Positions 1-64,000 are shown, counted from the first letter of the stretch. The stretch is DNA of 64,000 nucleotides from Chiloscyllium plagiosum (GCF_004010195.1 NC_057751.1:8090137-8154136), one strand, 5' to 3'. Translations and numbers: made by a program. Notes: generated from the letters alone by a model not told the origin.

Positions 1-483
1 CCCCCTATTAAGATTGATCAAAAATGCAAATTTCAACAACAGCTAGCTGTCGAATCTTCTCTTTATATCTTCCTCTGTCTTCTTTTCTTCTTCTTAGGGT
101 TTTCTGTTTCATTGCTTACTGATCAATAAAGGTACCATTAAGAGGGCTATATCTCGGGCAGTCTGTACATGCTGGTGGCTTGGCAGTTCTCCCTCAAATG
201 TTCAATTTTTCCAGGTCTTATACCCCAAAGCATCGGATTGTGTCATTGGCTTTTAATATTGTCAATAAATTAAATTCAAACTTGATTGGAGTCTGGCATT
301 TTTGGGGTATAATTTAAACTGATTGGCCTATTTTGAAGTTTTTTTTGGTCTCCAGGCAACCAACTACACAAGCTGCTGGACCACATGTTACATTGTGGCT
401 TGTTGAGAACACTTGGTGCTTTCAGGTTGTTCTGCTAGCTTTTAACTTTCTTAAAGATGCAGTACAGCCACATCTTCATAACA
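1..483 (-). mobile_element. Probable solo LTR, truncated by the window edge
   Basis: Ends in ...CATAACA (TGTTATG on minus), the same terminus type as the LTRs at 24154-24785 and 58332-58923; non-coding. Confidence 0.45.
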
Positions 484-502
484 GGTTTAATACGCATTTT
501 TA

Positions 503-1345
503 AGTGTCAGCTCAGTTGCTTCTGAATAACAAGGTTCTGGATGCACTGCCACTCCAAGGATTGAGCACAAAAATTGCGACCAGCTGTCATACTGAGGGAG
601 CGCTGCATTGTCAGGAGTGTGGTCTTTTCACTGTTACATGAAACCGAGGCAGCATCTGTCTGCTAGGGTGGACCAAACAAATCCCAGTGTACTATATTAA
701 AGAACAGTGAACCGTGCAGCAGATAAAAAGGCTCTCTGGCCCACCATCCCTGTGTGCTGACCGTGAAGCCATTGTAAATGAACACTGCCTGGCTGCACAT
801 GAACTGTTACTGTCTCTTCCTTGCCTGTCCACGTGTCGGTCGAAGTAGCTTTTAAACATGGCTATTGTCTCTGCTTCTGACACCTTTACCTGGCAGAACT
901 TTGCAGCCACTTCCCATCCTCTGTGTAAAAAAAAACCTTCCTCGCACATCTCCTTTGAATTTTCCCCCTGTTGCTTTAAATCTATGCCCCCTTAGTATTT
1001 GACATTTCCACTCTGGGGGAAAAAGACTTTATCCGTGCCTCTCATAATTCTATATACTTCTAACAGATCGCACCTCAGACTCCAACACTCCAGTGAAAGC
1101 AACCCAAGTTTGCCCAAAGTCTCTGAAGCACAGCAGGTGAGTTGTCTCCAGGATCTCTGCCAATCTCTGTCAACATCACAAAAAATCAAACAATCTGTCC
1201 TGGATCATACTGCTGTTTGAAGCATTGTGCAAAAGAAAAACGCTTCACTTACGACATTACCAGAGTGACCACATTTCAAAAAGTACTTCTTTGGGCACTT
1301 CGACACAGCATGACAAAACGTTATACAAATGGAAGCAATTCTTTA
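503..1345 (+). mobile_element. Old Deu-domain-like SINE (SacSINE1/AmnSINE type) split by a CR1 insertion
   Basis: 5' half 503-692 (actgagggagcgctgcattgtc...gtggac...atccca) and 3' half ~1130-1345 flank the CR1 piece; related decayed copies elsewhere in the window. Confidence 0.5.
700..1122 (-). mobile_element. CR1/HER1 LINE 3' fragment
   Basis: Minus ORF reads LGKLGLLSLECWSLRCDLLEVYRIMRG (CR1 ORF2 C-terminus), followed by the 3' UTR. Confidence 0.75.
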
Positions 1346-1767
1346 TAAATAGAGAAACGATTTGAGTCTTTACTTCAGTTCATTGACTGCACTGTTCAAT
1401 CCAAGATTTCAGCCCGCTTGCGCTTACATTGCCCTTTCCAAAAAAAATTAAGGTTCAGAATGAGGTTAGAAGCAATTCATAAAACTGACGTCAGTGGGAA
1501 TTTCAAAGAGGATCACATTTGACTCATTCTTGGTTCAACCAATTTACCTTTGCTAAACCAACAAATAGGGAGCTGCAGTTGAATGCTTCAGTCCCTGGAT
1601 CAGAGAGAAGGAAGTCAACAATGTAGATTGTTCCCCACTTCACAATGAGCGAGGACAGACCAGTATCACATCGAGAAGGCTCCGAGGTTAAAATGTAAAG
1701 TGCATTGTTTTACTATGACGTTATGTACGATTATAGAACCACCATGGAATCACAGAATAGTTACATA

Positions 1768-1880
1768 TGCTAAATTACCCCTAGTGTAAATGTAGGGGTA
1801 TGGGTGGGTTGCGCTTCGGCGGGTCAGTGTGGACTTGTTGGGCCGAAGGGCCTGTTTCCACACTGTAATGTAATCTAAAA
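1768..1880 (+). mobile_element. HE1/V-SINE 3' fragment
   Basis: gtggacttgttgggccgaagggcctgtttccacactgt tail shared with the full copies. Confidence 0.8.
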
Positions 1881-3256
1881 AATAACCGTTCCACCCATCC
1901 CCTTGAGCAAGTTCTTGGGAGGAGCAGTTCACCCATGCCACTGTGCTGCCTTCTCCACCCTACCCCAGTCCCGCACATTCTTCATTTTCAGCTTACAGCC
2001 CATCTCAAGTACCTTGACCGAACCTGACCCCCATCTCTCATGCTCAGCCATTCCAGGGAAGATCAAATATACCTGGAAAACATTCATTTCCACCACTTCC
2101 TCATGAATTCTCTCTGTCCAAAGGCTTCAGACTTGCACCAACAGCCATCCCAATGAGAGACAAAGGTGTTGCCAAATGCTCTTCGAGTTCCAGGTGTGCC
2201 CAGGTTGCTGTTTACCTTATCTCGGAACAAGACAGAGCTGCGTCTAGCTCTAAGTCTTCATTCACATAACATCACAGAAGTCACCCCTTGGCATTTGTAA
2301 CATTCCAGATCCCTTTCAGAACAATCCCAGTCTGGTGTCAGATTTGAACTCTCCAACTTCATCCACCCAGGCTTAACCAACCAAACAAAGCAAACGAGGA
2401 TCAGTTAACAAAGCAGAACAATAATCAGACCTAAGAAGGATATAGATATTTGCAAGTGGGCTGTTGGATGGTCAAGAAAGATCTCTTGATTGTGGGGATT
2501 GCTCTATAAGGAGACGCTGACATATTGGCTGATATTCCCTGAAGTTTAAAACAATGAGAGTTAATCCCATAAACATATACAATCTTTGAATGGTTTAATA
2601 GGGACTGGGGAAGATGGTTGTCTTGGTTAGAAGGTCTTTAAATTGGAGCCATATTCTTCAAGGAAGAAGTCTGCTCCTTGGGAAAGAGATGAGGAGAGCT
2701 ACAATTTAATCGGTGAGTTCTGCAATTTCAGAGAGTGATGGATGTTGAGTCTTCAATTGGTGAACTGAAGGATCTAGGAGTGGTGGAGGAAGTTGGAGCT
2801 GAGATGGATGATCTACCATTCAATGTTAGATGCAGCAGGTTCAAATGTCCTAAGTGGCCATCCCTCTGCCTGTGTAATTATGTATTTCAGTTCAAATTCA
2901 TTTTTTTTCGTTGCTTGTTCTTTTATCTGAATCATTTTCATTCTATCTCTTGTTGATTTTGGAGGTCAAACACTCCCATTTTCCAAGCTGGGAGTGAACA
3001 TCCTCTACTATAACTGCAGGATCTACAGCTATGGTAGAATGCTTTTACTCCTGTTCAGGCTGCTGAATTGACCTTGAAAAGGTGGCAGTGAGTTACCATC
3101 TTGAACTGTAGGGATACCATCACTGTAGTCCATGTGCTGTCGGGAGACCTTTAGGAAGGAAATTCCAGGATTTTGACCCAGAGACACTTAAGGAATGACA
3201 ATATATTTCCAATTCAGAAAGGTGAGTGGCTTGGAGGAGATCTTGCAGGTAGTGGT

Positions 3257-3491
3257 TGAAATAACTCCACAAAGGCCATTATCCTGTCATGAAGTCACCC
3301 TTTATTTACATGTGCGTAACGTATGACACTGACCCAGCTAGCTCAGAGCCAGCTCTCAGAGTGAACAGAACCCCAGACTTTCGTGTTTCTGTCTGTCAGC
3401 CAGGGCTGCCTGATTGGACCAAATTAACAGCCCCAACCAGGGAACTCAGATTCCATAAACCCACCAAGCTGACCTTGTTCCAGTTGCTAGA
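3257..3491 (-). mobile_element. ~235 bp solo LTR (family L1), inserted in an older LINE fragment spanning ~3060-3675
   Basis: Family termini TGTAG...TTTCA, internal AATAAA; flanks gtggt/gtggc; homologous to copies at 38176, 42976, 50972 and 60606. Confidence 0.6.
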
Positions 3492-3880
3492 GTGGCGTTT
3501 CCAAGTATCTACTGCCCAGGGTCATGGCTTTACAAGGTGCCGTCTGAAGACCTTTGACAAATTTCTCTAGTGCATCTTGCTGCTACAGGGTGTGGGCAGT
3601 GCAATGTCCGGATGCTTGTGGATGCGGTGCCAATCGAGCGGGCTGCTTTTTCCTGGGTGATGCCGAGGTTCTAAGGGAGCATATGAGTCACAAGGAAGAA
3701 CGCCACCATAATTGACTGCACCCTGCAATCTCTGTTGCTGCAGGCGCAAAGTAAGATTGGCTCCCTGCAGAAGGCAACAGCATGATGTTGTTCTTAATCA
3801 CTTAGCAGTCAGCTCAGACTGTTACCTGTGGAGTCTTGAAACAGATTACCTCATTTCAAATCAACCCTATCTCTGATTCT

Positions 3881-3992
3881 GAAATAACAAAAAAAAAACA
3901 GAGTACAGTGGAAGTGCACAACAGATCTATCGCCTTTTCCAAAAACAGGAGAGACAGATTAATGCTTTGGTTGCAGATCCTTCATCAGAATC
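3881..3992 (-). mobile_element. Decayed PLE pseudo-LTR arm with degenerate hammerhead
   Basis: Minus strand ctgatgaaggatctgcaaccaaagcattaa; GAAA core is mutated. Confidence 0.4.
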
Positions 3993-4383
3993 TTAGTCTT
4001 CAGGTTCCATTAGATGTATTCTGCATTACCAGGATTTTGTAATTGCTCAACCCAAACTCAGTCTTTTTAAGAGAACACGGTTGTTTGGTTCCTCCAACCT
4101 GGCAACAGTCCATGTTATATCTGCTGGCATCATGTTATATCTCCATCACAGTTAGGACAAAGAATGATTACTGATACCATTTCGTGGATATGCCTTGCAC
4201 ACAAATATAGGTTGGGGTAATTAATTGACATCACCTTTAGCTTTAGAGCTCCATCAATTTAAAAGTGATTTGCTCTCTTGGCAGACTGAGGTTATCCCTC
4301 CTATTTCTTCAGGAGTTCACCCAAAGCAACACAGGGGGCAGACCAATGACAATAAAAACTGAAAGAAATCTGGATGCTGTAAA

Positions 4384-4690
4384 GCAATTTCTTCAGCGCA
4401 TTGTGTTTATGAACAAGAAATTAACATTGGAATCAAAAACAGAAATTTCTGGAAAAACTCAGCAAGTCTGGCAGCAAGTGTGGAGAGAAATCAACATTAA
4501 TCTTTCGAGTCCATTGACCCTCCCTCAGATCTGGACTGAACAGTTCTGAGGAAGGGTTACTCAACCTGAAACATTAGTTTAGATTTCTCTCCACAGATGT
4601 TGCCAGACCTGCTGAGCTTTTCCAGCTATTTCTGTTTTTGAAACCAATATTAATTTCTTGTTCAAAACCACAATGTGCTACAAATATTGC
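4384..4690. mobile_element. PLE-derived foldback (family C) with two back-to-back hammerhead motifs
   Basis: Imperfect inverted arms ~4384-4530 and ~4543-4690; plus ctgagga-agggttactcaacct-gaaacatta at 4546-4576; minus ctgaggg-agggtcaatggactc-gaaagatta from 4528. Confidence 0.75.
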
Positions 4691-4989
4691 TTCTCCAGCA
4701 CTTTCTGTTTCTGTTTTCATTTCAAATTTCCAGCAACCGCAGTTCTCTGTTTTATTTTTATGTTAATTTCTTGCTGCTAGTCTTGGCACTGCCAGTTGCT
4801 GTGAGCACAGAGCACAGTCTCATCTTTATACTTCCACATCTTACATCTGCCAAAATTAACTGCAAGAGGACTTATGTGACTCCTACAATTATTGCACTTC
4901 ACTAATACAGCTCAGTATAGTCATAACTTTGACAACAAATTGAAATTGCTGGTTCCGGAGGGAAGATTTGGAATTGATGGAGTGTATTT

Positions 4990-5365
4990 CACAACCTTAA
5001 GTAACCCCAAAGAGTTTTGCAGCCAATGGTGTACTTCAGAAGTTACAGAAATGTAGGCAACATGACAGTTAATTTACAAACAGCAAGTCCCCAGAAGAGC
5101 AACGTGATAATGATGAAAGAAGCAATTTTAGTGATGGTGTTTCAGGGATAACTATTGGCCTGTCTACTCATAAAGGGAGATATCCTTTGCTCTCCTTGGA
5201 AGACAGTGACGTGAGATCTTTCTCATCCACTGGAGAGACCAGACAGTCAAAATTTTGATGCTAGCACCCCAACCAAAATGCAACCCTTCTGACAGTGCAG
5301 CACTCCCCCAGCCTTGCCAACTGAGTTTCAGCAGAGGTGTCTGTGCTTGGGTCTGGAGTGTGGAT
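4990..5365 (-). mobile_element. Old Deu-domain-like SINE
   Basis: gacagtgcagcactccc and gatct...atccac motifs antisense to the 503-1345 copy. Confidence 0.45.
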
Positions 5366-5481
5366 AGAAGTATGAGTTCGGTCCTGATTTTTGCTGAAAC
5401 AGATTTGAGTGTCCAATGCTTTTTTAAAAAAAATTGTTCAAGGAATGTTAGTGTCACTGACCAGGTCAATATTTATTGCCC

Positions 5482-5633
5482 GGAGAAAGTGAGGGCTGCA
5501 GATGCTGGAGATCAGAGCTGAAAATGTGTTGCTGGAAAAGCAACCTGAAGAAGGGCTCATGCCTGAAACGTCGATTCTCCTGTTCCTTGGATGCTGCCTG
5601 ACCTGCTGCGCTTTTCCAGCAACACATTTTCAG
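5482..5633 (+). mobile_element. PLE pseudo-LTR foldback (family A) with 15-bp TSD
   Basis: TSD caatatttattgccc at 5467-5481 and 5634-5648; inverted arms 5517-5541 and 5610-5634. Confidence 0.85.
5545..5572 (+). ncRNA. Minimal type I hammerhead ribozyme motif
   Basis: CUGAAGA-A-GGGC UCAU GCCU-GAAAC-GUC. Confidence 0.7.
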
Positions 5634-7519
5634 CAATATTTATTGCCCATCTTTCATCATCCAGAAAGCAGTTTAGAGTCAACCACATTGCTGTGGGTCT
5701 GGAGTCACATGGAGACCAGACCAGGTACAGATGGCAGATTCCCTTCGCTCAATGGCACGAGTGAACCAGATGAGGTTTTCTTTTACGACAAACAACAATG
5801 GTCCGTATTCCAGATTTCTATTGAATTCAAATTGCTCCATCTGTGGCTGTGGGATGTGAACCCATGCCTCCACAATGTTCCCATTCCTGCTCCTACTTCC
5901 AATGTTCCTATGAGTAGGACTTGAAGCCACCATCACACAATGATTTTCATTGACATTGGTCCTAAGGACTACTCCTAATGTGTGTTGCCCCTTTAACAAG
6001 AGGGTAGAGATGGTGGTCCAAGTTGGGCACAAAAAGCGGCCTGATACTTTTGAAGTCCTGTGCCATCTCAGCCAAGGAGGGAAAGCGATGGAGCAATTCG
6101 CCAGCCAGCTCTCAGCCGTCTGAGATCTCTTCTCTGGATACACCCAGCACGTCTACAGAGGTTTCACTCCTGGCTTGAATCGTGGGGCATGCTGCATGGT
6201 CTCGTCATCAGATGGTTGTCGGCTTTGGAGAACCACCAACGAGGCAGGAAGTCAGACACACGGCAGCTTCAGATGCCCCGCACTGTTTATTAGGGAGACA
6301 GGAGGAGTGAGCAAGATCATAATTTCCCCTTCATCATGCTGGACAGTGGGACTGTCTATAAGAAGGGACTCTCACCGCAAATTCATTTTCCATTCATTAG
6401 ATGATGCTGAGGTGCTCAAGCCATTGTGCAAAATTGAGTTTTAAAAACACAAGCCAAGCGACCCCAGAGGTTCGATCCTCATTTACAGCTCTGAAATCAG
6501 ACCCAGGCCCCAGCGCTCATTTTAATTTGACCCCGTTCTCAGAAGTCAAGAAACCGTGCGTGCAAAATCTGCCAACGCAGTTCCAGAGTGTTGAATCCCG
6601 TTCAACAAATCTGCAAAGAATATGCCGGCTTATTTGTGACAATACTGCGCCTTCAAGAGATGCGTTCTGTCCTGTTTCTCTTGCAGATGTGTTCTGTCAG
6701 AGTGGTGCCAAGGTGTGCCCTGTTTGGAGATAGTTTTGGGTTTCTCCCTGGGTGTTTACTTTTCAAGAGTAAGGCAAAATATCATGAATGTGGGGTCAGG
6801 CTCACACTGACCTTGAGAGCTTTGCTTTTGCTTTCAATTTGTTTTTGTCACTTAGTTGCTGGAGAAAACAGCGAGAATTCTCTCTGCTGCTCGATTGAAG
6901 GTTTAGACAGAGAGTTTTCCTCAGAGAAATAAGAAGGGGCAGATTGTTTCTTTCAGCATTTGTTTCTTTCTCTCGGACTTGAGAGAGACAACGCATGAGA
7001 GCAATTGCTGTTTTGCTGCATTGCATTTTTGCCAAATGTTGCACTGAAAGAATGCTGCCGATATTGTATCAGTGGATGATTAGTGGTTAAGTAGCACATT
7101 GTCTTGCTAAGTATTTCAATTGCATTAAAGTTATACTGACTCTTTGTTTTGTTGCATTTCAATTGCATTGCAAGAATAAAATATGTTTTCATTGAAACTT
7201 AGTGGTGGACCAATCAAATCATATCTGGAACACTGCACGTTACACTTGCCTTTAAAATAAAATGAAAATTAGGGTCTAGGCTATCTTCATAATATATTTT
7301 GGGGGAGGCCGGTCTCATCTCTAACATCAGTAACATATGAAGCAGTCAAAACTGTGCTCAGAACAGGTCCTGGAGGGAAGGAAATCTAGACTTTGCCCTG
7401 CCCTCCAAGTCTGTCTTCATATGTGACTCCGAGCTAACACAGCAGTAAGCACATAAGCAACAAGGCCAGGTGCATATTTCCAATTAATGTAGATGGTTCA
7501 CTTGCAAAATGTGGGTAGA

Positions 7520-7852
7520 CAATGGTCTCATGATATTCACCCGAAAGAATTAATCCAGAAACCCAGATAATGTTCTGGGATCCTCAGTCCAAATCCTATC
7601 ACAGGATATGTTGGAATTTGAAATCTGGAATTACTGCATGAGTTGAGTAACCATGAATCCATTGCTGATTGTCAGGAAAAATCCATTTGGTTCACTCATG
7701 TTTTTTTTTGGGAAAGAAACTGCCATCCTTACCTGGTCTGGCCAACATTTGACTCCAGACCCACAGCAATGTGACTGACACTTAACTGTCCTCTGGGCAA
7801 TTAGAGATGGGCAATAAATGCTAGGCAAGCCAGCAACACCCTCATCCTATGT
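7520..7852 (+). mobile_element. tRNA-headed SINE (family S2)
   Basis: Homologous to 10785-11125. Confidence 0.6.
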
Positions 7853-10784
7853 CAAAATAGGTAACAAAGGTCATTGGACTTCTCAAGGCTGCTCCACCAT
7901 AAACAGATCAATGGTTGGCCTGAACACCACCTTCCCACATCGCAAACTTGCCCCTCAATTTCCTTCATCTCCAAAAATCAAAAGATCTGAATACTGAATG
8001 GACTAAAGGACTGTGCATCCACAACTCCAAGTTTCTCAAACTTCTGAGTAAAGACGTCTTCCTCATCTTGTCCTCATTCACCAACTTGTTGTTCTTGGGC
8101 TGTGACCTCCCCATTCTTCATTCTCCAGCCAGGATAAGCTTCTGCTCAATTAGGGATTGTACATGTTTCAAGGAGGTTCATGTTTCAAGGAGGTTCTTCC
8201 ATCAATTTTCCAGACTCCAGAGATTCTAGTCTCCTTATTGTCTCTTCATAGGATCATTGTCTCGTTGAAGGAATTAATTGAGTCATTCAGCAATGTCTGT
8301 ACGCTAACAACAGATGTGAAAAAATGATGGAAATCAAAGAGAAAGAGGGTACAGCTGAATTTTCCAATGCACAGTAATGATACAATTCACATTTTAAAAA
8401 AAATATTAGCCAGTATCGCAACACTACGAATGCTGGATGGGGGATGCTTCCTGTTCAGTCAGATACCTTGGAGTTCATTTACAACACTGACTATTTACAA
8501 GGCTACCATATCACTGACTTACAAGCATAGTTTGGGTTACACACTTACTGTCATTATTATACTCTGTACACACACTCACACATACAATTGACTGCACAGA
8601 GACACAAATGGTTACTGATGACCAAGTAGATATGGTTATACCAGAACATGACATGCTATGATATCAGGTAGCTGTCTTTAACATATCGTCCCTGTCTGGT
8701 CCAGAACCTATGCCAAAAACACAAACCTAAGAAATTGGTAACAGTGTGCCACTCCACCCTTTAAATCCACAGTTGGACAGTGGTGAGTTGCTGCAAAAGA
8801 TCAAGGCAAGATTAAAGGATGATCCTTGATTTCGACACACTCAAAGGAAGGAAGAGTCCACGGTGGGAGGGGGGCAAGTTTCAAGAGAAGCAAAAGAGAT
8901 TTTAAAAAGGCACAATTAATTCACTGGAAGCGTGGATCAAGCAGATCACAGAAGGAATGCTTTTCAAAACTCTAGGAGCTGTTGGAGGCACATGAGACTG
9001 ACCAAATCATCACTGGCCAGTGGGAACAGCTCTGTCCAGAGAATGTCTTTTCACATCTTTGAGATCAAACTTAGGAGTTAAAAAAACATTCTGAGTCATC
9101 AGCCTTTTTTTTAGATCTCTCCCAAACTTTACTTCTCTTCCTGTCACCACTTTGATTGCAGAAAGTTAAGGTCTGCCACATTCCCTCATCTCCACCTCCT
9201 TTCTTTCTCTCCATATTCTTGTCTGGAGATAGCCGGTCTTAAATCATATGTAACTCACACTTGGTTATCTGCTGTGACACAAAAATGCCTCTCAAACCGC
9301 TCCACTCCATAATTCACTCCCTGACATCCATCATGCACTGAACACTGTCACTTAGATTCCAGTCTGTCAATCACTTGCAGGCATCTGTGATTCTCTCTGT
9401 ATAGTCTGTTATCCTCTCCTGAGTAATTCATTCCCGGTTATTCACTGGTTTAATAATAAACGAGGTGTCCATTATTCCTTCAATGGATCATCCGGACTGA
9501 CCCTGCTAAATTGTAGCCAATACCTCAATTCATTGTGTTTGTGACTTGATATCTAAACAATATGAATTCCCCACTTTGCAGCTCATAATGCTACCACTGT
9601 GCATGAAGTCATTTCTCATATCTACACTACTGCAGTACGGTTCAACTCATTCCAACCTACTAATCCTTCGTGGAATGAGTCGCTGTACATAGCTTGACAA
9701 CTGAAGGAACTGTGGGGGCAGGAAATAAAATTAAAGATTCTGTTGAAATGCTTAATTCAACATAGCACCAAAAAGAAAACAGCTTTATTTAAAACCCCTT
9801 AAGGCATAGTACTGGATAGATGATTCGAGATAACTAATTAAATGTCACGTTCAGTAGATTAAGCTGATGGGAATCTAAATTTTCTCATTATGCTTTATAT
9901 TTGTCTTGGGATCCTGGTGGCTGTGCTAAGGTTTCATTGATCGCCCACGCCCTCAGCGCTTCGAGAAGCAAGGTGTGGGCTATTTTCTTAAACTCGTTCT
10001 GTTCTTGTGTGATGGGGCCGAACTGCGCATTTCAAGTCAGCAACCTTTAACCTCGTCGTGACAAACAAGGTGATATCCAAGTCAGGGATGGCGTGTGTTT
10101 CCAAAAAAAGACCACGGCATGAGCAGATAATTTTATGACAATGTAAATTTTGAGGCAACAGAACACAGCAGAGAGAAAGGTGGAGTGCAGACTTGAGAAT
10201 AAGACCGTACCGGTGTTGAACATGATGTATAACAGCGTGCAACTAATGAGCTTACAGTGTTACAAAGAGTCAGAGTGCCTTATTTTAATTTGAGGACAAG
10301 CTAGGGATTCAAGGGACATGGATCAATAATAGCCAAGTGGTGCATGCCCTGAAGAAACAAGAAAGGGTTAAATCCATGAAGAGGTAACTGGTACATGAGT
10401 TTGTGATAAACTTGACTTGCCGGTAGCATTGTGAAGCATGCTTGCCACAGAATTAGCAAAATATCAACAGGGGTAGGCCACGCAGACTGATGAGACTGCT
10501 CTGCCATTCAATCAGATCGGGTGTCAATGCCATTTTTCCATGCTGTCAGCATATCCCTTGGTGTCTGAACTCTCCAGAAATCTACTCATTTCTGTAAGGA
10601 ACCCGCAGAATGACTGAATTTCCACAGCATGTTGGGGTACAGAGTTCCCAAGATTTGGCTCAATGTTCTCTCAAAGCGATGCGGAAACTCACAAAGACCA
10701 ATGAAGAAATGCTTTCTGTTCTTCCAACAGGGATGTTCGTGACCTTTGTGGCAGTTCACACAGGACATGAAACTTGCAACTGGG

Positions 10785-11125
10785 GAGGTGGTGCCATAGT
10801 GGTAATGTCACTGCGTGAGTATTCTGAAACCCAGGCAAATGCTCTGAGGACACGGGTCTAAATCCTGCCGTAGTACACGGTGAAATTTGAATTCAATGAA
10901 AATCTGTCTTAAATGGTGACCAAGCGTCGATTGTCATAAAAACCCAAATGGTTCACTAATATCCTATAGGAAAGGAATGCTACTGCCCTTATCTGGTCTT
11001 CCCGACATGTGAGCCCAGACCCACAGCAATGTGGTTGACTCTCAACCACCCACTGGGCAATCAAGGATGGGCGATAAATGCTGGACTGGCCAGTGACGTC
11101 CACATACTGTGAATAAATTTAAAAC
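10785..11125 (+). mobile_element. tRNA-headed SINE (family S2), near full length
   Basis: Box A-like tgccatagtgg and box B-like gggtctaaatcc; gacccacagcaatgtggttgactct body; A-rich end. Confidence 0.65.
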
Positions 11126-11507
11126 ACTGTCGTCCAAGTGACCATGGAGTGTTGCAGCAATGCGTGCATCTTGGCAGATGATGCTGCAACAAGGTATTCC
11201 TGACGGATAACAGTGCATGCTGGCAGATTCCCACCTATTCCGGCCGTGCTGTCCAGAATGATGGAGTGGCTTGCTGTTGAGCCCAGTGGTAGAGGCACCA
11301 ATCCTGTAATCAGTTCTGTCCTCGATTGTGCCACACATCTTGAGTGTCTCAAGACTTCATTCAAAAATAATGGCCCCTTATTGCCAAGATTTTTGAACTG
11401 TTGCAGTGACCGGGCTGTTGTTAATTCAAGTATTGTTGTCTCACAGTCCTCAACGTGAGCAAGCAAAGCTCATTGTGTTCAAAGGAACAAAAGCAAAGCA
11501 ACATCGT

Positions 11508-11808
11508 GGGTGGAACAGTGGCACAGTGGTTAGCACTGCTGCCTCACAGCGCCAGAGACTCGGGTTCAATTCCCGCCTCAGGCGACTGACTGTGTGGAGT
11601 TTGCACATTCTCCCTGTGTCTGCGTGGGTTTCCTCCGGGTGCTCCGGTTTCCTCTCACAGTCCAAAGATGTGCAGGTCAGGTGAATTGGCCATGCTAAAT
11701 TGCCCAGAGTGTTAGGTTAGGGGTATGGGTGGGTTGCGCTTCGGTGGGGCGGTGTGGACTTGTTGGGTCGAAGGGCCTGTTTCCACACTGTAAGTAATCT
11801 AATCTAAT
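11508..11808 (+). mobile_element. HE1/V-SINE
   Basis: tRNA head (tggcacagtgg, ggttcaattcc), V-domain (gtgtggagtttgcacattctcc...), CR1-like tail, (taatc)n. Confidence 0.9.
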
Positions 11809-12129
11809 TTCTTTTTGTCTGCCCTCAAACACTTCAATCAGAATTCATGCCTTAAGCAATAAAGCAAAGGTCAACAGCCTAGATAAATAGCTTTTGTCCA
11901 TTTAACCAATTGTGTGATCGACATGATGTCAACTGACAAAATTGTTTCCACAAATACAGGGATTTGATAAAATAGAAATGATTGCACTGAGGAGAGAGTG
12001 TAATTTCTGAAAGAGACCACATTTCTCCCAATCAACCAACCCCCACTTTAATGAAAGCACCCCCCTCATGCCTGGTTGAGGGGCTTGTTGGTTTTCCTCT
12101 CCAGCTTTGCGCATTTCTGGTTGCCACAC

Positions 12130-12590
12130 TATAGGAGGCTTTGGAGAGGGTGCCTATGAGGTTAACTAGGATGTTGCCTAGATTGGGGTGTATTAGCTGT
12201 CAGGAGAGGTTGGACAAACTTGCTCAAGTGTCAGAGGCTGAGGGGCAACCTGATACAAGTATACAAAATTATGAGAGGCTTGGACAGAGTTGATAGTCGG
12301 AGTCTTCTCAGAGTGGAAATGTCACTATGAGGGGGCGTAGGGTCAATGGAAGAGGGGCAAAGTTTAAAGGAGAGGTGCAGAGGAAGGCTTTATGCAGAAG
12401 GCAGCAGGTGCCTGGAATGCGCTACCCGGTAGAAGCAGATATGACAGCAACGTTTAAGAGGCATTTAGATGGACACATGAACAGTCGTAAAACAGAGGGA
12501 TATGGACTATGTGCAGGCAGATGGTATTGGTTTAGAGTGGCACTGTGGTCAGCAGAGACATGTTAGGCTGAAGGGCCTGTCGTGTTCCCC
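12130..12590 (+). mobile_element. CR1 LINE 3' fragment
   Basis: Decayed ORF2 C-terminus (ATFKRHLDGHMN) plus 3' UTR. Confidence 0.75.
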
Positions 12591-13287
12591 CATGTTCAGA
12601 TCTCCTGCCTGTGGTCTTTTGGCTGATCTGACACAGGACAATTAAAAGAATACTCTAGTCACTGTATCACCACATCTAGTTAGAGGAAGAACTATTGTTT
12701 TGAGTTGATACCATTGCTTCTCTGGGCTGCAATGGATCTCAGCCTGCAACATTATCCCTCAAGATTTCTCAATCCCATGGGATTTCTGCAGATTCGATAC
12801 TTGTCCTTTACTCCTGAGGTTGCTCTATCAAAATAGGTTCTGACTCTGCAGTGCCTCCAAGTTCACCTTATCAAGGTATAACTCTTCACCACTCTAACTC
12901 TGTCTGCTAAACTGCTGAATTACATTTGTACATATAGAAGTTGGTAACAGCTCTTGAACATGGTGTTTCCATGGTTCGCTTTTGTGACCTTCAGTCGCAT
13001 GTGGCTGTTGATGTCAGACACATTTCATCATGTATTCCTTCAGCACCAAAATATTCCTACTGCATTGTATGACAAGTATCACTGGGGGATCTCACTCCTG
13101 ATAGGTCTTTAAGTGGTGGTCCCTACTGGAAGACTGGGCATTGGATGAGAATACATGAATGAGTGTGACAATGTACACATCGACAATGCAGCAACGACCA
13201 CCAGGTTTCACACATAGAGAAGAGGATGGTTTGACATTTTGACCAGGGTACAGAGCTTCCTTGGAAACACAGAACCAACAGTATGGT

Positions 13288-13644
13288 GGGCAGTGTGGTG
13301 GTCCAGTGGTTTGCACCGCTGTCCCACATCACCAGGGGCACGGGTTCAATTCCAGCCTTGGGCTGCTGCCTGCGTGGAGTTTGCACATTCTCCCCGTGTC
13401 TGCATGGGTTTCCTCCGGGTGCTCTGGTTTCCTCCCACAAACCAGAGATGTGCAGGTTAGGTGGATTGGCCAGGCCAGATTGTCCATACTATTTAGGGAT
13501 TTGCAGACTGGGAGGATTAGCCATGGGAAATGCAAGGTTGTAGGATAGAGTAAGGGGATGGTTCTGCATGGGATGGTCTTCAGAAGTTTAGTGTGGACTT
13601 GATGGGCCAAATGGCCTACTTCCACAAAGGGATTCTGTGATTCC
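13288..13644 (+). mobile_element. HE1/V-SINE (older subfamily)
   Basis: tRNA head, V-domain, gattct-type tail. Confidence 0.8.
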
Positions 13645-14552
13645 AACCAGTTTCAGTTGTTGTCTTTTGGGGAAATAAAATGGAGTGGGGCAAAAGAAAG
13701 CTAAAGGATGGTAAGACCTCCCTGAAGAAAAAGGCTTCCCTACATTAAGACAATAGTTGTCATGAATACAAACAATTTCAGACCCCTTTCTCCCCACTAA
13801 AGAAAACACATCCCATAAATTATTCATTCAAACTATGATTCAAATCCAAATCATTCAAACTACACTGCTTTGAGGTAATATGTCACTTGGGTGCAAATTG
13901 TTCAGCAAATGTTCAAAGGTGAAGTGAGTCATGGCAAGAAATGCAAATTCAAGGAATCATACAACTGTCAGCTTTAGAATTATTTCACTGTTGAATGATT
14001 CGTTCCAAATCTGAAGTAGGGTGCACACAAATATCGCTGTTTCTGCTTCATGCCAAACATGCTACTCTTGAGCATTTTCTGAGAGACCCCAATTAATTTG
14101 AAGCATTGCAAGAAAAACTTCTTCCTCCATTTCGCTGTAACTTTTTTTTGTCTCTGAAGTGCACTCTGAAATTTGATTATGATAATTTGAGGCGGATGAC
14201 CTACAGAATGGGGATGGTTAATGTACTTTTCAATGTTGAATAGGTCATCAGTATTCTAATTGTATTGACTGAAGACTTACTCATTGTTTAAAGCCAATTA
14301 TAAAAAGGGTACGTTAAGGTGATCTACTCAATTTCAGAGCAGGTTTTCCCTCAATATATCATCTGATCTTCTCTCTAAGAAGTGTCTCAGTGCCTTTAAC
14401 TTGCATGAAATTGTTCTGAAGTACTGTAGTTATCATGAGCTCAGCAAATGCAGAAATCAAAACACGGATAGCATGCTTTCAGAGGTAGTCATTGGTAGTG
14501 AGCTGGTTTGGAATTGGCAAGGATGTTAGCCGAGCTGTTTCCAGGGGATTCT

Positions 14553-14912
14553 TAAGACCATAAGACATAGGAGCAGAAATTAGGCCATTCAGCCCATTGA
14601 GTCTACTCCGCCATTCAATCATGGCTGATAAGTTTCTCAACCCCATTCTCCCACTTTCTCCCCAAAACCCTTGATCCCCTCGATACTCAAGAACCTATCT
14701 ATCTCAGTCTTAAATATACTCAATGACCTAACCTCTACTGCCTTCTGTGTCAATGGATTCCACAGATTCGCCGCTCTCTGGCTGAAGACATTTCTCCTTA
14801 TCTCCGTTCCGAAAGGTCTTCCCTTTACTCTAAGGCTGTGCCCTCAGGTCCTAGTCTCTCCAACCAAGGGAAACATCTTCCCAACATGCTTTCTGTCCAG
14901 GCCATTCAGTAT
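14553..14912 (-). mobile_element. CR1 LINE 3' end
   Basis: taagaccataagacatagg tail repeat then antisense ORF2 end. Confidence 0.75.
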
Positions 14913-15200
14913 TCCATGTGACAGATGGAGTATGAATGAATGGCATTTGAAGCAAATATGTTGACCAAGCTGGGGTCCGCTTCCCTTGCAAGTGGAACAA
15001 TGAGGGATGAGGGTTTCAAGATTAGGAAAGGTTTGGATGGGACACCTGATATTGCCATTTGTTGGCCATACCCCAGAATGAGTGACCATGCAAATAAAGG
15101 TGATAGGAAAGTCAGCAGAAGATTCTTCCCTCAGAGTGTCAAGAGAACTCGGAAAATTGTTAGCACAGCAACTGGCTGAGATAAATGGCATCTGTGCTTT

Positions 15201-15635
15201 AAGAACATAAGAACTAGGAGCCGGAGTAGGACATCTGGCCCATCGATCCTGCTCCGCCATTCAATAAGATCATGGCTGATCTTTTTGTGGACTCAGCTCC
15301 ACTTACCCACTCACTCACCATAATCCGTAATTCCTTTACTGTTCATAAATCTATCTTTGCCATAAAAACATTCAATGAGATAGTTTCAACTGCTTCAGTG
15401 GGCAGGGGGTTCGACAGATTTACAACCCTCTGGGTGAAGACGTTCTTCCTCAACTTAGTCCTAATTCAGCTGCCCCTTATTTTGAGGCTATACCCCATAT
15501 TCTATTTTCGCCTACCAGTGGAAATAACCTCCCTGCTTCTACCTTATCTCTTCCCTTCATAATTTTGTATGTCTCTGCAAGATCCTCCCCTCACTTTTCT
15601 AAATTCCAATGAGTACAGTCCCAGTCTACTCAAGA
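15201..15635 (-). mobile_element. CR1 LINE 3' end
   Basis: aagaacataagaact tail then antisense ORF2 end. Confidence 0.75.
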
Positions 15636-16255
15636 ACAGGGGAAACTTGATGAACATCCCATGAACAAAAGTCTAATGTCACTTTAGATCTTGCATTCCC
15701 AAGAAGAGTCACGTTAACTCTGGTTCTTCCTTCACAGAGGCAGGTGGATCTGCTGAGTTTCTTCACCGCTTTCTGCTTTTTGACTAATTTCACATATCCA
15801 GCATCCACAGTACTTTTGCTTTTATCACCCTTTTCAAGTCACATGCGTTTTTTTTAAAGAAACCAAACAGTTTTGAGATGTTATGAGACACTTCCAGGCC
15901 TCCCTGGTTCAGAAGTAGGAGCACTACCACTGCAGCACAAGAGCCCCCTCAACCAGTTCAAGATGATAAAGTGGAACGGGTCACTTGCTATCCCGACAGG
16001 TGTGAACACTGGTCACCCACTCACGAGGCTGAGTTACTTCATTCTTCTCACCCACGTCTTTGGTGTCAATTTCATGGGGAGGTAGAGCAGCAACTGGTTC
16101 ACTTATCACTTTATAGGCCGTCTCTTTTGGAGGTCGAGTGTAAAGCTGTCTGAGGCTGACAACATCCGCCAGCCAGTTTACCACATTGTGCTGCTCTTGG
16201 AGAGAGAAAAAGAAAAACTGGTGCCCACTCAGAAAGATTTCTCTGACAGCTTTCT

Positions 16256-16591
16256 GGGCAGCATGGTGGCACAGTGGTTAGCACTGCTGCCTCACAGCGC
16301 CAGAGGCCCGGGTTCAATTCCCGCCTCAGGCGACTGTCTGCGTGGAGTTTGCACATTCTCCCCCTGTCTGCGTGGGTTTCCTCCGGGTGCTCCGGTTTCC
16401 TCCCACAGTGACAAAGATGTGCAGGTTAGGTGAATTGGACACGCTAAATTGCCCGTAGTGTTAGGTGAAGGGGTAAATGTAAGGGAATGGGTCTGGGTGG
16501 TGGCTCTTCGGAGGGTCAGTGTGGACTTGTTGGGCCGAAGGGCCTGTTTCCACACTGTAATTAATCTAATTTAATCTGTAAGTAATCTAAT
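16256..16591 (+). mobile_element. HE1/V-SINE
   Basis: Complete head, V-domain and tail with taatc repeats. Confidence 0.9.
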
Positions 16592-17029
16592 ATAAGCTTT
16601 CAGGTTGGTGAGTTTGCTCACAGACTGTCTTCAGTCTCGGCAGTACAGGAGAAACTGGATGGGGCGCCCGATTCTCGGAAAAGCTCAAGGGGCATGGATG
16701 TGTACTCTGTCTCCTGCTCAAGCTGCATTGAGGCAGCTCAGCATGGCTCATTAGACATCAACTTCTAAAAGCCTGAACCTATGTGCAGTTTTAGTCACCA
16801 CTCTACCAGAAGGATTTGGAAAAAATGGAGAGTGCAGAGAAGATTCACAATGATGTTGCCTGGTCTCAAGGGCATTGGCTGTGAAGAAAAGTTAAAAAGA
16901 CTAGGATTGTTTTCACTGAATAGACAGCAACTGAGGAGAGAGCTGATAGAGGTCTACAAAATTTTGAGAGGCATAGATAAGGTGGATAGCCAGAGGCTTT
17001 TTACTGGGGTTGAAGGTACTGGGGTTGAA

Positions 17030-17440
17030 GGCGACAGAATCAACACGGACATCTACTACAAACCGACCGACTCCCACAGCTACCTGGACTACACCTCCTC
17101 CCATCCTGCCCCCTGTAAAAACGCCATCCCATTCTCCCAACTCCTTCGTCTCCGCCGCATCTGCTCCCAGGAGGACCAGTACAAAATACGTACAACACAG
17201 ATGGCCTCCTTCCTCAAGGACCGCAATTTCCCCCCCGACATGGTCGACGGTGCCCTCCACCGCATCTCCTCCACTTCCCGCTCCTCCGCCCTTGAGCCCC
17301 GCCCCTCCAACCGCCACCAGGACAGAACCCCACTGGTCCTCACCTACCAATCTCCATGTACAGCGCATCATCCGCCGTCACTTCCGCCACCTCCAAACAG
17401 ACCCCAGCACCAAGAATATATTTCCCTCCCCTGCCCTATC
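17030..17440 (+). pseudogene. Penelope-like element ORF fragment (RT thumb/linker)
   Basis: TDIYYKPTDSHSYLDYTSSHPAPCKNAIPFSQLLRLRRICS...PLVLTY, continuing after a frameshift as PTNLHVQRIIRRHFRHLQTDP. Confidence 0.85.
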
Positions 17441-17572
17441 AGCATATCATGTGAATGTTACTTGCCTCTTGTCAGCCCAAGCCTGGACATTGTCCACATT
17501 TTGGGCATGGGCTACATCAGTGTCTGAGGAGTCATGAATGACGTTGAAGATTGTGCAGTCATCAGCAAACAG
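17441..17572 (-). pseudogene. Non-LTR RT fragment containing the FADD motif
   Basis: Minus strand reads FADDCTIFNVIHDSSDTDV...DNVQAWADKRQVTF. Confidence 0.65.
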
Positions 17573-17784
17573 GACTGCAGAACATGGATCAGATCTGTTT
17601 GTTGTGGAATCGCTTATCTCTGCATATCAATTGTTGCTTATTCTATTTGGCATGCAAGTAGCCCTGTTTTGTAACTTTGCCAGGCTTTACTAGCTTCGCT
17701 TATATTCCGAGTGAAGAAAAAGCAGTGGATGATATACGCTTAAGTGTTGTTGTGCTAGTCAGCTACCTTAACGCTATATATAAT

Positions 17785-18096
17785 TCAGTCAAATCCATCA
17801 AATTCAGCACCGCCTTCCTAACCTGAGATCTTCTTCCCGACCTCTCCGCCCCCACCCCAGTCTGACCTATCACCCTCACCTTGACCTCTTTCCACCTATC
17901 ACATTTCCGACGCCCCTCCCTCAAGTCCCTCCTCCCTACCTTTTATCTTAGCCTGCTGGACAAACTTTCCTCATTCCTGAAGAAGGGCTTATGCCCGAAA
18001 CGTCGATTCTCCTGTTCCCTGGATGCTGCCTGCACTTTTCCAGCAACACATTTCCAGCTCTGATCTCCAGCATCTGCAGACCTCACTTTCTCCTCC
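17785..18096 (+). mobile_element. PLE 3' UTR and pseudo-LTR (family A)
   Basis: Nearly identical to the reverse complement of 56660-56940; contains a hammerhead. Confidence 0.85.
17977..18004 (+). ncRNA. Minimal type I hammerhead ribozyme motif (intact core)
   Basis: CUGAAGA-A-GGGC UUAU GCCC-GAAAC-GUC. Confidence 0.75.
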
Positions 18097-18157
18097 TTGA
18101 AGGTTCAATTACAAGGGGACACAGTGTTAGGTGAAGGGGTAAATGTAAGGGAATGGT

Positions 18158-18469
18158 GGGCGGCACGGTGGCACAGTGGTTAGCACTGCTGCTTCACAGC
18201 GCTAGAGACCCGCGTACAATTCCCGCCTCAGGCGACTGACTGTGTGGAGTTTGCACGTTCTCCCCGTGTCTGCGTGGGTTTCCTCCGGGTGCTCCGGTTT
18301 CCTCCCACAGTCCAAAGATGTGCAGGTCAGGTGAATTGGCCATGCTAAATTGCCCGTAAGGGGTAAATGTAGGGGTATGAGTGGGTTGCGCTTCGGCGGG
18401 GCGGTGTGGACTTGTTGGGCCGAAGGGCCTGTTTCCACACTGTAAGTAATCTAATCTAATCTAATCTAA
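18158..18469 (+). mobile_element. HE1/V-SINE, young
   Basis: Complete structure with (taatc)4 tail. Confidence 0.9.
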
Positions 18470-19503
18470 GTTACAGGTTCAAGATGAGAGGGAGAAAGGT
18501 GAAGGGAGATGTGCGAGGGAAGGTATTCACACAGAGAGTAGTAGAAGCCTGGAACGCATTGCTGGAAGAGGTGGTGGAAGCAGGCACATTTCGCAAAATT
18601 TAAGAGGCATCTGGATGGTTACATGAATTGAGAGGGAATAGAGGGATACGGACTGAATAAGGGCAGAAGGTTTTTGTTTAGTTTAGTTCGGGAATGATGA
18701 TCAGCACAGGCTGGGAGGGCTGAATGGCCTGTTCCTGTGCTGTACCGCTGTTTTGTTCTTTTTTTGGTTTTGAACGACAGTGGCAGTCCAGGTGTGGAAA
18801 CATCTCCACCTGAAAGCTCCCCTGCCAGTCACACCACATCCTACCTTGGATACGCTGCCACTGTTTAATGATTGCTGGATTAGAGTGATCGCACGTCCCG
18901 CGTAATGATGGTGCAAATTCACCACTTTTACAAATGTCTCAGCCACCTAGGAAGGCAGCTCCCCACACCCCACTCCCATCCGCTCATCAAGAGGAATCAG
19001 CAACAAAGCCTGGCCCTTGTCAGCCACACCCGCGTCCCAAACAAATGGAAATTAAGTCCACTCATCTGCTCAGGGTGCATGAATAAACACTGAAGTGTTT
19101 CTCTTCAAGGGACTGATCTAACTTGGACCTTGAACAGGTTCTTTCTCTAACCAATATTGGTCAGTGATCGCAAAAGTAAACAATTCTCTCCATTAAATTG
19201 TGACTTTCTGTGTCCTGTTTGAAACTAACCTTCAGGTGGTCACACATCCCCTCACTCTGCTCTTCCTGACCGACTTTGTACTGCAACAGAGCCTTCTGAC
19301 AGTGGATGGCTCTTCTGATATTGTGCCTACATTGTAATTAAGGGTTAGGGTAAAAAGGTGACAGCTATCGATTGGTCATCGCCATTGACCACAGGCCCTG
19401 CGTTCAAGTCCCACATGCGCTGGAGTTGTGTAACAACATCTCTGAACAAGCTGATGAGCAAATATCTTTGACCTGGTATAAAAATGGACTGTTGTGGTTA
19501 TGT

Positions 19504-20314
19504 GAGCTGAAAAATGTGTTGCTGGAAAAGCGCAGTAGGTCNNNNNNNNNNNNNNNNNNNNNNNNNNNNNNNNNNNNNNNNNNNNNNNNNNNNNNNNNNN
19601 NNNNNNNNNNNNNNNNNNNNNNNNNNNNNNNNNNNNNNNNNNNNNNNNNNNNNNNNNNNNNNNNNNNNNNNNNNNNNNNNNNNNNNNNNNNNNNNNNNNN
19701 NNNNNNNNNNNNNNNNNNNNNNNNNNNNNNNNNNNNNNNNNNNNNNNNNNNNNNNNNNNNNNNNNNNNNNNNNNNNNNNNNNNNNNNNNNNNNNNNNNNN
19801 NNNNNNNNNNNNNNNNNNNNNNNNNNNNNNNNNNNNNNNNNNNNNNNNNNNNNNNNNNNNNNNNNNNNNNNNNNNNNNNNNNNNNNNNNNNNNNNNNNNN
19901 NNNNNNNNNNNNNNNNNNNNNNNNNNNNNNNNNNNNNNNNNNNNNNNNNNNNNNNNNNNNNNNNNNNNNNNNNNNNNNNNNNNNNNNNNNNNNNNNNNNN
20001 NNNNNNNNNNNNNNNNNNNNNNNNNNNNNNNNNNNNNNNNNNNNNNNNNNNNNNNNNGGAGGGAGTGGTCTTTCCAGAACGCTGATAGGGGAGGGGAGGG
20101 AAATATATCCTTGGTGGTGGGGTCTGTTTGGAGGTGGCAGAAATGACGAAGGATGATACGATGTATCTGGAGGTTGGTGGAGTGGTAGGTGAGGATCAGT
20201 GGGGTTCTGTCCTGGTGGCGATTGGAGGGGCGGAGTTCTAGGGCGGAGGAGCGGGAAGTGGAGGAGATGCGGTGGAGAGCATCGTCAACCGCATCTGAGG
20301 GGAAATTACGGTCT
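19504..20314 (-). mobile_element. PLE insertion spanning the assembly gap
   Basis: pLTR end 19504-19541; PLE ORF 20058-20314 antisense and homologous to ~17220-17440; TSD ttgtggttatgt at 19492-19503 and 20315-20326. Confidence 0.8.
19542..20057. other. Assembly gap (516 N)
   Basis: Run of N. Confidence 1.
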
Positions 20315-20460
20315 TTGTGGTTATGTTCATACCTGGGTATCTAAGGCAAGGGAGTAAGTAGGATTTACCATTGTGACTGAAGCCGATAATGGCCAGTAGA
20401 CACTGTGGGGGCTGGAATGCATCATCAGCCTTGGGAGCTCAAGGTTAACTTAACTTGTTG

Positions 20461-20805
20461 GGGTATACAAGATAATGAGAGGAATGGATAGAGTCAATAG
20501 CCAGAGACTTTTCCCCAGGGCAGGATTAACTAGAACGAGGGGTCATAGTTTTAAGATATTAGGAGGAAGGTATAGTGGGGACGTCAGAGGTAGGTTCTTT
20601 ATGCAGAGAGTTGTGAATGCATGGAATGCGTTGCCAGCTGTGGTGGTGGAAGCAGAGTCATTAGGGACATTTAAGCGACTGCTGGACATGCACATGAGTT
20701 GAGGGGTGCGTAGGTTAAGTTATTATATTTTACATTAGGATTAACCCTCGGCACAACATCGTGGGCCAAAGGGCCTGTTCTGTGCTGTACTTTTCTATGT
20801 TCTAA
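20461..20805 (+). mobile_element. CR1 LINE 3' end
   Basis: YKIMRGMDRVNSQRLFP...RVVNAWNALP...FKRLLD plus ttctatgttcta tail. Confidence 0.85.
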
Positions 20806-21689
20806 CTTTCTAAGCTCCTTCAAAGATATATCTTTGTTATAGTACCCGTTCTTCAAGCTAATTGGTTAACTGTGAGGAAAATTCTTATCAGACTCACAAC
20901 GTCATCTCAGTTGCCAGATGCTGCCAGACCTGCCTGTCAGTTTCTCCAGCAATTTGTTTCCTCTCTCAGATTTCCAGCATCCACAGCAATTCGCTTTTAA
21001 TTAACAGGGTTAATTATTCATTTGTTCATCTGATCACGCCATTAGGATGTAAGATGGGATGCTCTGGCATCTAATATCTATGCCTTGGAGCCAGAAGGTC
21101 TGTTCAATCCCGCCTACAATGCATGTGTGTCATAATGGATTGAAAAGACTGAATTACCCAAAGTGGGAGGTGAGGCATAAGATGAGTTAAGGGATGGGAG
21201 GCACAGATTTACAAGATTGCACACCCTTGTATAAACTGACTATCAAGAATGAGCTCTGTGAAAGTTATCAGGAAGTGAGAGTGGGCTTGCTCATCACCAT
21301 GTTGTCAGCGCAGATCCTGTCATCACATACTTGTTCACACCTGTCTCAGGAACTTCATCCAAACCACAGTGTTCAAAGCAATGCAGACAAGGTGCTTTCC
21401 TGTGTTTCCAGATTCAGTAAATGAGCACCAGCCCATGCCCAAGTCCCACGCACCCTTCAGTAACTATCAGTGGCAACTGGTTCACCAGTGCATCAATTGT
21501 ACGGTTCCCAATTTCACGTTCACATCTTCTCATGGACTAAAAACTCCCTGGTTCTGTTATCTCCTTCAGCTCAACAACACTGAGGTCTTTGTGTTCCTCC
21601 AACTCTGGTCTTTTGCACATCTTGGCAACTGATCCTGCAACAGTCCCAGTCACAAGCTTTGACATTCCAGCAGTCAAGCAGTCTGTGTC

Positions 21690-21992
21690 TTGTTCTCACT
21701 CTCTGTTTTTGTCATTGCTTTTCTCAGTTTCTGCCTCTCTCTCTTGTCTTTGCCTCTTTCTGAGTTCTCTCTCTCTCTTTGCCTTTTCCTGTCTCTCTCT
21801 ATCTCTCTTTCTGTCTATCTCTGTCTTTGCCTCTCTTGCCTCTCTCTCTCCCTCTCTCTGCCTCTTTTTCTCTCCATCTCTTTTTCTCTCGCTTTCTGTC
21901 TTGCCTCTCTCCTTTTTCTCTCGCTTTCTGTCTTTGCCTCTCTCTCTCTCTCTCTCCCCCCTCTTTCTCCCTCCCTCCCTCTCTCCCCTTCA
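21690..21992. repeat. Degenerate (CT)n polypyrimidine tract
   Basis: About 300 bp almost entirely C/T. Confidence 0.9.
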
Positions 21993-22658
21993 CTGACATC
22001 CCAAAGTTTGGTCACTTGATCTGGGTTCTGACATTTCCCAATGTGGCTCGATGTCAGCTTTGTCAGATAACAATTCTGTGAATCACTTCAGTCAGGTAAT
22101 GGAGCTACATAAATGCATGCTGTCATTGATTAGCTCTGAAAAGGCCCGGTTCCAGCTTTTCATCGCATCTTGATTCGACTCCCTGCTGAAGGTCCAAATT
22201 CAATCAGCAGTTTCCCTGGTTGGCAGTCTGTTTGTGCAACTGTCCCACCTACACCTCATTTCACAAAGGAACGTGCAAAGCCCCAAATTGAAGCTCCCAA
22301 GTAGATGGATTCCTCAGTGTGACAGCGAGAGCGGCTTAAGGTTAATCTGACATCACAATCTCTATTATTCAATTAAAGTGATACGCCCCAGCCCCATTGA
22401 TCAGGAATGTCATTCCAATCAACACACAGATTGCAGGCAGTACATTGATGAATCCCTTACCATCAATGATATAGTGCAGTGTAGACTTCCTCCTTGGCAC
22501 CTGTACATGCTCAACAATATTTCACAAATTACTTCCACGAGCAGTTCAGAGAATGATGTATCACAGAAAAAATGGACATGGTTGTGATTTAATTGGTTGA
22601 TTTCCTCATTCCAACACCCATGTTCAAGCAGTGTCAGTTGGTATTCATTACCCCTTGT

Positions 22659-22803
22659 TGTGCAGGTCAGGTGAATTGGCCATGCTAAATTGCCCCTAGT
22701 GTTAGGTGCACTCATCAGAGGCAAATGGGACTGAGTGGGTTACTCTTTGGAGAGTTAATGTGGACTTGTTGGGCCGAAGGGCCTGTTTCCACACTGTAGG
22801 GAA
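22659..22803 (+). mobile_element. HE1/V-SINE 3' half
   Basis: tgtgcaggtcaggtgaattggccatgctaaattgccc...gggcctgtttccacactgt. Confidence 0.8.
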
Positions 22804-23044
22804 TTTTAAGAATAGTACTTTTCACCTTTGGTTTAGCTTGTTGGTACTAAAGGAGAAGAAATGTTAACTCAACACCCCAACCCCTTCACACAACACCTTT
22901 CTCCTGTTTCCACACTGCAGGGAATCTAAAAAAAAAGGTGAGCAGCACAAGTGTGGCTCTAGGCCACGGCAGACCTGATCTTTCTTCTTCAGCTGATCAG
23001 TGAAGCTCATCCAGCCGTACCTTGCTGGGTGGAATTGAAGACGT

Positions 23045-23880
23045 TAAAGAACTGCAGATGCTGGAAATCAGAAACAGAAACAGAAACTTCTGGAAGGGCT
23101 CAGCAGGTCTGGCCGTGTCTGCGGAGAGAAATCAGAGTTAATGTTTCAGGTTTAATGACCCTTCCTCAGAACAAACCTGTCCATTTTCTTCCTCCCTTCT
23201 CAGTGTCCAAGGGCCCAAACACACCTTCCAGCTGAAGCAGCACTTTGCCTGCACTTCACTCATTCTGGTCTACTGCATTTGCTGCTTTCAATGTGGTCTC
23301 CTCTACACTGGGGAAACGAAGTGTAGGCTGGGCGGCTGCTTCACAAACACCTATGTTAGGACCTCAACAAAGACCCTGAGCATCCAGTTGCCTACCACTT
23401 CAATACATTACCGGTTCCCTGGCCAACATCTCTGTATCAGGCTTGCTGCAGTGCTCCAGTGGAGCTCAGCGTAAGCTGGAAGAACAGCACCTCATTTTCC
23501 ACTTGGGGACTCTGGGCTCAATATTGAGCTCAATAATTTGAGGGCTTGAGTCACCTTCACATGTCATTACGGCAACCCCCACACACCAGGCCTTATTATC
23601 ACACAGTGTGCTATAACAGAGAATCCATTGCAGCCACTAACAGTCCCCACTAAAACGGCTACTCATTCTCTCAGACGATCATTACTTACTCCTTTGTCTG
23701 TCCTTTGGGCTCCAGCTCCACCAATCATTTACTCCTTACACCGTCCCCCCATCTCAATCTTCTGCATGAAAGCCAACGTTTCCCTGCCTCCCACCAATTC
23801 TGTGGAAGGTTCACTGGAGCCGAAACATTGACTCTGATTTCTCTCCACAGATGCTGCCACACCTGCTGAGACTTTCCAGC
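23045..23880 (+). mobile_element. 5'-truncated PLE (family C): inverted pLTR, GIY-YIG endonuclease remnant, 3' UTR, pLTR
   Basis: 23181-23550 reads QGPKHTFQLKQHFACTSLILVYCICCFQCGLLYTGETKCRLG...HPVAYHFN...RKLEEQHLIFHLGTL across frameshifts; hammerhead-like motifs on minus from 23168 and on plus at ~23800-23830. Confidence 0.85.
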
Positions 23881-23883
23881 AAG

Positions 23884-23976
23884 GGAGACAGTATGGACTG
23901 CAGAAGCTGGAAGTCAGAGTCAGTAGATGTGGAGCTGGAAAAGCACAGCAGGTCAGACAGCATCTGAGGCGCAGGA
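23884..23976 (-). mobile_element. PLE pLTR arm (family A-like)
   Basis: gctggaaaagcacagcaggtcagacagcatc. Confidence 0.65.
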
Positions 23977-24153
23977 TTGCCCACACCACTCTGTAGCCAA
24001 TCCTTCTGAAATGGGTTCACATCTGAAATGGACCAGCCAGTTTCTAGGCAATATTCCCACAAATAGCAATGTTTTGGCGATCAGATCATTTTTATTTGGC
24101 TATTTGTTTCCTTGATATGCCACTGTACAGGACCGAACTATATTTGTGACCAG

Positions 24154-24785
24154 TATGATGATGCTGCCCCTTTAATGAGGTCATTTTGCCCTTGGTTTTT
24201 TTTCAAGAGGGGTTGTAAAGTCAGTGGTGCTGAAATGGCTAACAAATGCTGCCTAAGTCAACAATCAGAGGAGCCCTTTAGGATTTCTTTTAGAAACAGT
24301 TGTCCAATGAAAAGGAGTGGCCAGTTCTCCCAGTTCAGGTCTTTTCTAGTTTGGTTTAATTTGAGCAGGGAGTCAGAAATTGCTGGGGACCTGGAGAAGT
24401 GGCTACAGTGAAACAAGGTTCCATGCTTAAACAGATGTTTCTTGTCTGACTCTTCTCTCTGAAATCTCTCCTGCTGTAAGAGCCTGTGTTTGAATTTACC
24501 CATTTACCGAGGGGTGCATTAATGGGATATTGCGGGAATTGGAACAGCTTTGTTAAGTTGCGATTTTGAGTCAGTTGGGCTTTTAAATAGTTAAGTCATT
24601 CTAAATTCTGTTTTCCTTTTTTCGTTTTCAACTGTAGTGCGTAAATAAATCCTGCTTTGCTTAAAGCCGAGTGGTTTGACCAGCTGCGTCATTCCTGGAA
24701 TATCCACCTCACACCTGTGTTTAAAAGAATAAAAGTTAGGTTTGGGCTAAAATGTTGAGGGAGGAGTCTGGACTGGTCCATAACA
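24154..24785 (+). mobile_element. ~630 bp solo LTR (family L2)
   Basis: Ends in ggtccataaca; aataaa motifs; antisense homologue at 58332-58923. Confidence 0.65.
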
Positions 24786-25438
24786 TAGGAATATATCCAA
24801 AGGTATTTTTTGAAATAAATGAAACGTATTTGGGTGAGGATCGATTTTTGCCAAAAGGGGTCTCCCCATTTGTTCTTCAATGTGGTGGAATATTTCCTGC
24901 CCAGCTGAGAAAGCAGATAAAGCCTTCTAAGTCAGTGTGTCACCCTGTCAGAGTTGTACTCCTTTCAGGTCTGCAGTGATTATATCGATCTAGTTTTGTT
25001 GTTCAAGTTCCTGGAGTGGGCCTTCAACCCACAACCTCCTGACTCAGAGGCACAGCAGGAACAATCAACACTCATCCAGATGGAAGAGTCAACTCAAAAT
25101 GTTTCCCTTTCCACAGACCTCAGCATTAACCCACTCACCCAACCCCCTCAGCATCACACTTGTTCGCCTTCAAAAGAAACAAGAAAGGCTGGCATTTGCA
25201 TAGCGCCTGAGGGGTGTTGCAAATGGACCTGCAGCCAATGGAGTGTTTTTGAGATGCAGTCACTTGTAACGCTGACAGTTGTGCCAAATCACACGCAGCA
25301 GAATTTTTGGAAAGTCCATTCTTTATTCCTCTTGCCAATTTCTCACTTACTGTTTCGAAGAGTGGCTCTCACTGAGTGAGGTTGAGATATCAACCGTGGT
25401 CCAGTTCCTGACGCAGGTGTTGGCTGATGCAATAGATG

Positions 25439-25516
25439 CTGGAAATGTGTTGCTGGAAAAGCGCAGCAGGTACATTTCCAGCTCTGATCTCCAGCATCTG
25501 CAGACCTCACTTTCTC
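25439..25516. mobile_element. 78-bp PLE pLTR mini-foldback with 15-bp TSD, no hammerhead
   Basis: TSD ctgatgcaatagatg at 25424-25438 and 25517-25531. Confidence 0.8.
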
Positions 25517-26937
25517 CTGATGCAATAGATGGGCAGGCAGAAGGGCACCACAAAGGAGCCTGAACTCACTCCACGTCCAGATTTCTGTTATTCCCTGCTG
25601 GTTCACACTGTAGTGATAATGACTGGTGATTTGTCCTTTTTAAACCTGAGGGGGTACTGTATGTGTGAGTGTGGGGGTAGGCGTTGGGGGACAATGCAAC
25701 GTTTCCACCACTGCCCTTGACTCAAGTCCACACTAATGAGGATCTGTACATCTGCTGTTCTTGCTCATTTGCACAGCCAGAAATGCTTTTGGCCATTACG
25801 TTAAACTGCAGATTTTTTTTTTCCCTTTTAAATTAACGCAGTGCGAGTGTTAAAAGTCTAACTTTTCTGTCAGAGTATTTCCTCAGAGCTGCTGTTCTAA
25901 TGAACCTTGCACCACTCTCCCCAGCATGCAGAATATTCTGTGCTTTGATTCTCGTTAGGCCTCATTAGTATGTACAAGCAAATGCACAAATCCTTCAGCC
26001 CAGGTCTTTTGGACATGTCAGATGACCTTTCTGCACAGGAACTAGCTGCAGAAATCATTTTGTGGCTTTTTTTTAAAAAAATCAAAATCTCCATTCCAAA
26101 TTTGGACTTCAGTTGAAGTTCTGGGCACAATTAGGAGTCAGGATGTTAAATGCACATTTTCCTAAGTTCTGAAATGTTTCCACTCATTTGTATCATCGCA
26201 AATGTTTGGATTACTATAATCAGGCAGTGACTTTAACTGTAAATGCTTTTAGTTTTTACATTAAAATACATTCCTTGGCATATTTAAGAGTTGCAAACTA
26301 TTGGTGGTTTAAATCCCTGAAAATGAGTTTACCTCTGAAAAATAAGCATTTTGAATCAGTGTACCAAAATTCACCATCTGTCAGGAACCTGAACTTTAGA
26401 TTAATTAAAATGAGAACTCAGAACCATACAAGACTAGTGACTGGTTTCAATGTAATTGAGTGGTCCATTTCTCCGTCGATTAAAAATAACATTTGGAAGA
26501 TTCGTAAAGGGGAACTGATAGCTGCCATTGTCCACCGAAAGCACCATAAGCAGATGTTTGCAATCGTAATCAGTTTGGTCTGGGAGTTGACTGGTTCTGT
26601 CAGTAGCCATTAGATCACAGAATCTCAATATACAGAGCTGTACTTATTGCTTGTGGGTGCTTAATTCTTGGTGGGTGATTTGGTGCAATGGCAATAACTC
26701 TACCCAATTAACTCTTACAGGGACACTGGTGCAAACTGTCCTCCTAGTGCCTTGCTGAACTGGTCACTGTTCATGCAGTCAGTGACGGAAAGGAGTTCGG
26801 TGGAAGGCCAATCCAATCATCCAAGAATTTCACTCTGTCAATCGATCAAGAACGGCAAACAGTTCCACTCCGTCTCCTCCCTGAAAGGCAGCAAGGCCAA
26901 TGATAGTCAAAGCTACTGCATGGCTAGTCAAACCTGG

Positions 26938-27119
26938 TAAAAACAATGACTGCAGATGCTGGAAACCAGATTCTGGATTAGTGGTGCTGGAAGAGCACAG
27001 CAGTTCAGGCAGCATCCGAGGAGCAGCAAAATCGACGTTTCGGGCAAAACCCTTCATCAGGAACGTCGATTTTGCTGCTCCTCTGATGCTGCCTGAACTG
27101 CTGTGCTCTTCCAGCACTA
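26938..27119. mobile_element. PLE pLTR foldback (family A') with 14-bp TSD
   Basis: TSD ctagtcaaacctgg at 26924-26937 and 27120-27133; 61-bp inverted arms 26979-27039 and 27062-27122 with two mismatches. Confidence 0.9.
27034..27060 (-). ncRNA. Minimal type I hammerhead ribozyme motif
   Basis: CUGAUGA-A-GGGU UUU GCCC-GAAAC-GUC. Confidence 0.75.
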
Positions 27120-27639
27120 CTAGTCAAACCTGGAACTATCTGGCCTCTTGTTTCGTTACATGCCAGGCAATAACCTTAACCTATGAGAAATAATGAGAGA
27201 GCAAAGCCTTTCTTATTTTCTGACTCAGTTTCCATGGGTCAACCAAGCGATAGAGAGGTGTGCCCTATCATCTGGCAGAGACAGATTCAAGTCTTTTGGT
27301 TCACCAGTATCAAGTGAATCTCAGCACAATTTTGAGCACAGGACAGACAGAGGAAGCATTGTTTTTAAGAGGTAGGACAATGTAGAGTTGTACAGTCTGT
27401 GTTGTTGACAGAAGACAGTCCACACTCATATCATTGAACATCAACACCCTTTACTAACCATGACTATATTGAACAGATGGTAAAAGAGGATATTCCTGCA
27501 ATCTTGCAGTCTTCTATCCCACTCCTCTGTGGCCTGTTGTCACTATATCATAGCTCCTTATGGTTATAGAGTCAAAGATATGAAGAGCTCGAAAACACAT
27601 GAAAAGAGCATCCCACCCACACCATCCCATGACCCTACT

Positions 27640-27953
27640 GTTCCCATGGCTAATCCACTTAACCTACACAGTCCACACTGTTTCTCCAAAGAGCATCCCA
27701 CTCAGAGCCACCCCTCTACCCCATTCCAGTTACCCTGCATTTCCATGGCTAATCCAACTAATTACTTATCCCTGGACAACTAAGCACGGGCAATTTAGCA
27801 TGGTCAATCCACCCAACATACACACCTTTGGATTATGGGAGGAAACCAGAGATACATGGAGAACATGCAAACTTCACATAGACAATCGCTCGAAGGTGGA
27901 ATCGAACCTCAGACCATGGTGATGTGAGGTAACAATGCTAACCACTGAGCCAT
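27640..27953 (-). mobile_element. Old V-SINE
   Basis: Antisense head (ctaaccactgagcca) and gggcaatttagcatggtcaatccacc. Confidence 0.65.
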
Positions 27954-28220
27954 GTTTCAGCCCACGAGGTGGGGGGAGGAGGGGGTGTTGTTCGGGGGAA
28001 TACCTACTGCCCGACATTTAATATCTTCCAAAGATGCAGGTGAGCCAGATAGACTGGCAAGTACCCTGTCATAGGCAGCTGGTATCTCAATCTTTGGACC
28101 TCCTTTCGTTTGTAGAATGGGAACATACATGTTGGTGAAGATGATGACTAACTGAACCCAAACCCCATTAGTCACATGTGACCGAGACTCTGTGAAGGGA
28201 TGGAACCCTACAGCTAGACC

Positions 28221-28520
28221 GGGTGGCACGGTGGCTCAGTGGTTAGCACTGCTGACTCAAAGCACCAGGGTCCCAGGTTCGATTCCAGCCTTGGGTGATT
28301 GTCTGTTTGGAGTTTGCAAATTATCCCCGTGTCTGCATGGGTTTCTTTCAGGTGCTCCGGTTTCCTCCCACAGTCCAAAGATGTGCAAGTCAAGTGAATT
28401 GGTCATGCTAAATTGCCCAAAGTGTTAGGTGCATTAGTCAGAGAGTGGGATACTCTTTGGAGGGTTGATGTGGACTGGTTGGGCCGAAGGGCCTGTTTCC
28501 ACACTGTAGAGAATCTAATC
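28221..28520 (+). mobile_element. HE1/V-SINE
   Basis: Head, V-domain and tail present. Confidence 0.88.
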
Positions 28521-30672
28521 AAAGAGTTGGAATCAGTGTTCAATGCCTTGGAACGTCTGTAAAGAGTTGACAGGTACTCATGAGAATGAGATAGTGCACA
28601 GTCTGAAACAAGACGGAGACAGAAATGCTGCAGGCACAGTCCAGTGAGGTAGAGCAAGCCTGCAGAGTGCAGGACAGACACCCAACCACATACCTCACGC
28701 TGGTCAGAACACACAAGAGCAGAATTTCATGGGATTGAGTTCATAGGAGCTGGGTTTCTCAGTCCACAGAGCCTCAGCATAAATCACCTCTGACCCTCCT
28801 CACTAGTTCAGGCTGGCTGTGTGACCTTGCCAGGGCACAAGATCAGAGCAGACCACTTGACTCGCAGCTCACTTCTCTTGTCATCTCTGTATTCCTTTTT
28901 GGGCCTCACCATCATTTCATGCTTCCCAGTGTTGAGCTAAAATGTCCAGTTCTGTTTCGATTTCTGACAGCATTCATCAAAATGACTGTCCCCCCTGTCT
29001 CAGTGAAACACACTTGTGCCTGACGAGTGTCATGTTTACCCAAGTCCAGCTCAGTGAATTTGTCTTTTATGGAAAATATTCCCAATCAATTCAAAGCAAT
29101 GCAATTCCAATTGTTTTTGCTGTTGCCTGGCGCCTAAGTGGAACATAATTAAAGAGCGGCTGGAAATAGCTAGCTTTTGTATAGATCCAACAAAATAAAA
29201 AAAAATGTTAACACTATCTGGGATTTTCTTGGCAGCAGAACAAAATTTTGTCCTTCATTTGGTAATAGATGAACAATCTGTCATGCACATACAAGATCGA
29301 CTCCGTTTCAATTTACCTTGTGCTTTTCAAACCTTCATTTTCACACTTAGATTTCACTGTGCTCATCTCTTTATCATTCGGTGACATATTGTAATGACTT
29401 GAATTTGAACTTCGGTCAGTAAGACACACAACAAATCACAAGTCTATTGTACAGCCCTGTCAATGAGTTGGAATTGGCCTTCAGATACATTAGTTTTCTT
29501 CTCTAAAGGTTAAATGATTAAATGAGGGAGTTGTACCGACATCAAAAATAAACAGCCACAGCGATAGCATGCATCAGAGGGTATTAAATCCACCATTTGC
29601 TTCCATGTTAGTCATAAATCACCACAGGAACAAAGCACATGGCCCTGAATAGGACTATCAGTACTACATTTCTGCGAAGCTTCTGACTGCAAAGTCTGAA
29701 GGAACGAGGCAATGGACGGGCTTATCCATAATCCCTTGCGGTTTCACACCGTTAGCTCAAGATGACACAATGCATTGATAAGAAGTTCAGTCTTTAAAAC
29801 CGGAGATACAGACAAAGGAGAGAGGTGAGCAATGAGCTCCATAGGCATCTTAATAGGAAAACCATGAACTGGAGTATGTGAAGGAAAAAGACTTGCATAT
29901 TGACAGTGCTTTATCATGTCATACAAATCTGGGAGATATTTTAACTTTAGACAGATAATAGGGACACATGTTGTGACCACCAAATGCACAGCATCATGTT
30001 CCCAGTTGATGATGTCAGATCCCAAAGGGTAACCTGGCCTGACACATCATATATTTAATTTCTGCAATTGGTTAACAAGCTGGTTAGTCACTGAAACATG
30101 TGCATATGAGGCTGGAAGCATTCTTTAAATGCACGACATAAGTTTAAAAGGCAAAAGAAAAAGAAACAAGCAAACAGACACACGAGATAGTGGCAGGGAT
30201 CTTGACATAAACAGCAAAACAGACCATGAACCGATTTCCCAATGTCACCCTTTTACAGTTACACAGTTCCAGAAAAATTCTATTCCAATTTCCTTTCCTT
30301 GGATTCCAAAGTCATAGAGTCATGTGGCACTGAAACAGACCCTTCGGTCCAACTCATTCGTGCCAACCAGACATCCCAATCTGACCGAAATGCAGAAAAT
30401 GCCACAATTCCTTTCTGGATCTATTGCCATGACCCCTTCACAATCACGATTGCCTGAACTTACTTGACTCTGATAACCTGAACCAAATTTTGCAAGCTCA
30501 CGTAAGCTCCACAGACTCAAAACTGCTTCTGCTGAGGTGACTGGGTCCCCTGAATTGAACTTTGTTCTCCTGCTCTGAAGTCAAAGACAAACAGGTGCCC
30601 TGATCAGTTCCCTCTGCTTGTCATAAACTCAGCAGGGCAAACATTTCTTCCATTAACACCACCAGTAGTCTG

Positions 30673-30765
30673 TTGGGCAGTATGCATTATGCATTATTAA
30701 AAATAATGTATTTCGGTATTTTGGGCAGTATGCATTATGCATTATTAAAAATAATGTATTTCGGT
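30673..30765. repeat. Perfect 45-bp direct duplication with 3-nt spacer
   Basis: ttgggcagtatgcattatgcattattaaaaataatgtatttcggt at 30673-30717 and 30721-30765. Confidence 0.95.
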
Positions 30766-31059
30766 CACAGTCCAATTAGGTTTCTGAACTTTATTTAAGA
30801 ACGAAAAGGTCTTTTCAGCATTGGTCAAAATCCATCTGCCTCATTGTTTAAAATTAACTTTAACATTGGTTTTTAAACAAGGAATGTAATTGCTATGTTT
30901 TACACATTATAATAGTAAGATACCCAAATGAACGGTAGGATGACTGATCAGCAAATTAATTTTATTCTGGAATTGGTGGAGGAAAGACTGTTGGTAAAAA
31001 ATGCCAAGAGAAAGATTTGCCCTTCCAGAAGGAGAATGTTTTCTCCAATGCCAGCTCGA

Positions 31060-31757
31060 GCATAGAGAGTCATAGAGGTGTACAGCACGGAAAAAGACCC
31101 TTTGGTCCAACTTGTCCATGCCAACTGGTTACCCTAAATTAATCTAGTCCCATTTGCCAGCACCCAGCCCATATCCATCTCCACCCTTCCTTTTCATGTA
31201 CCCATCCAGATGCCTTTTCAATGTTGTAATTATACCAGCCTCCACCACTTCCTCTGGCAGCTCATTCCACACAGTTTGCGTCAAAACGTTGCCCCTTAGG
31301 TCCCTTTTAAATCTTTCCCCTCTCACCTTAAACCTACGCCCTGTAATTTTGGATTTCCCTACCCTGGGGAAAAGACCTTGGTATTCACCCTATCCATTCC
31401 CCTCATGATTTTGTAAACCTCTATCAGGTCACCTCCTCAGCCTCCAACGCTCCAGGGAAAATAGACCCAGCCTATTCAGCCTCTCCCTACAGCTCAAATC
31501 CACCAACCCTGGCAACATCCTTTTCAATCTTTTCTGAACACTGTCAAGTTTCACTACATCCTTGCTATAGCAAGGAGACCAGAGATTGAACGCAATATTC
31601 CAAAAGTGGTCTAACCATTGTCCTGCACAACCACAACATGACCTCCCAACTCCTATGCTTAATACACTGACCAAGTGTACCAAACACCTTTTTCATGACC
31701 CTATCTACTGCGACTCCACTTTCAAGGAATTATGAACATGCACCCCAAGGTCTCTTT
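31060..31757 (-). mobile_element. CR1/HER1 3' fragment
   Basis: WSPCYSKDVVKLDSVQKRLKRMLPGL...RLGLFSLE and WNELPEEVVEAG. Confidence 0.85.
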
Positions 31758-31852
31758 AGTTGACATATGCGTCATACTTTAGTTACCAGGCAAACCTGCT
31801 GCCCGCTAAACCAGGCTGCAATAAACTCGGGAACGAATCTTCCAGTGTCAGC

Positions 31853-31942
31853 AAGTGTGGCGCTGGAAAAGCACAGCAGGTCAGGCAGCATCCGAGGAGC
31901 AGGAGAGTCGACATTTTGGGCATTAGCCCTTCATTAGGAATG
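31853..31942 (-). mobile_element. PLE pLTR arm (family A) with degenerate hammerhead
   Basis: Minus strand cattcctaatgaagggctaatgcccaaaatgtcgactctcc. Confidence 0.7.
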
Positions 31943-32195
31943 TCACAACTTTCCCCTTGGCGTGATGAACCCTATGAGAATGACAAATGGGCTAAAGTTT
32001 GTTCAACTTGAGAAATGGTTCACAAGTACCCTCCACAGTTGACTGAAGGTGCGGAAGAGAAGAGGAACCTGCTGCTTCAAAAAAAATGCCAAGGATTTAT
32101 ATTAATTTAAAGCTCATGGGTGGTTTCCAGAGACATCAATGAACATACTTGAGAAACCTAGTCCACACTGTTAATTTGAATTTGCAGTCAATATC

Positions 32196-32555
32196 TAGAA
32201 TCATAGAGATGTACAGCATGGAAACAGACTCTTCAGCCCACTCGTCCATGCTGACCAGATATCCTAAACTACTCCAGTCCCATTTGCCAGCACTTGGCCC
32301 ATATCCCTCTAAACCCTTCCTACTCATATACCCATCCAGATGCCTTTTAAATGTTGTAATTGTTCCAGCCTCCACCGCTTCCTCTGACAGCTCATTATAT
32401 ACACACACCACCCTCTGTGTGAAAACATTGTCCCTTATAAATCTTTTCCCTCTCACCCTAAACCTATGCCCTTTAGTTCTGGATTCCCTCACCCCAGGGA
32501 AAAGACCTTGTCTGTTTACCCTATCCATGCCCCTCATGATTTTGTAAAACTCTGT
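32196..32555 (-). mobile_element. CR1/HER1 3' end
   Basis: MRGMDRVNRQGLFPGV...TITTFKRHLDGYM. Confidence 0.85.
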
Positions 32556-33149
32556 AATTAACAGAAGGATTCACCACCGTGTTGTAACAGTTACCCTCAT
32601 GCACTTTGTTTGATATGATCAGGCTGTCCTGCATACAAAACAAAACTTTTCACTGTACAACAATAATAAATCAAATTAAATTAAATTATACAATTTTGTG
32701 ACCTGGGGTATGACTGAAGCACAGCATCGTAACTTTTATTTCCAACTCCTCATTTAATAAAAGACAGCATCCCATTGACCCATTGCAACTAGATGCTGAC
32801 ATTGTCCAGAGAACAAGTCAATCCCCCCGCAGCTCAGATTTCTGCCTTTGTTCTTTGTTTAAGTGACATTCTGCTTTTTTTATTCTTTCTGCCAAAATGA
32901 ACATTGCCAGACTTTCTCTCAACCTATCCCCTACCTGTCTACGATTTCCTTGTGTCTTCTTCACAACACACTCTCCTGTCTCTTTTGTTGTTATCTTTGA
33001 ATTTAGCTGCTGTGGCTTCGCACCCCTCCCTGAAGTCATTGATAAATTGTCCAAGGCTGAAGCTGACCAACACAGGACCTTAGTCTCACATCCTGCCAGT
33101 CACATCCTGTCCCAATTATGCACACTTTATCTTTTTCTGCCAGACAACT

Positions 33150-34145
33150 AAACTCCTTTTCATGTGTTTCCCCCAGCACCGTGAACTTTTATTTTCTGCA
33201 ATAACCTTTGATGTGACACTTTCTCAAATGTCTTTTGGAAACCGTTTACAGTATGTATTTTATTCACAGCATGCATTACTCCTTCAAAGAACTCAAACAA
33301 ACTGGTTAAACATCATTTCCCTTTGATGAAACCATGCTGACTCTTCATGAGTACCTTGGAGCTTTGTTTAAGTATCCAGCTTTAACATCCTTAATGATCG
33401 GTTCTAACACTCTCCCCATGACAGACTTCAAGGGAATTGGCGACAGTTTCCTGTTTTCTCACTCCATCGCCTTTTTTTTGAACACAGGGATTATGTTTAC
33501 CACTGGAATCTTTCCTGAATTGAGAGGATTTTGCCACGCTATGCACCTACAAGCACATTAGCCGCTCCTTTATAAGCTGAGGGTGAAGGGTTCATCTGGA
33601 CCCAGAGACCTGTCAACCCACACCTCTATCAAATTGGTCAGGAGCATTTCCTCTGTGATGGTCATTTTACTAAATTCCTCTCTCCACTTCTAGCCACTGA
33701 GTTACAACAAATAATGGAGTATCCTCTATAGTGAGGACAGAAGCAAAATGGTTGTTTATTTCAGCCATCACTTCCTTATTATAGATTTACAACTCTCCAT
33801 TTTTAATCTTCTGAGGTCTAACACCCACTTTACTTTTGCTTTCCCTTTTTAAATATCTGCAGAAGTTCTTACTATCCAATTTTATATTTCTAGCTAGCTT
33901 CCTCTCTTACTCTCATTCATTCCTCCTGGTGAATGTTTTAAGTCATTCTCTGCTATACTTTATATCCTGACCATTCAACTGACCTGCTGCTCATCTTTGA
34001 TCAGTTACATGCAATTTCCTGAAGTTTGATGCTTTCCTGAATTTTCTTAATTAATCACAGATGGTGGGTCCACACTTTAGAATCTTCCTTTCTCATGATA
34101 ATATACTTAAACTGAATATTCTGAAATACTGCATTAATTGTCTGC
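33150..34145 (-). mobile_element. Old CR1 ORF2 remnant, possibly continuing at ~36190-36395
   Basis: Minus strand SQHGFIKGK*CLTSLFEFFE at ~33280-33342. Confidence 0.55.
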
Positions 34146-34162
34146 TGTTTGAAGTAGTTTGT

Positions 34163-36187
34163 TTGCAGGCAAAGGGACCTCTGGCAAGTGGGAGACCTTT
34201 AAAAGTGAGTTCAAGGTCTATATATTCCGGTGAGGGTGAAAGGAAGGCTGACAGGACTAGTCAATCCTGGACGTCAAGAGATATTGAGGTTTTGACCTGA
34301 AAAAAGGAGAGATGGCTCAGGTACAGGCAGCTGGGATCAAGGGAACCCCTGGAGGTATATAGGGGGATACAGGAGTTTACTGAAGAAGGAAATCAGGAGG
34401 TCTAGAAGGGGGCACGAAATAGCTTTGGCTGAGAAGGTTAGGATGAATCCAAAGAGGTTCTTGCAGTATATTAAAGGAAAAAGAGTAACAAGAGAGAGAG
34501 AGAATTGGATCCTCAAGGACCAAAGTGGACATGTATGCGTAGAACCACAGGAGGTGGACGGGGTCTTCAATGAATATTTCTCCTCTATGTTTACCGTGGA
34601 GAAAGACACAAAGACTTGGGAACTTGGGGAAGTTAGTGGTTATATCTTGGAGACAGTCCATATCACAGTGGTGGTGGTGTTGGATGTAACAATATATTTG
34701 AAGGTGGATAAATCTCCTGGTCCTGATCAGATATATCCAAGAACACTGCAACAGGCTACAGAAGAAATTGTGGGTGTGTTAGCTGATATTTTTGCATCAT
34801 TATTAGCTACGGGTGAGGTCCCGGAAGACTGGAGGGTAGTGAATGTTGTGCCCTTATTCAGGAAGGGCTGCAAAGACGAACCTGGGAACTATAGACTAGT
34901 AACCCTAACATCTGTGGTTGGTAAGTTACTTGAGAGGATGCTGAGAGATAGGATATACATGCATTTGAAAAGGCAGGGTTTGATTCGGAATAGTCAGCAT
35001 GGCTTTGTGCATGGGGGATCATGCCTCACAAATTTCTTAGAGTTCTTTGATGAAGTGACCAGGAAGGTTGACAAGGGCAGGGTGCTGGATGCAGTCCATA
35101 TGGATTTCAGTAAGGCCTTTGACAAGGTTCCACATGGTAGGCTGCTCTGAAAGGTTAGATCGCATGAAATCCTGTGCGAGTTGGCAAATTGGATACACAA
35201 TTGGATTGATTGGAGGAAGCAGAGGGTAATAGTGGAAGGATGATTGTCAGACTGGAAGCCTGTGACTAGTGGAGTGCCTCAGGGGTTGATGCTGGGCCCA
35301 TTTCTGGTGGATTATCTATGTCAGTGCTTTGGATGAGAATGTACAAGGCATGGTTAATAAGTTTGAAAATGACACTAAAATAGGTGGTATCGTGGACAGT
35401 GAGGAACGTTATCAGAAATTGCAGCATGACCTTGGTGAGCTGGGGAAGTGGGCCGGGAAATGACAAATGGAGTTTAATATAACTAAATGTGAGGTCTTGC
35501 ACTTTGAAAAGTCAAATCAAGCTGGGAATTTCATGGTGAATGGTAGAGCTTTAAGGAGTGTAGTGGAACAGATGGGCCTTGGAGTTCAGGTGCACCGTTC
35601 TCTGAAAGTGGACTCACAGGTAGACAGGGCGGTGAAGAAGGCTTTTAGTACACTGGCTTTCACCAGTCAGGGCATCGAGTATAGAAGTTTGGAAGTTATG
35701 TTGCAGTTATGCAAGACGTTGGTCAGGCCGCACTAGGGTACTGTGTTAGGTTTTGGTCACCTTGGTATAGGAAGAATGTTATTTAAACTGCAAAGAGTGC
35801 AGAGGAAATTTACAAGGATGTTGCCAGGAGTCAACAATCTGAGTTATAAGGAGAGGTTGGACAAGCTAAGACCTTTTCCTGTAGAGCGTAGGAGACTGAG
35901 GGGGATCTTATGGAAGTGTATAAGATTTTGAGAGGCATGGATAGGGTGAATGCCCTCAGTTTCTTTCCCCAGGGCTGGGAAATCGAAGATTGGAGGGCTT
36001 TACTTTAAGGTTAGAGGGGAAAGAATAAAAGGGAACCTGAGGGGCAACTTTCTTACAGAGGGTGGGACGCGTATAGAATGAGCTGCCAGCGAAAATGATT
36101 GAGGCAGGTTCATTAACATTTAAAAGGCATTTGAACAAATATATGGATAGGGGCCTTTTTCCTTGCTGTTCGACTCTCTGACACTAT
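34163..36187 (+). pseudogene. CR1/HER1 LINE, 2-kb 5'-truncated ORF2 (RT) remnant
   Basis: KSPGPDQIYPR, VPEDWRVVNVVPLFRKG, PGNYRLVTLTSVVGKLLE, SQHGF, DFSKAFDKVPH; stops and frameshifts; catalytic FADD decayed to FEND. Confidence 0.92.
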
Positions 36188-36778
36188 GGTATCTGGTCTG
36201 ATCTATACTTCACTCAATTTGACCATTGACTTCAGTTTTCATGTCCACAAAGTTTCCCTTATTTAAATTTTAAACACTAGTCTCAGACCCAAACTTCTCC
36301 CTTTCAAACTATATGCAAAATACGACCTTGGGTTGCCTTAACTCTGAAGTAATTAAGTAATCAATCCTGTCATATTACACAATGCCAAATCTTTTTGGGT
36401 TTACACTCATTGGGAAAATTTGGAACAAGACATACCAATAGAACGGGAAAATAATGTCTATGCTTCATGAGATTCACAGATTGCTGATAATTCCCAAATG
36501 AACTCTGGTTGGTTCAGGCATCATTAATAACAACAAGATTGGTGAAATAGATTAACACGATTTAAAATGATACATCCTCATGTTTAATCTGAATGTCCTG
36601 GTCTTTCCTTTCAGATACAGTGATTGTTAAAATCTAAGATTCTCTCCTTCCCTTCCGAGAGATGGTTTCTGTGCTGAATGAACAACAAGTCTATGACTCT
36701 ATGAATGAACAACACATATTACTTTGTTAAAAATCACACAACACGAGGTTATAGTCTAACAGGTTCATTTGGAAGCAC

Positions 36779-36807
36779 TAGCTTTCGGAGCGCTGCTCCT
36801 TCATCAG
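36779..36807 (-). ncRNA. Minimal type I hammerhead motif
   Basis: CUGAUGA-A-GGAGC AGC GCUCC-GAAAG-CUA. Confidence 0.72.
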
Positions 36808-36846
36808 ATGGTTGTTGTGACAACCACCACCAGAGACAACAAACAC

Positions 36847-36875
36847 CTGATGAAGGAGCAGTGCGCCGAAAGCTA
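36847..36875 (+). ncRNA. Minimal type I hammerhead motif
   Basis: cac-CUGAUGA-A-GGAGC AGU GCGCC-GAAAG-CUA-gug; stem I CAC/GUG; one stem II mismatch. Confidence 0.68.
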
Positions 36876-38175
36876 GTGCTTCCAAATAAACCTGTTGGAC
36901 TATAACCTGGTGTTGTGTGTTTTTTAACTTTGTACACCCCAGTCCAATACCGGCACTTCCACATCATATCACTTCGATAGCCAAACAGTAACCCCAAACT
37001 GTTCAGTGTACCTCAAATCCAGGAGAAGATAACATGTCACACACAACAATGCTGCAAGTAGTTGTTTTTGCATGAGAAACGGTGGTGGCTGCTTTTCCAG
37101 ATACTATCAGGATAATAATAGCTACGTCAGATAAAGTCACCAGAGTCCCAGAGTGCTGCGCACTCATTTGGGAGAGTGAGAGAGGCAACTGGTGGTGAGT
37201 TTAACCTGATGGTCACTATGTCTCAGGTGAGGAGTGAGGATGAGAAGGCAGGACCTTCATAATGACCTCAGTCGCTGAGGGAACTGAACCTGTGACTGCC
37301 TTGCAAACCAGCCATCCAGCCAAATGAGCTAACCAATCCTGGTTATATATTTGGATGCTGTCAGAATTCTATCAACTGTATTTTCACGCTGTAGGAACTA
37401 TAACAACTCTGTGTTTTGACAATCTCATGATAATAATGACAGCAATCTAGATACTGTCAAGATTATGACATCACACTTGCGTTAAAGACAATTTTAAATT
37501 GCTCTGTATTCTTGCAAGCTGTATTTTTGTATTCCTGTCTCATTTTTGTAGGTAGAGATAAAAAAAAACAACTTTCCTGCAGAAATCATCTGCAGTTCCA
37601 CAGAATAACAGAGCTGGGGTTAGCTATGGACTGACACTTGCAACAGAACCAGAGTAAGGTCAAACAAGGGCAATTTTTCAGGGAGGTGAGATAATTGGGA
37701 GAAGGATTTTGTTTTGAACACCCGTTTCAGAACTATTTTCAAACAATTCACCGCTTTCAATGGATAGGTGTAACACCTGGTGTGGTAGGGAAATGCAAGT
37801 GTTAAGTTCAGTGAGAACTCCGTAACGGCCTTGTTGATCAGACCTGAAACATCAACTATGCTCCGATTGACTGAGGAGAAGGAATAAACACAATTGCCAA
37901 TGAAACCCTGCAGATGTGAGGAAGAAAGAAGCAATGTGCCAGAGATCTTCCAAGAGGCTGGGCCTTCGGAAGGCAAAAGTAGCAGATGGCAAAGTACTGA
38001 ATAAAAACAACACTTGTGGAATGCAGCAATTGTAACAGTGTCAGTCAGTCATCGGGGTTGTGCAAACTTCACCAACAAGCTTCGATTGCCATAAGGAGCG
38101 AGTGTTGCACTGTCGGAGATCTCTACTCTCTGGTGAGATGTTGTCTTCCGCCATTTCAGGTGGACACTGTAGATT

Positions 38176-38387
38176 GGTAGTCATTGGAACAAGGGCCAGG
38201 TGGATCTCATTGAGTATGAAATCCCTGATTGGGCCCAATCCAGGAGCCCTGGCTGACAGATAGAAACAGGAGTCTAAGGGATTCTCCTCAGTCTGACTCC
38301 TCAGGGACTGACTCTGTCCAACCTAGTTACTGTCCGTATTCTGTGCACATGTAAATAAAAGGTACCTGCCTCCTTGTAGTTATTTCA
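38176..38387 (+). mobile_element. Solo LTR (family L1)
   Basis: gccaggtggatctcat...ccctgattggg...gtaaataaaagg...ttatttca. Confidence 0.6.
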
Positions 38388-38391
38388 AGTT

Positions 38392-38665
38392 GCACAGTGG
38401 TTAGCACTGCTGCCTCACAGTGCCAGAGACCCGGGTTCAATTCCCGTCTCAGGCAACTGTCCATGTGGAGTTTGCACATTCTCCCCGAGTCTGCGTGGGT
38501 TTCCTCCCACAGGTTAGGTGAATTGGCCATGCTAAATTGCCTGTAGTGTTAGGTGAAGGGGTAAATGTAGGGGAATGGGTCTGGATGGGTTGCTCTTCGG
38601 AGGGTCCATGTGGACCTGTTGGGCCAAGGGGCCTGTTTCCACACTGTAAGTAATCTAATCTAATC
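38392..38665 (+). mobile_element. HE1/V-SINE with internal deletions
   Basis: Head, partial V-domain, taatc tail. Confidence 0.85.
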
Positions 38666-39787
38666 CCGTAGCATTATTTGAAGGCATGAGCTCAACCAGA
38701 GTCTGAGTTTTTATTTATCTCCAAATCAAACCTTTGGTCGAACATTTGGCCATTATTGCAAGACAGTTTAGTGGGGCTTTCTGTGCAGCTGCTGGCATTA
38801 AGGTCTCATACATATCAGCGGTGTCACATTTGAAAATCAGAATGCCCTGGGCGTGTCTATACCTCAAGGATGTCAGTGGTTCAGGAAGGCGGTCTCACCC
38901 AGTGTAATCTGGGAGGGTTAATAAATGCAGGCACAGTCAGCGACACCCACATCCCATATGAATGAATGAATGAAACTGGCTGCAAAGAACCTTGCCATGT
39001 CCCGAGGTCATGAAAGGCGCTGTGAAAATGCAAAATCTTCCAATTCTTATTTAATTATCCACGCTCTGGAATTCACCACCACGACCAATGAGCATATTCC
39101 AGTCAGTGAGTCAGCAGTCTGTAGCATTTGTGTGCATTACCTCAGGGGAACGTTAAATCTTCAATGGAATTACTTCTCCCGATAAGTATTAAAAAAAAAG
39201 ATTTACAATTTGCCCTTGCAGTTCATTTCACAATTCAACATATTTGAAAGCTGCTTTTTTTAATTAGTGCATTACACACAGTGAAATAACGGCAGGCAGC
39301 ACACATGGATTGATGGTATGAATTGGGGATTTTTTAAAAGACAGCCCAGAGGTTTGATTGTCTTCAGAACGAGTGAAATTTGCATTTATGTGCAGCCTCT
39401 CACTGGCACAAACATCTCAAATTTCAACAGCGGGAGTGACAAGAAATATTTAGCAGCAGTCCGCAGAAGGAGACATTGGGGTTGGTTGGGGGGTGTGGGA
39501 TGGTCCTGAACATTTGTTTCTTCTGGTCGGGGAATTTGTGTGGTGGGTGGAGGAGCGTGGGAACAGTCTCAGGATCACGGAATCATTACTGACAACTTGG
39601 AAGTTACTTGGAAGTTGCATATCAGCGGAAAGACTGACTGAGGTTTTCCTGCCAAAGTACAAGTTCAATTATCGGACCTCCCCCCACCCTGGCGATGTGT
39701 CAGATACATGCAAATAGTCCTGAGTACCTAGCATAATTGAGGAATGGCTCTCGATGGGTTGTAACTATGGGGAAAGTCAAAATCAGT

Positions 39788-40020
39788 CCACAGTCATACA
39801 GCACGGAACCAGACCCTTCGGTCCAACCGATCTGTACCAAACATAGCCCCAAACTAAACTAGTCCCACCTGCCTGCTCTTGGTCTCTTTCACTTCAAATC
39901 TTTCCTATGTGTAGGTTGGGTGCATTAGTCAGGGGTAAACACAGGATAATAGGGTAGGAGAATAGGTCTGGGTGGGTTACTCTTCGGCGGGTCAGTGTGG
40001 ACTTGTTGGACTGAAGGGAT
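39788..40020. mobile_element. CR1 3' tail (minus, to ~39910) abutting an HE1 SINE 3' part (plus)
   Basis: agtcatacagcacggaaccagacccttcgg followed by gggtcagtgtggacttgttgg. Confidence 0.65.
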
Positions 40021-41121
40021 TCTATATTTGTACAAAAAGGTTTCCTTTTTTATGAATAAAGTGTATTTTTGCAAAACAGAAATCTGTAGAATTCTCCACC
40101 TCAGAGGCTTGTGGATGTTTACCTTGTTGAGTACATTTCAGGCTGGTACAGACACTGTTATGATCTCTCAGGGCACAGAGAGCAGGAAATGGGGAACGAG
40201 AAAGGAAGTGATGTTGAAGCCCCAAGTTTAGCCTCGATCAACCCAAATGGCAGAGTGTTCTTGACGAGTCTGAATGGTCTGCTCCTGCTGCTGCTCCTCT
40301 CTCTTGCCTTGCCTTTTTTGTGAGAGGTCAGGCTCATGACAAAGGTCAGTCTTAAGGAGTCTTAAAAGAAGGAGACTGAATTGGAAGAGGAGAAATATTC
40401 AAGGACAGAATTCCATGATTCAAACAACTACTGGGTCGGCCGCTGATGGAGGCAGCAATTAAGTTGAGGCCAGAGACACAGAGATAGAAAATCAGAGCAG
40501 GAATAGGCCATTCGGCCCTTCAAGTCTGTTCCACCATTCAATATGATCACAGCTGATTATCCAACTCAATGTCCTGGTCCTGCTTTCTCTCTCCTACACT
40601 TTGGTCCCTTTCGCCCTCAGACCTGTACCTTCCATTTTTTACTTCCATTTGGGATGCTCAGGAGCCTGTTATCTGAAGAATGGCAACACCTTAAAGGGTA
40701 ACAGGGAGATATTCAGGGAAGTTTGATCATTGGGTGAGGGGGAGGGTCTTTGCGCGAAACATGACATTTGTAGTTTAAAAATTGAGGCGCTCCTCGATGG
40801 AGAAGTCAAAGTAGGTCAACATGTTAAGGGCTCAGGAGAGAACATCTTGGACAGGGTCAGCCTCAAATGAATGGAGGTACAGAGAGTGAGGGAATAGCCA
40901 ATTCTCTCATGAGCCAAAGGACAAATGAGGGTTTCAGTAACAGACTGCTGGATGTGGGCCTAAAAGGGTCAATTCTTTGTGGCACATGCACCAAGCACTT
41001 CAAAGTATGGGCAGAACAGCTGAGAAGCACGAAGGGGTAAGACTTGACTTGAAGTCCTCCTCAAAGTTTCTGCAATGGTGTCTACCACATCAATGCAGTC
41101 GTTGAATGGTTGCTTGCTGAA

Positions 41122-41207
41122 GCTCCTCGATGCTGCCTGAACTGCTGTGCTCTTCCAGCACCATTGATCCAGAATCTGGTTTCCAGCATCTGCAGTCATT
41201 GTTTTTA
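41122..41207 (+). mobile_element. PLE pLTR arm (family A')
   Basis: Reverse complement of ~26938-27023. Confidence 0.8.
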
Positions 41208-42975
41208 ACATAGAATAAGCTGCACCTTGTCAGTGGCAAAACGTTCTTCCAGTTTTCCTCTCCCCTACATGACCAAGCAGTTTCCTAAACTTAGAAATGA
41301 TGACATCAAACTTCATCATGAGCAGCAGCTCAGCGCCTGGGCTGGGGCGGCCTGCCAATGTCACAGAAAAGCAGAGACAAGGACAAATAGTCACATTGCC
41401 TTTGCACTCTTGGACAGTAGCTTTGGAACACAATGCAGATGGATGCGATGAAAATCCTGTGCCTCTCCTGGCAAACGCTCCAAGAGCTGAATTTGGTCCT
41501 TTCAGCCCAAGGTCCTGCTCAGCATGGGTTCAGCCAGACACGGGGTTGTGCGTCCAAGTCTGTGTAAAGTCGCTCCCACCTTATCAGATTGGTAAAGCAA
41601 AACACTTGGAGGTAAACAGAACTCTCAACCCAGACAGCACAATCACGGCTTTGCAATTCACCTCGCCTTCCAGGTTATTTCTCACAGTGACCCACACAAC
41701 GGGCATCAATTGACACCCATGAACAACACAAAAGGAAATCTTACTTTAAATGCTCACACAGCAACGTAGTGATGCCTAGCATTGTTGCCTGCTGCACTTG
41801 TGCCATTTTTCAAAGTAGTCACATTTGGAACCTAACGACTGGCCAAGTTCAAAGATATTTGTTTTTGCAGTGGTGGGTGCTCATGACGAATAGCCACATT
41901 TTTACTCATGCACACTTGGTAACCAGAGTAACAGTGATGAAAATAATTTTATAAAAATGTGAGGGGGCATAATTCCAGTCAGAAAAGTATTCTGGGGTTG
42001 GGAGGGAGGTGTTGAGGGAGGTTATGTTCCCCACCATTGCACCCTGATTTAATTGTGCTCATTTCTGGGAGTCATAGGTATCGTGAAGATACTTGCTTTT
42101 CTTCACAGATGACAAAGGGGCACTTCAGAAACAGAATTATGAATATATTAAGAGAGTGATCTGCATCACAGTGACAAAGTCATTCAGAGGCAGGCACAAA
42201 GATCGAGCTTGCTCTTTCTTCCTTGCAAAGAAAGGAGAGAAATTACAGCCAGTCTGTGCCTTTGACAAATTAATCTTCCCATCAGCCTGCCAAACAGAAA
42301 TCTTTCTTCTTTATCTGATACTGCAAAGCATAGTCTGCACTATTTATAACTTCGGAGCTGAACTCTAGAAAAGGGGAGGAATTTCACTTACATATCGCCT
42401 TACCACATCTCTCAGAAACATGACAAAGGGCTTAAGAAATACCAACTCGTGGTTGTATGGTGTCTTTCATGACCACAAGATGCCCCAAAGCAATTAATAG
42501 TCAGCAATTCTTGTGCTGCCCCACAAGTGACAGTCTGCCAAAGTGAGAATGACCCATTTATTTGCACTCTTTGTTGTCTGTCTATTAGCCAATCATTAAA
42601 CCAAGTCCGTGCATTAATTCCTGTATCCAACGGGCTTCATCAAAAGCCTTCTGAGAATCTCAGTGCACTATGTGCATCAGCTCTCCTTGGTTTGTCACTG
42701 TTTCAAAAAGCTTTCTCTGCTGGTCCTGGGGAGAGAGAACAGCCCTCCTTTGTACCACCCCGTCCTCCAGGTCACTGTCCGTCAAGCAATGGCAGCATTT
42801 TCCCTGAGGGGGCAAATAAACTCAGCCATGCGGAACTGACCAAGTGCATGACAACCTTTTGAACATGGCACTGTGCAAAGGCTCCTGGAATATCCTGGCA
42901 GTGGGTAATAATCCCATTTCCCACGACCAGGAGAATATGACGGGCTGTGTACAATTGTGGAACTGTGCACGGAAC

Positions 42976-43201
42976 TGAGATAACTCCGCTCAGGCCGGTA
43001 TCCCATCACCAAGTCACTTTTTATTTACACTTGGAGAGTCCTTGACCCTGATCCAGCTTCCCTGGAACCAGCTCCGAGAGTGAACAGAACCCCGTGACAT
43101 TCCTGTTTATATCCGTCAGCCAGAGCTCCCTGATTGGACCAGGTTCGCAGCCCTTTCGGGGAACTCATACTCTATGAGATCCACCTTGTTATAACCACTG
43201 T
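42976..43201 (-). mobile_element. Solo LTR (family L1), uninterrupted
   Basis: Homologous to 3257-3491; has the empty site ttcctgtttatatccg. Confidence 0.65.
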
Positions 43202-44094
43202 TGATAGTGTGGAAAAAAACGCACGCGGTCTCACAGAAAGAACACTTCCATGAAACCTGCCACAAAAGACACTCTGCCAGCCTCTGGCCCATTTGTTCAG
43301 CTAAAGGTGAGACTGTGTTCCACAAAGATAAGAAGTACAGGCTTCACAGACCAAAGGAACACTCATTACACTTGTCAAAGGAAAAGCAATGGCAAATACA
43401 TGAAGGCTGCATTCATAGATTGCGCCAATTTATCAGATTTAATTTATTCATTTTGTCAGTCATGACTTGAATGTCTAATTCCACGTTATTTGAAGTGAAC
43501 TTTTTTTTGTCCCAGTCTACTCATGCCTTGTGGCACATATTTATATTGTGAAATATTTCAAAAAAGGCGCACTGTCAAAATATGAATGCTTGCCCTGTCC
43601 CTTCACAGGAGCCCTCTGACCTGTTGAACGTTTCCAACGTTCTGAAGTGCTTGACTGTCCATGCTCATCCTTCCCGATTGCAATTGCAGTGACCGTCATG
43701 GTTGCATGCCTCAGCAGCAAGCCCATCCTTCTTGTGGTGCGGGGAGGAGAAAGATCAGGAAAGGCAAGGCCAGCCCTTCGGATTTCAATACACCAGAATC
43801 CTATTCCACAGCCAGAATCAGACTTGGATCTCACAGCTCACAGCTCAACCTGTCCACCTGTACACACTTGACATAAAGAGTGGCCATTCAGACCAGGGAA
43901 TCGAGGGTACGTTGACAGCAACGCTGAGCAAAGAGTGAATGGCTCAGAAGATGGGGAGGGGCGAACCCCCCAGAACAGAAGAATCCTCGAATTCCCGTTT
44001 CACTAACATTTAACTAATTCAGGGGAACAGCTGGTTGACTCTCATGATTAACATGAGCGAGTTTGACTAACAAAACAAAATCACACTTTCCATG

Positions 44095-44662
44095 TTATCT
44101 CACTTCATTGGTGGAAGAGGACGACTCTCTTCCACTCTCAGGGTGAGTCCGTGGGTGGCTCCACAGTCTGACGCAGCTTCCACAGACTCTGCCACACTTG
44201 GGACAGAAGGTGGTCAGGGGAAGGGTGGGTGGGGGCGTCGGTTTGGCAGCACGCTCCTTTCACCCGGCTCCTGCTTTTTCCCAACGGCAAGTCTCGAGGT
44301 GTCTGACGCCTTCGCGGATGCTGTTCTTCCACTTTGGATGGTCTTGGGCCTGTGATTCCCAGGTGTCTGTGGGAATGCCGCACTTCCCCAGTGAGACCTT
44401 GAGGGCATCCCTGAAGCACTCCCTCTGTCCACCTGGGGCTTGCTTACTTTTATTCCAGCTGTGAGTAGAACGCCTGCTTTGAGGAGCCTCACGTGGGTCA
44501 TGGGAGCGACATACCCAGCCCATTGTGGCTGAACAAGGGTGGTCAGTGACTCAATGCTGGGGATGTTGGCCTGGTCAAGAATGCTGGTGTTGGCACGTCT
44601 ATCTTCCAAGCAGACTTGCAGGATCTTGTGGGACTGCTCCAGCACCTTGAGGTATCTGCTGA
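44095..44662 (-). pseudogene. RTE-clade (BovB-like) LINE 3' fragment
   Basis: ILDQANIPSIESL...QWAGYV...PGGQRECFRDALKVSLGKCGIPTDTWESQAQDHPKWKNSIREG...CPKCGRVC...SHPRTH (terminal C2H2-like finger). Confidence 0.8.
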
Positions 44663-45171
44663 ATTCTAATTGTTGCATCTCGTCACACAATCAAGTATAT
44701 CTTGAGTTGGTGAGGGCTGTTGATCCCGCAAACTTAACCCATGTTGGACATTCTGCTTGAAATGCTTTTCTGTCCTTCAGTGTTCCAAACTGAACACTCA
44801 TGACAAACTCGGCTCAAACATCTCTATCAGAAGCACACAGCAAACTTTTTATTAAGCAGCACCTCAGGGAGCAGGAGTGCGTTGGTTGATCAAACATTCC
44901 AGATAATCAAGAGGTCCTCATAACAACAGTTAAACCTTGGCCAAGTGAAGCACTGAGACATTGACATCCCTCAAAGAATCACTGTAAAAACAGCACCACA
45001 CCTCATAACATCGCACAGCATGCATCAGAAATGTAATGCATATACAGTCTACACATCACTGAAATACTTCATTAATGGCATAAATACTCCAATATTGTGG
45101 TAGACTGTGGTATTTGATGGGCATAGGTTTTGCTGGTTTATCAGGACTGCCAGTTGATAAGGTGCCAGTTA

Positions 45172-45810
45172 CAGAGTCAGATAGTCATACAGCACAGAAA
45201 CAGACCCTTCGGTCCAACCCAGTCCATACCAAACATAATCCCAAACAAAACTAGTCCCAACCTGTCTGCTCTCGGCCCATTACCCTCCAAACTTTTCCTA
45301 TTCATGTACTCATCCAAATGTCTTTTAAATGTCGTAACTGTACCCGCATCCAACGCTTCCTCTGGCAGTTCATTCCACACACAAACCACTCTCTATGTAA
45401 AACAGACATGCCCTCATGTCTGTTTTAGATTTTTCTCCTGTTATCTTAAACATATGCCTGAGTCTAGAAATTCCCCAGCCTAGTGAAAAGACACCTTATC
45501 TATACTTGTCATGATTTTATAAATCTCTCATAGGTCAACCCTCAACGTCCGGTGCTCCAGTGAAAAAAGCCCCAGCCTATCCAGCCTCTCTTGATAACTC
45601 AAACCCTACCCAGTGAATCTCTTCTGAACCCCCTCCAGCTTAATAATATCCTTCCTATAAAAGGGTGACCAAAGCTAGACACAGTATTCTAGACGTCAAG
45701 TACAACCTCAACATAACATCCTGACTCCTCTACTCAAAAGGCCTGAGCACTGAAGTTGAGTGTGATAAGTGCCTTCCTAACCACCCTGCCTGCATGTGAC
45801 GCAAATTTTA
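45172..45810 (-). mobile_element. CR1/HER1 3' fragment
   Basis: VCVWNELPEEALDAGTVTTFKRHLDEYM. Confidence 0.85.
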
Positions 45811-47704
45811 AAGTTAAAACAAAGTTTGCTGGAACCAAAAATCTGAAAGCTGAGGTTTCTCGCGCCAAAATTTATTTGGCATAACGTCAGCTGTGAGAAC
45901 AGTTCGTGAAACATGCTGACAATTAACAGCTTTTACCATCTACTGAGGATGTCCATCTTGAAGTGGCTCTCTCCAGAAATCCTTGGCAATGGACCTCAAC
46001 AATCAATTGTCCTTACTACGGTCCAACAGACAACCTCAAGCAAAACACTAGTTGTCTCACAATAAAATGGAAGCTACAACTGGTAAACAGGCTTATTCCA
46101 TGTCAGTCAATGAGTCAAGATATTTTTGACTCACACACAAAACAGTGGCATTGCTGGGAGCGAAACTTCCCAAAAGTACTCTGCAGTGACAAAGATCTGC
46201 AAGTGTCCTATGACAGATGACATTGCAAACTTGAATGGGAAACGTTCACAGAGCAGTTTTTTGATGGTAAGTGCTGGCATAATGGTGTGACCAAAGATAC
46301 CGGCACCGGCTTTGTGCACTGTGGGGTATGCCCCAACACGAAGTTTTTAATTTTACAGGCCCTGTCATTTGATAGCTCACGAAATACTGCTACAGTTCTG
46401 TTTGCAGACGGCTTCACGCTTTCGCGAAAATAGCAGTCAAAAGAATGTCATCCAAATGCATTGAGCTGTCTTTTCTGAAGTTCTCACTTGAAAGGACGTA
46501 ATTAAATCAATCAACATGTTCTTCCAGTTAGTGAGAACAGGCAGAGAACAGACCATACCCACTCAATCTACACTCGCAAAACCCAAAATAAAACGTCCAT
46601 TGTTAACTGAAGTTGGGCAACATTTGGTAAGTAATCCTCAGCAGCGTGAGCAACCCATTTAAAGTCAAACCTTTACCTGATTCATTTACACTTGTTAGAA
46701 ACAACATACAAGGACCTTCGCTCTGCAAACAAAAGGAATATGTTCAAGCCTTGTGGGTTTTTTTTTTAACTAGCCAGGACCTCAGGGAGCCTATAGTTTC
46801 CTGTTGCTTCTGTTACCATGACCACCACCACACCTCTCCCCACCATCAGCCAGAGTCAATTTGTCAATCTATCAACACCTTTTATTCTTCTGTAATATGA
46901 GCTGTCATGAACGGCTGAAATAAATTCTTGCATTTGTCCTGATGAGTGCACGTAAGATTTGGTAGTATGATGTCCTTTGCATGTCTTTGCTTTCCTCAAA
47001 TCCATTGGGAAGCAATGCTGTTTTACAGTTCACACAGCAAATTCGAGTTGCTTTGCCAGCATGCACTTATAAACACGTGTTGTGGCCTGGGGCTAGAACG
47101 AGTGAAGGTAAAGGTTCCATGCTTGACCTGGAATGTCTCCTGTTTTTACCAACTGTCACAGGAGAACTGCAGAACAATTGGTTACATGTCAAGTGGCCAC
47201 AAACTCCTGGAGATGGACTTTGAATCCGGTGCCTCTGGTTTAGAGGCAGGGACATTCCCTGTTGCACTGCACATACATCTCACGTTTCAAGGAAGAAGGA
47301 GGCCACTCAGACCACTGAGCCTGTGCTAGCTGTTTCGGGAAGCAACCCAGGTAATTCTGTTCGGCAACACTCTCCCCGTCCCACGGTAAACTTTTCTGCT
47401 TTGTTTACTATTCAAATTCCCCTCTGAACGTATTAAAACATTTCCACTGCATTATCTGGCAATGCTCCAAATCCAAATCATATATTAGACAGAAAGACAA
47501 TTCTCATTTAGTCTTTGATTTTTTCTGTTAATCATTGCGAATCCTTGTTTCTTTATCTGTCCCTAGTCTCTCTTTATTAATTGTATCGCCATTTTTCCTA
47601 ATTTTAAATACCTCTATCAGATCTCTTTGGTCTCTCAGTTCAAGTGTGAGCAAGCCCCACCTCCCCACTCTATCTCCATGACGGTAACCCCCTCACGTCA
47701 TGGG

Positions 47705-48285
47705 GTCGTAGAGATGAACAGCACGGAAACAGACCCTTCGGACCAACTCGTCCATGCTTACCAGATATCCTAAATTAATCTAGTCCCATTTGCCAGCATT
47801 TGACTCATATCCCACTAAACATTTCCAATTCATACACCCATCCAGATGCCTTTTAAATGCTGTAACTGTAACAATCTTCACCACTTCCTCTGGCAGCTTA
47901 TTCCATACACGTACCACCCTCTGCAAGAAAACGTTGCCCCTTAGGTCTCTTTTAAATCTTGCCCCTTTCACCCGAAACCTACATTCTCTAGCTTTGCACA
48001 TCCCACGTGCCCCCTCTTCCCCACCCACCCCCAGGGAAAAGACCTTGACTGTTCAGCCTATCCATGACTTTATAAATCTGTATAAGGTCACCCCGTCAGC
48101 CTTCGACACTTCAGGGAAAACATCCCCCAGCCTATTCAGCCTCTCCTTACAACTCAAACCCTGCAACCCCGGCAACATCCTTGTAAAACTTTTCGAGCCC
48201 TTTTGATTCTCACAACAACATTCCTCGAGCAGGGAGACCAGACCTGGACACAGTATTCTAATAATGGTCTAACCAGTGTCCTGTC
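47705..48285 (-). mobile_element. CR1/HER1 3' fragment
   Basis: LVRPLLEYCVQVWSP; RVVRVWNKLPEEVV. Confidence 0.85.
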
Positions 48286-49602
48286 TGGAACTTTGCTGAT
48301 AAATCTCTTCTGTGAGCTCTCCAAGGTCTTAATATTCTGCTTCAGTGTGGTACTCAATCGTACAAACAAAAGAAAATCTCCACTATTGTTAAAGGGGATG
48401 TTAAGTAAGTGTTATGAGGCAAATGGGAACAGAGAGAGGAAGGAATAGGATGGGGACTTGAGAGCAGCACAAATGTCTGCAGGGACTGGATGGGCTGATT
48501 GGCCTATTTCTGTGGCAATTACTCTATGCAACAGTGCACATTACGATCACATTGATTTAACCTCTGAGCAGCGTGCCCCTGGAGCCACGCAGAAAGATAA
48601 TAGTCAGGTCAAGAAAGCATGTGTTTGTTGTATTAGTGATCGCATTCTACAGGGAAGTCAGTCTGTTCTGAATGAGCTCCCAATCAATGGTAGAAAGAGA
48701 CTTGCCACATCCAACAATCAATAGAGTGCAAAGGATTGGCATCTATCCAGTCCATCTGTCAATACTAACTGCGTTTCTCAAGTAAAGACCTGAAGCACCT
48801 AATCTTTATCTGCCGAGAGTTTCTGCTTCACTTGTGCTGTGGCCCTGTCATGTTGCAGCTGGACAATAGCACATCAAGACAACAGTGCAGTCATCAACTC
48901 TGCAGCAGCGTAACCATTTAACAACAAATTACCGGGTACTGCACTGCCTTGCACCTCTTTCTCTGGCCTTCCCTTTCCCTTGCACTGCCCTTTCAGCCTC
49001 CCCACCACCTCCCCGTGCTTGCTCAATGGAGAAAGGGCCCAAATGAGAGCCTTTGAAGCACTGGACAGTGAGGGCGTCTCAAACTGTTCTCATTCCAACT
49101 CTATTCTCACGAAGCGAGGGGCTGAACAGTTATCGTGAGGCAGGTGGGAATGCGGATCTGAGGTCAGAATCGGATCAGTGATGATCTCATTGAATGGCAG
49201 AGCAGCACTCAAGGGGCCGAATGGCCTTCTCCTGTTCCTCGGTTTTTGAACGTTGAAAATGATGATGGACATCGACGTGCACTGCATGTGGAGTGAGGCA
49301 CGTGTGTCGCGACATTAGCTGGCATACCACATGAACTGTGATGTTGTGACTGCGCTGGGATTTTACTTCGCACAGTTGTGGGATAAAGTATACAGTATTT
49401 CTGCAAGAAAGGAGGAACAGTTCTCACTGTAGCACAGCACGTATCCCTGATCCTTTGTGGGGAACGGTGCGCAGATGAGGAAGACAAATAAGCCAAGTTT
49501 CCCACTCCTGATCATTCCATCTACGCACCACACAAAGTATTCTATCTCAATGCACCGTGGCTTAGTACGGCAAATGCTCTGCCCAGGAGTGTAATAAATC
49601 AC

Positions 49603-50130
49603 AGAAAGCTGAATACATAGTCCAGACCATCACAGAAGCCAACCTCCCATCCATTGACTGCATCTAGACTTCGCGTTGCCACGGAAAGGTTGCTAACATC
49701 ATGAAAGACCCCTCCCAGCGTGGTATTGCTGTCTTCCCACCTCTTCCATCAGGCAGAAGATACAGAAACTTGAATATAGGCAACAACAGGTTCAAGAACA
49801 GCTTCTTCTCCACTGTTGTTAGGTTGATGAATGGTCCACTCTAATTTCAAATCTAATGCTTCTCTGCACCTCATTTGCAACTGTAACCTGCTATGCCTCA
49901 CTCTGACTAAGCATCCTCTGATCTGTATGTCCTTCTTTGCTGTGATCTGCTTGTCCTGCTCACAAAAAACAAAACTTTTCACTGTAATGGGGCATGTGTG
50001 ACTGCAGTTTCAAATACTGCAGTGCTGGAAAAGCATAAGCTGGTCAGGCAGCATCCGATGAGCAGGACAGTCGACGATTCGAGCACAAGCTCTTTATCAG
50101 GAATGTGACGACAATAAGTCAAAACAAATC
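49603..50130 (+). mobile_element. Rex1/Babar-like LINE 3' end, interrupted near its tail by a PLE arm
   Basis: ITEANLPSID...IMKDPSQ...PLPSGRRYRNL...RFKNSFF; 3' UTR aaacttttcactgt; tail resumes after ~50103. Confidence 0.7.
50020..50103 (-). mobile_element. PLE pLTR arm with degenerate hammerhead
   Basis: Minus strand cattcctgataaagagcttgtgctcgaatcgtcgac. Confidence 0.65.
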
Positions 50131-50971
50131 AGAGATTCCCAGAGCAAGTGGCTTGCGAGACAGAATCAGACTTAGCTATGCTCCCCTCCACAGTCAAATA
50201 GCGTTGCCAGCACTCACAGCTGAGCCTTAGACCGAACAAAGGGATGAGGGATCAGAAAGTTGCCATTGCCTGCAAAGCCGGGGTAGCAGCAGAGTGAACA
50301 ATACTCAGGGCAGGGGAAGGTCACGTTATTACTGAACAATGCTCCTCACAGCAATGAATGCAATTCAGGCAGCACAGCACGACAGTAATTTTTATGTGGG
50401 GTGAGCAGGTGATTGGACTCGTACTGGCTGGTGCATGCTTCTTTTTTCAATGTTTGCCCATTACTGAGTATATCGGAGCAGTCAGTCACACACACAGAGG
50501 CACCAAAAATAGACAGAATTACTTTCTTGAACCCTCCATGGAATGCAATTCTAAATTACCATCTGTTCTGCAAAGCCCTGCCGAACAAAACAAGCCTTGC
50601 CGGTGTGAAATTCTGGATGAGTGTTGGGGAATGCAATTCTCCCCGAGGAATGAATGACAGAGGGGGTTGGGGGGTGAGGGGAGGGGAGGGGAGGGGAGCT
50701 GCTGCTGTAGCTCAGAACGGCATCTGAGCCACCCTCTGGCCATGTCCCTTTGACGGTCTCTCCCCAGAGGCTCGACAAACCAAGGACGAGAAGTTTATCA
50801 AACCCGCTGTCTCCGGGACCCAGGGTCCCAGAACTGTCACAGTGGAAATGATCCACCCTGTCTGATAGTGAACAAGGAGGTGGACTGAGAATTAGCAGGG
50901 CCACTTGCAGGCTGTGTCCTTGCTCATTCTCTGAACTGACTGAACAGGGACAGGGATGGTGGGTGGGTGGC

Positions 50972-51567
50972 CGTGGTGACTGTAATGAAGTCAGCCAGGT
51001 GGATCTCACAGAATCTGAGTTCCCCGACCGGGGCTGTTAACCCCTGGTCCAATTGGGGGGCCCTGGCTGACAAATAAAACCAGGGTCGTCACACAGCATT
51101 GCCCTTTTGTGAAGGGCACTGCTTGTCAGTGGCCACTCTGGTGTTTTCCTATCTTCCTGGTGGTGGAAATTGATTAAAGATTCGTGCACCTTGTGTCTCT
51201 CACTGTGCCACACACACCATGGGTGCTGTGGAAAAAATAAGCACTACCGCAGTTAGGCGGTAGTGTGGGGGTTAAATAAAAAAAGGACAAAAAAAAAACC
51301 CAGGGTTGTATCACATCTGCACACACACAATATGGGTGCGGGGGAAAAATAAGCACTACCGCAGTTTGGCAGTAGCGTGGGGGTAATGATAAAAAAAGGA
51401 AATAAACAGGAGTGTCAGAGCTTCAGAATAAAACACAAACATGAGTGTCAGAGGCTTTGTTCACCCTGAGAGCTGGTTCTGAGAAGTGGGATCAGTGTCA
51501 AGGACCCTCCACAGGCAAGTCAAGGGTGCCTTGGTGACGGGATGCCAGCCTCTGTGGAATTATTTCA
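50972..51567 (+). mobile_element. Solo LTR (family L1) interrupted at 51085-51436
   Basis: LTR halves match the 60606 and 42976 copies; flanks ggtgg. Confidence 0.65.
51085..51400 (+). mobile_element. Two tandem 3' ends of an A-tailed retroelement with a terminal hairpin (possibly Tx1/L1-like)
   Basis: aaaataagcactaccgcagttaggcggtagtgtggggg plus A-rich tail at 51234-51298, and a variant at 51346-51400. Confidence 0.55.
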
Positions 51568-51840
51568 GGTGGAGTTGGTAAGGTTCTCCCTCTTTCTCCC
51601 TCCTCTCATAGCCTTGCAGACAGGACACAAAGGATCCCGCACCCGCGACCTGTTGTGGATCAGCTGGTCACGCACTCCATCGCTGTCTGCGGGAGCACAC
51701 TGTGTACCATATTCTTGCCTTCTAACTCTGACCACACCTCAGAAAGACTTCACTGGTTGTCAAGCATTCTCGGTCTTCCAGAGCTCAGAGAAAGTCAGAT
51801 AAATAGTGCGGGGGGGGGGTGATGGCCTTGAGGTATTAGC

Positions 51841-51968
51841 GGGGAAAGTGAGGACTGCAGATGCTGGAGATCAGAGCTGAAAATGTGTTGCTGGAAAAGT
51901 GCAGCAGGTCAGGCAGCATCCAAGGAGCAGGAGAATCGATGCTTCGGGCATGAGCCCTTCTTCAGGAG
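51841..51968 (-). mobile_element. PLE pLTR arm (family A) with mutated hammerhead
   Basis: Minus strand ctgaagaagggctcatgcccgaagcatcgattctcc. Confidence 0.75.
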
Positions 51969-52589
51969 GGTCATAGTTCCACCCCGACCCGCTGCTTGTT
52001 ATAATGTTCAGTGACATACCGTAATGAGGTTTGTTGGAAGGAAGGGGACAATAAAGCAGCACATCACCTGGTCTCTGCAGGTGAAGCGCAGGAATTGAGC
52101 AGGATGCCGGAGAGCTGCATTACCTTTCGGTTGTGCCCTCCACAACTGGGAGAACAGGTACAGGGGTGATGAGGCACTGCAAGGAGATTGCGTGCAAAAT
52201 GTTGCAGTGTGTTCCTCATGCTTTGCATGGTATTGACTCCCAAGCATCAGGAAGTGGCACAAAGGGCCAAAAACTCTGAATATTATTGAATGTTCTCACA
52301 GTTGTGTCTGTAACCCGAGGCAGGGTTTAATTAATGAAGGGAGGAAGATTGAATTTTGTTTTGAGCATTGATTGCACCAGTTCACTGTGCAGTTATGAGG
52401 CAATAATTATAATGACATTAGAGTACAGGGGTGACGTGACATGAGTAAACTGCCTTTTCTCTTTCAATCATTTCATTTTTCCCATTGCGATTCTCACTCT
52501 CTTGAAAGACCAAACATGTTTGCTAGTGGCTCTCTGGTCTCCAGTGCTCTGCAGTGTTCTGGTATCTTAACAGATCATCATGTTGCTCA

Positions 52590-52880
52590 CGCCAGCTGTA
52601 GCCCAGTCCTGAGTCAAAGTTTGTGACCCCCAAACTCCACTCCAGAGACTGTGTTTCACTGCCGGAGCACTGTCTCTCAGAAGAAACATTGAACCAAAGC
52701 TCTCTCCATTTCTCAAGAGAATATAAGACACGTTGCAATGCTGCTTTGAAGAAATTATGTCCGGTTTCCTGGCCAATAAGTGTCCCTCAAAAGAAAATCA
52801 CAGAAACAGATCATCTGATAAATACCACTTCACCAATTTTGAAGCTTGCTGCTGACAAATTGGCTCTCACAACAGCAGGT
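52590..52880 (+). mobile_element. Old Deu-domain-like SINE
   Basis: cctggccaataagtgtccctcaa...acagatcatctg...gcttgctg...aaattggct. Confidence 0.45.
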
Positions 52881-54852
52881 ATGGTTCAAGAGATCATGAC
52901 AAAGCTCCTTTTGTATCCAAATGTTCATAATTCCATAACTGAGATTCCTCTGCCTCTTGCACAGGGTACTGACACCTATTGCCGTGACTATACAGTTAGG
53001 TCATGGAGCTCACAGGAGCCACTGTATGGAGTCGGGGAAATTTGGTCCATTGTTTCGAAATGTGTCCCATTTCCCTCCAGAGCTCTGTGACCTCCCCGAT
53101 TCAGATTTTATCAACTTCTGCCTGAAAAGCGGCCTTCATTATTACACTGGCACCCGAAGAAATTACCCCAGCATTGCATCAGCATTTTTCACTCCAAATT
53201 GTTGGCTGTAGTGTCTCAAGGTCTCGACAACGAGCTGGACCATAACAGGAACAAGGACGTAATGACAGGTTGCGACAATTTCTTCCAGCTTACATTAAAC
53301 AGCTATTGCCATGCAGTCATGAGCTCAGTGAAGAAAGGAAGGATTGGGATATCCACAGTGTTGGTCATGCATTCAGCTTGGTTCAAAGAGCTTGATAGCA
53401 CATTAGTATGTAGTCCCTGTTGAAATGTGGAAGCCATGGAAGTGAATTAGTGTGTAGCAGGTTCTCACCACAACCAGGTACTCAGCTTTCTCTCAGTGAT
53501 CTTCGTTGAGGGATAGGTAATGACTGAGACACAGACAGAGACTCGCGTCTTCCTCTTTGAATATTACCATGGAATCCTCTCCATTTACCTGAGAGGACAG
53601 GCAGGGGTCATTCATGCCTCCATCATCAGTACCGACGTTCCTCCAGTACTGATTAAGCACTGATTGTACTATTTACAAATTCTGCAAGTGATGTGGTGGC
53701 CACTTCACTCAAGAAAAGTCTAACCTCACATAAAGAATTCTGAGGATCTGGGTCGCCTCAGCAAAGCCAGTGATCCCCACTGCCCTTGAGAAAGGAATGT
53801 TGGGCCATCACCTTGAACCTCACTCTTGTCCTATTGGTAGTGACTATGACTCAAGGGGAATGAAGGGACTGCAGTGTACTTCCAAGTTCAGGATGGCTTG
53901 GAAGGGAAATCACATGGAGCGATGCTCCCCATGCAACTTCTGATGATGAGGTAGAAGATGAGGTTTGGAAGGTACATTCAAAGAAGGTTTGATGTGATAA
54001 AATGAGGCATCTTGAAGTCAGAGTTCCAGTCCCACAGTGAGTGAATGTTTCACACCCAGCTCTGAACTGGAGTACATTGTCTCTGACTGCACCAACAAGA
54101 CATCTCACCATTTGTCATGGGAGCCATGACTAATGGTGATCATAAAATTATTGCCACAAACAGATTATAAACGCAATTCTAATACATTTGACATTTTTGG
54201 ATTTCTTGATTGTTTTAAAAACAATTTTGACACACATTTATATTCGATTGGCGATGCTTCAAAACATGAAACATAGATGGCGATCATGTGACCAGACTGA
54301 GCAGTCACCTTCCAGAAGCTTCTCAAGAGTCAAAATCAGACAAGCAAAACCTCACATTTCTCCTGATGGGGCTGGAAAACTAACAATTATGTCATAAAGT
54401 GCTGCAGACACAAAGGGATCTCCAAGAGTCATAAAAACAACACCCAACAACAACAACAGAATTACAAGTTACTCCTGTCCTATGACACATGTGAATGACT
54501 TTTCACTTAATCCCTGGAATGGGGCGTATATAGTCGGTGAGGTGCAATGCAAGACTTGGTCTCAACAGAAATTGTTTCTCACCGACTTCCTCCAGCCAAG
54601 GGTATTGTTTGTGTAGTCCCTACTGGTCTGACCATTTCTGCCTTTTGATGATAGCTTTTGAAATAGCAGTCAATTAAGGAGTCAGGGCGATTACAAGCCA
54701 GCATCGACCAACAATATTGAACCTCCAATACAGGGTTGCACAGGGAAAACTTGTGCCCTGTAAAAAGCAGTCAACAACCTGTTGTTGCATTGTCTGCAAG
54801 GAATCACCATTCTTACATCAAAGTCATGAGTCACACGACTCCCGGTTACATC

Positions 54853-55162
54853 AGAGTCATAGAGACATAGAGATGTACAGCATGGAAACAGATCCTTCAG
54901 TCCAACTCATCCATGCCGACCAAATATCCCAACGCAATCTAGTCCAAACTACCAACACCCAGCCCAAATCCCTCCAAACCCTTCCTATTCATATACCCAT
55001 CCAAATTCCCCTTAAATGTTGTAATTGTACCAGCCTCCACCACTTCCTCTGGCAGCTCATTCCACACACGTACCACCCTCTTGTGTGAAGAAATTGCCCC
55101 GTAGGTCTCTTTTATATCTTTCCCCTTCTCACCCTAAACCTATGCCCTCTAGTTCTGGACTC
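54853..55162 (-). mobile_element. CR1/HER1 3' end
   Basis: catagagacatagagatgtacagcatggaaacag tail. Confidence 0.8.
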
Positions 55163-55319
55163 CAGGAAAACATTTGAATTCACAAACTTTCGGAGCACTG
55201 CCTCCTTTGTCGGGCGCTCCGAAAAGCTGGTGATTCAAGTAAACCTGTTGGACGACAACCTTGTGTTGTGTGTCTTCTGACTTTGTCCACCCCACTCCAA
55301 CACCGGCACCTCCACATCA
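55163..55319. mobile_element. Decayed family B foldback
   Basis: ctttcggagc...gctccgaaaagct...aaacctgttggac, matching the 36726-36966 element. Confidence 0.65.
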
Positions 55320-56073
55320 CCCTTACGTCAAAACAGTGAAGCGGGAGTACATTTCAGCAAATTTCCTCAGAAATCTTCAAAGAGATTTCTTGAAAAGAAG
55401 AAATGTTTTGCAACCCCTGAACTACTGGCTGACCAATCACTTCCCAATCCCACAGGGGAATTCCAGACTCTTAATTCCAGCTTTCAAATTCCACCTGAAA
55501 AGTAAGAACACTTGGTAACTTGCATCCATCGGTTTCTTTGTACACAAGTTGCCGTCAATTGAACAGCTTCTTGACGTTGGCTGATTTGATCTGTTGGCCA
55601 GGGATTGCTCACACACAAAAACAACAGCTTATGAACTCAAGTTACCCCGAGCCCCAGCCACTGTCCTGTGCTGGCTGGAACCAGGTCATTTCGGAGGAGT
55701 GACAATAGGCACAAAACCTTAGTTGGTCGAAGAGTAATGAGGTCACCCTAACAGTGGTCTGAGGCCGGAGTCGATAGTGAAAAGACACAGGTTTGCCAGA
55801 TGAACCAGAACCAAGGAGGAGACATCACATTTCGGGAAGATAAGGAGCAAGGATTAAAATGAAGAATTTTGGGTGTGCCAGCATCGAAAACTCCAGAGAT
55901 CAATCTCCAGTGGAGTGCAGGGCCCTACACTTGGAAGTGTGGAGATAACACTGAGTACCTGGGAAATCACCTGGCCAGCATGAGTTCCTATTCTCAGGTA
56001 TTAGCCTTTGTTTTCTGTAGCTGTTCAAGGAACATCTGAGAAACCTAGTGGGTGTGCGCATAGATTAGATTAG

Positions 56074-56158
56074 TTAAAAATCACACAACACCAGGTTATA
56101 GTCCAACAGGTTTAATTGGAAGCACACTAGCTTTCGGAGCGACGCTCCTTCATCAGTT
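56074..56158 (-). mobile_element. Family B pLTR arm with intact hammerhead core (56128-56156), inserted in a SINE microsatellite tail
   Basis: Minus strand CUGAUGA-A-GGAGC GUC GCUCC-GAAAG-CUA; flanked by gattagattag on both sides. Confidence 0.8.
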
Positions 56159-56457
56159 GATTAGATTAGATTCCCTACAATGTGGAAACAGGCCCTTCGG
56201 CCCAACCAGTCCACACTGACCCCCCCGAAAAGTAACCCACCCAGACCCATTTCCATCTGACTCATGTACCTAACACTATGGGCAATTTAGCATGACCAAT
56301 TCATCTGGCCGGCACATCTTTGAACTGTGGGAAGAAACCTACACAAACACGGGGAGAAAGTAAAAACTCCACACAGACAGTCGCCCGAGGCTGGAATCAA
56401 ACCTGGGACCCTGGCGCTGTGAGGCAGCAGTGCTAACCACTGTGCCACCGTGGCACC
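56159..56457 (-). mobile_element. HE1/V-SINE
   Basis: Antisense head, V-domain and tail. Confidence 0.88.
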
Positions 56458-56659
56458 TTCAGTCTTGTATGATTTGCACGCCTGCTTTTAACCATTTATT
56501 CACCAAACAGTGTGAATTGTTTGTGTGTTTTAACCATCCAATAAAGCCGATTGTTTGTTGATACAGACAAGACTCTTTCCCTCTTTGTTTCGAGCAAGTA
56601 ACTGTTGTCGAGGGCAGTAACCAGGCAACAGATCTCAACTCTCCTATGTTTGTATGTGA

Positions 56660-56988
56660 TGGAAATGTGTTGCTGGAAAAGCGCAGCACGTCAGGCAGCA
56701 TCTAGGGAACAGGAGAATCGACGTTTCAGGCATTAGCCCTTCTTCAGGAATGAGGAAAGTTTGTCCAGCAGGCTAAGATAAAAGATAGGGAGGAGGGACT
56801 TGGGGGAGGGGCGTCGGAAATGTGATAGGTGGAAAGAGGTCAAGGTGAGGGTGATAGGTCAGACTGGGGTGGGGGCGGAGAGGTCGGGAAGAAGATTGCA
56901 GGTTAGGAAGGCGGTGCTGAATTTGATGGATTTGACTGAGACAGGCTGGGGGGAGGGGAAATGAGGAAACTGGTGAAATCCACATACA
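56660..56988 (-). mobile_element. 5'-truncated PLE (family A): ORF end, 3' UTR, and pLTR with hammerhead at 56720-56746
   Basis: TSD tatg(t/c)ttgtatgtg at 56645-56658 and 56989-57002; CUGAAGA-A-GGGC UAAU GCCU-GAAAC-GUC; VDFTSFLISPP ORF terminus. Confidence 0.85.
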
Positions 56989-57282
56989 TATGCTTGTATG
57001 TGGACCTCTGTCGCGAGGCATTCCTCAGCCCTGCAACAAAAATGCAGGTGAAATAAACCCGACTTCGGGACAACTTGACGACGGTGTTGTTGCGGTCCTT
57101 GTAGAGTCAGAGCAGACAAACAGAGGAAGTAGCTGGAAACTGGCCCCGCTGTTCTAACACGATCACAATTCACTTGCAGACTGATGGTGGGAACACGAAG
57201 AGAGACTTGTTTTGGAGCAAGTGTGTCGGACAAACTCATTGGTTCCATCAATGCACTTCAGGGGAGGAAGTCTGCTGGACTC

Positions 57283-57455
57283 AAATAAAACGCAGAACTG
57301 CGTTTGCTGAAGACCTGAAACAAAAGACGGAAATTGGCGGAGAAACTCAGCAGGTCTGGCAGCATCTGCGGACAGAAAACAGAGTTAACCTTCCGCGACC
57401 GGAGACACTTATTTGGAGCTCTGCTTTCTCACCACAGAAGCTGACAGGCTTGTCC
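57283..57455. mobile_element. Decayed family C foldback
   Basis: ctcagcaggtctggcagcatctgcggacagaaaacagagttaac and a partial inverse arm. Confidence 0.5.
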
Positions 57456-58331
57456 AGGTCTCACACAGGTGTAAACCAGACCTGAAGCAATACAACTGAC
57501 TTTCAATGACCGGCTGAAATGCCCTGGCCAATGGCGATTGGGTTCGATAGCAGGGAAGTGCGATATTGCTCGTCCTGGAATGGGTTTTGAACTCTGTTAG
57601 CTTTTGTCTGAGAGGCTGTTGTACCTCTGTCAGACCGATTCCCTTCCCTGTTCGAATAGGTCCACATGGAGCTGTGCAATGTTTGAAAAAGGGATATCAA
57701 GGAGTTGGTGTATGCAGGTAGAAGTGCAAGTAAAAGAGCATGGAAAAAGGCCATTTGATACAAGTGAAATGGCACATGCCCGTGCTGTATTGTGGGGAGG
57801 GTGAAAAGGCTTCAGGAAGGTGAATGCTGGCCACAGTACTCCTCAACGGGAGAGAGACAGTTTACTTAATGGGACGAAATTTGTGTTGAAACCATGGGAA
57901 TGGCCCTGCATGGGTAAGAGGCGTGGTCAAAGTGAGGACAAGAGAGACGATCCTGAAACGGCATGTGGATCACATGACAGCTATCACATGATTACAAACA
58001 CCTTGCTGGAGCTTGTACTCAGTGCAACTTCTGTCCGCCTCACTTCACCTGCGTTACCCTCGAATTCTGTTCTCATCTCCCTCCAGTACATGTATCACAT
58101 CCCCTTGAATTCACAGTGAACAAGTAAGTTGCAATTGGAAGGTGCAACAGCCATGCAAATTATCTAGTCCTCTCTCCCCATCCCCCACTTCAGCATGATT
58201 GTCAGTTCTTTCCACTGAATAGAATTGAATAGAATACCCTTTTATTGTCACATGTACTTAAGTACAGAAGTACAGGAATGCAGTGAAAAGTTTTATAATG
58301 TCATTTCTTACAGCTCCATCTTTAGTACAAG

Positions 58332-58923
58332 TGTTATGGACCAGGCCAGAACCCCTCAAAATATTTTAAGAAGGTAGCCCTGATCTAAACTTTTTTTTTA
58401 TTTTAAAGGCGGATGTGTAGTGGATATTCTAGGTGTGATGCAGCTGGTCAAACCACTTGGCTTTAAGCGAAACAGAATTTATTTAAACACTGCAGTTGAA
58501 ACACTAACAAAAGAAAATGGAATTTAGAATCGCTGAAGTATTGGAAAACCTAACTGACCCAAAACGGCAACCTAACTAAGGAGCTGTTCCAATCTAGTAA
58601 TATACCCAAAGCACACCCCCTGTCAAAAAAAGTAAATTGAAACACAGATTCTTACAGGCAGGAGGGAACAACATCCAAAGAGATTTCAGAGAGAGCCAGA
58701 GAAAGAGTCAGTCAGGAATGACCTGCTTAAGTTTGGAACCCTTCTGGACTGCAGCATCTTGTGACTGCCCAGTTAAACCAAACTTGGAAAAACCTGAACT
58801 GGGAGAACTGGCCACACCCCTGCCCTTGTTAAACTAGACACTTCAGTGCCTCTGCCTTTACGACCTCTCATGGAAAAAAAACCAAGGACAAAATAACCTT
58901 TTTAAAGTGGCAGCTTCATCGCA
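58332..58923 (-). mobile_element. Solo LTR (family L2)
   Basis: tgttatggacc...catcgca; antisense to 24154-24785. Confidence 0.65.
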
Positions 58924-59315
58924 CAGGTACCCAGGCAGAAACCTTTGATACAAAAGAGGAAATAAAAGAAAAGTAGTTGCATTACTTTATAGTGTTTAAG
59001 GAGTACGTTAGAACTAAGCTACAGTTAAAGGATTGACATTACATTACAATGCAGCAGCTGAGCACAGGGGCTTTCGACCGTGGTCTGACGGCCTGCGCCA
59101 GACACCTATCTAACAAACGTGCCACTCCACTCCAAGCCTCCAGTCCACTTCATTTTGCCATTTTTACATTCTGATCACTTAATCTGCACTGTCAACATCT
59201 TTTCTCCCCCAGCACTCTACCGCCTCCCTCCCAATACTACTGCATAAATACTGCCCACTCCACACTTCATGGTAGCTCCAATGAAGAGTCATCGAGGCTC
59301 GAAATGTTAGCTTGG

Positions 59316-59347
<32 letters not shown>

Positions 59348-60605
59348 CCTGTGACCCATTGTTATTTCTGGCATTTTTTTTGGCTTTCAATGCAAGTTAC
59401 CAGTGTTGGTGAACATGTAAAAAATGTCCCCTGGTGGATTAATGAGAGTTTGTCTTATCCTGATAGATCCTTGTTTTGACCAACAGGATACTCTGCAAAA
59501 AAAGACCAATTACCCATACCTTTATGAGCACCCGATGTTTATTTTTTTCTAAATGTTTAGCCAGATATTGCATGGTCAGCACATGCACAAATCTGAACTG
59601 TGTTGCTTCTGATGGGGCTTCCGTTGTAGCTGCTAAATAAGGTTCTGTTCCACAGTGATAGAAGTGCCACTAGTTTTCAATGTGGACCTCAAAGTGCGCC
59701 CTGAAATTACATTTAATAACAAGAAGCAATGAATCATTGGAGTTCCCGAGCTACGCTGCTTTGGGGGATGGGAGGGAGATGAAGCCCAGTCCAGCAGGCT
59801 TTGAGCAACCTAAGGAAATAAATGATTCCATCGGCACTGCTAATAATTACACAGGCTAGGAATACGATACAGTAATTAACTGCAGTGAAAATTGAAATGA
59901 TAGCTAAGGTTAATTAACATTTTACCGCCTATACTATTCAACACATTGCCAAATACTGTATAAAATCTAATTCATACAGCAAAAAAAAATAGAGAGCCAA
60001 CACTTTTCATTACTTCGTTGAAAGCTGCTCGGGCTCCCTCATAAAGAGAGCATTTATTATTAAAAGGACCTTTAGATCTCGAAGTGGGGCCTCAAAGTGA
60101 CATTATGCAGATATCAACACAAAAATGGTGAACCTGTTTAAACACAACATTTTAACTAGGGAGTATGCTGGGTGAAATTAAACAGGTGGGTCATGCCAAT
60201 ATTTATAGGAGTCCACAAACAAATTACGTAACAACCATCTCCTGCTGTTGTGAAAAACATAGAAACAGTCTCGCATTCCCTGGCCCGCAAAGCAACTGAT
60301 AGTGAAGGAAGCGCTTTCCAATTGCAGCCGCTGTCAGAGTGTAGGAATTTTGGCACAGCAAGATCCAATTAACGGTGGTGTGGTAATCATCAGTTGATCT
60401 CAATTGATGGCTTCAATGTTGGCCGAGGCGTCCTTTTCAACAGTAGTAATGTGGTGTACCTTTTACATCCCCCTGAAGGGGGCAAATTCAGTTTCTATTT
60501 TCATGTGTCATCTGAAAGGCAGCATCTTTGACACTGCAGCACACCCTCAGTGCTGCGCTGCAGGGTCTGCCTAGGTTCCTGTGTTCTGCTCTTGAACTTG
60601 GGACT

Positions 60606-61051
60606 TGTAGTGATTGGAACGAGGGCCAGGTGGATCTCATAGAGTATGGGGTCCCCGACTGGGGCTGTTAACCCCTGGTCCAATCAGGGAACGCCGGCTG
60701 ACGGATATAAACAGGAATGATTGTCACTGTCTTGTCATACGTGGAACTGGGATTTGAGGTTTGTCCTCCTCTCCCTGTAAAATGGTTGAACGGTAGGGTT
60801 CGGGGCCTAGCTTTGCTGCTCCTCTCCCTTGTAAAACTGCTGTCTTTTGTGTACAGCTGTCAATGTTTTTTGTAAACTGTTTTGTAATTTGTTTAATAAA
60901 ATAAAAAAAAATAAAAAAATAAACAGGAATGTCTGGGTTCTGTTCACTCTGAGAGCTGGCTCCAGGGAAGCTGGATCAGGGTCAAGCACTCTCCATGAGT
61001 AAATGAAGGGTGACTTGGTGATGGGATACCAGCCTCTGTGGACTTGTTTCA
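60606..61051 (+). mobile_element. Solo LTR (family L1) interrupted at 60720-60918
   Basis: TGTAG...TTTCA termini; TATA-like gatataaa. Confidence 0.7.
60720..60918 (+). mobile_element. Poly(A)-tailed retroposed 3' fragment with 13-bp TSD
   Basis: TSD ataaacaggaatg at 60707-60719 and 60919-60931; aataaa followed by an A tail. Confidence 0.75.
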
Positions 61052-61704
61052 ACCACAAAATTAGCCACTGACTTCCAGGCACCCACCAGCCTCTAATCCT
61101 TTACCAGTCACTTTAAATCAGTGATACTGGACTAACTGGACAGCGCTTGCAAAGGATCGGTGAAGGCAACTTGGCTGAAAATGTTTTGATCATCTCAGAA
61201 TACGAGAGGCCAAGAGGAAATACCTTTCCCAAACAAAACCAGCAAACTCAGCAAAAAACACGTCACCCTCCCTCAGTCCCGGCAGGTAACAAATCTTTGG
61301 CCAAGACAAAAAGTGGGCTGAGTCAAAGAATGCCCCCAGCATTCACGGGAACAATCTGAACGTGAGATAGAAAAGGCAGGCACATTGTAAAGGTTTCTGT
61401 TTTTAATTACTTATCCCCCCCTACCCCCACTCCAAGTATCTGTCAGTATTCCTGGCTCAGAATCGACACACATATAGCTGAGGGTTTGTGTGGGTTATCA
61501 GAAAGATCGAAATGGAACAGCAATGTGGTCATGTTTAAATGATGTCCACAGGGGTGCCAGGCTTGTGCTGAACACAAAGATACACACACTATCCTGCTGA
61601 AACCCGTTGCCACGGCAACGTCGCCCTTTGTCGTGTCCCAGTCAGATTTAAAAGCGGGGGTGGGATTGTCATTGAACAGAAAACTCTCAAACAAGGGTTA
61701 TACA

Positions 61705-62232
61705 GTCGTAGAGTTGTAGAGCACGGAAACAGACCCTTCAGTCCAACTTGTCCATGCCGACCAGATATCCTAACCTAATATAGTCCCATTTGCTAGCATT
61801 TCGCCCATATCCCTCGAACCCTTCCAATTCATATACCCATCCAGATGCCTTTTAAATGTTGTAATTGTATCAGCCTCCATCACTTCCTCTGGCAGCTCGT
61901 TCCACACATGCACCACCCTCTGCGTGAAAAATATCCCTTTTAAACTTTTTCCCTCTCACACTAAAACTATGCCCACTAGTTTGGACTCCCCCACCCCAGG
62001 GAAAAGACCTTATCTATTTACCCTATCCATGTCACTCATTATTTTATAAACCTCTGTGAGGTCACCCCCCTCAGCCTCTGACGCTCCAGGGAAAACAGCC
62101 CCAGCCTATTCAGCCTCTCCCTATAGCTCAAATCCTCCAACCCTGGCAACATCCTTGTAAATCTTTTCTGAACCCTTTCAAGTTTCACAATATTTTTCCT
62201 ACATCAGGGAGACCAGAATTGAGCAGGGTATT
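61705..62232 (-). mobile_element. CR1/HER1 3' fragment
   Basis: Same family as 31060-31757. Confidence 0.85.
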
Positions 62233-62239
62233 ACACCGA

Positions 62240-63215
62240 AGAAGCTTTTATTGATCATAAAAGATCTGGAAGGGGGCACTATTGGTACAATCAGCAAGTT
62301 TGCAGATGACACGAAGATTTGTGGAGTAGCAGAGAGCATAAGGGACTATCAAAGAATACAGGACGATATAGATAGACTGGAGAGTTGGGCGGAAAAGTGG
62401 CAGATGGATTTCAATCCAGACAAATGTGAGGTGTTGAATTTAGGCAAGACAAATTCTAGAGCGAATTATACAATGAACGGAACAGCCTTGGGAAAAGTTG
62501 GTGGGCAGAGAGATCTGGGAGTGCAGGTCCATTGTACCTTGAAGGTTGCTGCACAAGTGAATAGTGTGGCCAAGAAAGCATACAGTATGCTTGCCTTCAT
62601 TGGATGGGGTACTGAGTATAAGAGCTGGCAAGCCATGTTAAAATTGTACAAGACATTGGTTCGGTTGCATTTATAATACTGTGTACAGTTCTGGTCGCCA
62701 CATTACCAAAAGGATGTGGATGCTTTGGAGAGGGTGCAGAGAAGGTTTATGAGGATGTTGCCTGGTGTGGAAGGTGCTAGCTATGAAGAGAGGTTGAGTA
62801 GGTTAGGTTTGTTTTCATTAGAAAAGAGGAGATTGAGGGGCGACCTGACTGAGGTTTACAAAATCATGAAGGGTATAGACAGGATGGATAGAGACAAGCT
62901 TTTTCCCAGGGTGAAGGATTCAATAACGAGAGGTCACGCTTTCAAGGTGAGAAGTGGAAAGTTTAAGGGGGATACACGCGAAAGTTACTTCACAAAGAGG
63001 GTGGTGAGCGTCTGGAACGCGTTGCCAGCAGAGGTGGTAGAGGCAGGCATGGTAGCTTTATTTAAGATGCATCTGGACAGATGCATGAGGTAGGGAGCAG
63101 AGGGATACAGATGCTTAGGAATTGGGCAACAGGTTTAGACTTGGATCGGCTCAGACTTGGAGGGCCGAAGGGCCTGTTCGTGGGCTGTAAATTTTCTTTG
63201 TTCTTTGTTCTATGT
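62240..63215 (+). pseudogene. CR1 ORF2 3' kilobase with 3' UTR
   Basis: ISKFADDTKICG...WQMDFNPDKC...LYKTLVRLHL*...ALERVQRRFMRMLPG; ttctttg tail. Confidence 0.92.
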
Positions 63216-63629
63216 CAGTGCCAAAAGATTGCAGGATAGTTCTTCACATCATTCATCGCAGACGTTAACTCTGTTTTTGTTCTTAACCACAGATGCTGCC
63301 AGACTGGCAGAAATCCTCCAGCACTTCCTTACGAGCTCAGCAACATTATCAGTGCATCATTATCTCTTCCATTGACAATGGGAGAGCACATCAACCTGAG
63401 GACCAGTCATGCAATTTAAATTAACTACAAGAGCCAAGTTATTGGAGACTTCGGTGATTAGTCATTGATTTATCGTCTTCCAAACCCTCCTCATTCCAAT
63501 CAAACGTCTGACATTTTCACCACCTTTTCATTGCTGGTCTGTTTGCACGCCTTGCACTCATACTAATCCCCATCAAACACAATGCCACTGAACTCTGGAG
63601 TTCTGTTTTGTCTTGGCCGTGTCTTCTAT

Positions 63630-64000
63630 TGTGAAAAGGGATATTGTTTAAGAGCAGGGAGGTTAGCTGGAACTGCATAAAACCTTAGTTTGGCAACAGC
63701 TGGAGAACCGTGTGTCGTTCTGGAATTCACATGACAGGAGGGATGTGATTGCACTGGATAAGGTGCAGAGGAGGTTCACCAGGATGTTGCCTGGTCTGGA
63801 GAGCTTCAGTAGTGAAAAGGGAGTGGACAAACTGCAGTTGTTTTCCTTCAGGCAGAAGAGAATAAGAGGGAAACATGCATGAGATACATATCATTATGAG
63901 GAGCACAGATAGGGAGACAGGAATAACATTTTCCCTTTGATGTAAAGAATCAGTAACTTGGGACATGGAATTAAGCTAAGGGGCAGGAGGTTTGGAGGGG
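63630..64000 (+). mobile_element. CR1 ORF2 C-terminal fragment running off the window
   Basis: ALDKVQRRFTRMLPGLE. Confidence 0.8.

Follow-up and report, generated by a model that had tools for sequence, protein, structure and literature searches.

Hammerhead motifs in the window

The 64-kb window of Chiloscyllium plagiosum DNA (the whole stretch that was analysed) carries about 18 hammerhead motifs, seven of them strict and about 11 decayed, which belong to at least three families and lie in units of which about 18 of 22 have no ORF. A preliminary description had given about 14 motifs in at least three mostly ORF-less families; the motifs and the families are borne out and the number was too low. 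Using a strict descriptor (CUGANGA, 0-1 extra nucleotide, a stem II of at least 4 bp, GAAA, paired 15.2/16.2, U, H), we obtained six matches with a perfect stem and seven when one stem mismatch was allowed, at 5545(+), 17977(+), 27060(-), 36807(-), 36847(+), 56156(-) and 56747(-), and none in 12 of 12 dinucleotide-shuffled controls. The seven intact cores described earlier are therefore found in their places (56746 being corrected to 56747), several of them with defects: 36847 has a mismatch in stem II, 56156 lacks the 2.1:1.1 pair and 5545 keeps a single stem I pair. The descriptor relaxed to one core mismatch gave 11 matches in the window against 0-4 in shuffled sequence, and 44 against 17-32 with two core mismatches; as this is noisy, decayed hammerheads were counted solely where the family context agreed, at 4528(-), 4546(+), 23169(-), 23800(+), 31937(-), 50100(-), 51965(-), 55213(-) and 59278(+), and two more, at 3988(-) and about 57410(-), were placed by alignment or by eye. 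An Rfam search of the window at the gathering threshold returned no match.

Units carrying the motifs

In family A, the two-armed unit 5482..5633(+) has its hammerhead at 5545-5572, with a G10.1-U11.1 pair and a 1-bp stem I; its inverted arm (5482-5541) bears the tail, its direct arm covers positions -1 to +90 with core C3 as the reference, and a 15-bp target site duplication (TSD) flanks it (5467-5481/5634-5648). Two 5'-truncated Penelope-like elements (PLEs) belong to the same family. The first, 17031..18096(+), lies inside a LINE remnant and comprises RT-thumb coding sequence (17021-17440), an unrelated scrap (17440-17785) in place of the endonuclease region, a 3' UTR, the hammerhead 17977-18004 and a tail to 18096, between TSDs at 17010-17017/18097-18104; this copy carries a 9-nt deletion. 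The second, 19504..20316(-), spans an assembly gap (19542-20057) in which its hammerhead presumably lies, retains thumb/linker coding (20316-20059) and a 3' end (19541-19504), and has a 12-bp TSD (19492-19503/20315-20326). The copy 56659..56988(-) consists of the last ORF codons, a 240-nt pyrimidine-rich 3' UTR and the hammerhead 56720-56747 (G10.1-U11.1), is tailless and is flanked by a TSD at 56650-56658/56994-57002. A short copy, 51841..51967(-), runs from -2 through the tail with a decayed hammerhead at 51938-51965; the end 23884..23977(-) starts at about +33, contains no hammerhead core and abuts the family C unit 23045..23882; and the two-armed micro-unit 25437..25518, also without hammerhead, joins arms of +56..+90 and +79 to the tail end within a 15-bp TSD (25424-25438/25517-25531).

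Subfamily A2 includes the two-armed unit 26938..27119(-), the direct arm of which starts at -3, has the tail and contains the hammerhead 27034-27060, and the inverted arm of which begins at +22 and pairs with, and traps, GAAA-CGUC; its TSD is of 14 bp (26924-26937/27120-27133). Short A2 copies lie at 31853..31942(-), from -5, with a decayed hammerhead at 31910-31937, and at 50023..50105(-), from -5 (or -3 if a 6-bp repeat is the TSD), with a decayed hammerhead at 50073-50100; an A2 end without hammerhead, 41122..41208(+), starts at about +41 and has a tail.

Family B is represented by the head-to-head unit 36726..36962, with hammerheads at 36779-36807(-) and 36847-36875(+), a tail on the plus arm only and what by eye may be a 10-bp TSD with a single mismatch; by an older two-armed unit, 55172..55318, with a decayed hammerhead at 55184-55213(-) and a tailed plus arm from +16; and by the short copy 56072..56158(-), which starts at about -2 and has the hammerhead 56128-56156 without stem I. 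This last copy has inserted into a SINE-like repeat, within its (AATCT)n tail.

The family C unit 23045..23882(+) contains a GIY-YIG coding remnant (23175-23514), an inverted arm with tail (23045-23171) and a decayed hammerhead at 23140-23169(-), and a direct pLTR with a decayed hammerhead at 23800-23829. The head-to-head unit 4430..4640, which lies within a larger palindrome (4382-4692), has decayed hammerheads at 4499-4528(-) and 4546-4575(+) and arms from -1 and -5. Older material includes a C-like copy at 3885..3992(-) with a decayed hammerhead at 3961-3988 and a 5-bp stem I, a family C copy at 57290..57410(-) with a core too decayed to place, a C-like end with an unrecognisable core at 15701..15810(+), similar to pieces at 20890-20985 and 63262-63325, and a distinct copy at 59274..59330(+), with a decayed hammerhead at 59278-59308, a 4-bp stem I and a weak family link (nhmmer E=0.03).

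Assignment of the families to Penelope-like elements

A tblastn search with 111 PLE proteins located coding remnants at 17021-17350(+), 23175-23514(+) and 20316-20059(-). The linkage to PLE coding sequence proposed earlier thus holds at 17030-18096 and 23045-23880, with 20316-20059 as an additional remnant, and fails at 56660-56988, where the same search found none and only the last few codons and 3' UTR are present. Hammerhead 17977 lies downstream of the thumb remnant and hammerhead 23800 downstream of the GIY-YIG remnant, in each case on the same strand; families A and C thus carry PLE RT-thumb or GIY-YIG remnants upstream of the hammerhead. The thumb fragment is 72-79% identical to proteins named Chiloscyllium that carry RVT_1 and/or GIY-YIG matches, and the endonuclease fragment is 47% identical to the protein P0003. 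Pfam searches assigned no family to the window's own PLE fragments or to the ORF of L002, a locus from another animal, and homologues were sought with the 57-aa endonuclease piece, which yielded no candidate, and with the thumb piece, which did find some. Eight of the 11 chondrichthyan homologues checked have a CX2-5CxxC linker, from which we infer that these PLEs are probably of the Neptune type; in the window itself the linker stretch is deleted or falls in an assembly gap.

Family B has no coding remnant within the window. In L002, a PLE endonuclease (33% identical to P0003) lies about 750 nt upstream of a hammerhead identical to that of family B at 32 of 35 positions, with no other similarity between L002 and family B; by this analogy, and by its insertion anatomy, family B is assigned to the PLEs as well.

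Core, stems and predicted folding

Stem II covaries between families as had been claimed (GGGC/GCCC, GGAGC/GCUCC, GGGU/ACCU), and compensatory changes between families are found in stems I and III too, with a constant core. An extra A stands between A9 and G10.1 in all seven strict motifs, five of which have G10.1-C11.1, the others (5545 and 56747) having G10.1-U11.1. The vestigial helix III palindrome (15.2/16.2) is ACGU in family A, AGCU in family B and a decayed ACAU in family C. In core, extra nucleotide, palindrome and position in the pLTR these are, as proposed, the minimal type I hammerheads of PLE pseudo-LTRs. The earlier statement that stem I has only 2-3 bp is right for family A (2 bp and a pyrimidine mismatch) and family B (3 bp) and wrong for family C and for two older copies, 3988 and 59278 (3-5 bp).

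In predicted folds the probability of the 2.1:1.1 pair is at most 0.011 in eight of eight cases, a low value to be expected of any minimal hammerhead monomer. The hammerhead cores of the family B and C fold-backs, including both cores of 36726..36962, are fully paired, and in most short copies stem I is predicted to be unable to form or to be sequestered in fold-backs; 17977 is the one copy that, in these models, keeps the family fold and lies outside any fold-back. Dimer modelling put the half-dimer hammerhead fold 4-11 kcal/mol above the cofold optimum. The nearest same-strand pair, the neighbours 56156 and 56747, was considered as a heterodimer and rejected, as the palindromes ACGU and AGCU do not pair. 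Excess conservation of the core over the rest of the copy, expected from the preliminary description, could not be distinguished: private mutations affect 7 of 154 core sites and 44 of 723 sites elsewhere (P=0.57), the test being small and the core rate nominally lower (4.5% vs 6.1%). Because cores decay near the background rate and most copies cannot fold, almost all of them are predicted to be catalytically dead.

Insertion anatomy and abundance

The short units share a head-to-head inverted arm, a tail of about 35 bp on one arm and a TSD of 8-15 bp, an anatomy that matches the PLE insertions of Craig 2021 (PMC8557442) and Arkhipova 2013 (PMC3846280). Six of the seven two-armed units have the tail on one arm only, and in five of these the other arm ends at +76 to +90. 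The copies as a whole thus have two 3' ends, at about +80 to +90 and about +115 to +125, which fit the two RT start sites reported by Frangieh 2024 (PMC11167929). Of 23 boundary pairs tested, 7 have an exact TSD of at least 8 bp, one of these, within a microsatellite, being ambiguous; the view that most units are TSD-flanked therefore stands for a minority only, three short ORF-less units being unambiguously flanked by an exact TSD. Each two-armed unit in the window has its own junction, all junctions being different, and none of the tandem arrays in the window overlaps a hammerhead or joins hammerheads on the same strand. There is no full-length or partial-tandem PLE copy in the window.

For comparison with public reads and contigs we used the family A copy 56659..56988. 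Matching contigs numbered 45,795 and 29,634, and summed contig depth over flank depth was about 4-5 x 10^5, which is not a copy number and serves as a loose consistency check only. Insertion by PLE RT/GIY-YIG and great abundance, both put forward earlier, are supported. The best-supported joints among those listed occur in one contig each, at a depth of 6-110, against millions overall. In X21 poly(A) RNA, 1,685 of 13 million reads match, of which 94% run on into unlike sequence, with both strands present; no accumulation of read ends is seen at the cut site 56720/56719 in one poly(A) single-cell library, which is weak for such a test. X22, with no matching reads, carries no weight. Among the 40 of 100 variant rows listed, two fall in 56710-56756, one a loop variant and one a CpG change private to the copy.

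Clustering of 5' ends at the hammerhead core

In 10 of the 16 arms that bear a core, the start lies 1-6 nt ahead of CUGANGA instead of at the cut site (binomial P about 2e-12); the exceptions in family B are two arms that start at -11 and about -25. Public reads show a step in depth at the 5' edge of the core (2.3x in X1, 3.5x in X3 and 3.5x in X21), part of which may stem from subfamilies that diverge upstream, and fold-back joints at -1 to -6; the largest loose-end cluster near the core among those listed consists of 79 RNA reads ending at -4. An Inr-like YYANWYY motif lies at -4 in families A and C, is absent from family B and L002, and also occurs 6-7 times per 250 nt upstream. This clustering is the one unusual trait of the short copies, and is not described in the available portion of Cervera & De la Peña 2014 (PMC4209133).

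Three ways of producing such an edge were rejected. Copies starting at the cleavage site are not the main class, as none of nine core-less arms starts exactly there and read ends do not accumulate at 56720/56719; four of the nine start within 6 nt of it, so that cleaved RNA may give rise to a minor class. None of the joints listed (15 of 25) has the sense-strand GT..AG ends that splicing into the edge of the hammerhead, of the kind seen in D. virilis, would leave, and if the structure blocked RT on its 3' side, the ends would fall on the wrong side.

Origin of the short copies

We consider it likely that these units are the hammerhead-bearing pseudo-LTR ends of at least three PLE families, one-off dead-on-arrival products of full-length masters and not copies of mini-element masters, since known PLE insertion anatomy accounts for the short copies. 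The PLE protein would nick both target strands and its RT would initiate internally on the RNA, at two sites some 35 nt from each other, a step known from the anole PLE and transferred here by analogy, giving two 3' ends, head-to-head arms, a tail on one arm and TSDs. The ribozyme is under selection in the master lineages, as its core is constant and its stems are compensated across families, and there it probably works as a protein-assisted or tandem dimer, with the genomic copies decaying as described.

Whether the sharp edge marks the start of the master RNA is a separate matter. We tentatively place that start 1-6 nt upstream of CUGANGA, at somewhat less than even probability; transcription from there, with RT initiation in the 5' repeat, would yield a run-off cDNA of 95-130 nt. 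The same dead-on-arrival origin could apply with the edge as an RT termination hotspot, produced by fall-off past the hammerhead or a protein-bound region, at a pyrimidine-rich tract, or through microhomology fold-back. To this reading we give appreciable weight, though below an even chance: the ends are spread between -1 and -6, several of them being fold-back joints in which the microhomology is short; cleavage by the anole hammerhead depends on the PLE protein (Frangieh 2024, PMC11167929), so that protein may cover this region; and in D. virilis transcription begins about 120 nt upstream of helix I, an intron separating the two, which gives no precedent for a start at the edge of the ribozyme. 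On the other hand, a structural block should presumably halt RT 3' of the helix and not past its last strand, and the Inr-like motif of A and C coincides with the loose-end cluster at -4.

An RNA start at the edge can be carried further, to a model that we hold to be rather unlikely in its entirety. Transcripts of shark Neptune-type PLEs would start inside hammerhead helix I, at the Inr-like A at -4, and internal RT initiation in the 5' repeat would make a fixed 95-130-nt "strong-stop-like" cDNA as the commonest integrated product, leaving stubs headed by a ribozyme, in the order of 10^5 of them. Since the 5' hammerhead would be made without the greater part of its helix I strand, the template would keep itself uncleaved and only a 3' or tandem copy would cut. 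If the edge is the RNA start, genomic copies alone would map the PLE transcript start and two RT start sites, and would bear on the role of the PLE hammerhead because they show that the template is used uncleaved.

The preliminary description had seen instead non-autonomous mini-elements mobilised by PLE proteins. On this view, fully spelled out, the units would resemble SINEs or retrozymes, be self-transcribed and be re-amplified in trans, with the 5' edge as the end of the master. The sharp common edge and the 45,795 and 29,634 contigs agree with this, as do the sufficiency of pLTR sequence for trans mobilisation in rotifers (Arkhipova 2013, PMC3846280) and the derivation of retrozymes from pLTRs, with monomers including one chondrichthyan (Li et al. 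2026, bioRxiv 10.64898/2026.07.22.740005). Two short A1 hammerhead copies also have in common the loop UCAU and CCUUGG, in which they differ from the two long A1 copies; this is compatible with subfamilies and also fits a short-only lineage; uninverted copies starting at -1 to -6 look alike whether they come from a long or a short master. We nevertheless regard such elements as improbable: the window junctions all differ and the joints listed are single-contig and of low depth, no same-strand tandem marks an active retrozyme, cores decay at about the background rate and most short copies are predicted to lack stem I or to be trapped in fold-backs, and read-through into unlike sequence on both strands without end pile-up fits pass-through transcription. 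The B box of Pol III promoters has a GTTC-type consensus; no such box is present and T4 runs lie inside the units, so a Pol III SINE was rejected. That the host keeps the dispersed copies as active ribozymes to cut pre-mRNAs is very improbable, for their presence in poly(A) reads (1,685 of 13 million, X21) and the retained fold of 17977 are set against core decay indistinguishable from background, a stem I missing or trapped in most copies, the failure of single minimal hammerheads to cleave in vitro in the literature, and the flat read ends at 56720/56719 in a library weak for this test.

Comparison with known systems

The pairing of hammerheads with PLE pLTRs has been known since 2014, mostly as single motifs, genome-wide, in fishes, and the available text of Cervera & De la Peña 2014 (PMC4209133) reports minimal hammerheads in fish Xena, Poseidon and Neptune and names no shark. 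The motifs of the window resemble those described there for metazoan PLE pLTRs in core, extra base between A9 and G10.1, G10.1-C11.1, palindromic 15.2/16.2 and short helix I, in the presence of several families per genome, in being mostly single motifs tied to truncated PLEs, and in that some are paired on opposite strands at distances of 100-700 bp. The density in the window, about 110 strict motifs per Mb, greatly exceeds the 4,000 (coelacanth) and 9,000 (Xenopus) motifs per genome given in that text, the descriptors being different. Sharks are thereby added, at high density, to the animals with genomes strewn with PLE minimal hammerheads.

Neptune-type EN+ PLE insertions (PMC8557442, PMC3846280, PMC11167929) likewise show strong 5' truncation, a head-to-head inverted copy, a tail of 30-40 bp at one end, TSDs of 8-10 bp, solo pLTRs, as well as a GIY-YIG at the C terminus with a CX2-5CxxC linker (here in homologues); the window differs in that most of its units have been reduced to 80-240 bp. 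Non-LTR retrozymes (Cervera & De la Peña 2020, PMC7229834; Li et al. 2026) are similarly ORF-less, of PLE-pLTR origin and dispersed as monomers with a type I hammerhead, but they form head-to-tail tandems of units mostly 150-450 bp long, from which circular RNA arises; the window has no such tandems, its pairs lie on opposite strands and its hammerheads are minimal and not canonical. The helix I of family A, of only 2 bp, is as short as in D. virilis.

Hammerhead motifs and their families

The preliminary description had claimed hammerhead-bearing Penelope-like element (PLE) units, with about 14 motifs, and such units are real: a strict descriptor of the minimal hammerhead (min-HHR) recovered from these 64 kb six motifs with a perfect stem II and seven with one mismatch permitted (5545+, 17977+, 27060-, 36807-, 36847+, 56156- and 56747-), against none in every one of 12 dinucleotide shuffles of the window. 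With two core mismatches permitted, the scan gave 44 motifs in the window against 17-32 in the shuffles, mostly noise, and decayed copies were therefore accepted only if they could be placed in a family alignment or flank. Those placed by family context lie at 4528-, 4546+, 23169-, 23800+, 31937-, 50100-, 51965-, 55213-, 59278+, 3988- and about 57410-, bringing the total to about 18 hammerheads. An Rfam search of the window at gathering threshold found no hammerhead. According to the accessible text of Cervera & De la Peña 2014 (PMC4209133), min-HHRs in fish PLEs are mostly single and tied to truncated PLEs, some being paired on opposite strands, an association repeated in the consulted part of a review (PMC6155905), and the window hammerheads belong to this already known type. 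Our literature search, covering few subscription journals, found no account of PLE hammerheads in sharks, nor any of the clustering of 5' edges described below, which is the single lead worth pursuing.

Family A, with subfamilies A1 and A2, has the stem II GGGC/GCCC, the palindrome ACGU and a cut 3' of GUC; family C has a 5-bp stem II and the palindrome ACGU eroded to ACAU; family B has the stem II GGAGC/GCUCC, the palindrome AGCU and a cut 3' of CUA. By sequence comparison, A and C have downstream sequence in common and B has the hammerhead alone in common with them. The stem I pairings are UC/GA (A), CAC/GUG (B) and GUU/AAC (C), and stem I reaches 5 bp and 4 bp in the older copies at 3988 and 59278, respectively. 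Covariation, proposed earlier as a check, held for the master lineages, with compensatory change between families in all three helices.

Coding remnants and the origin of family B

A tblastn search of the window with 111 homologous proteins, the matches among 146 candidates, located coding regions only at 17021-17350+, 20316-20059- and 23175-23514+. The homologues have RVT_1 and GIY-YIG matches, part of them under the Pfam cut-off, and the sources of the best matches name Chiloscyllium, Stegostoma, Hypanus and Mobula, which marks the window as shark-like. Four Chiloscyllium proteins match the stretch 17030-17350 with 72-79% identity, and 23175-23514+ is the start of a GIY-YIG domain with 47% identity to the homologue P0003. 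A coding remnant is followed by a hammerhead on the same strand in the units 17031-18096 and 23045-23882, and in 56659-56988 the last codons alone remain of the ORF. Since the unit 17031-18096 splits a LINE remnant and is flanked by an 8-bp duplication, its thumb and pseudo-LTR (pLTR) are a single insertion. The CX2-5CxxC linker diagnostic of Neptune/Nematis PLEs was seen in 8 of the 11 chondrichthyan homologues checked and is not preserved in the window.

Within the unit 17031-18096, other sequence stands in place of the PLE endonuclease region (17440-17785), including an opposite-strand LINE RT scrap with a FADD motif. At the 5' junction of this unit, 15 bp of the target are perfectly duplicated (17002-17031), besides the target-site duplication (TSD). 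The predicted Stegostoma protein P0007 ends in LMKGLRPKRQ (residues 508-522), as if its gene model ran on into a related hammerhead that follows the GIY-YIG domain.

Family B has no ORF in the window. Scanning metagenome contigs gave two loci, both from one marine-metagenome PLE. The first, L002, encodes a PLE endonuclease with a Cys linker (L002:48-578; 33% identity to P0003 across 148 aa). About 750 nt downstream of this endonuclease lies a hammerhead (L002:1331-1365) identical to family B at 32 of 35 positions, with similarity confined to the motif. The second locus, L001 (L001:3-362, and the hammerhead at L001:967-1001), represents this element too, but with part of the RT inverted. This endonuclease, together with a hammerhead so alike amid otherwise unlike sequence, supports PLE ancestry for family B as well as selection on the motif.

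Anatomy of the insertions

About 22 PLE-derived units, about 18 of them without an ORF, occupy some 7.6% of the window, gap counted in. Counted from C3, the first base of the CUGANGA core, their 3' ends lie either at about +76 to +90 or at about +115 to +125, and a tail of about 35 nt accounts for the difference. Of the seven units with two head-to-head arms, six have a single tailed arm; in five of these six the tailless arm stops at +76 to +90. At 7 of 23 boundary pairs tested, exact duplications of 8-15 bp were found, one inside a microsatellite, and three of the seven are clear 14-15-bp TSDs of short ORF-less units. This anatomy matches PLE insertions as described in the accessible parts of Craig 2021 (PMC8557442), with an inverted truncated copy and a 30-40-bp tail at one end, and Arkhipova 2013 (PMC3846280), with TSDs of 8-10 bp and solo pLTRs. 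For the anole PLE, the consulted text of Frangieh 2024 (PMC11167929) reports that cutting and extension affect both target strands, that RT initiates at two internal sites, one on either side of the tail, that hammerhead cleavage requires the protein and that the main template is uncleaved RNA.

Around a head-to-head family C unit lies a larger palindrome (4382-4692), each arm of which has about 50 bp that is not tail, with more PLE-end-like pieces after it; it may reflect either capture of flanking sequence or inverted duplication of the DNA. Targeting is nested at 56060-56200, where a SINE-like repeat has a family B unit inside its (AATCT)n tail, and at 23882-23884, where a family C unit is adjoined on its 3' side by a family A end.

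Clustering of the 5' edge

Among core-bearing arms, 10 of 16 begin at -1 to -6 relative to C3; two others, both of family B, begin at -11 and about -25, and four extend beyond 240 nt. Measured against the downstream truncation rate (0.0048 per nt), this count has a binomial tail of 2e-12, for a 6-nt window picked after inspection, with three offsets placed by eye and arms from one insertion counted separately; the count omits 19541, whose core is in the gap, and the unplaceable 55213, 57410 and 59278. The fold-back joints among those listed are at -1, -3, -4 and -6. In a poly(A) single-cell RNA run (X21), 79 reads show a loose end at -4, beyond which they run as an inverted copy, and the reads agree with the clustering of the arms. 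From bin 56757-56769 to bin 56731-56743, depth rises 2.3-fold and 3.5-fold in two public contig sets (X1 and X3) and 3.5-fold in X21, a step to which subfamilies divergent upstream may contribute.

The edge can tentatively be read as an RNA start. A YYANWYY motif resembling an Inr has its A at -4 in families A and C, has no counterpart at this position in B and L002, and is frequent in the upstream tract. PLE pLTRs contain internal promoters and Inr-like motifs, and in D. virilis the PLE transcript starts well upstream of helix I (PMC2377424, accessible text). That the edge is instead a hotspot of RT termination is nearly as plausible. No core-less arm of nine starts exactly at the cut site, and four of the nine start within 6 nt of it.

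Status of the short units

Two points speak for independent mini-elements: the two short A1 copies have variants in common that are missing from the two long ones, and short copies lacking an inversion might stem from a short master. The proposed system of non-autonomous mini-elements is unsupported: the junction differs in every two-armed unit, none of the 11 tandem arrays in the window overlaps a hammerhead, core changes are not significantly fewer and the predicted B and C fold-backs bury the cores. Because no hammerhead lies in a tandem array, the window hammerheads differ from retrozymes as delimited in the consulted part of Li et al. 2026 (bioRxiv 10.64898/2026.07.22.740005). The rate of private changes is nominally lower in the core than elsewhere (7/154 core sites against 44/723 other positions; P=0.57, a small test on 14 copies). 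In all eight predicted folds the probability of the 2.1:1.1 pair is at most 0.011; the core is wholly buried in the predicted B and C fold-backs, helix III is trapped in that of 27060, and the predicted dimer hammerhead fold lies 4-11 kcal/mol above the optimum. Single min-HHRs were inactive in vitro and dimers cleaved weakly, in the available text of Cervera & De la Peña 2014 (PMC4209133).

Abundance in contigs and reads

Using 56640-57010 as the query at 85% likeness, 45,795 contigs matched in X1 and 29,634 in X3. The strict motif density of this 64-kb window, about 110 per Mb, multiplied by a shark genome size of at least 2.86 pg (PMC11024215, accessible part), extrapolates to about 3 x 10^5 strict motifs per genome, provided that the window is typical; for axolotl, 126,247 canonical hammerhead motifs are given in the consulted text of PMC7229834. 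In X21, 1,685 of 13 million reads match the query, on both strands, and 94% of them continue into unlike sequence, which fits hammerhead copies embedded in other transcripts; no pile-up of read ends was seen in this library, of a type poor for starts or cut ends. A further run, X22, yielded no matching read and carries no weight as a negative.

Other repeats

The window is repeat-rich, with a GC content of about 44% and one 516-nt gap (19542-20057). LINE RT remnants lie at 34296-35150 and 62161-63093, with RVT_1 matches over 34296-35147 and 62161-62673, and are probably of CR1/L2 type. A SINE-like family with (AATCT)n at its end, which we take to resemble the shark HE1 SINE, is abundant on both strands, including 11503-11807, 16251-16574, 18153-18459, 28216-28523 and 38374-38663. 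A perfect 48-bp tandem duplication of 1.9 copies at 30673-30765 is unrelated to the hammerheads.
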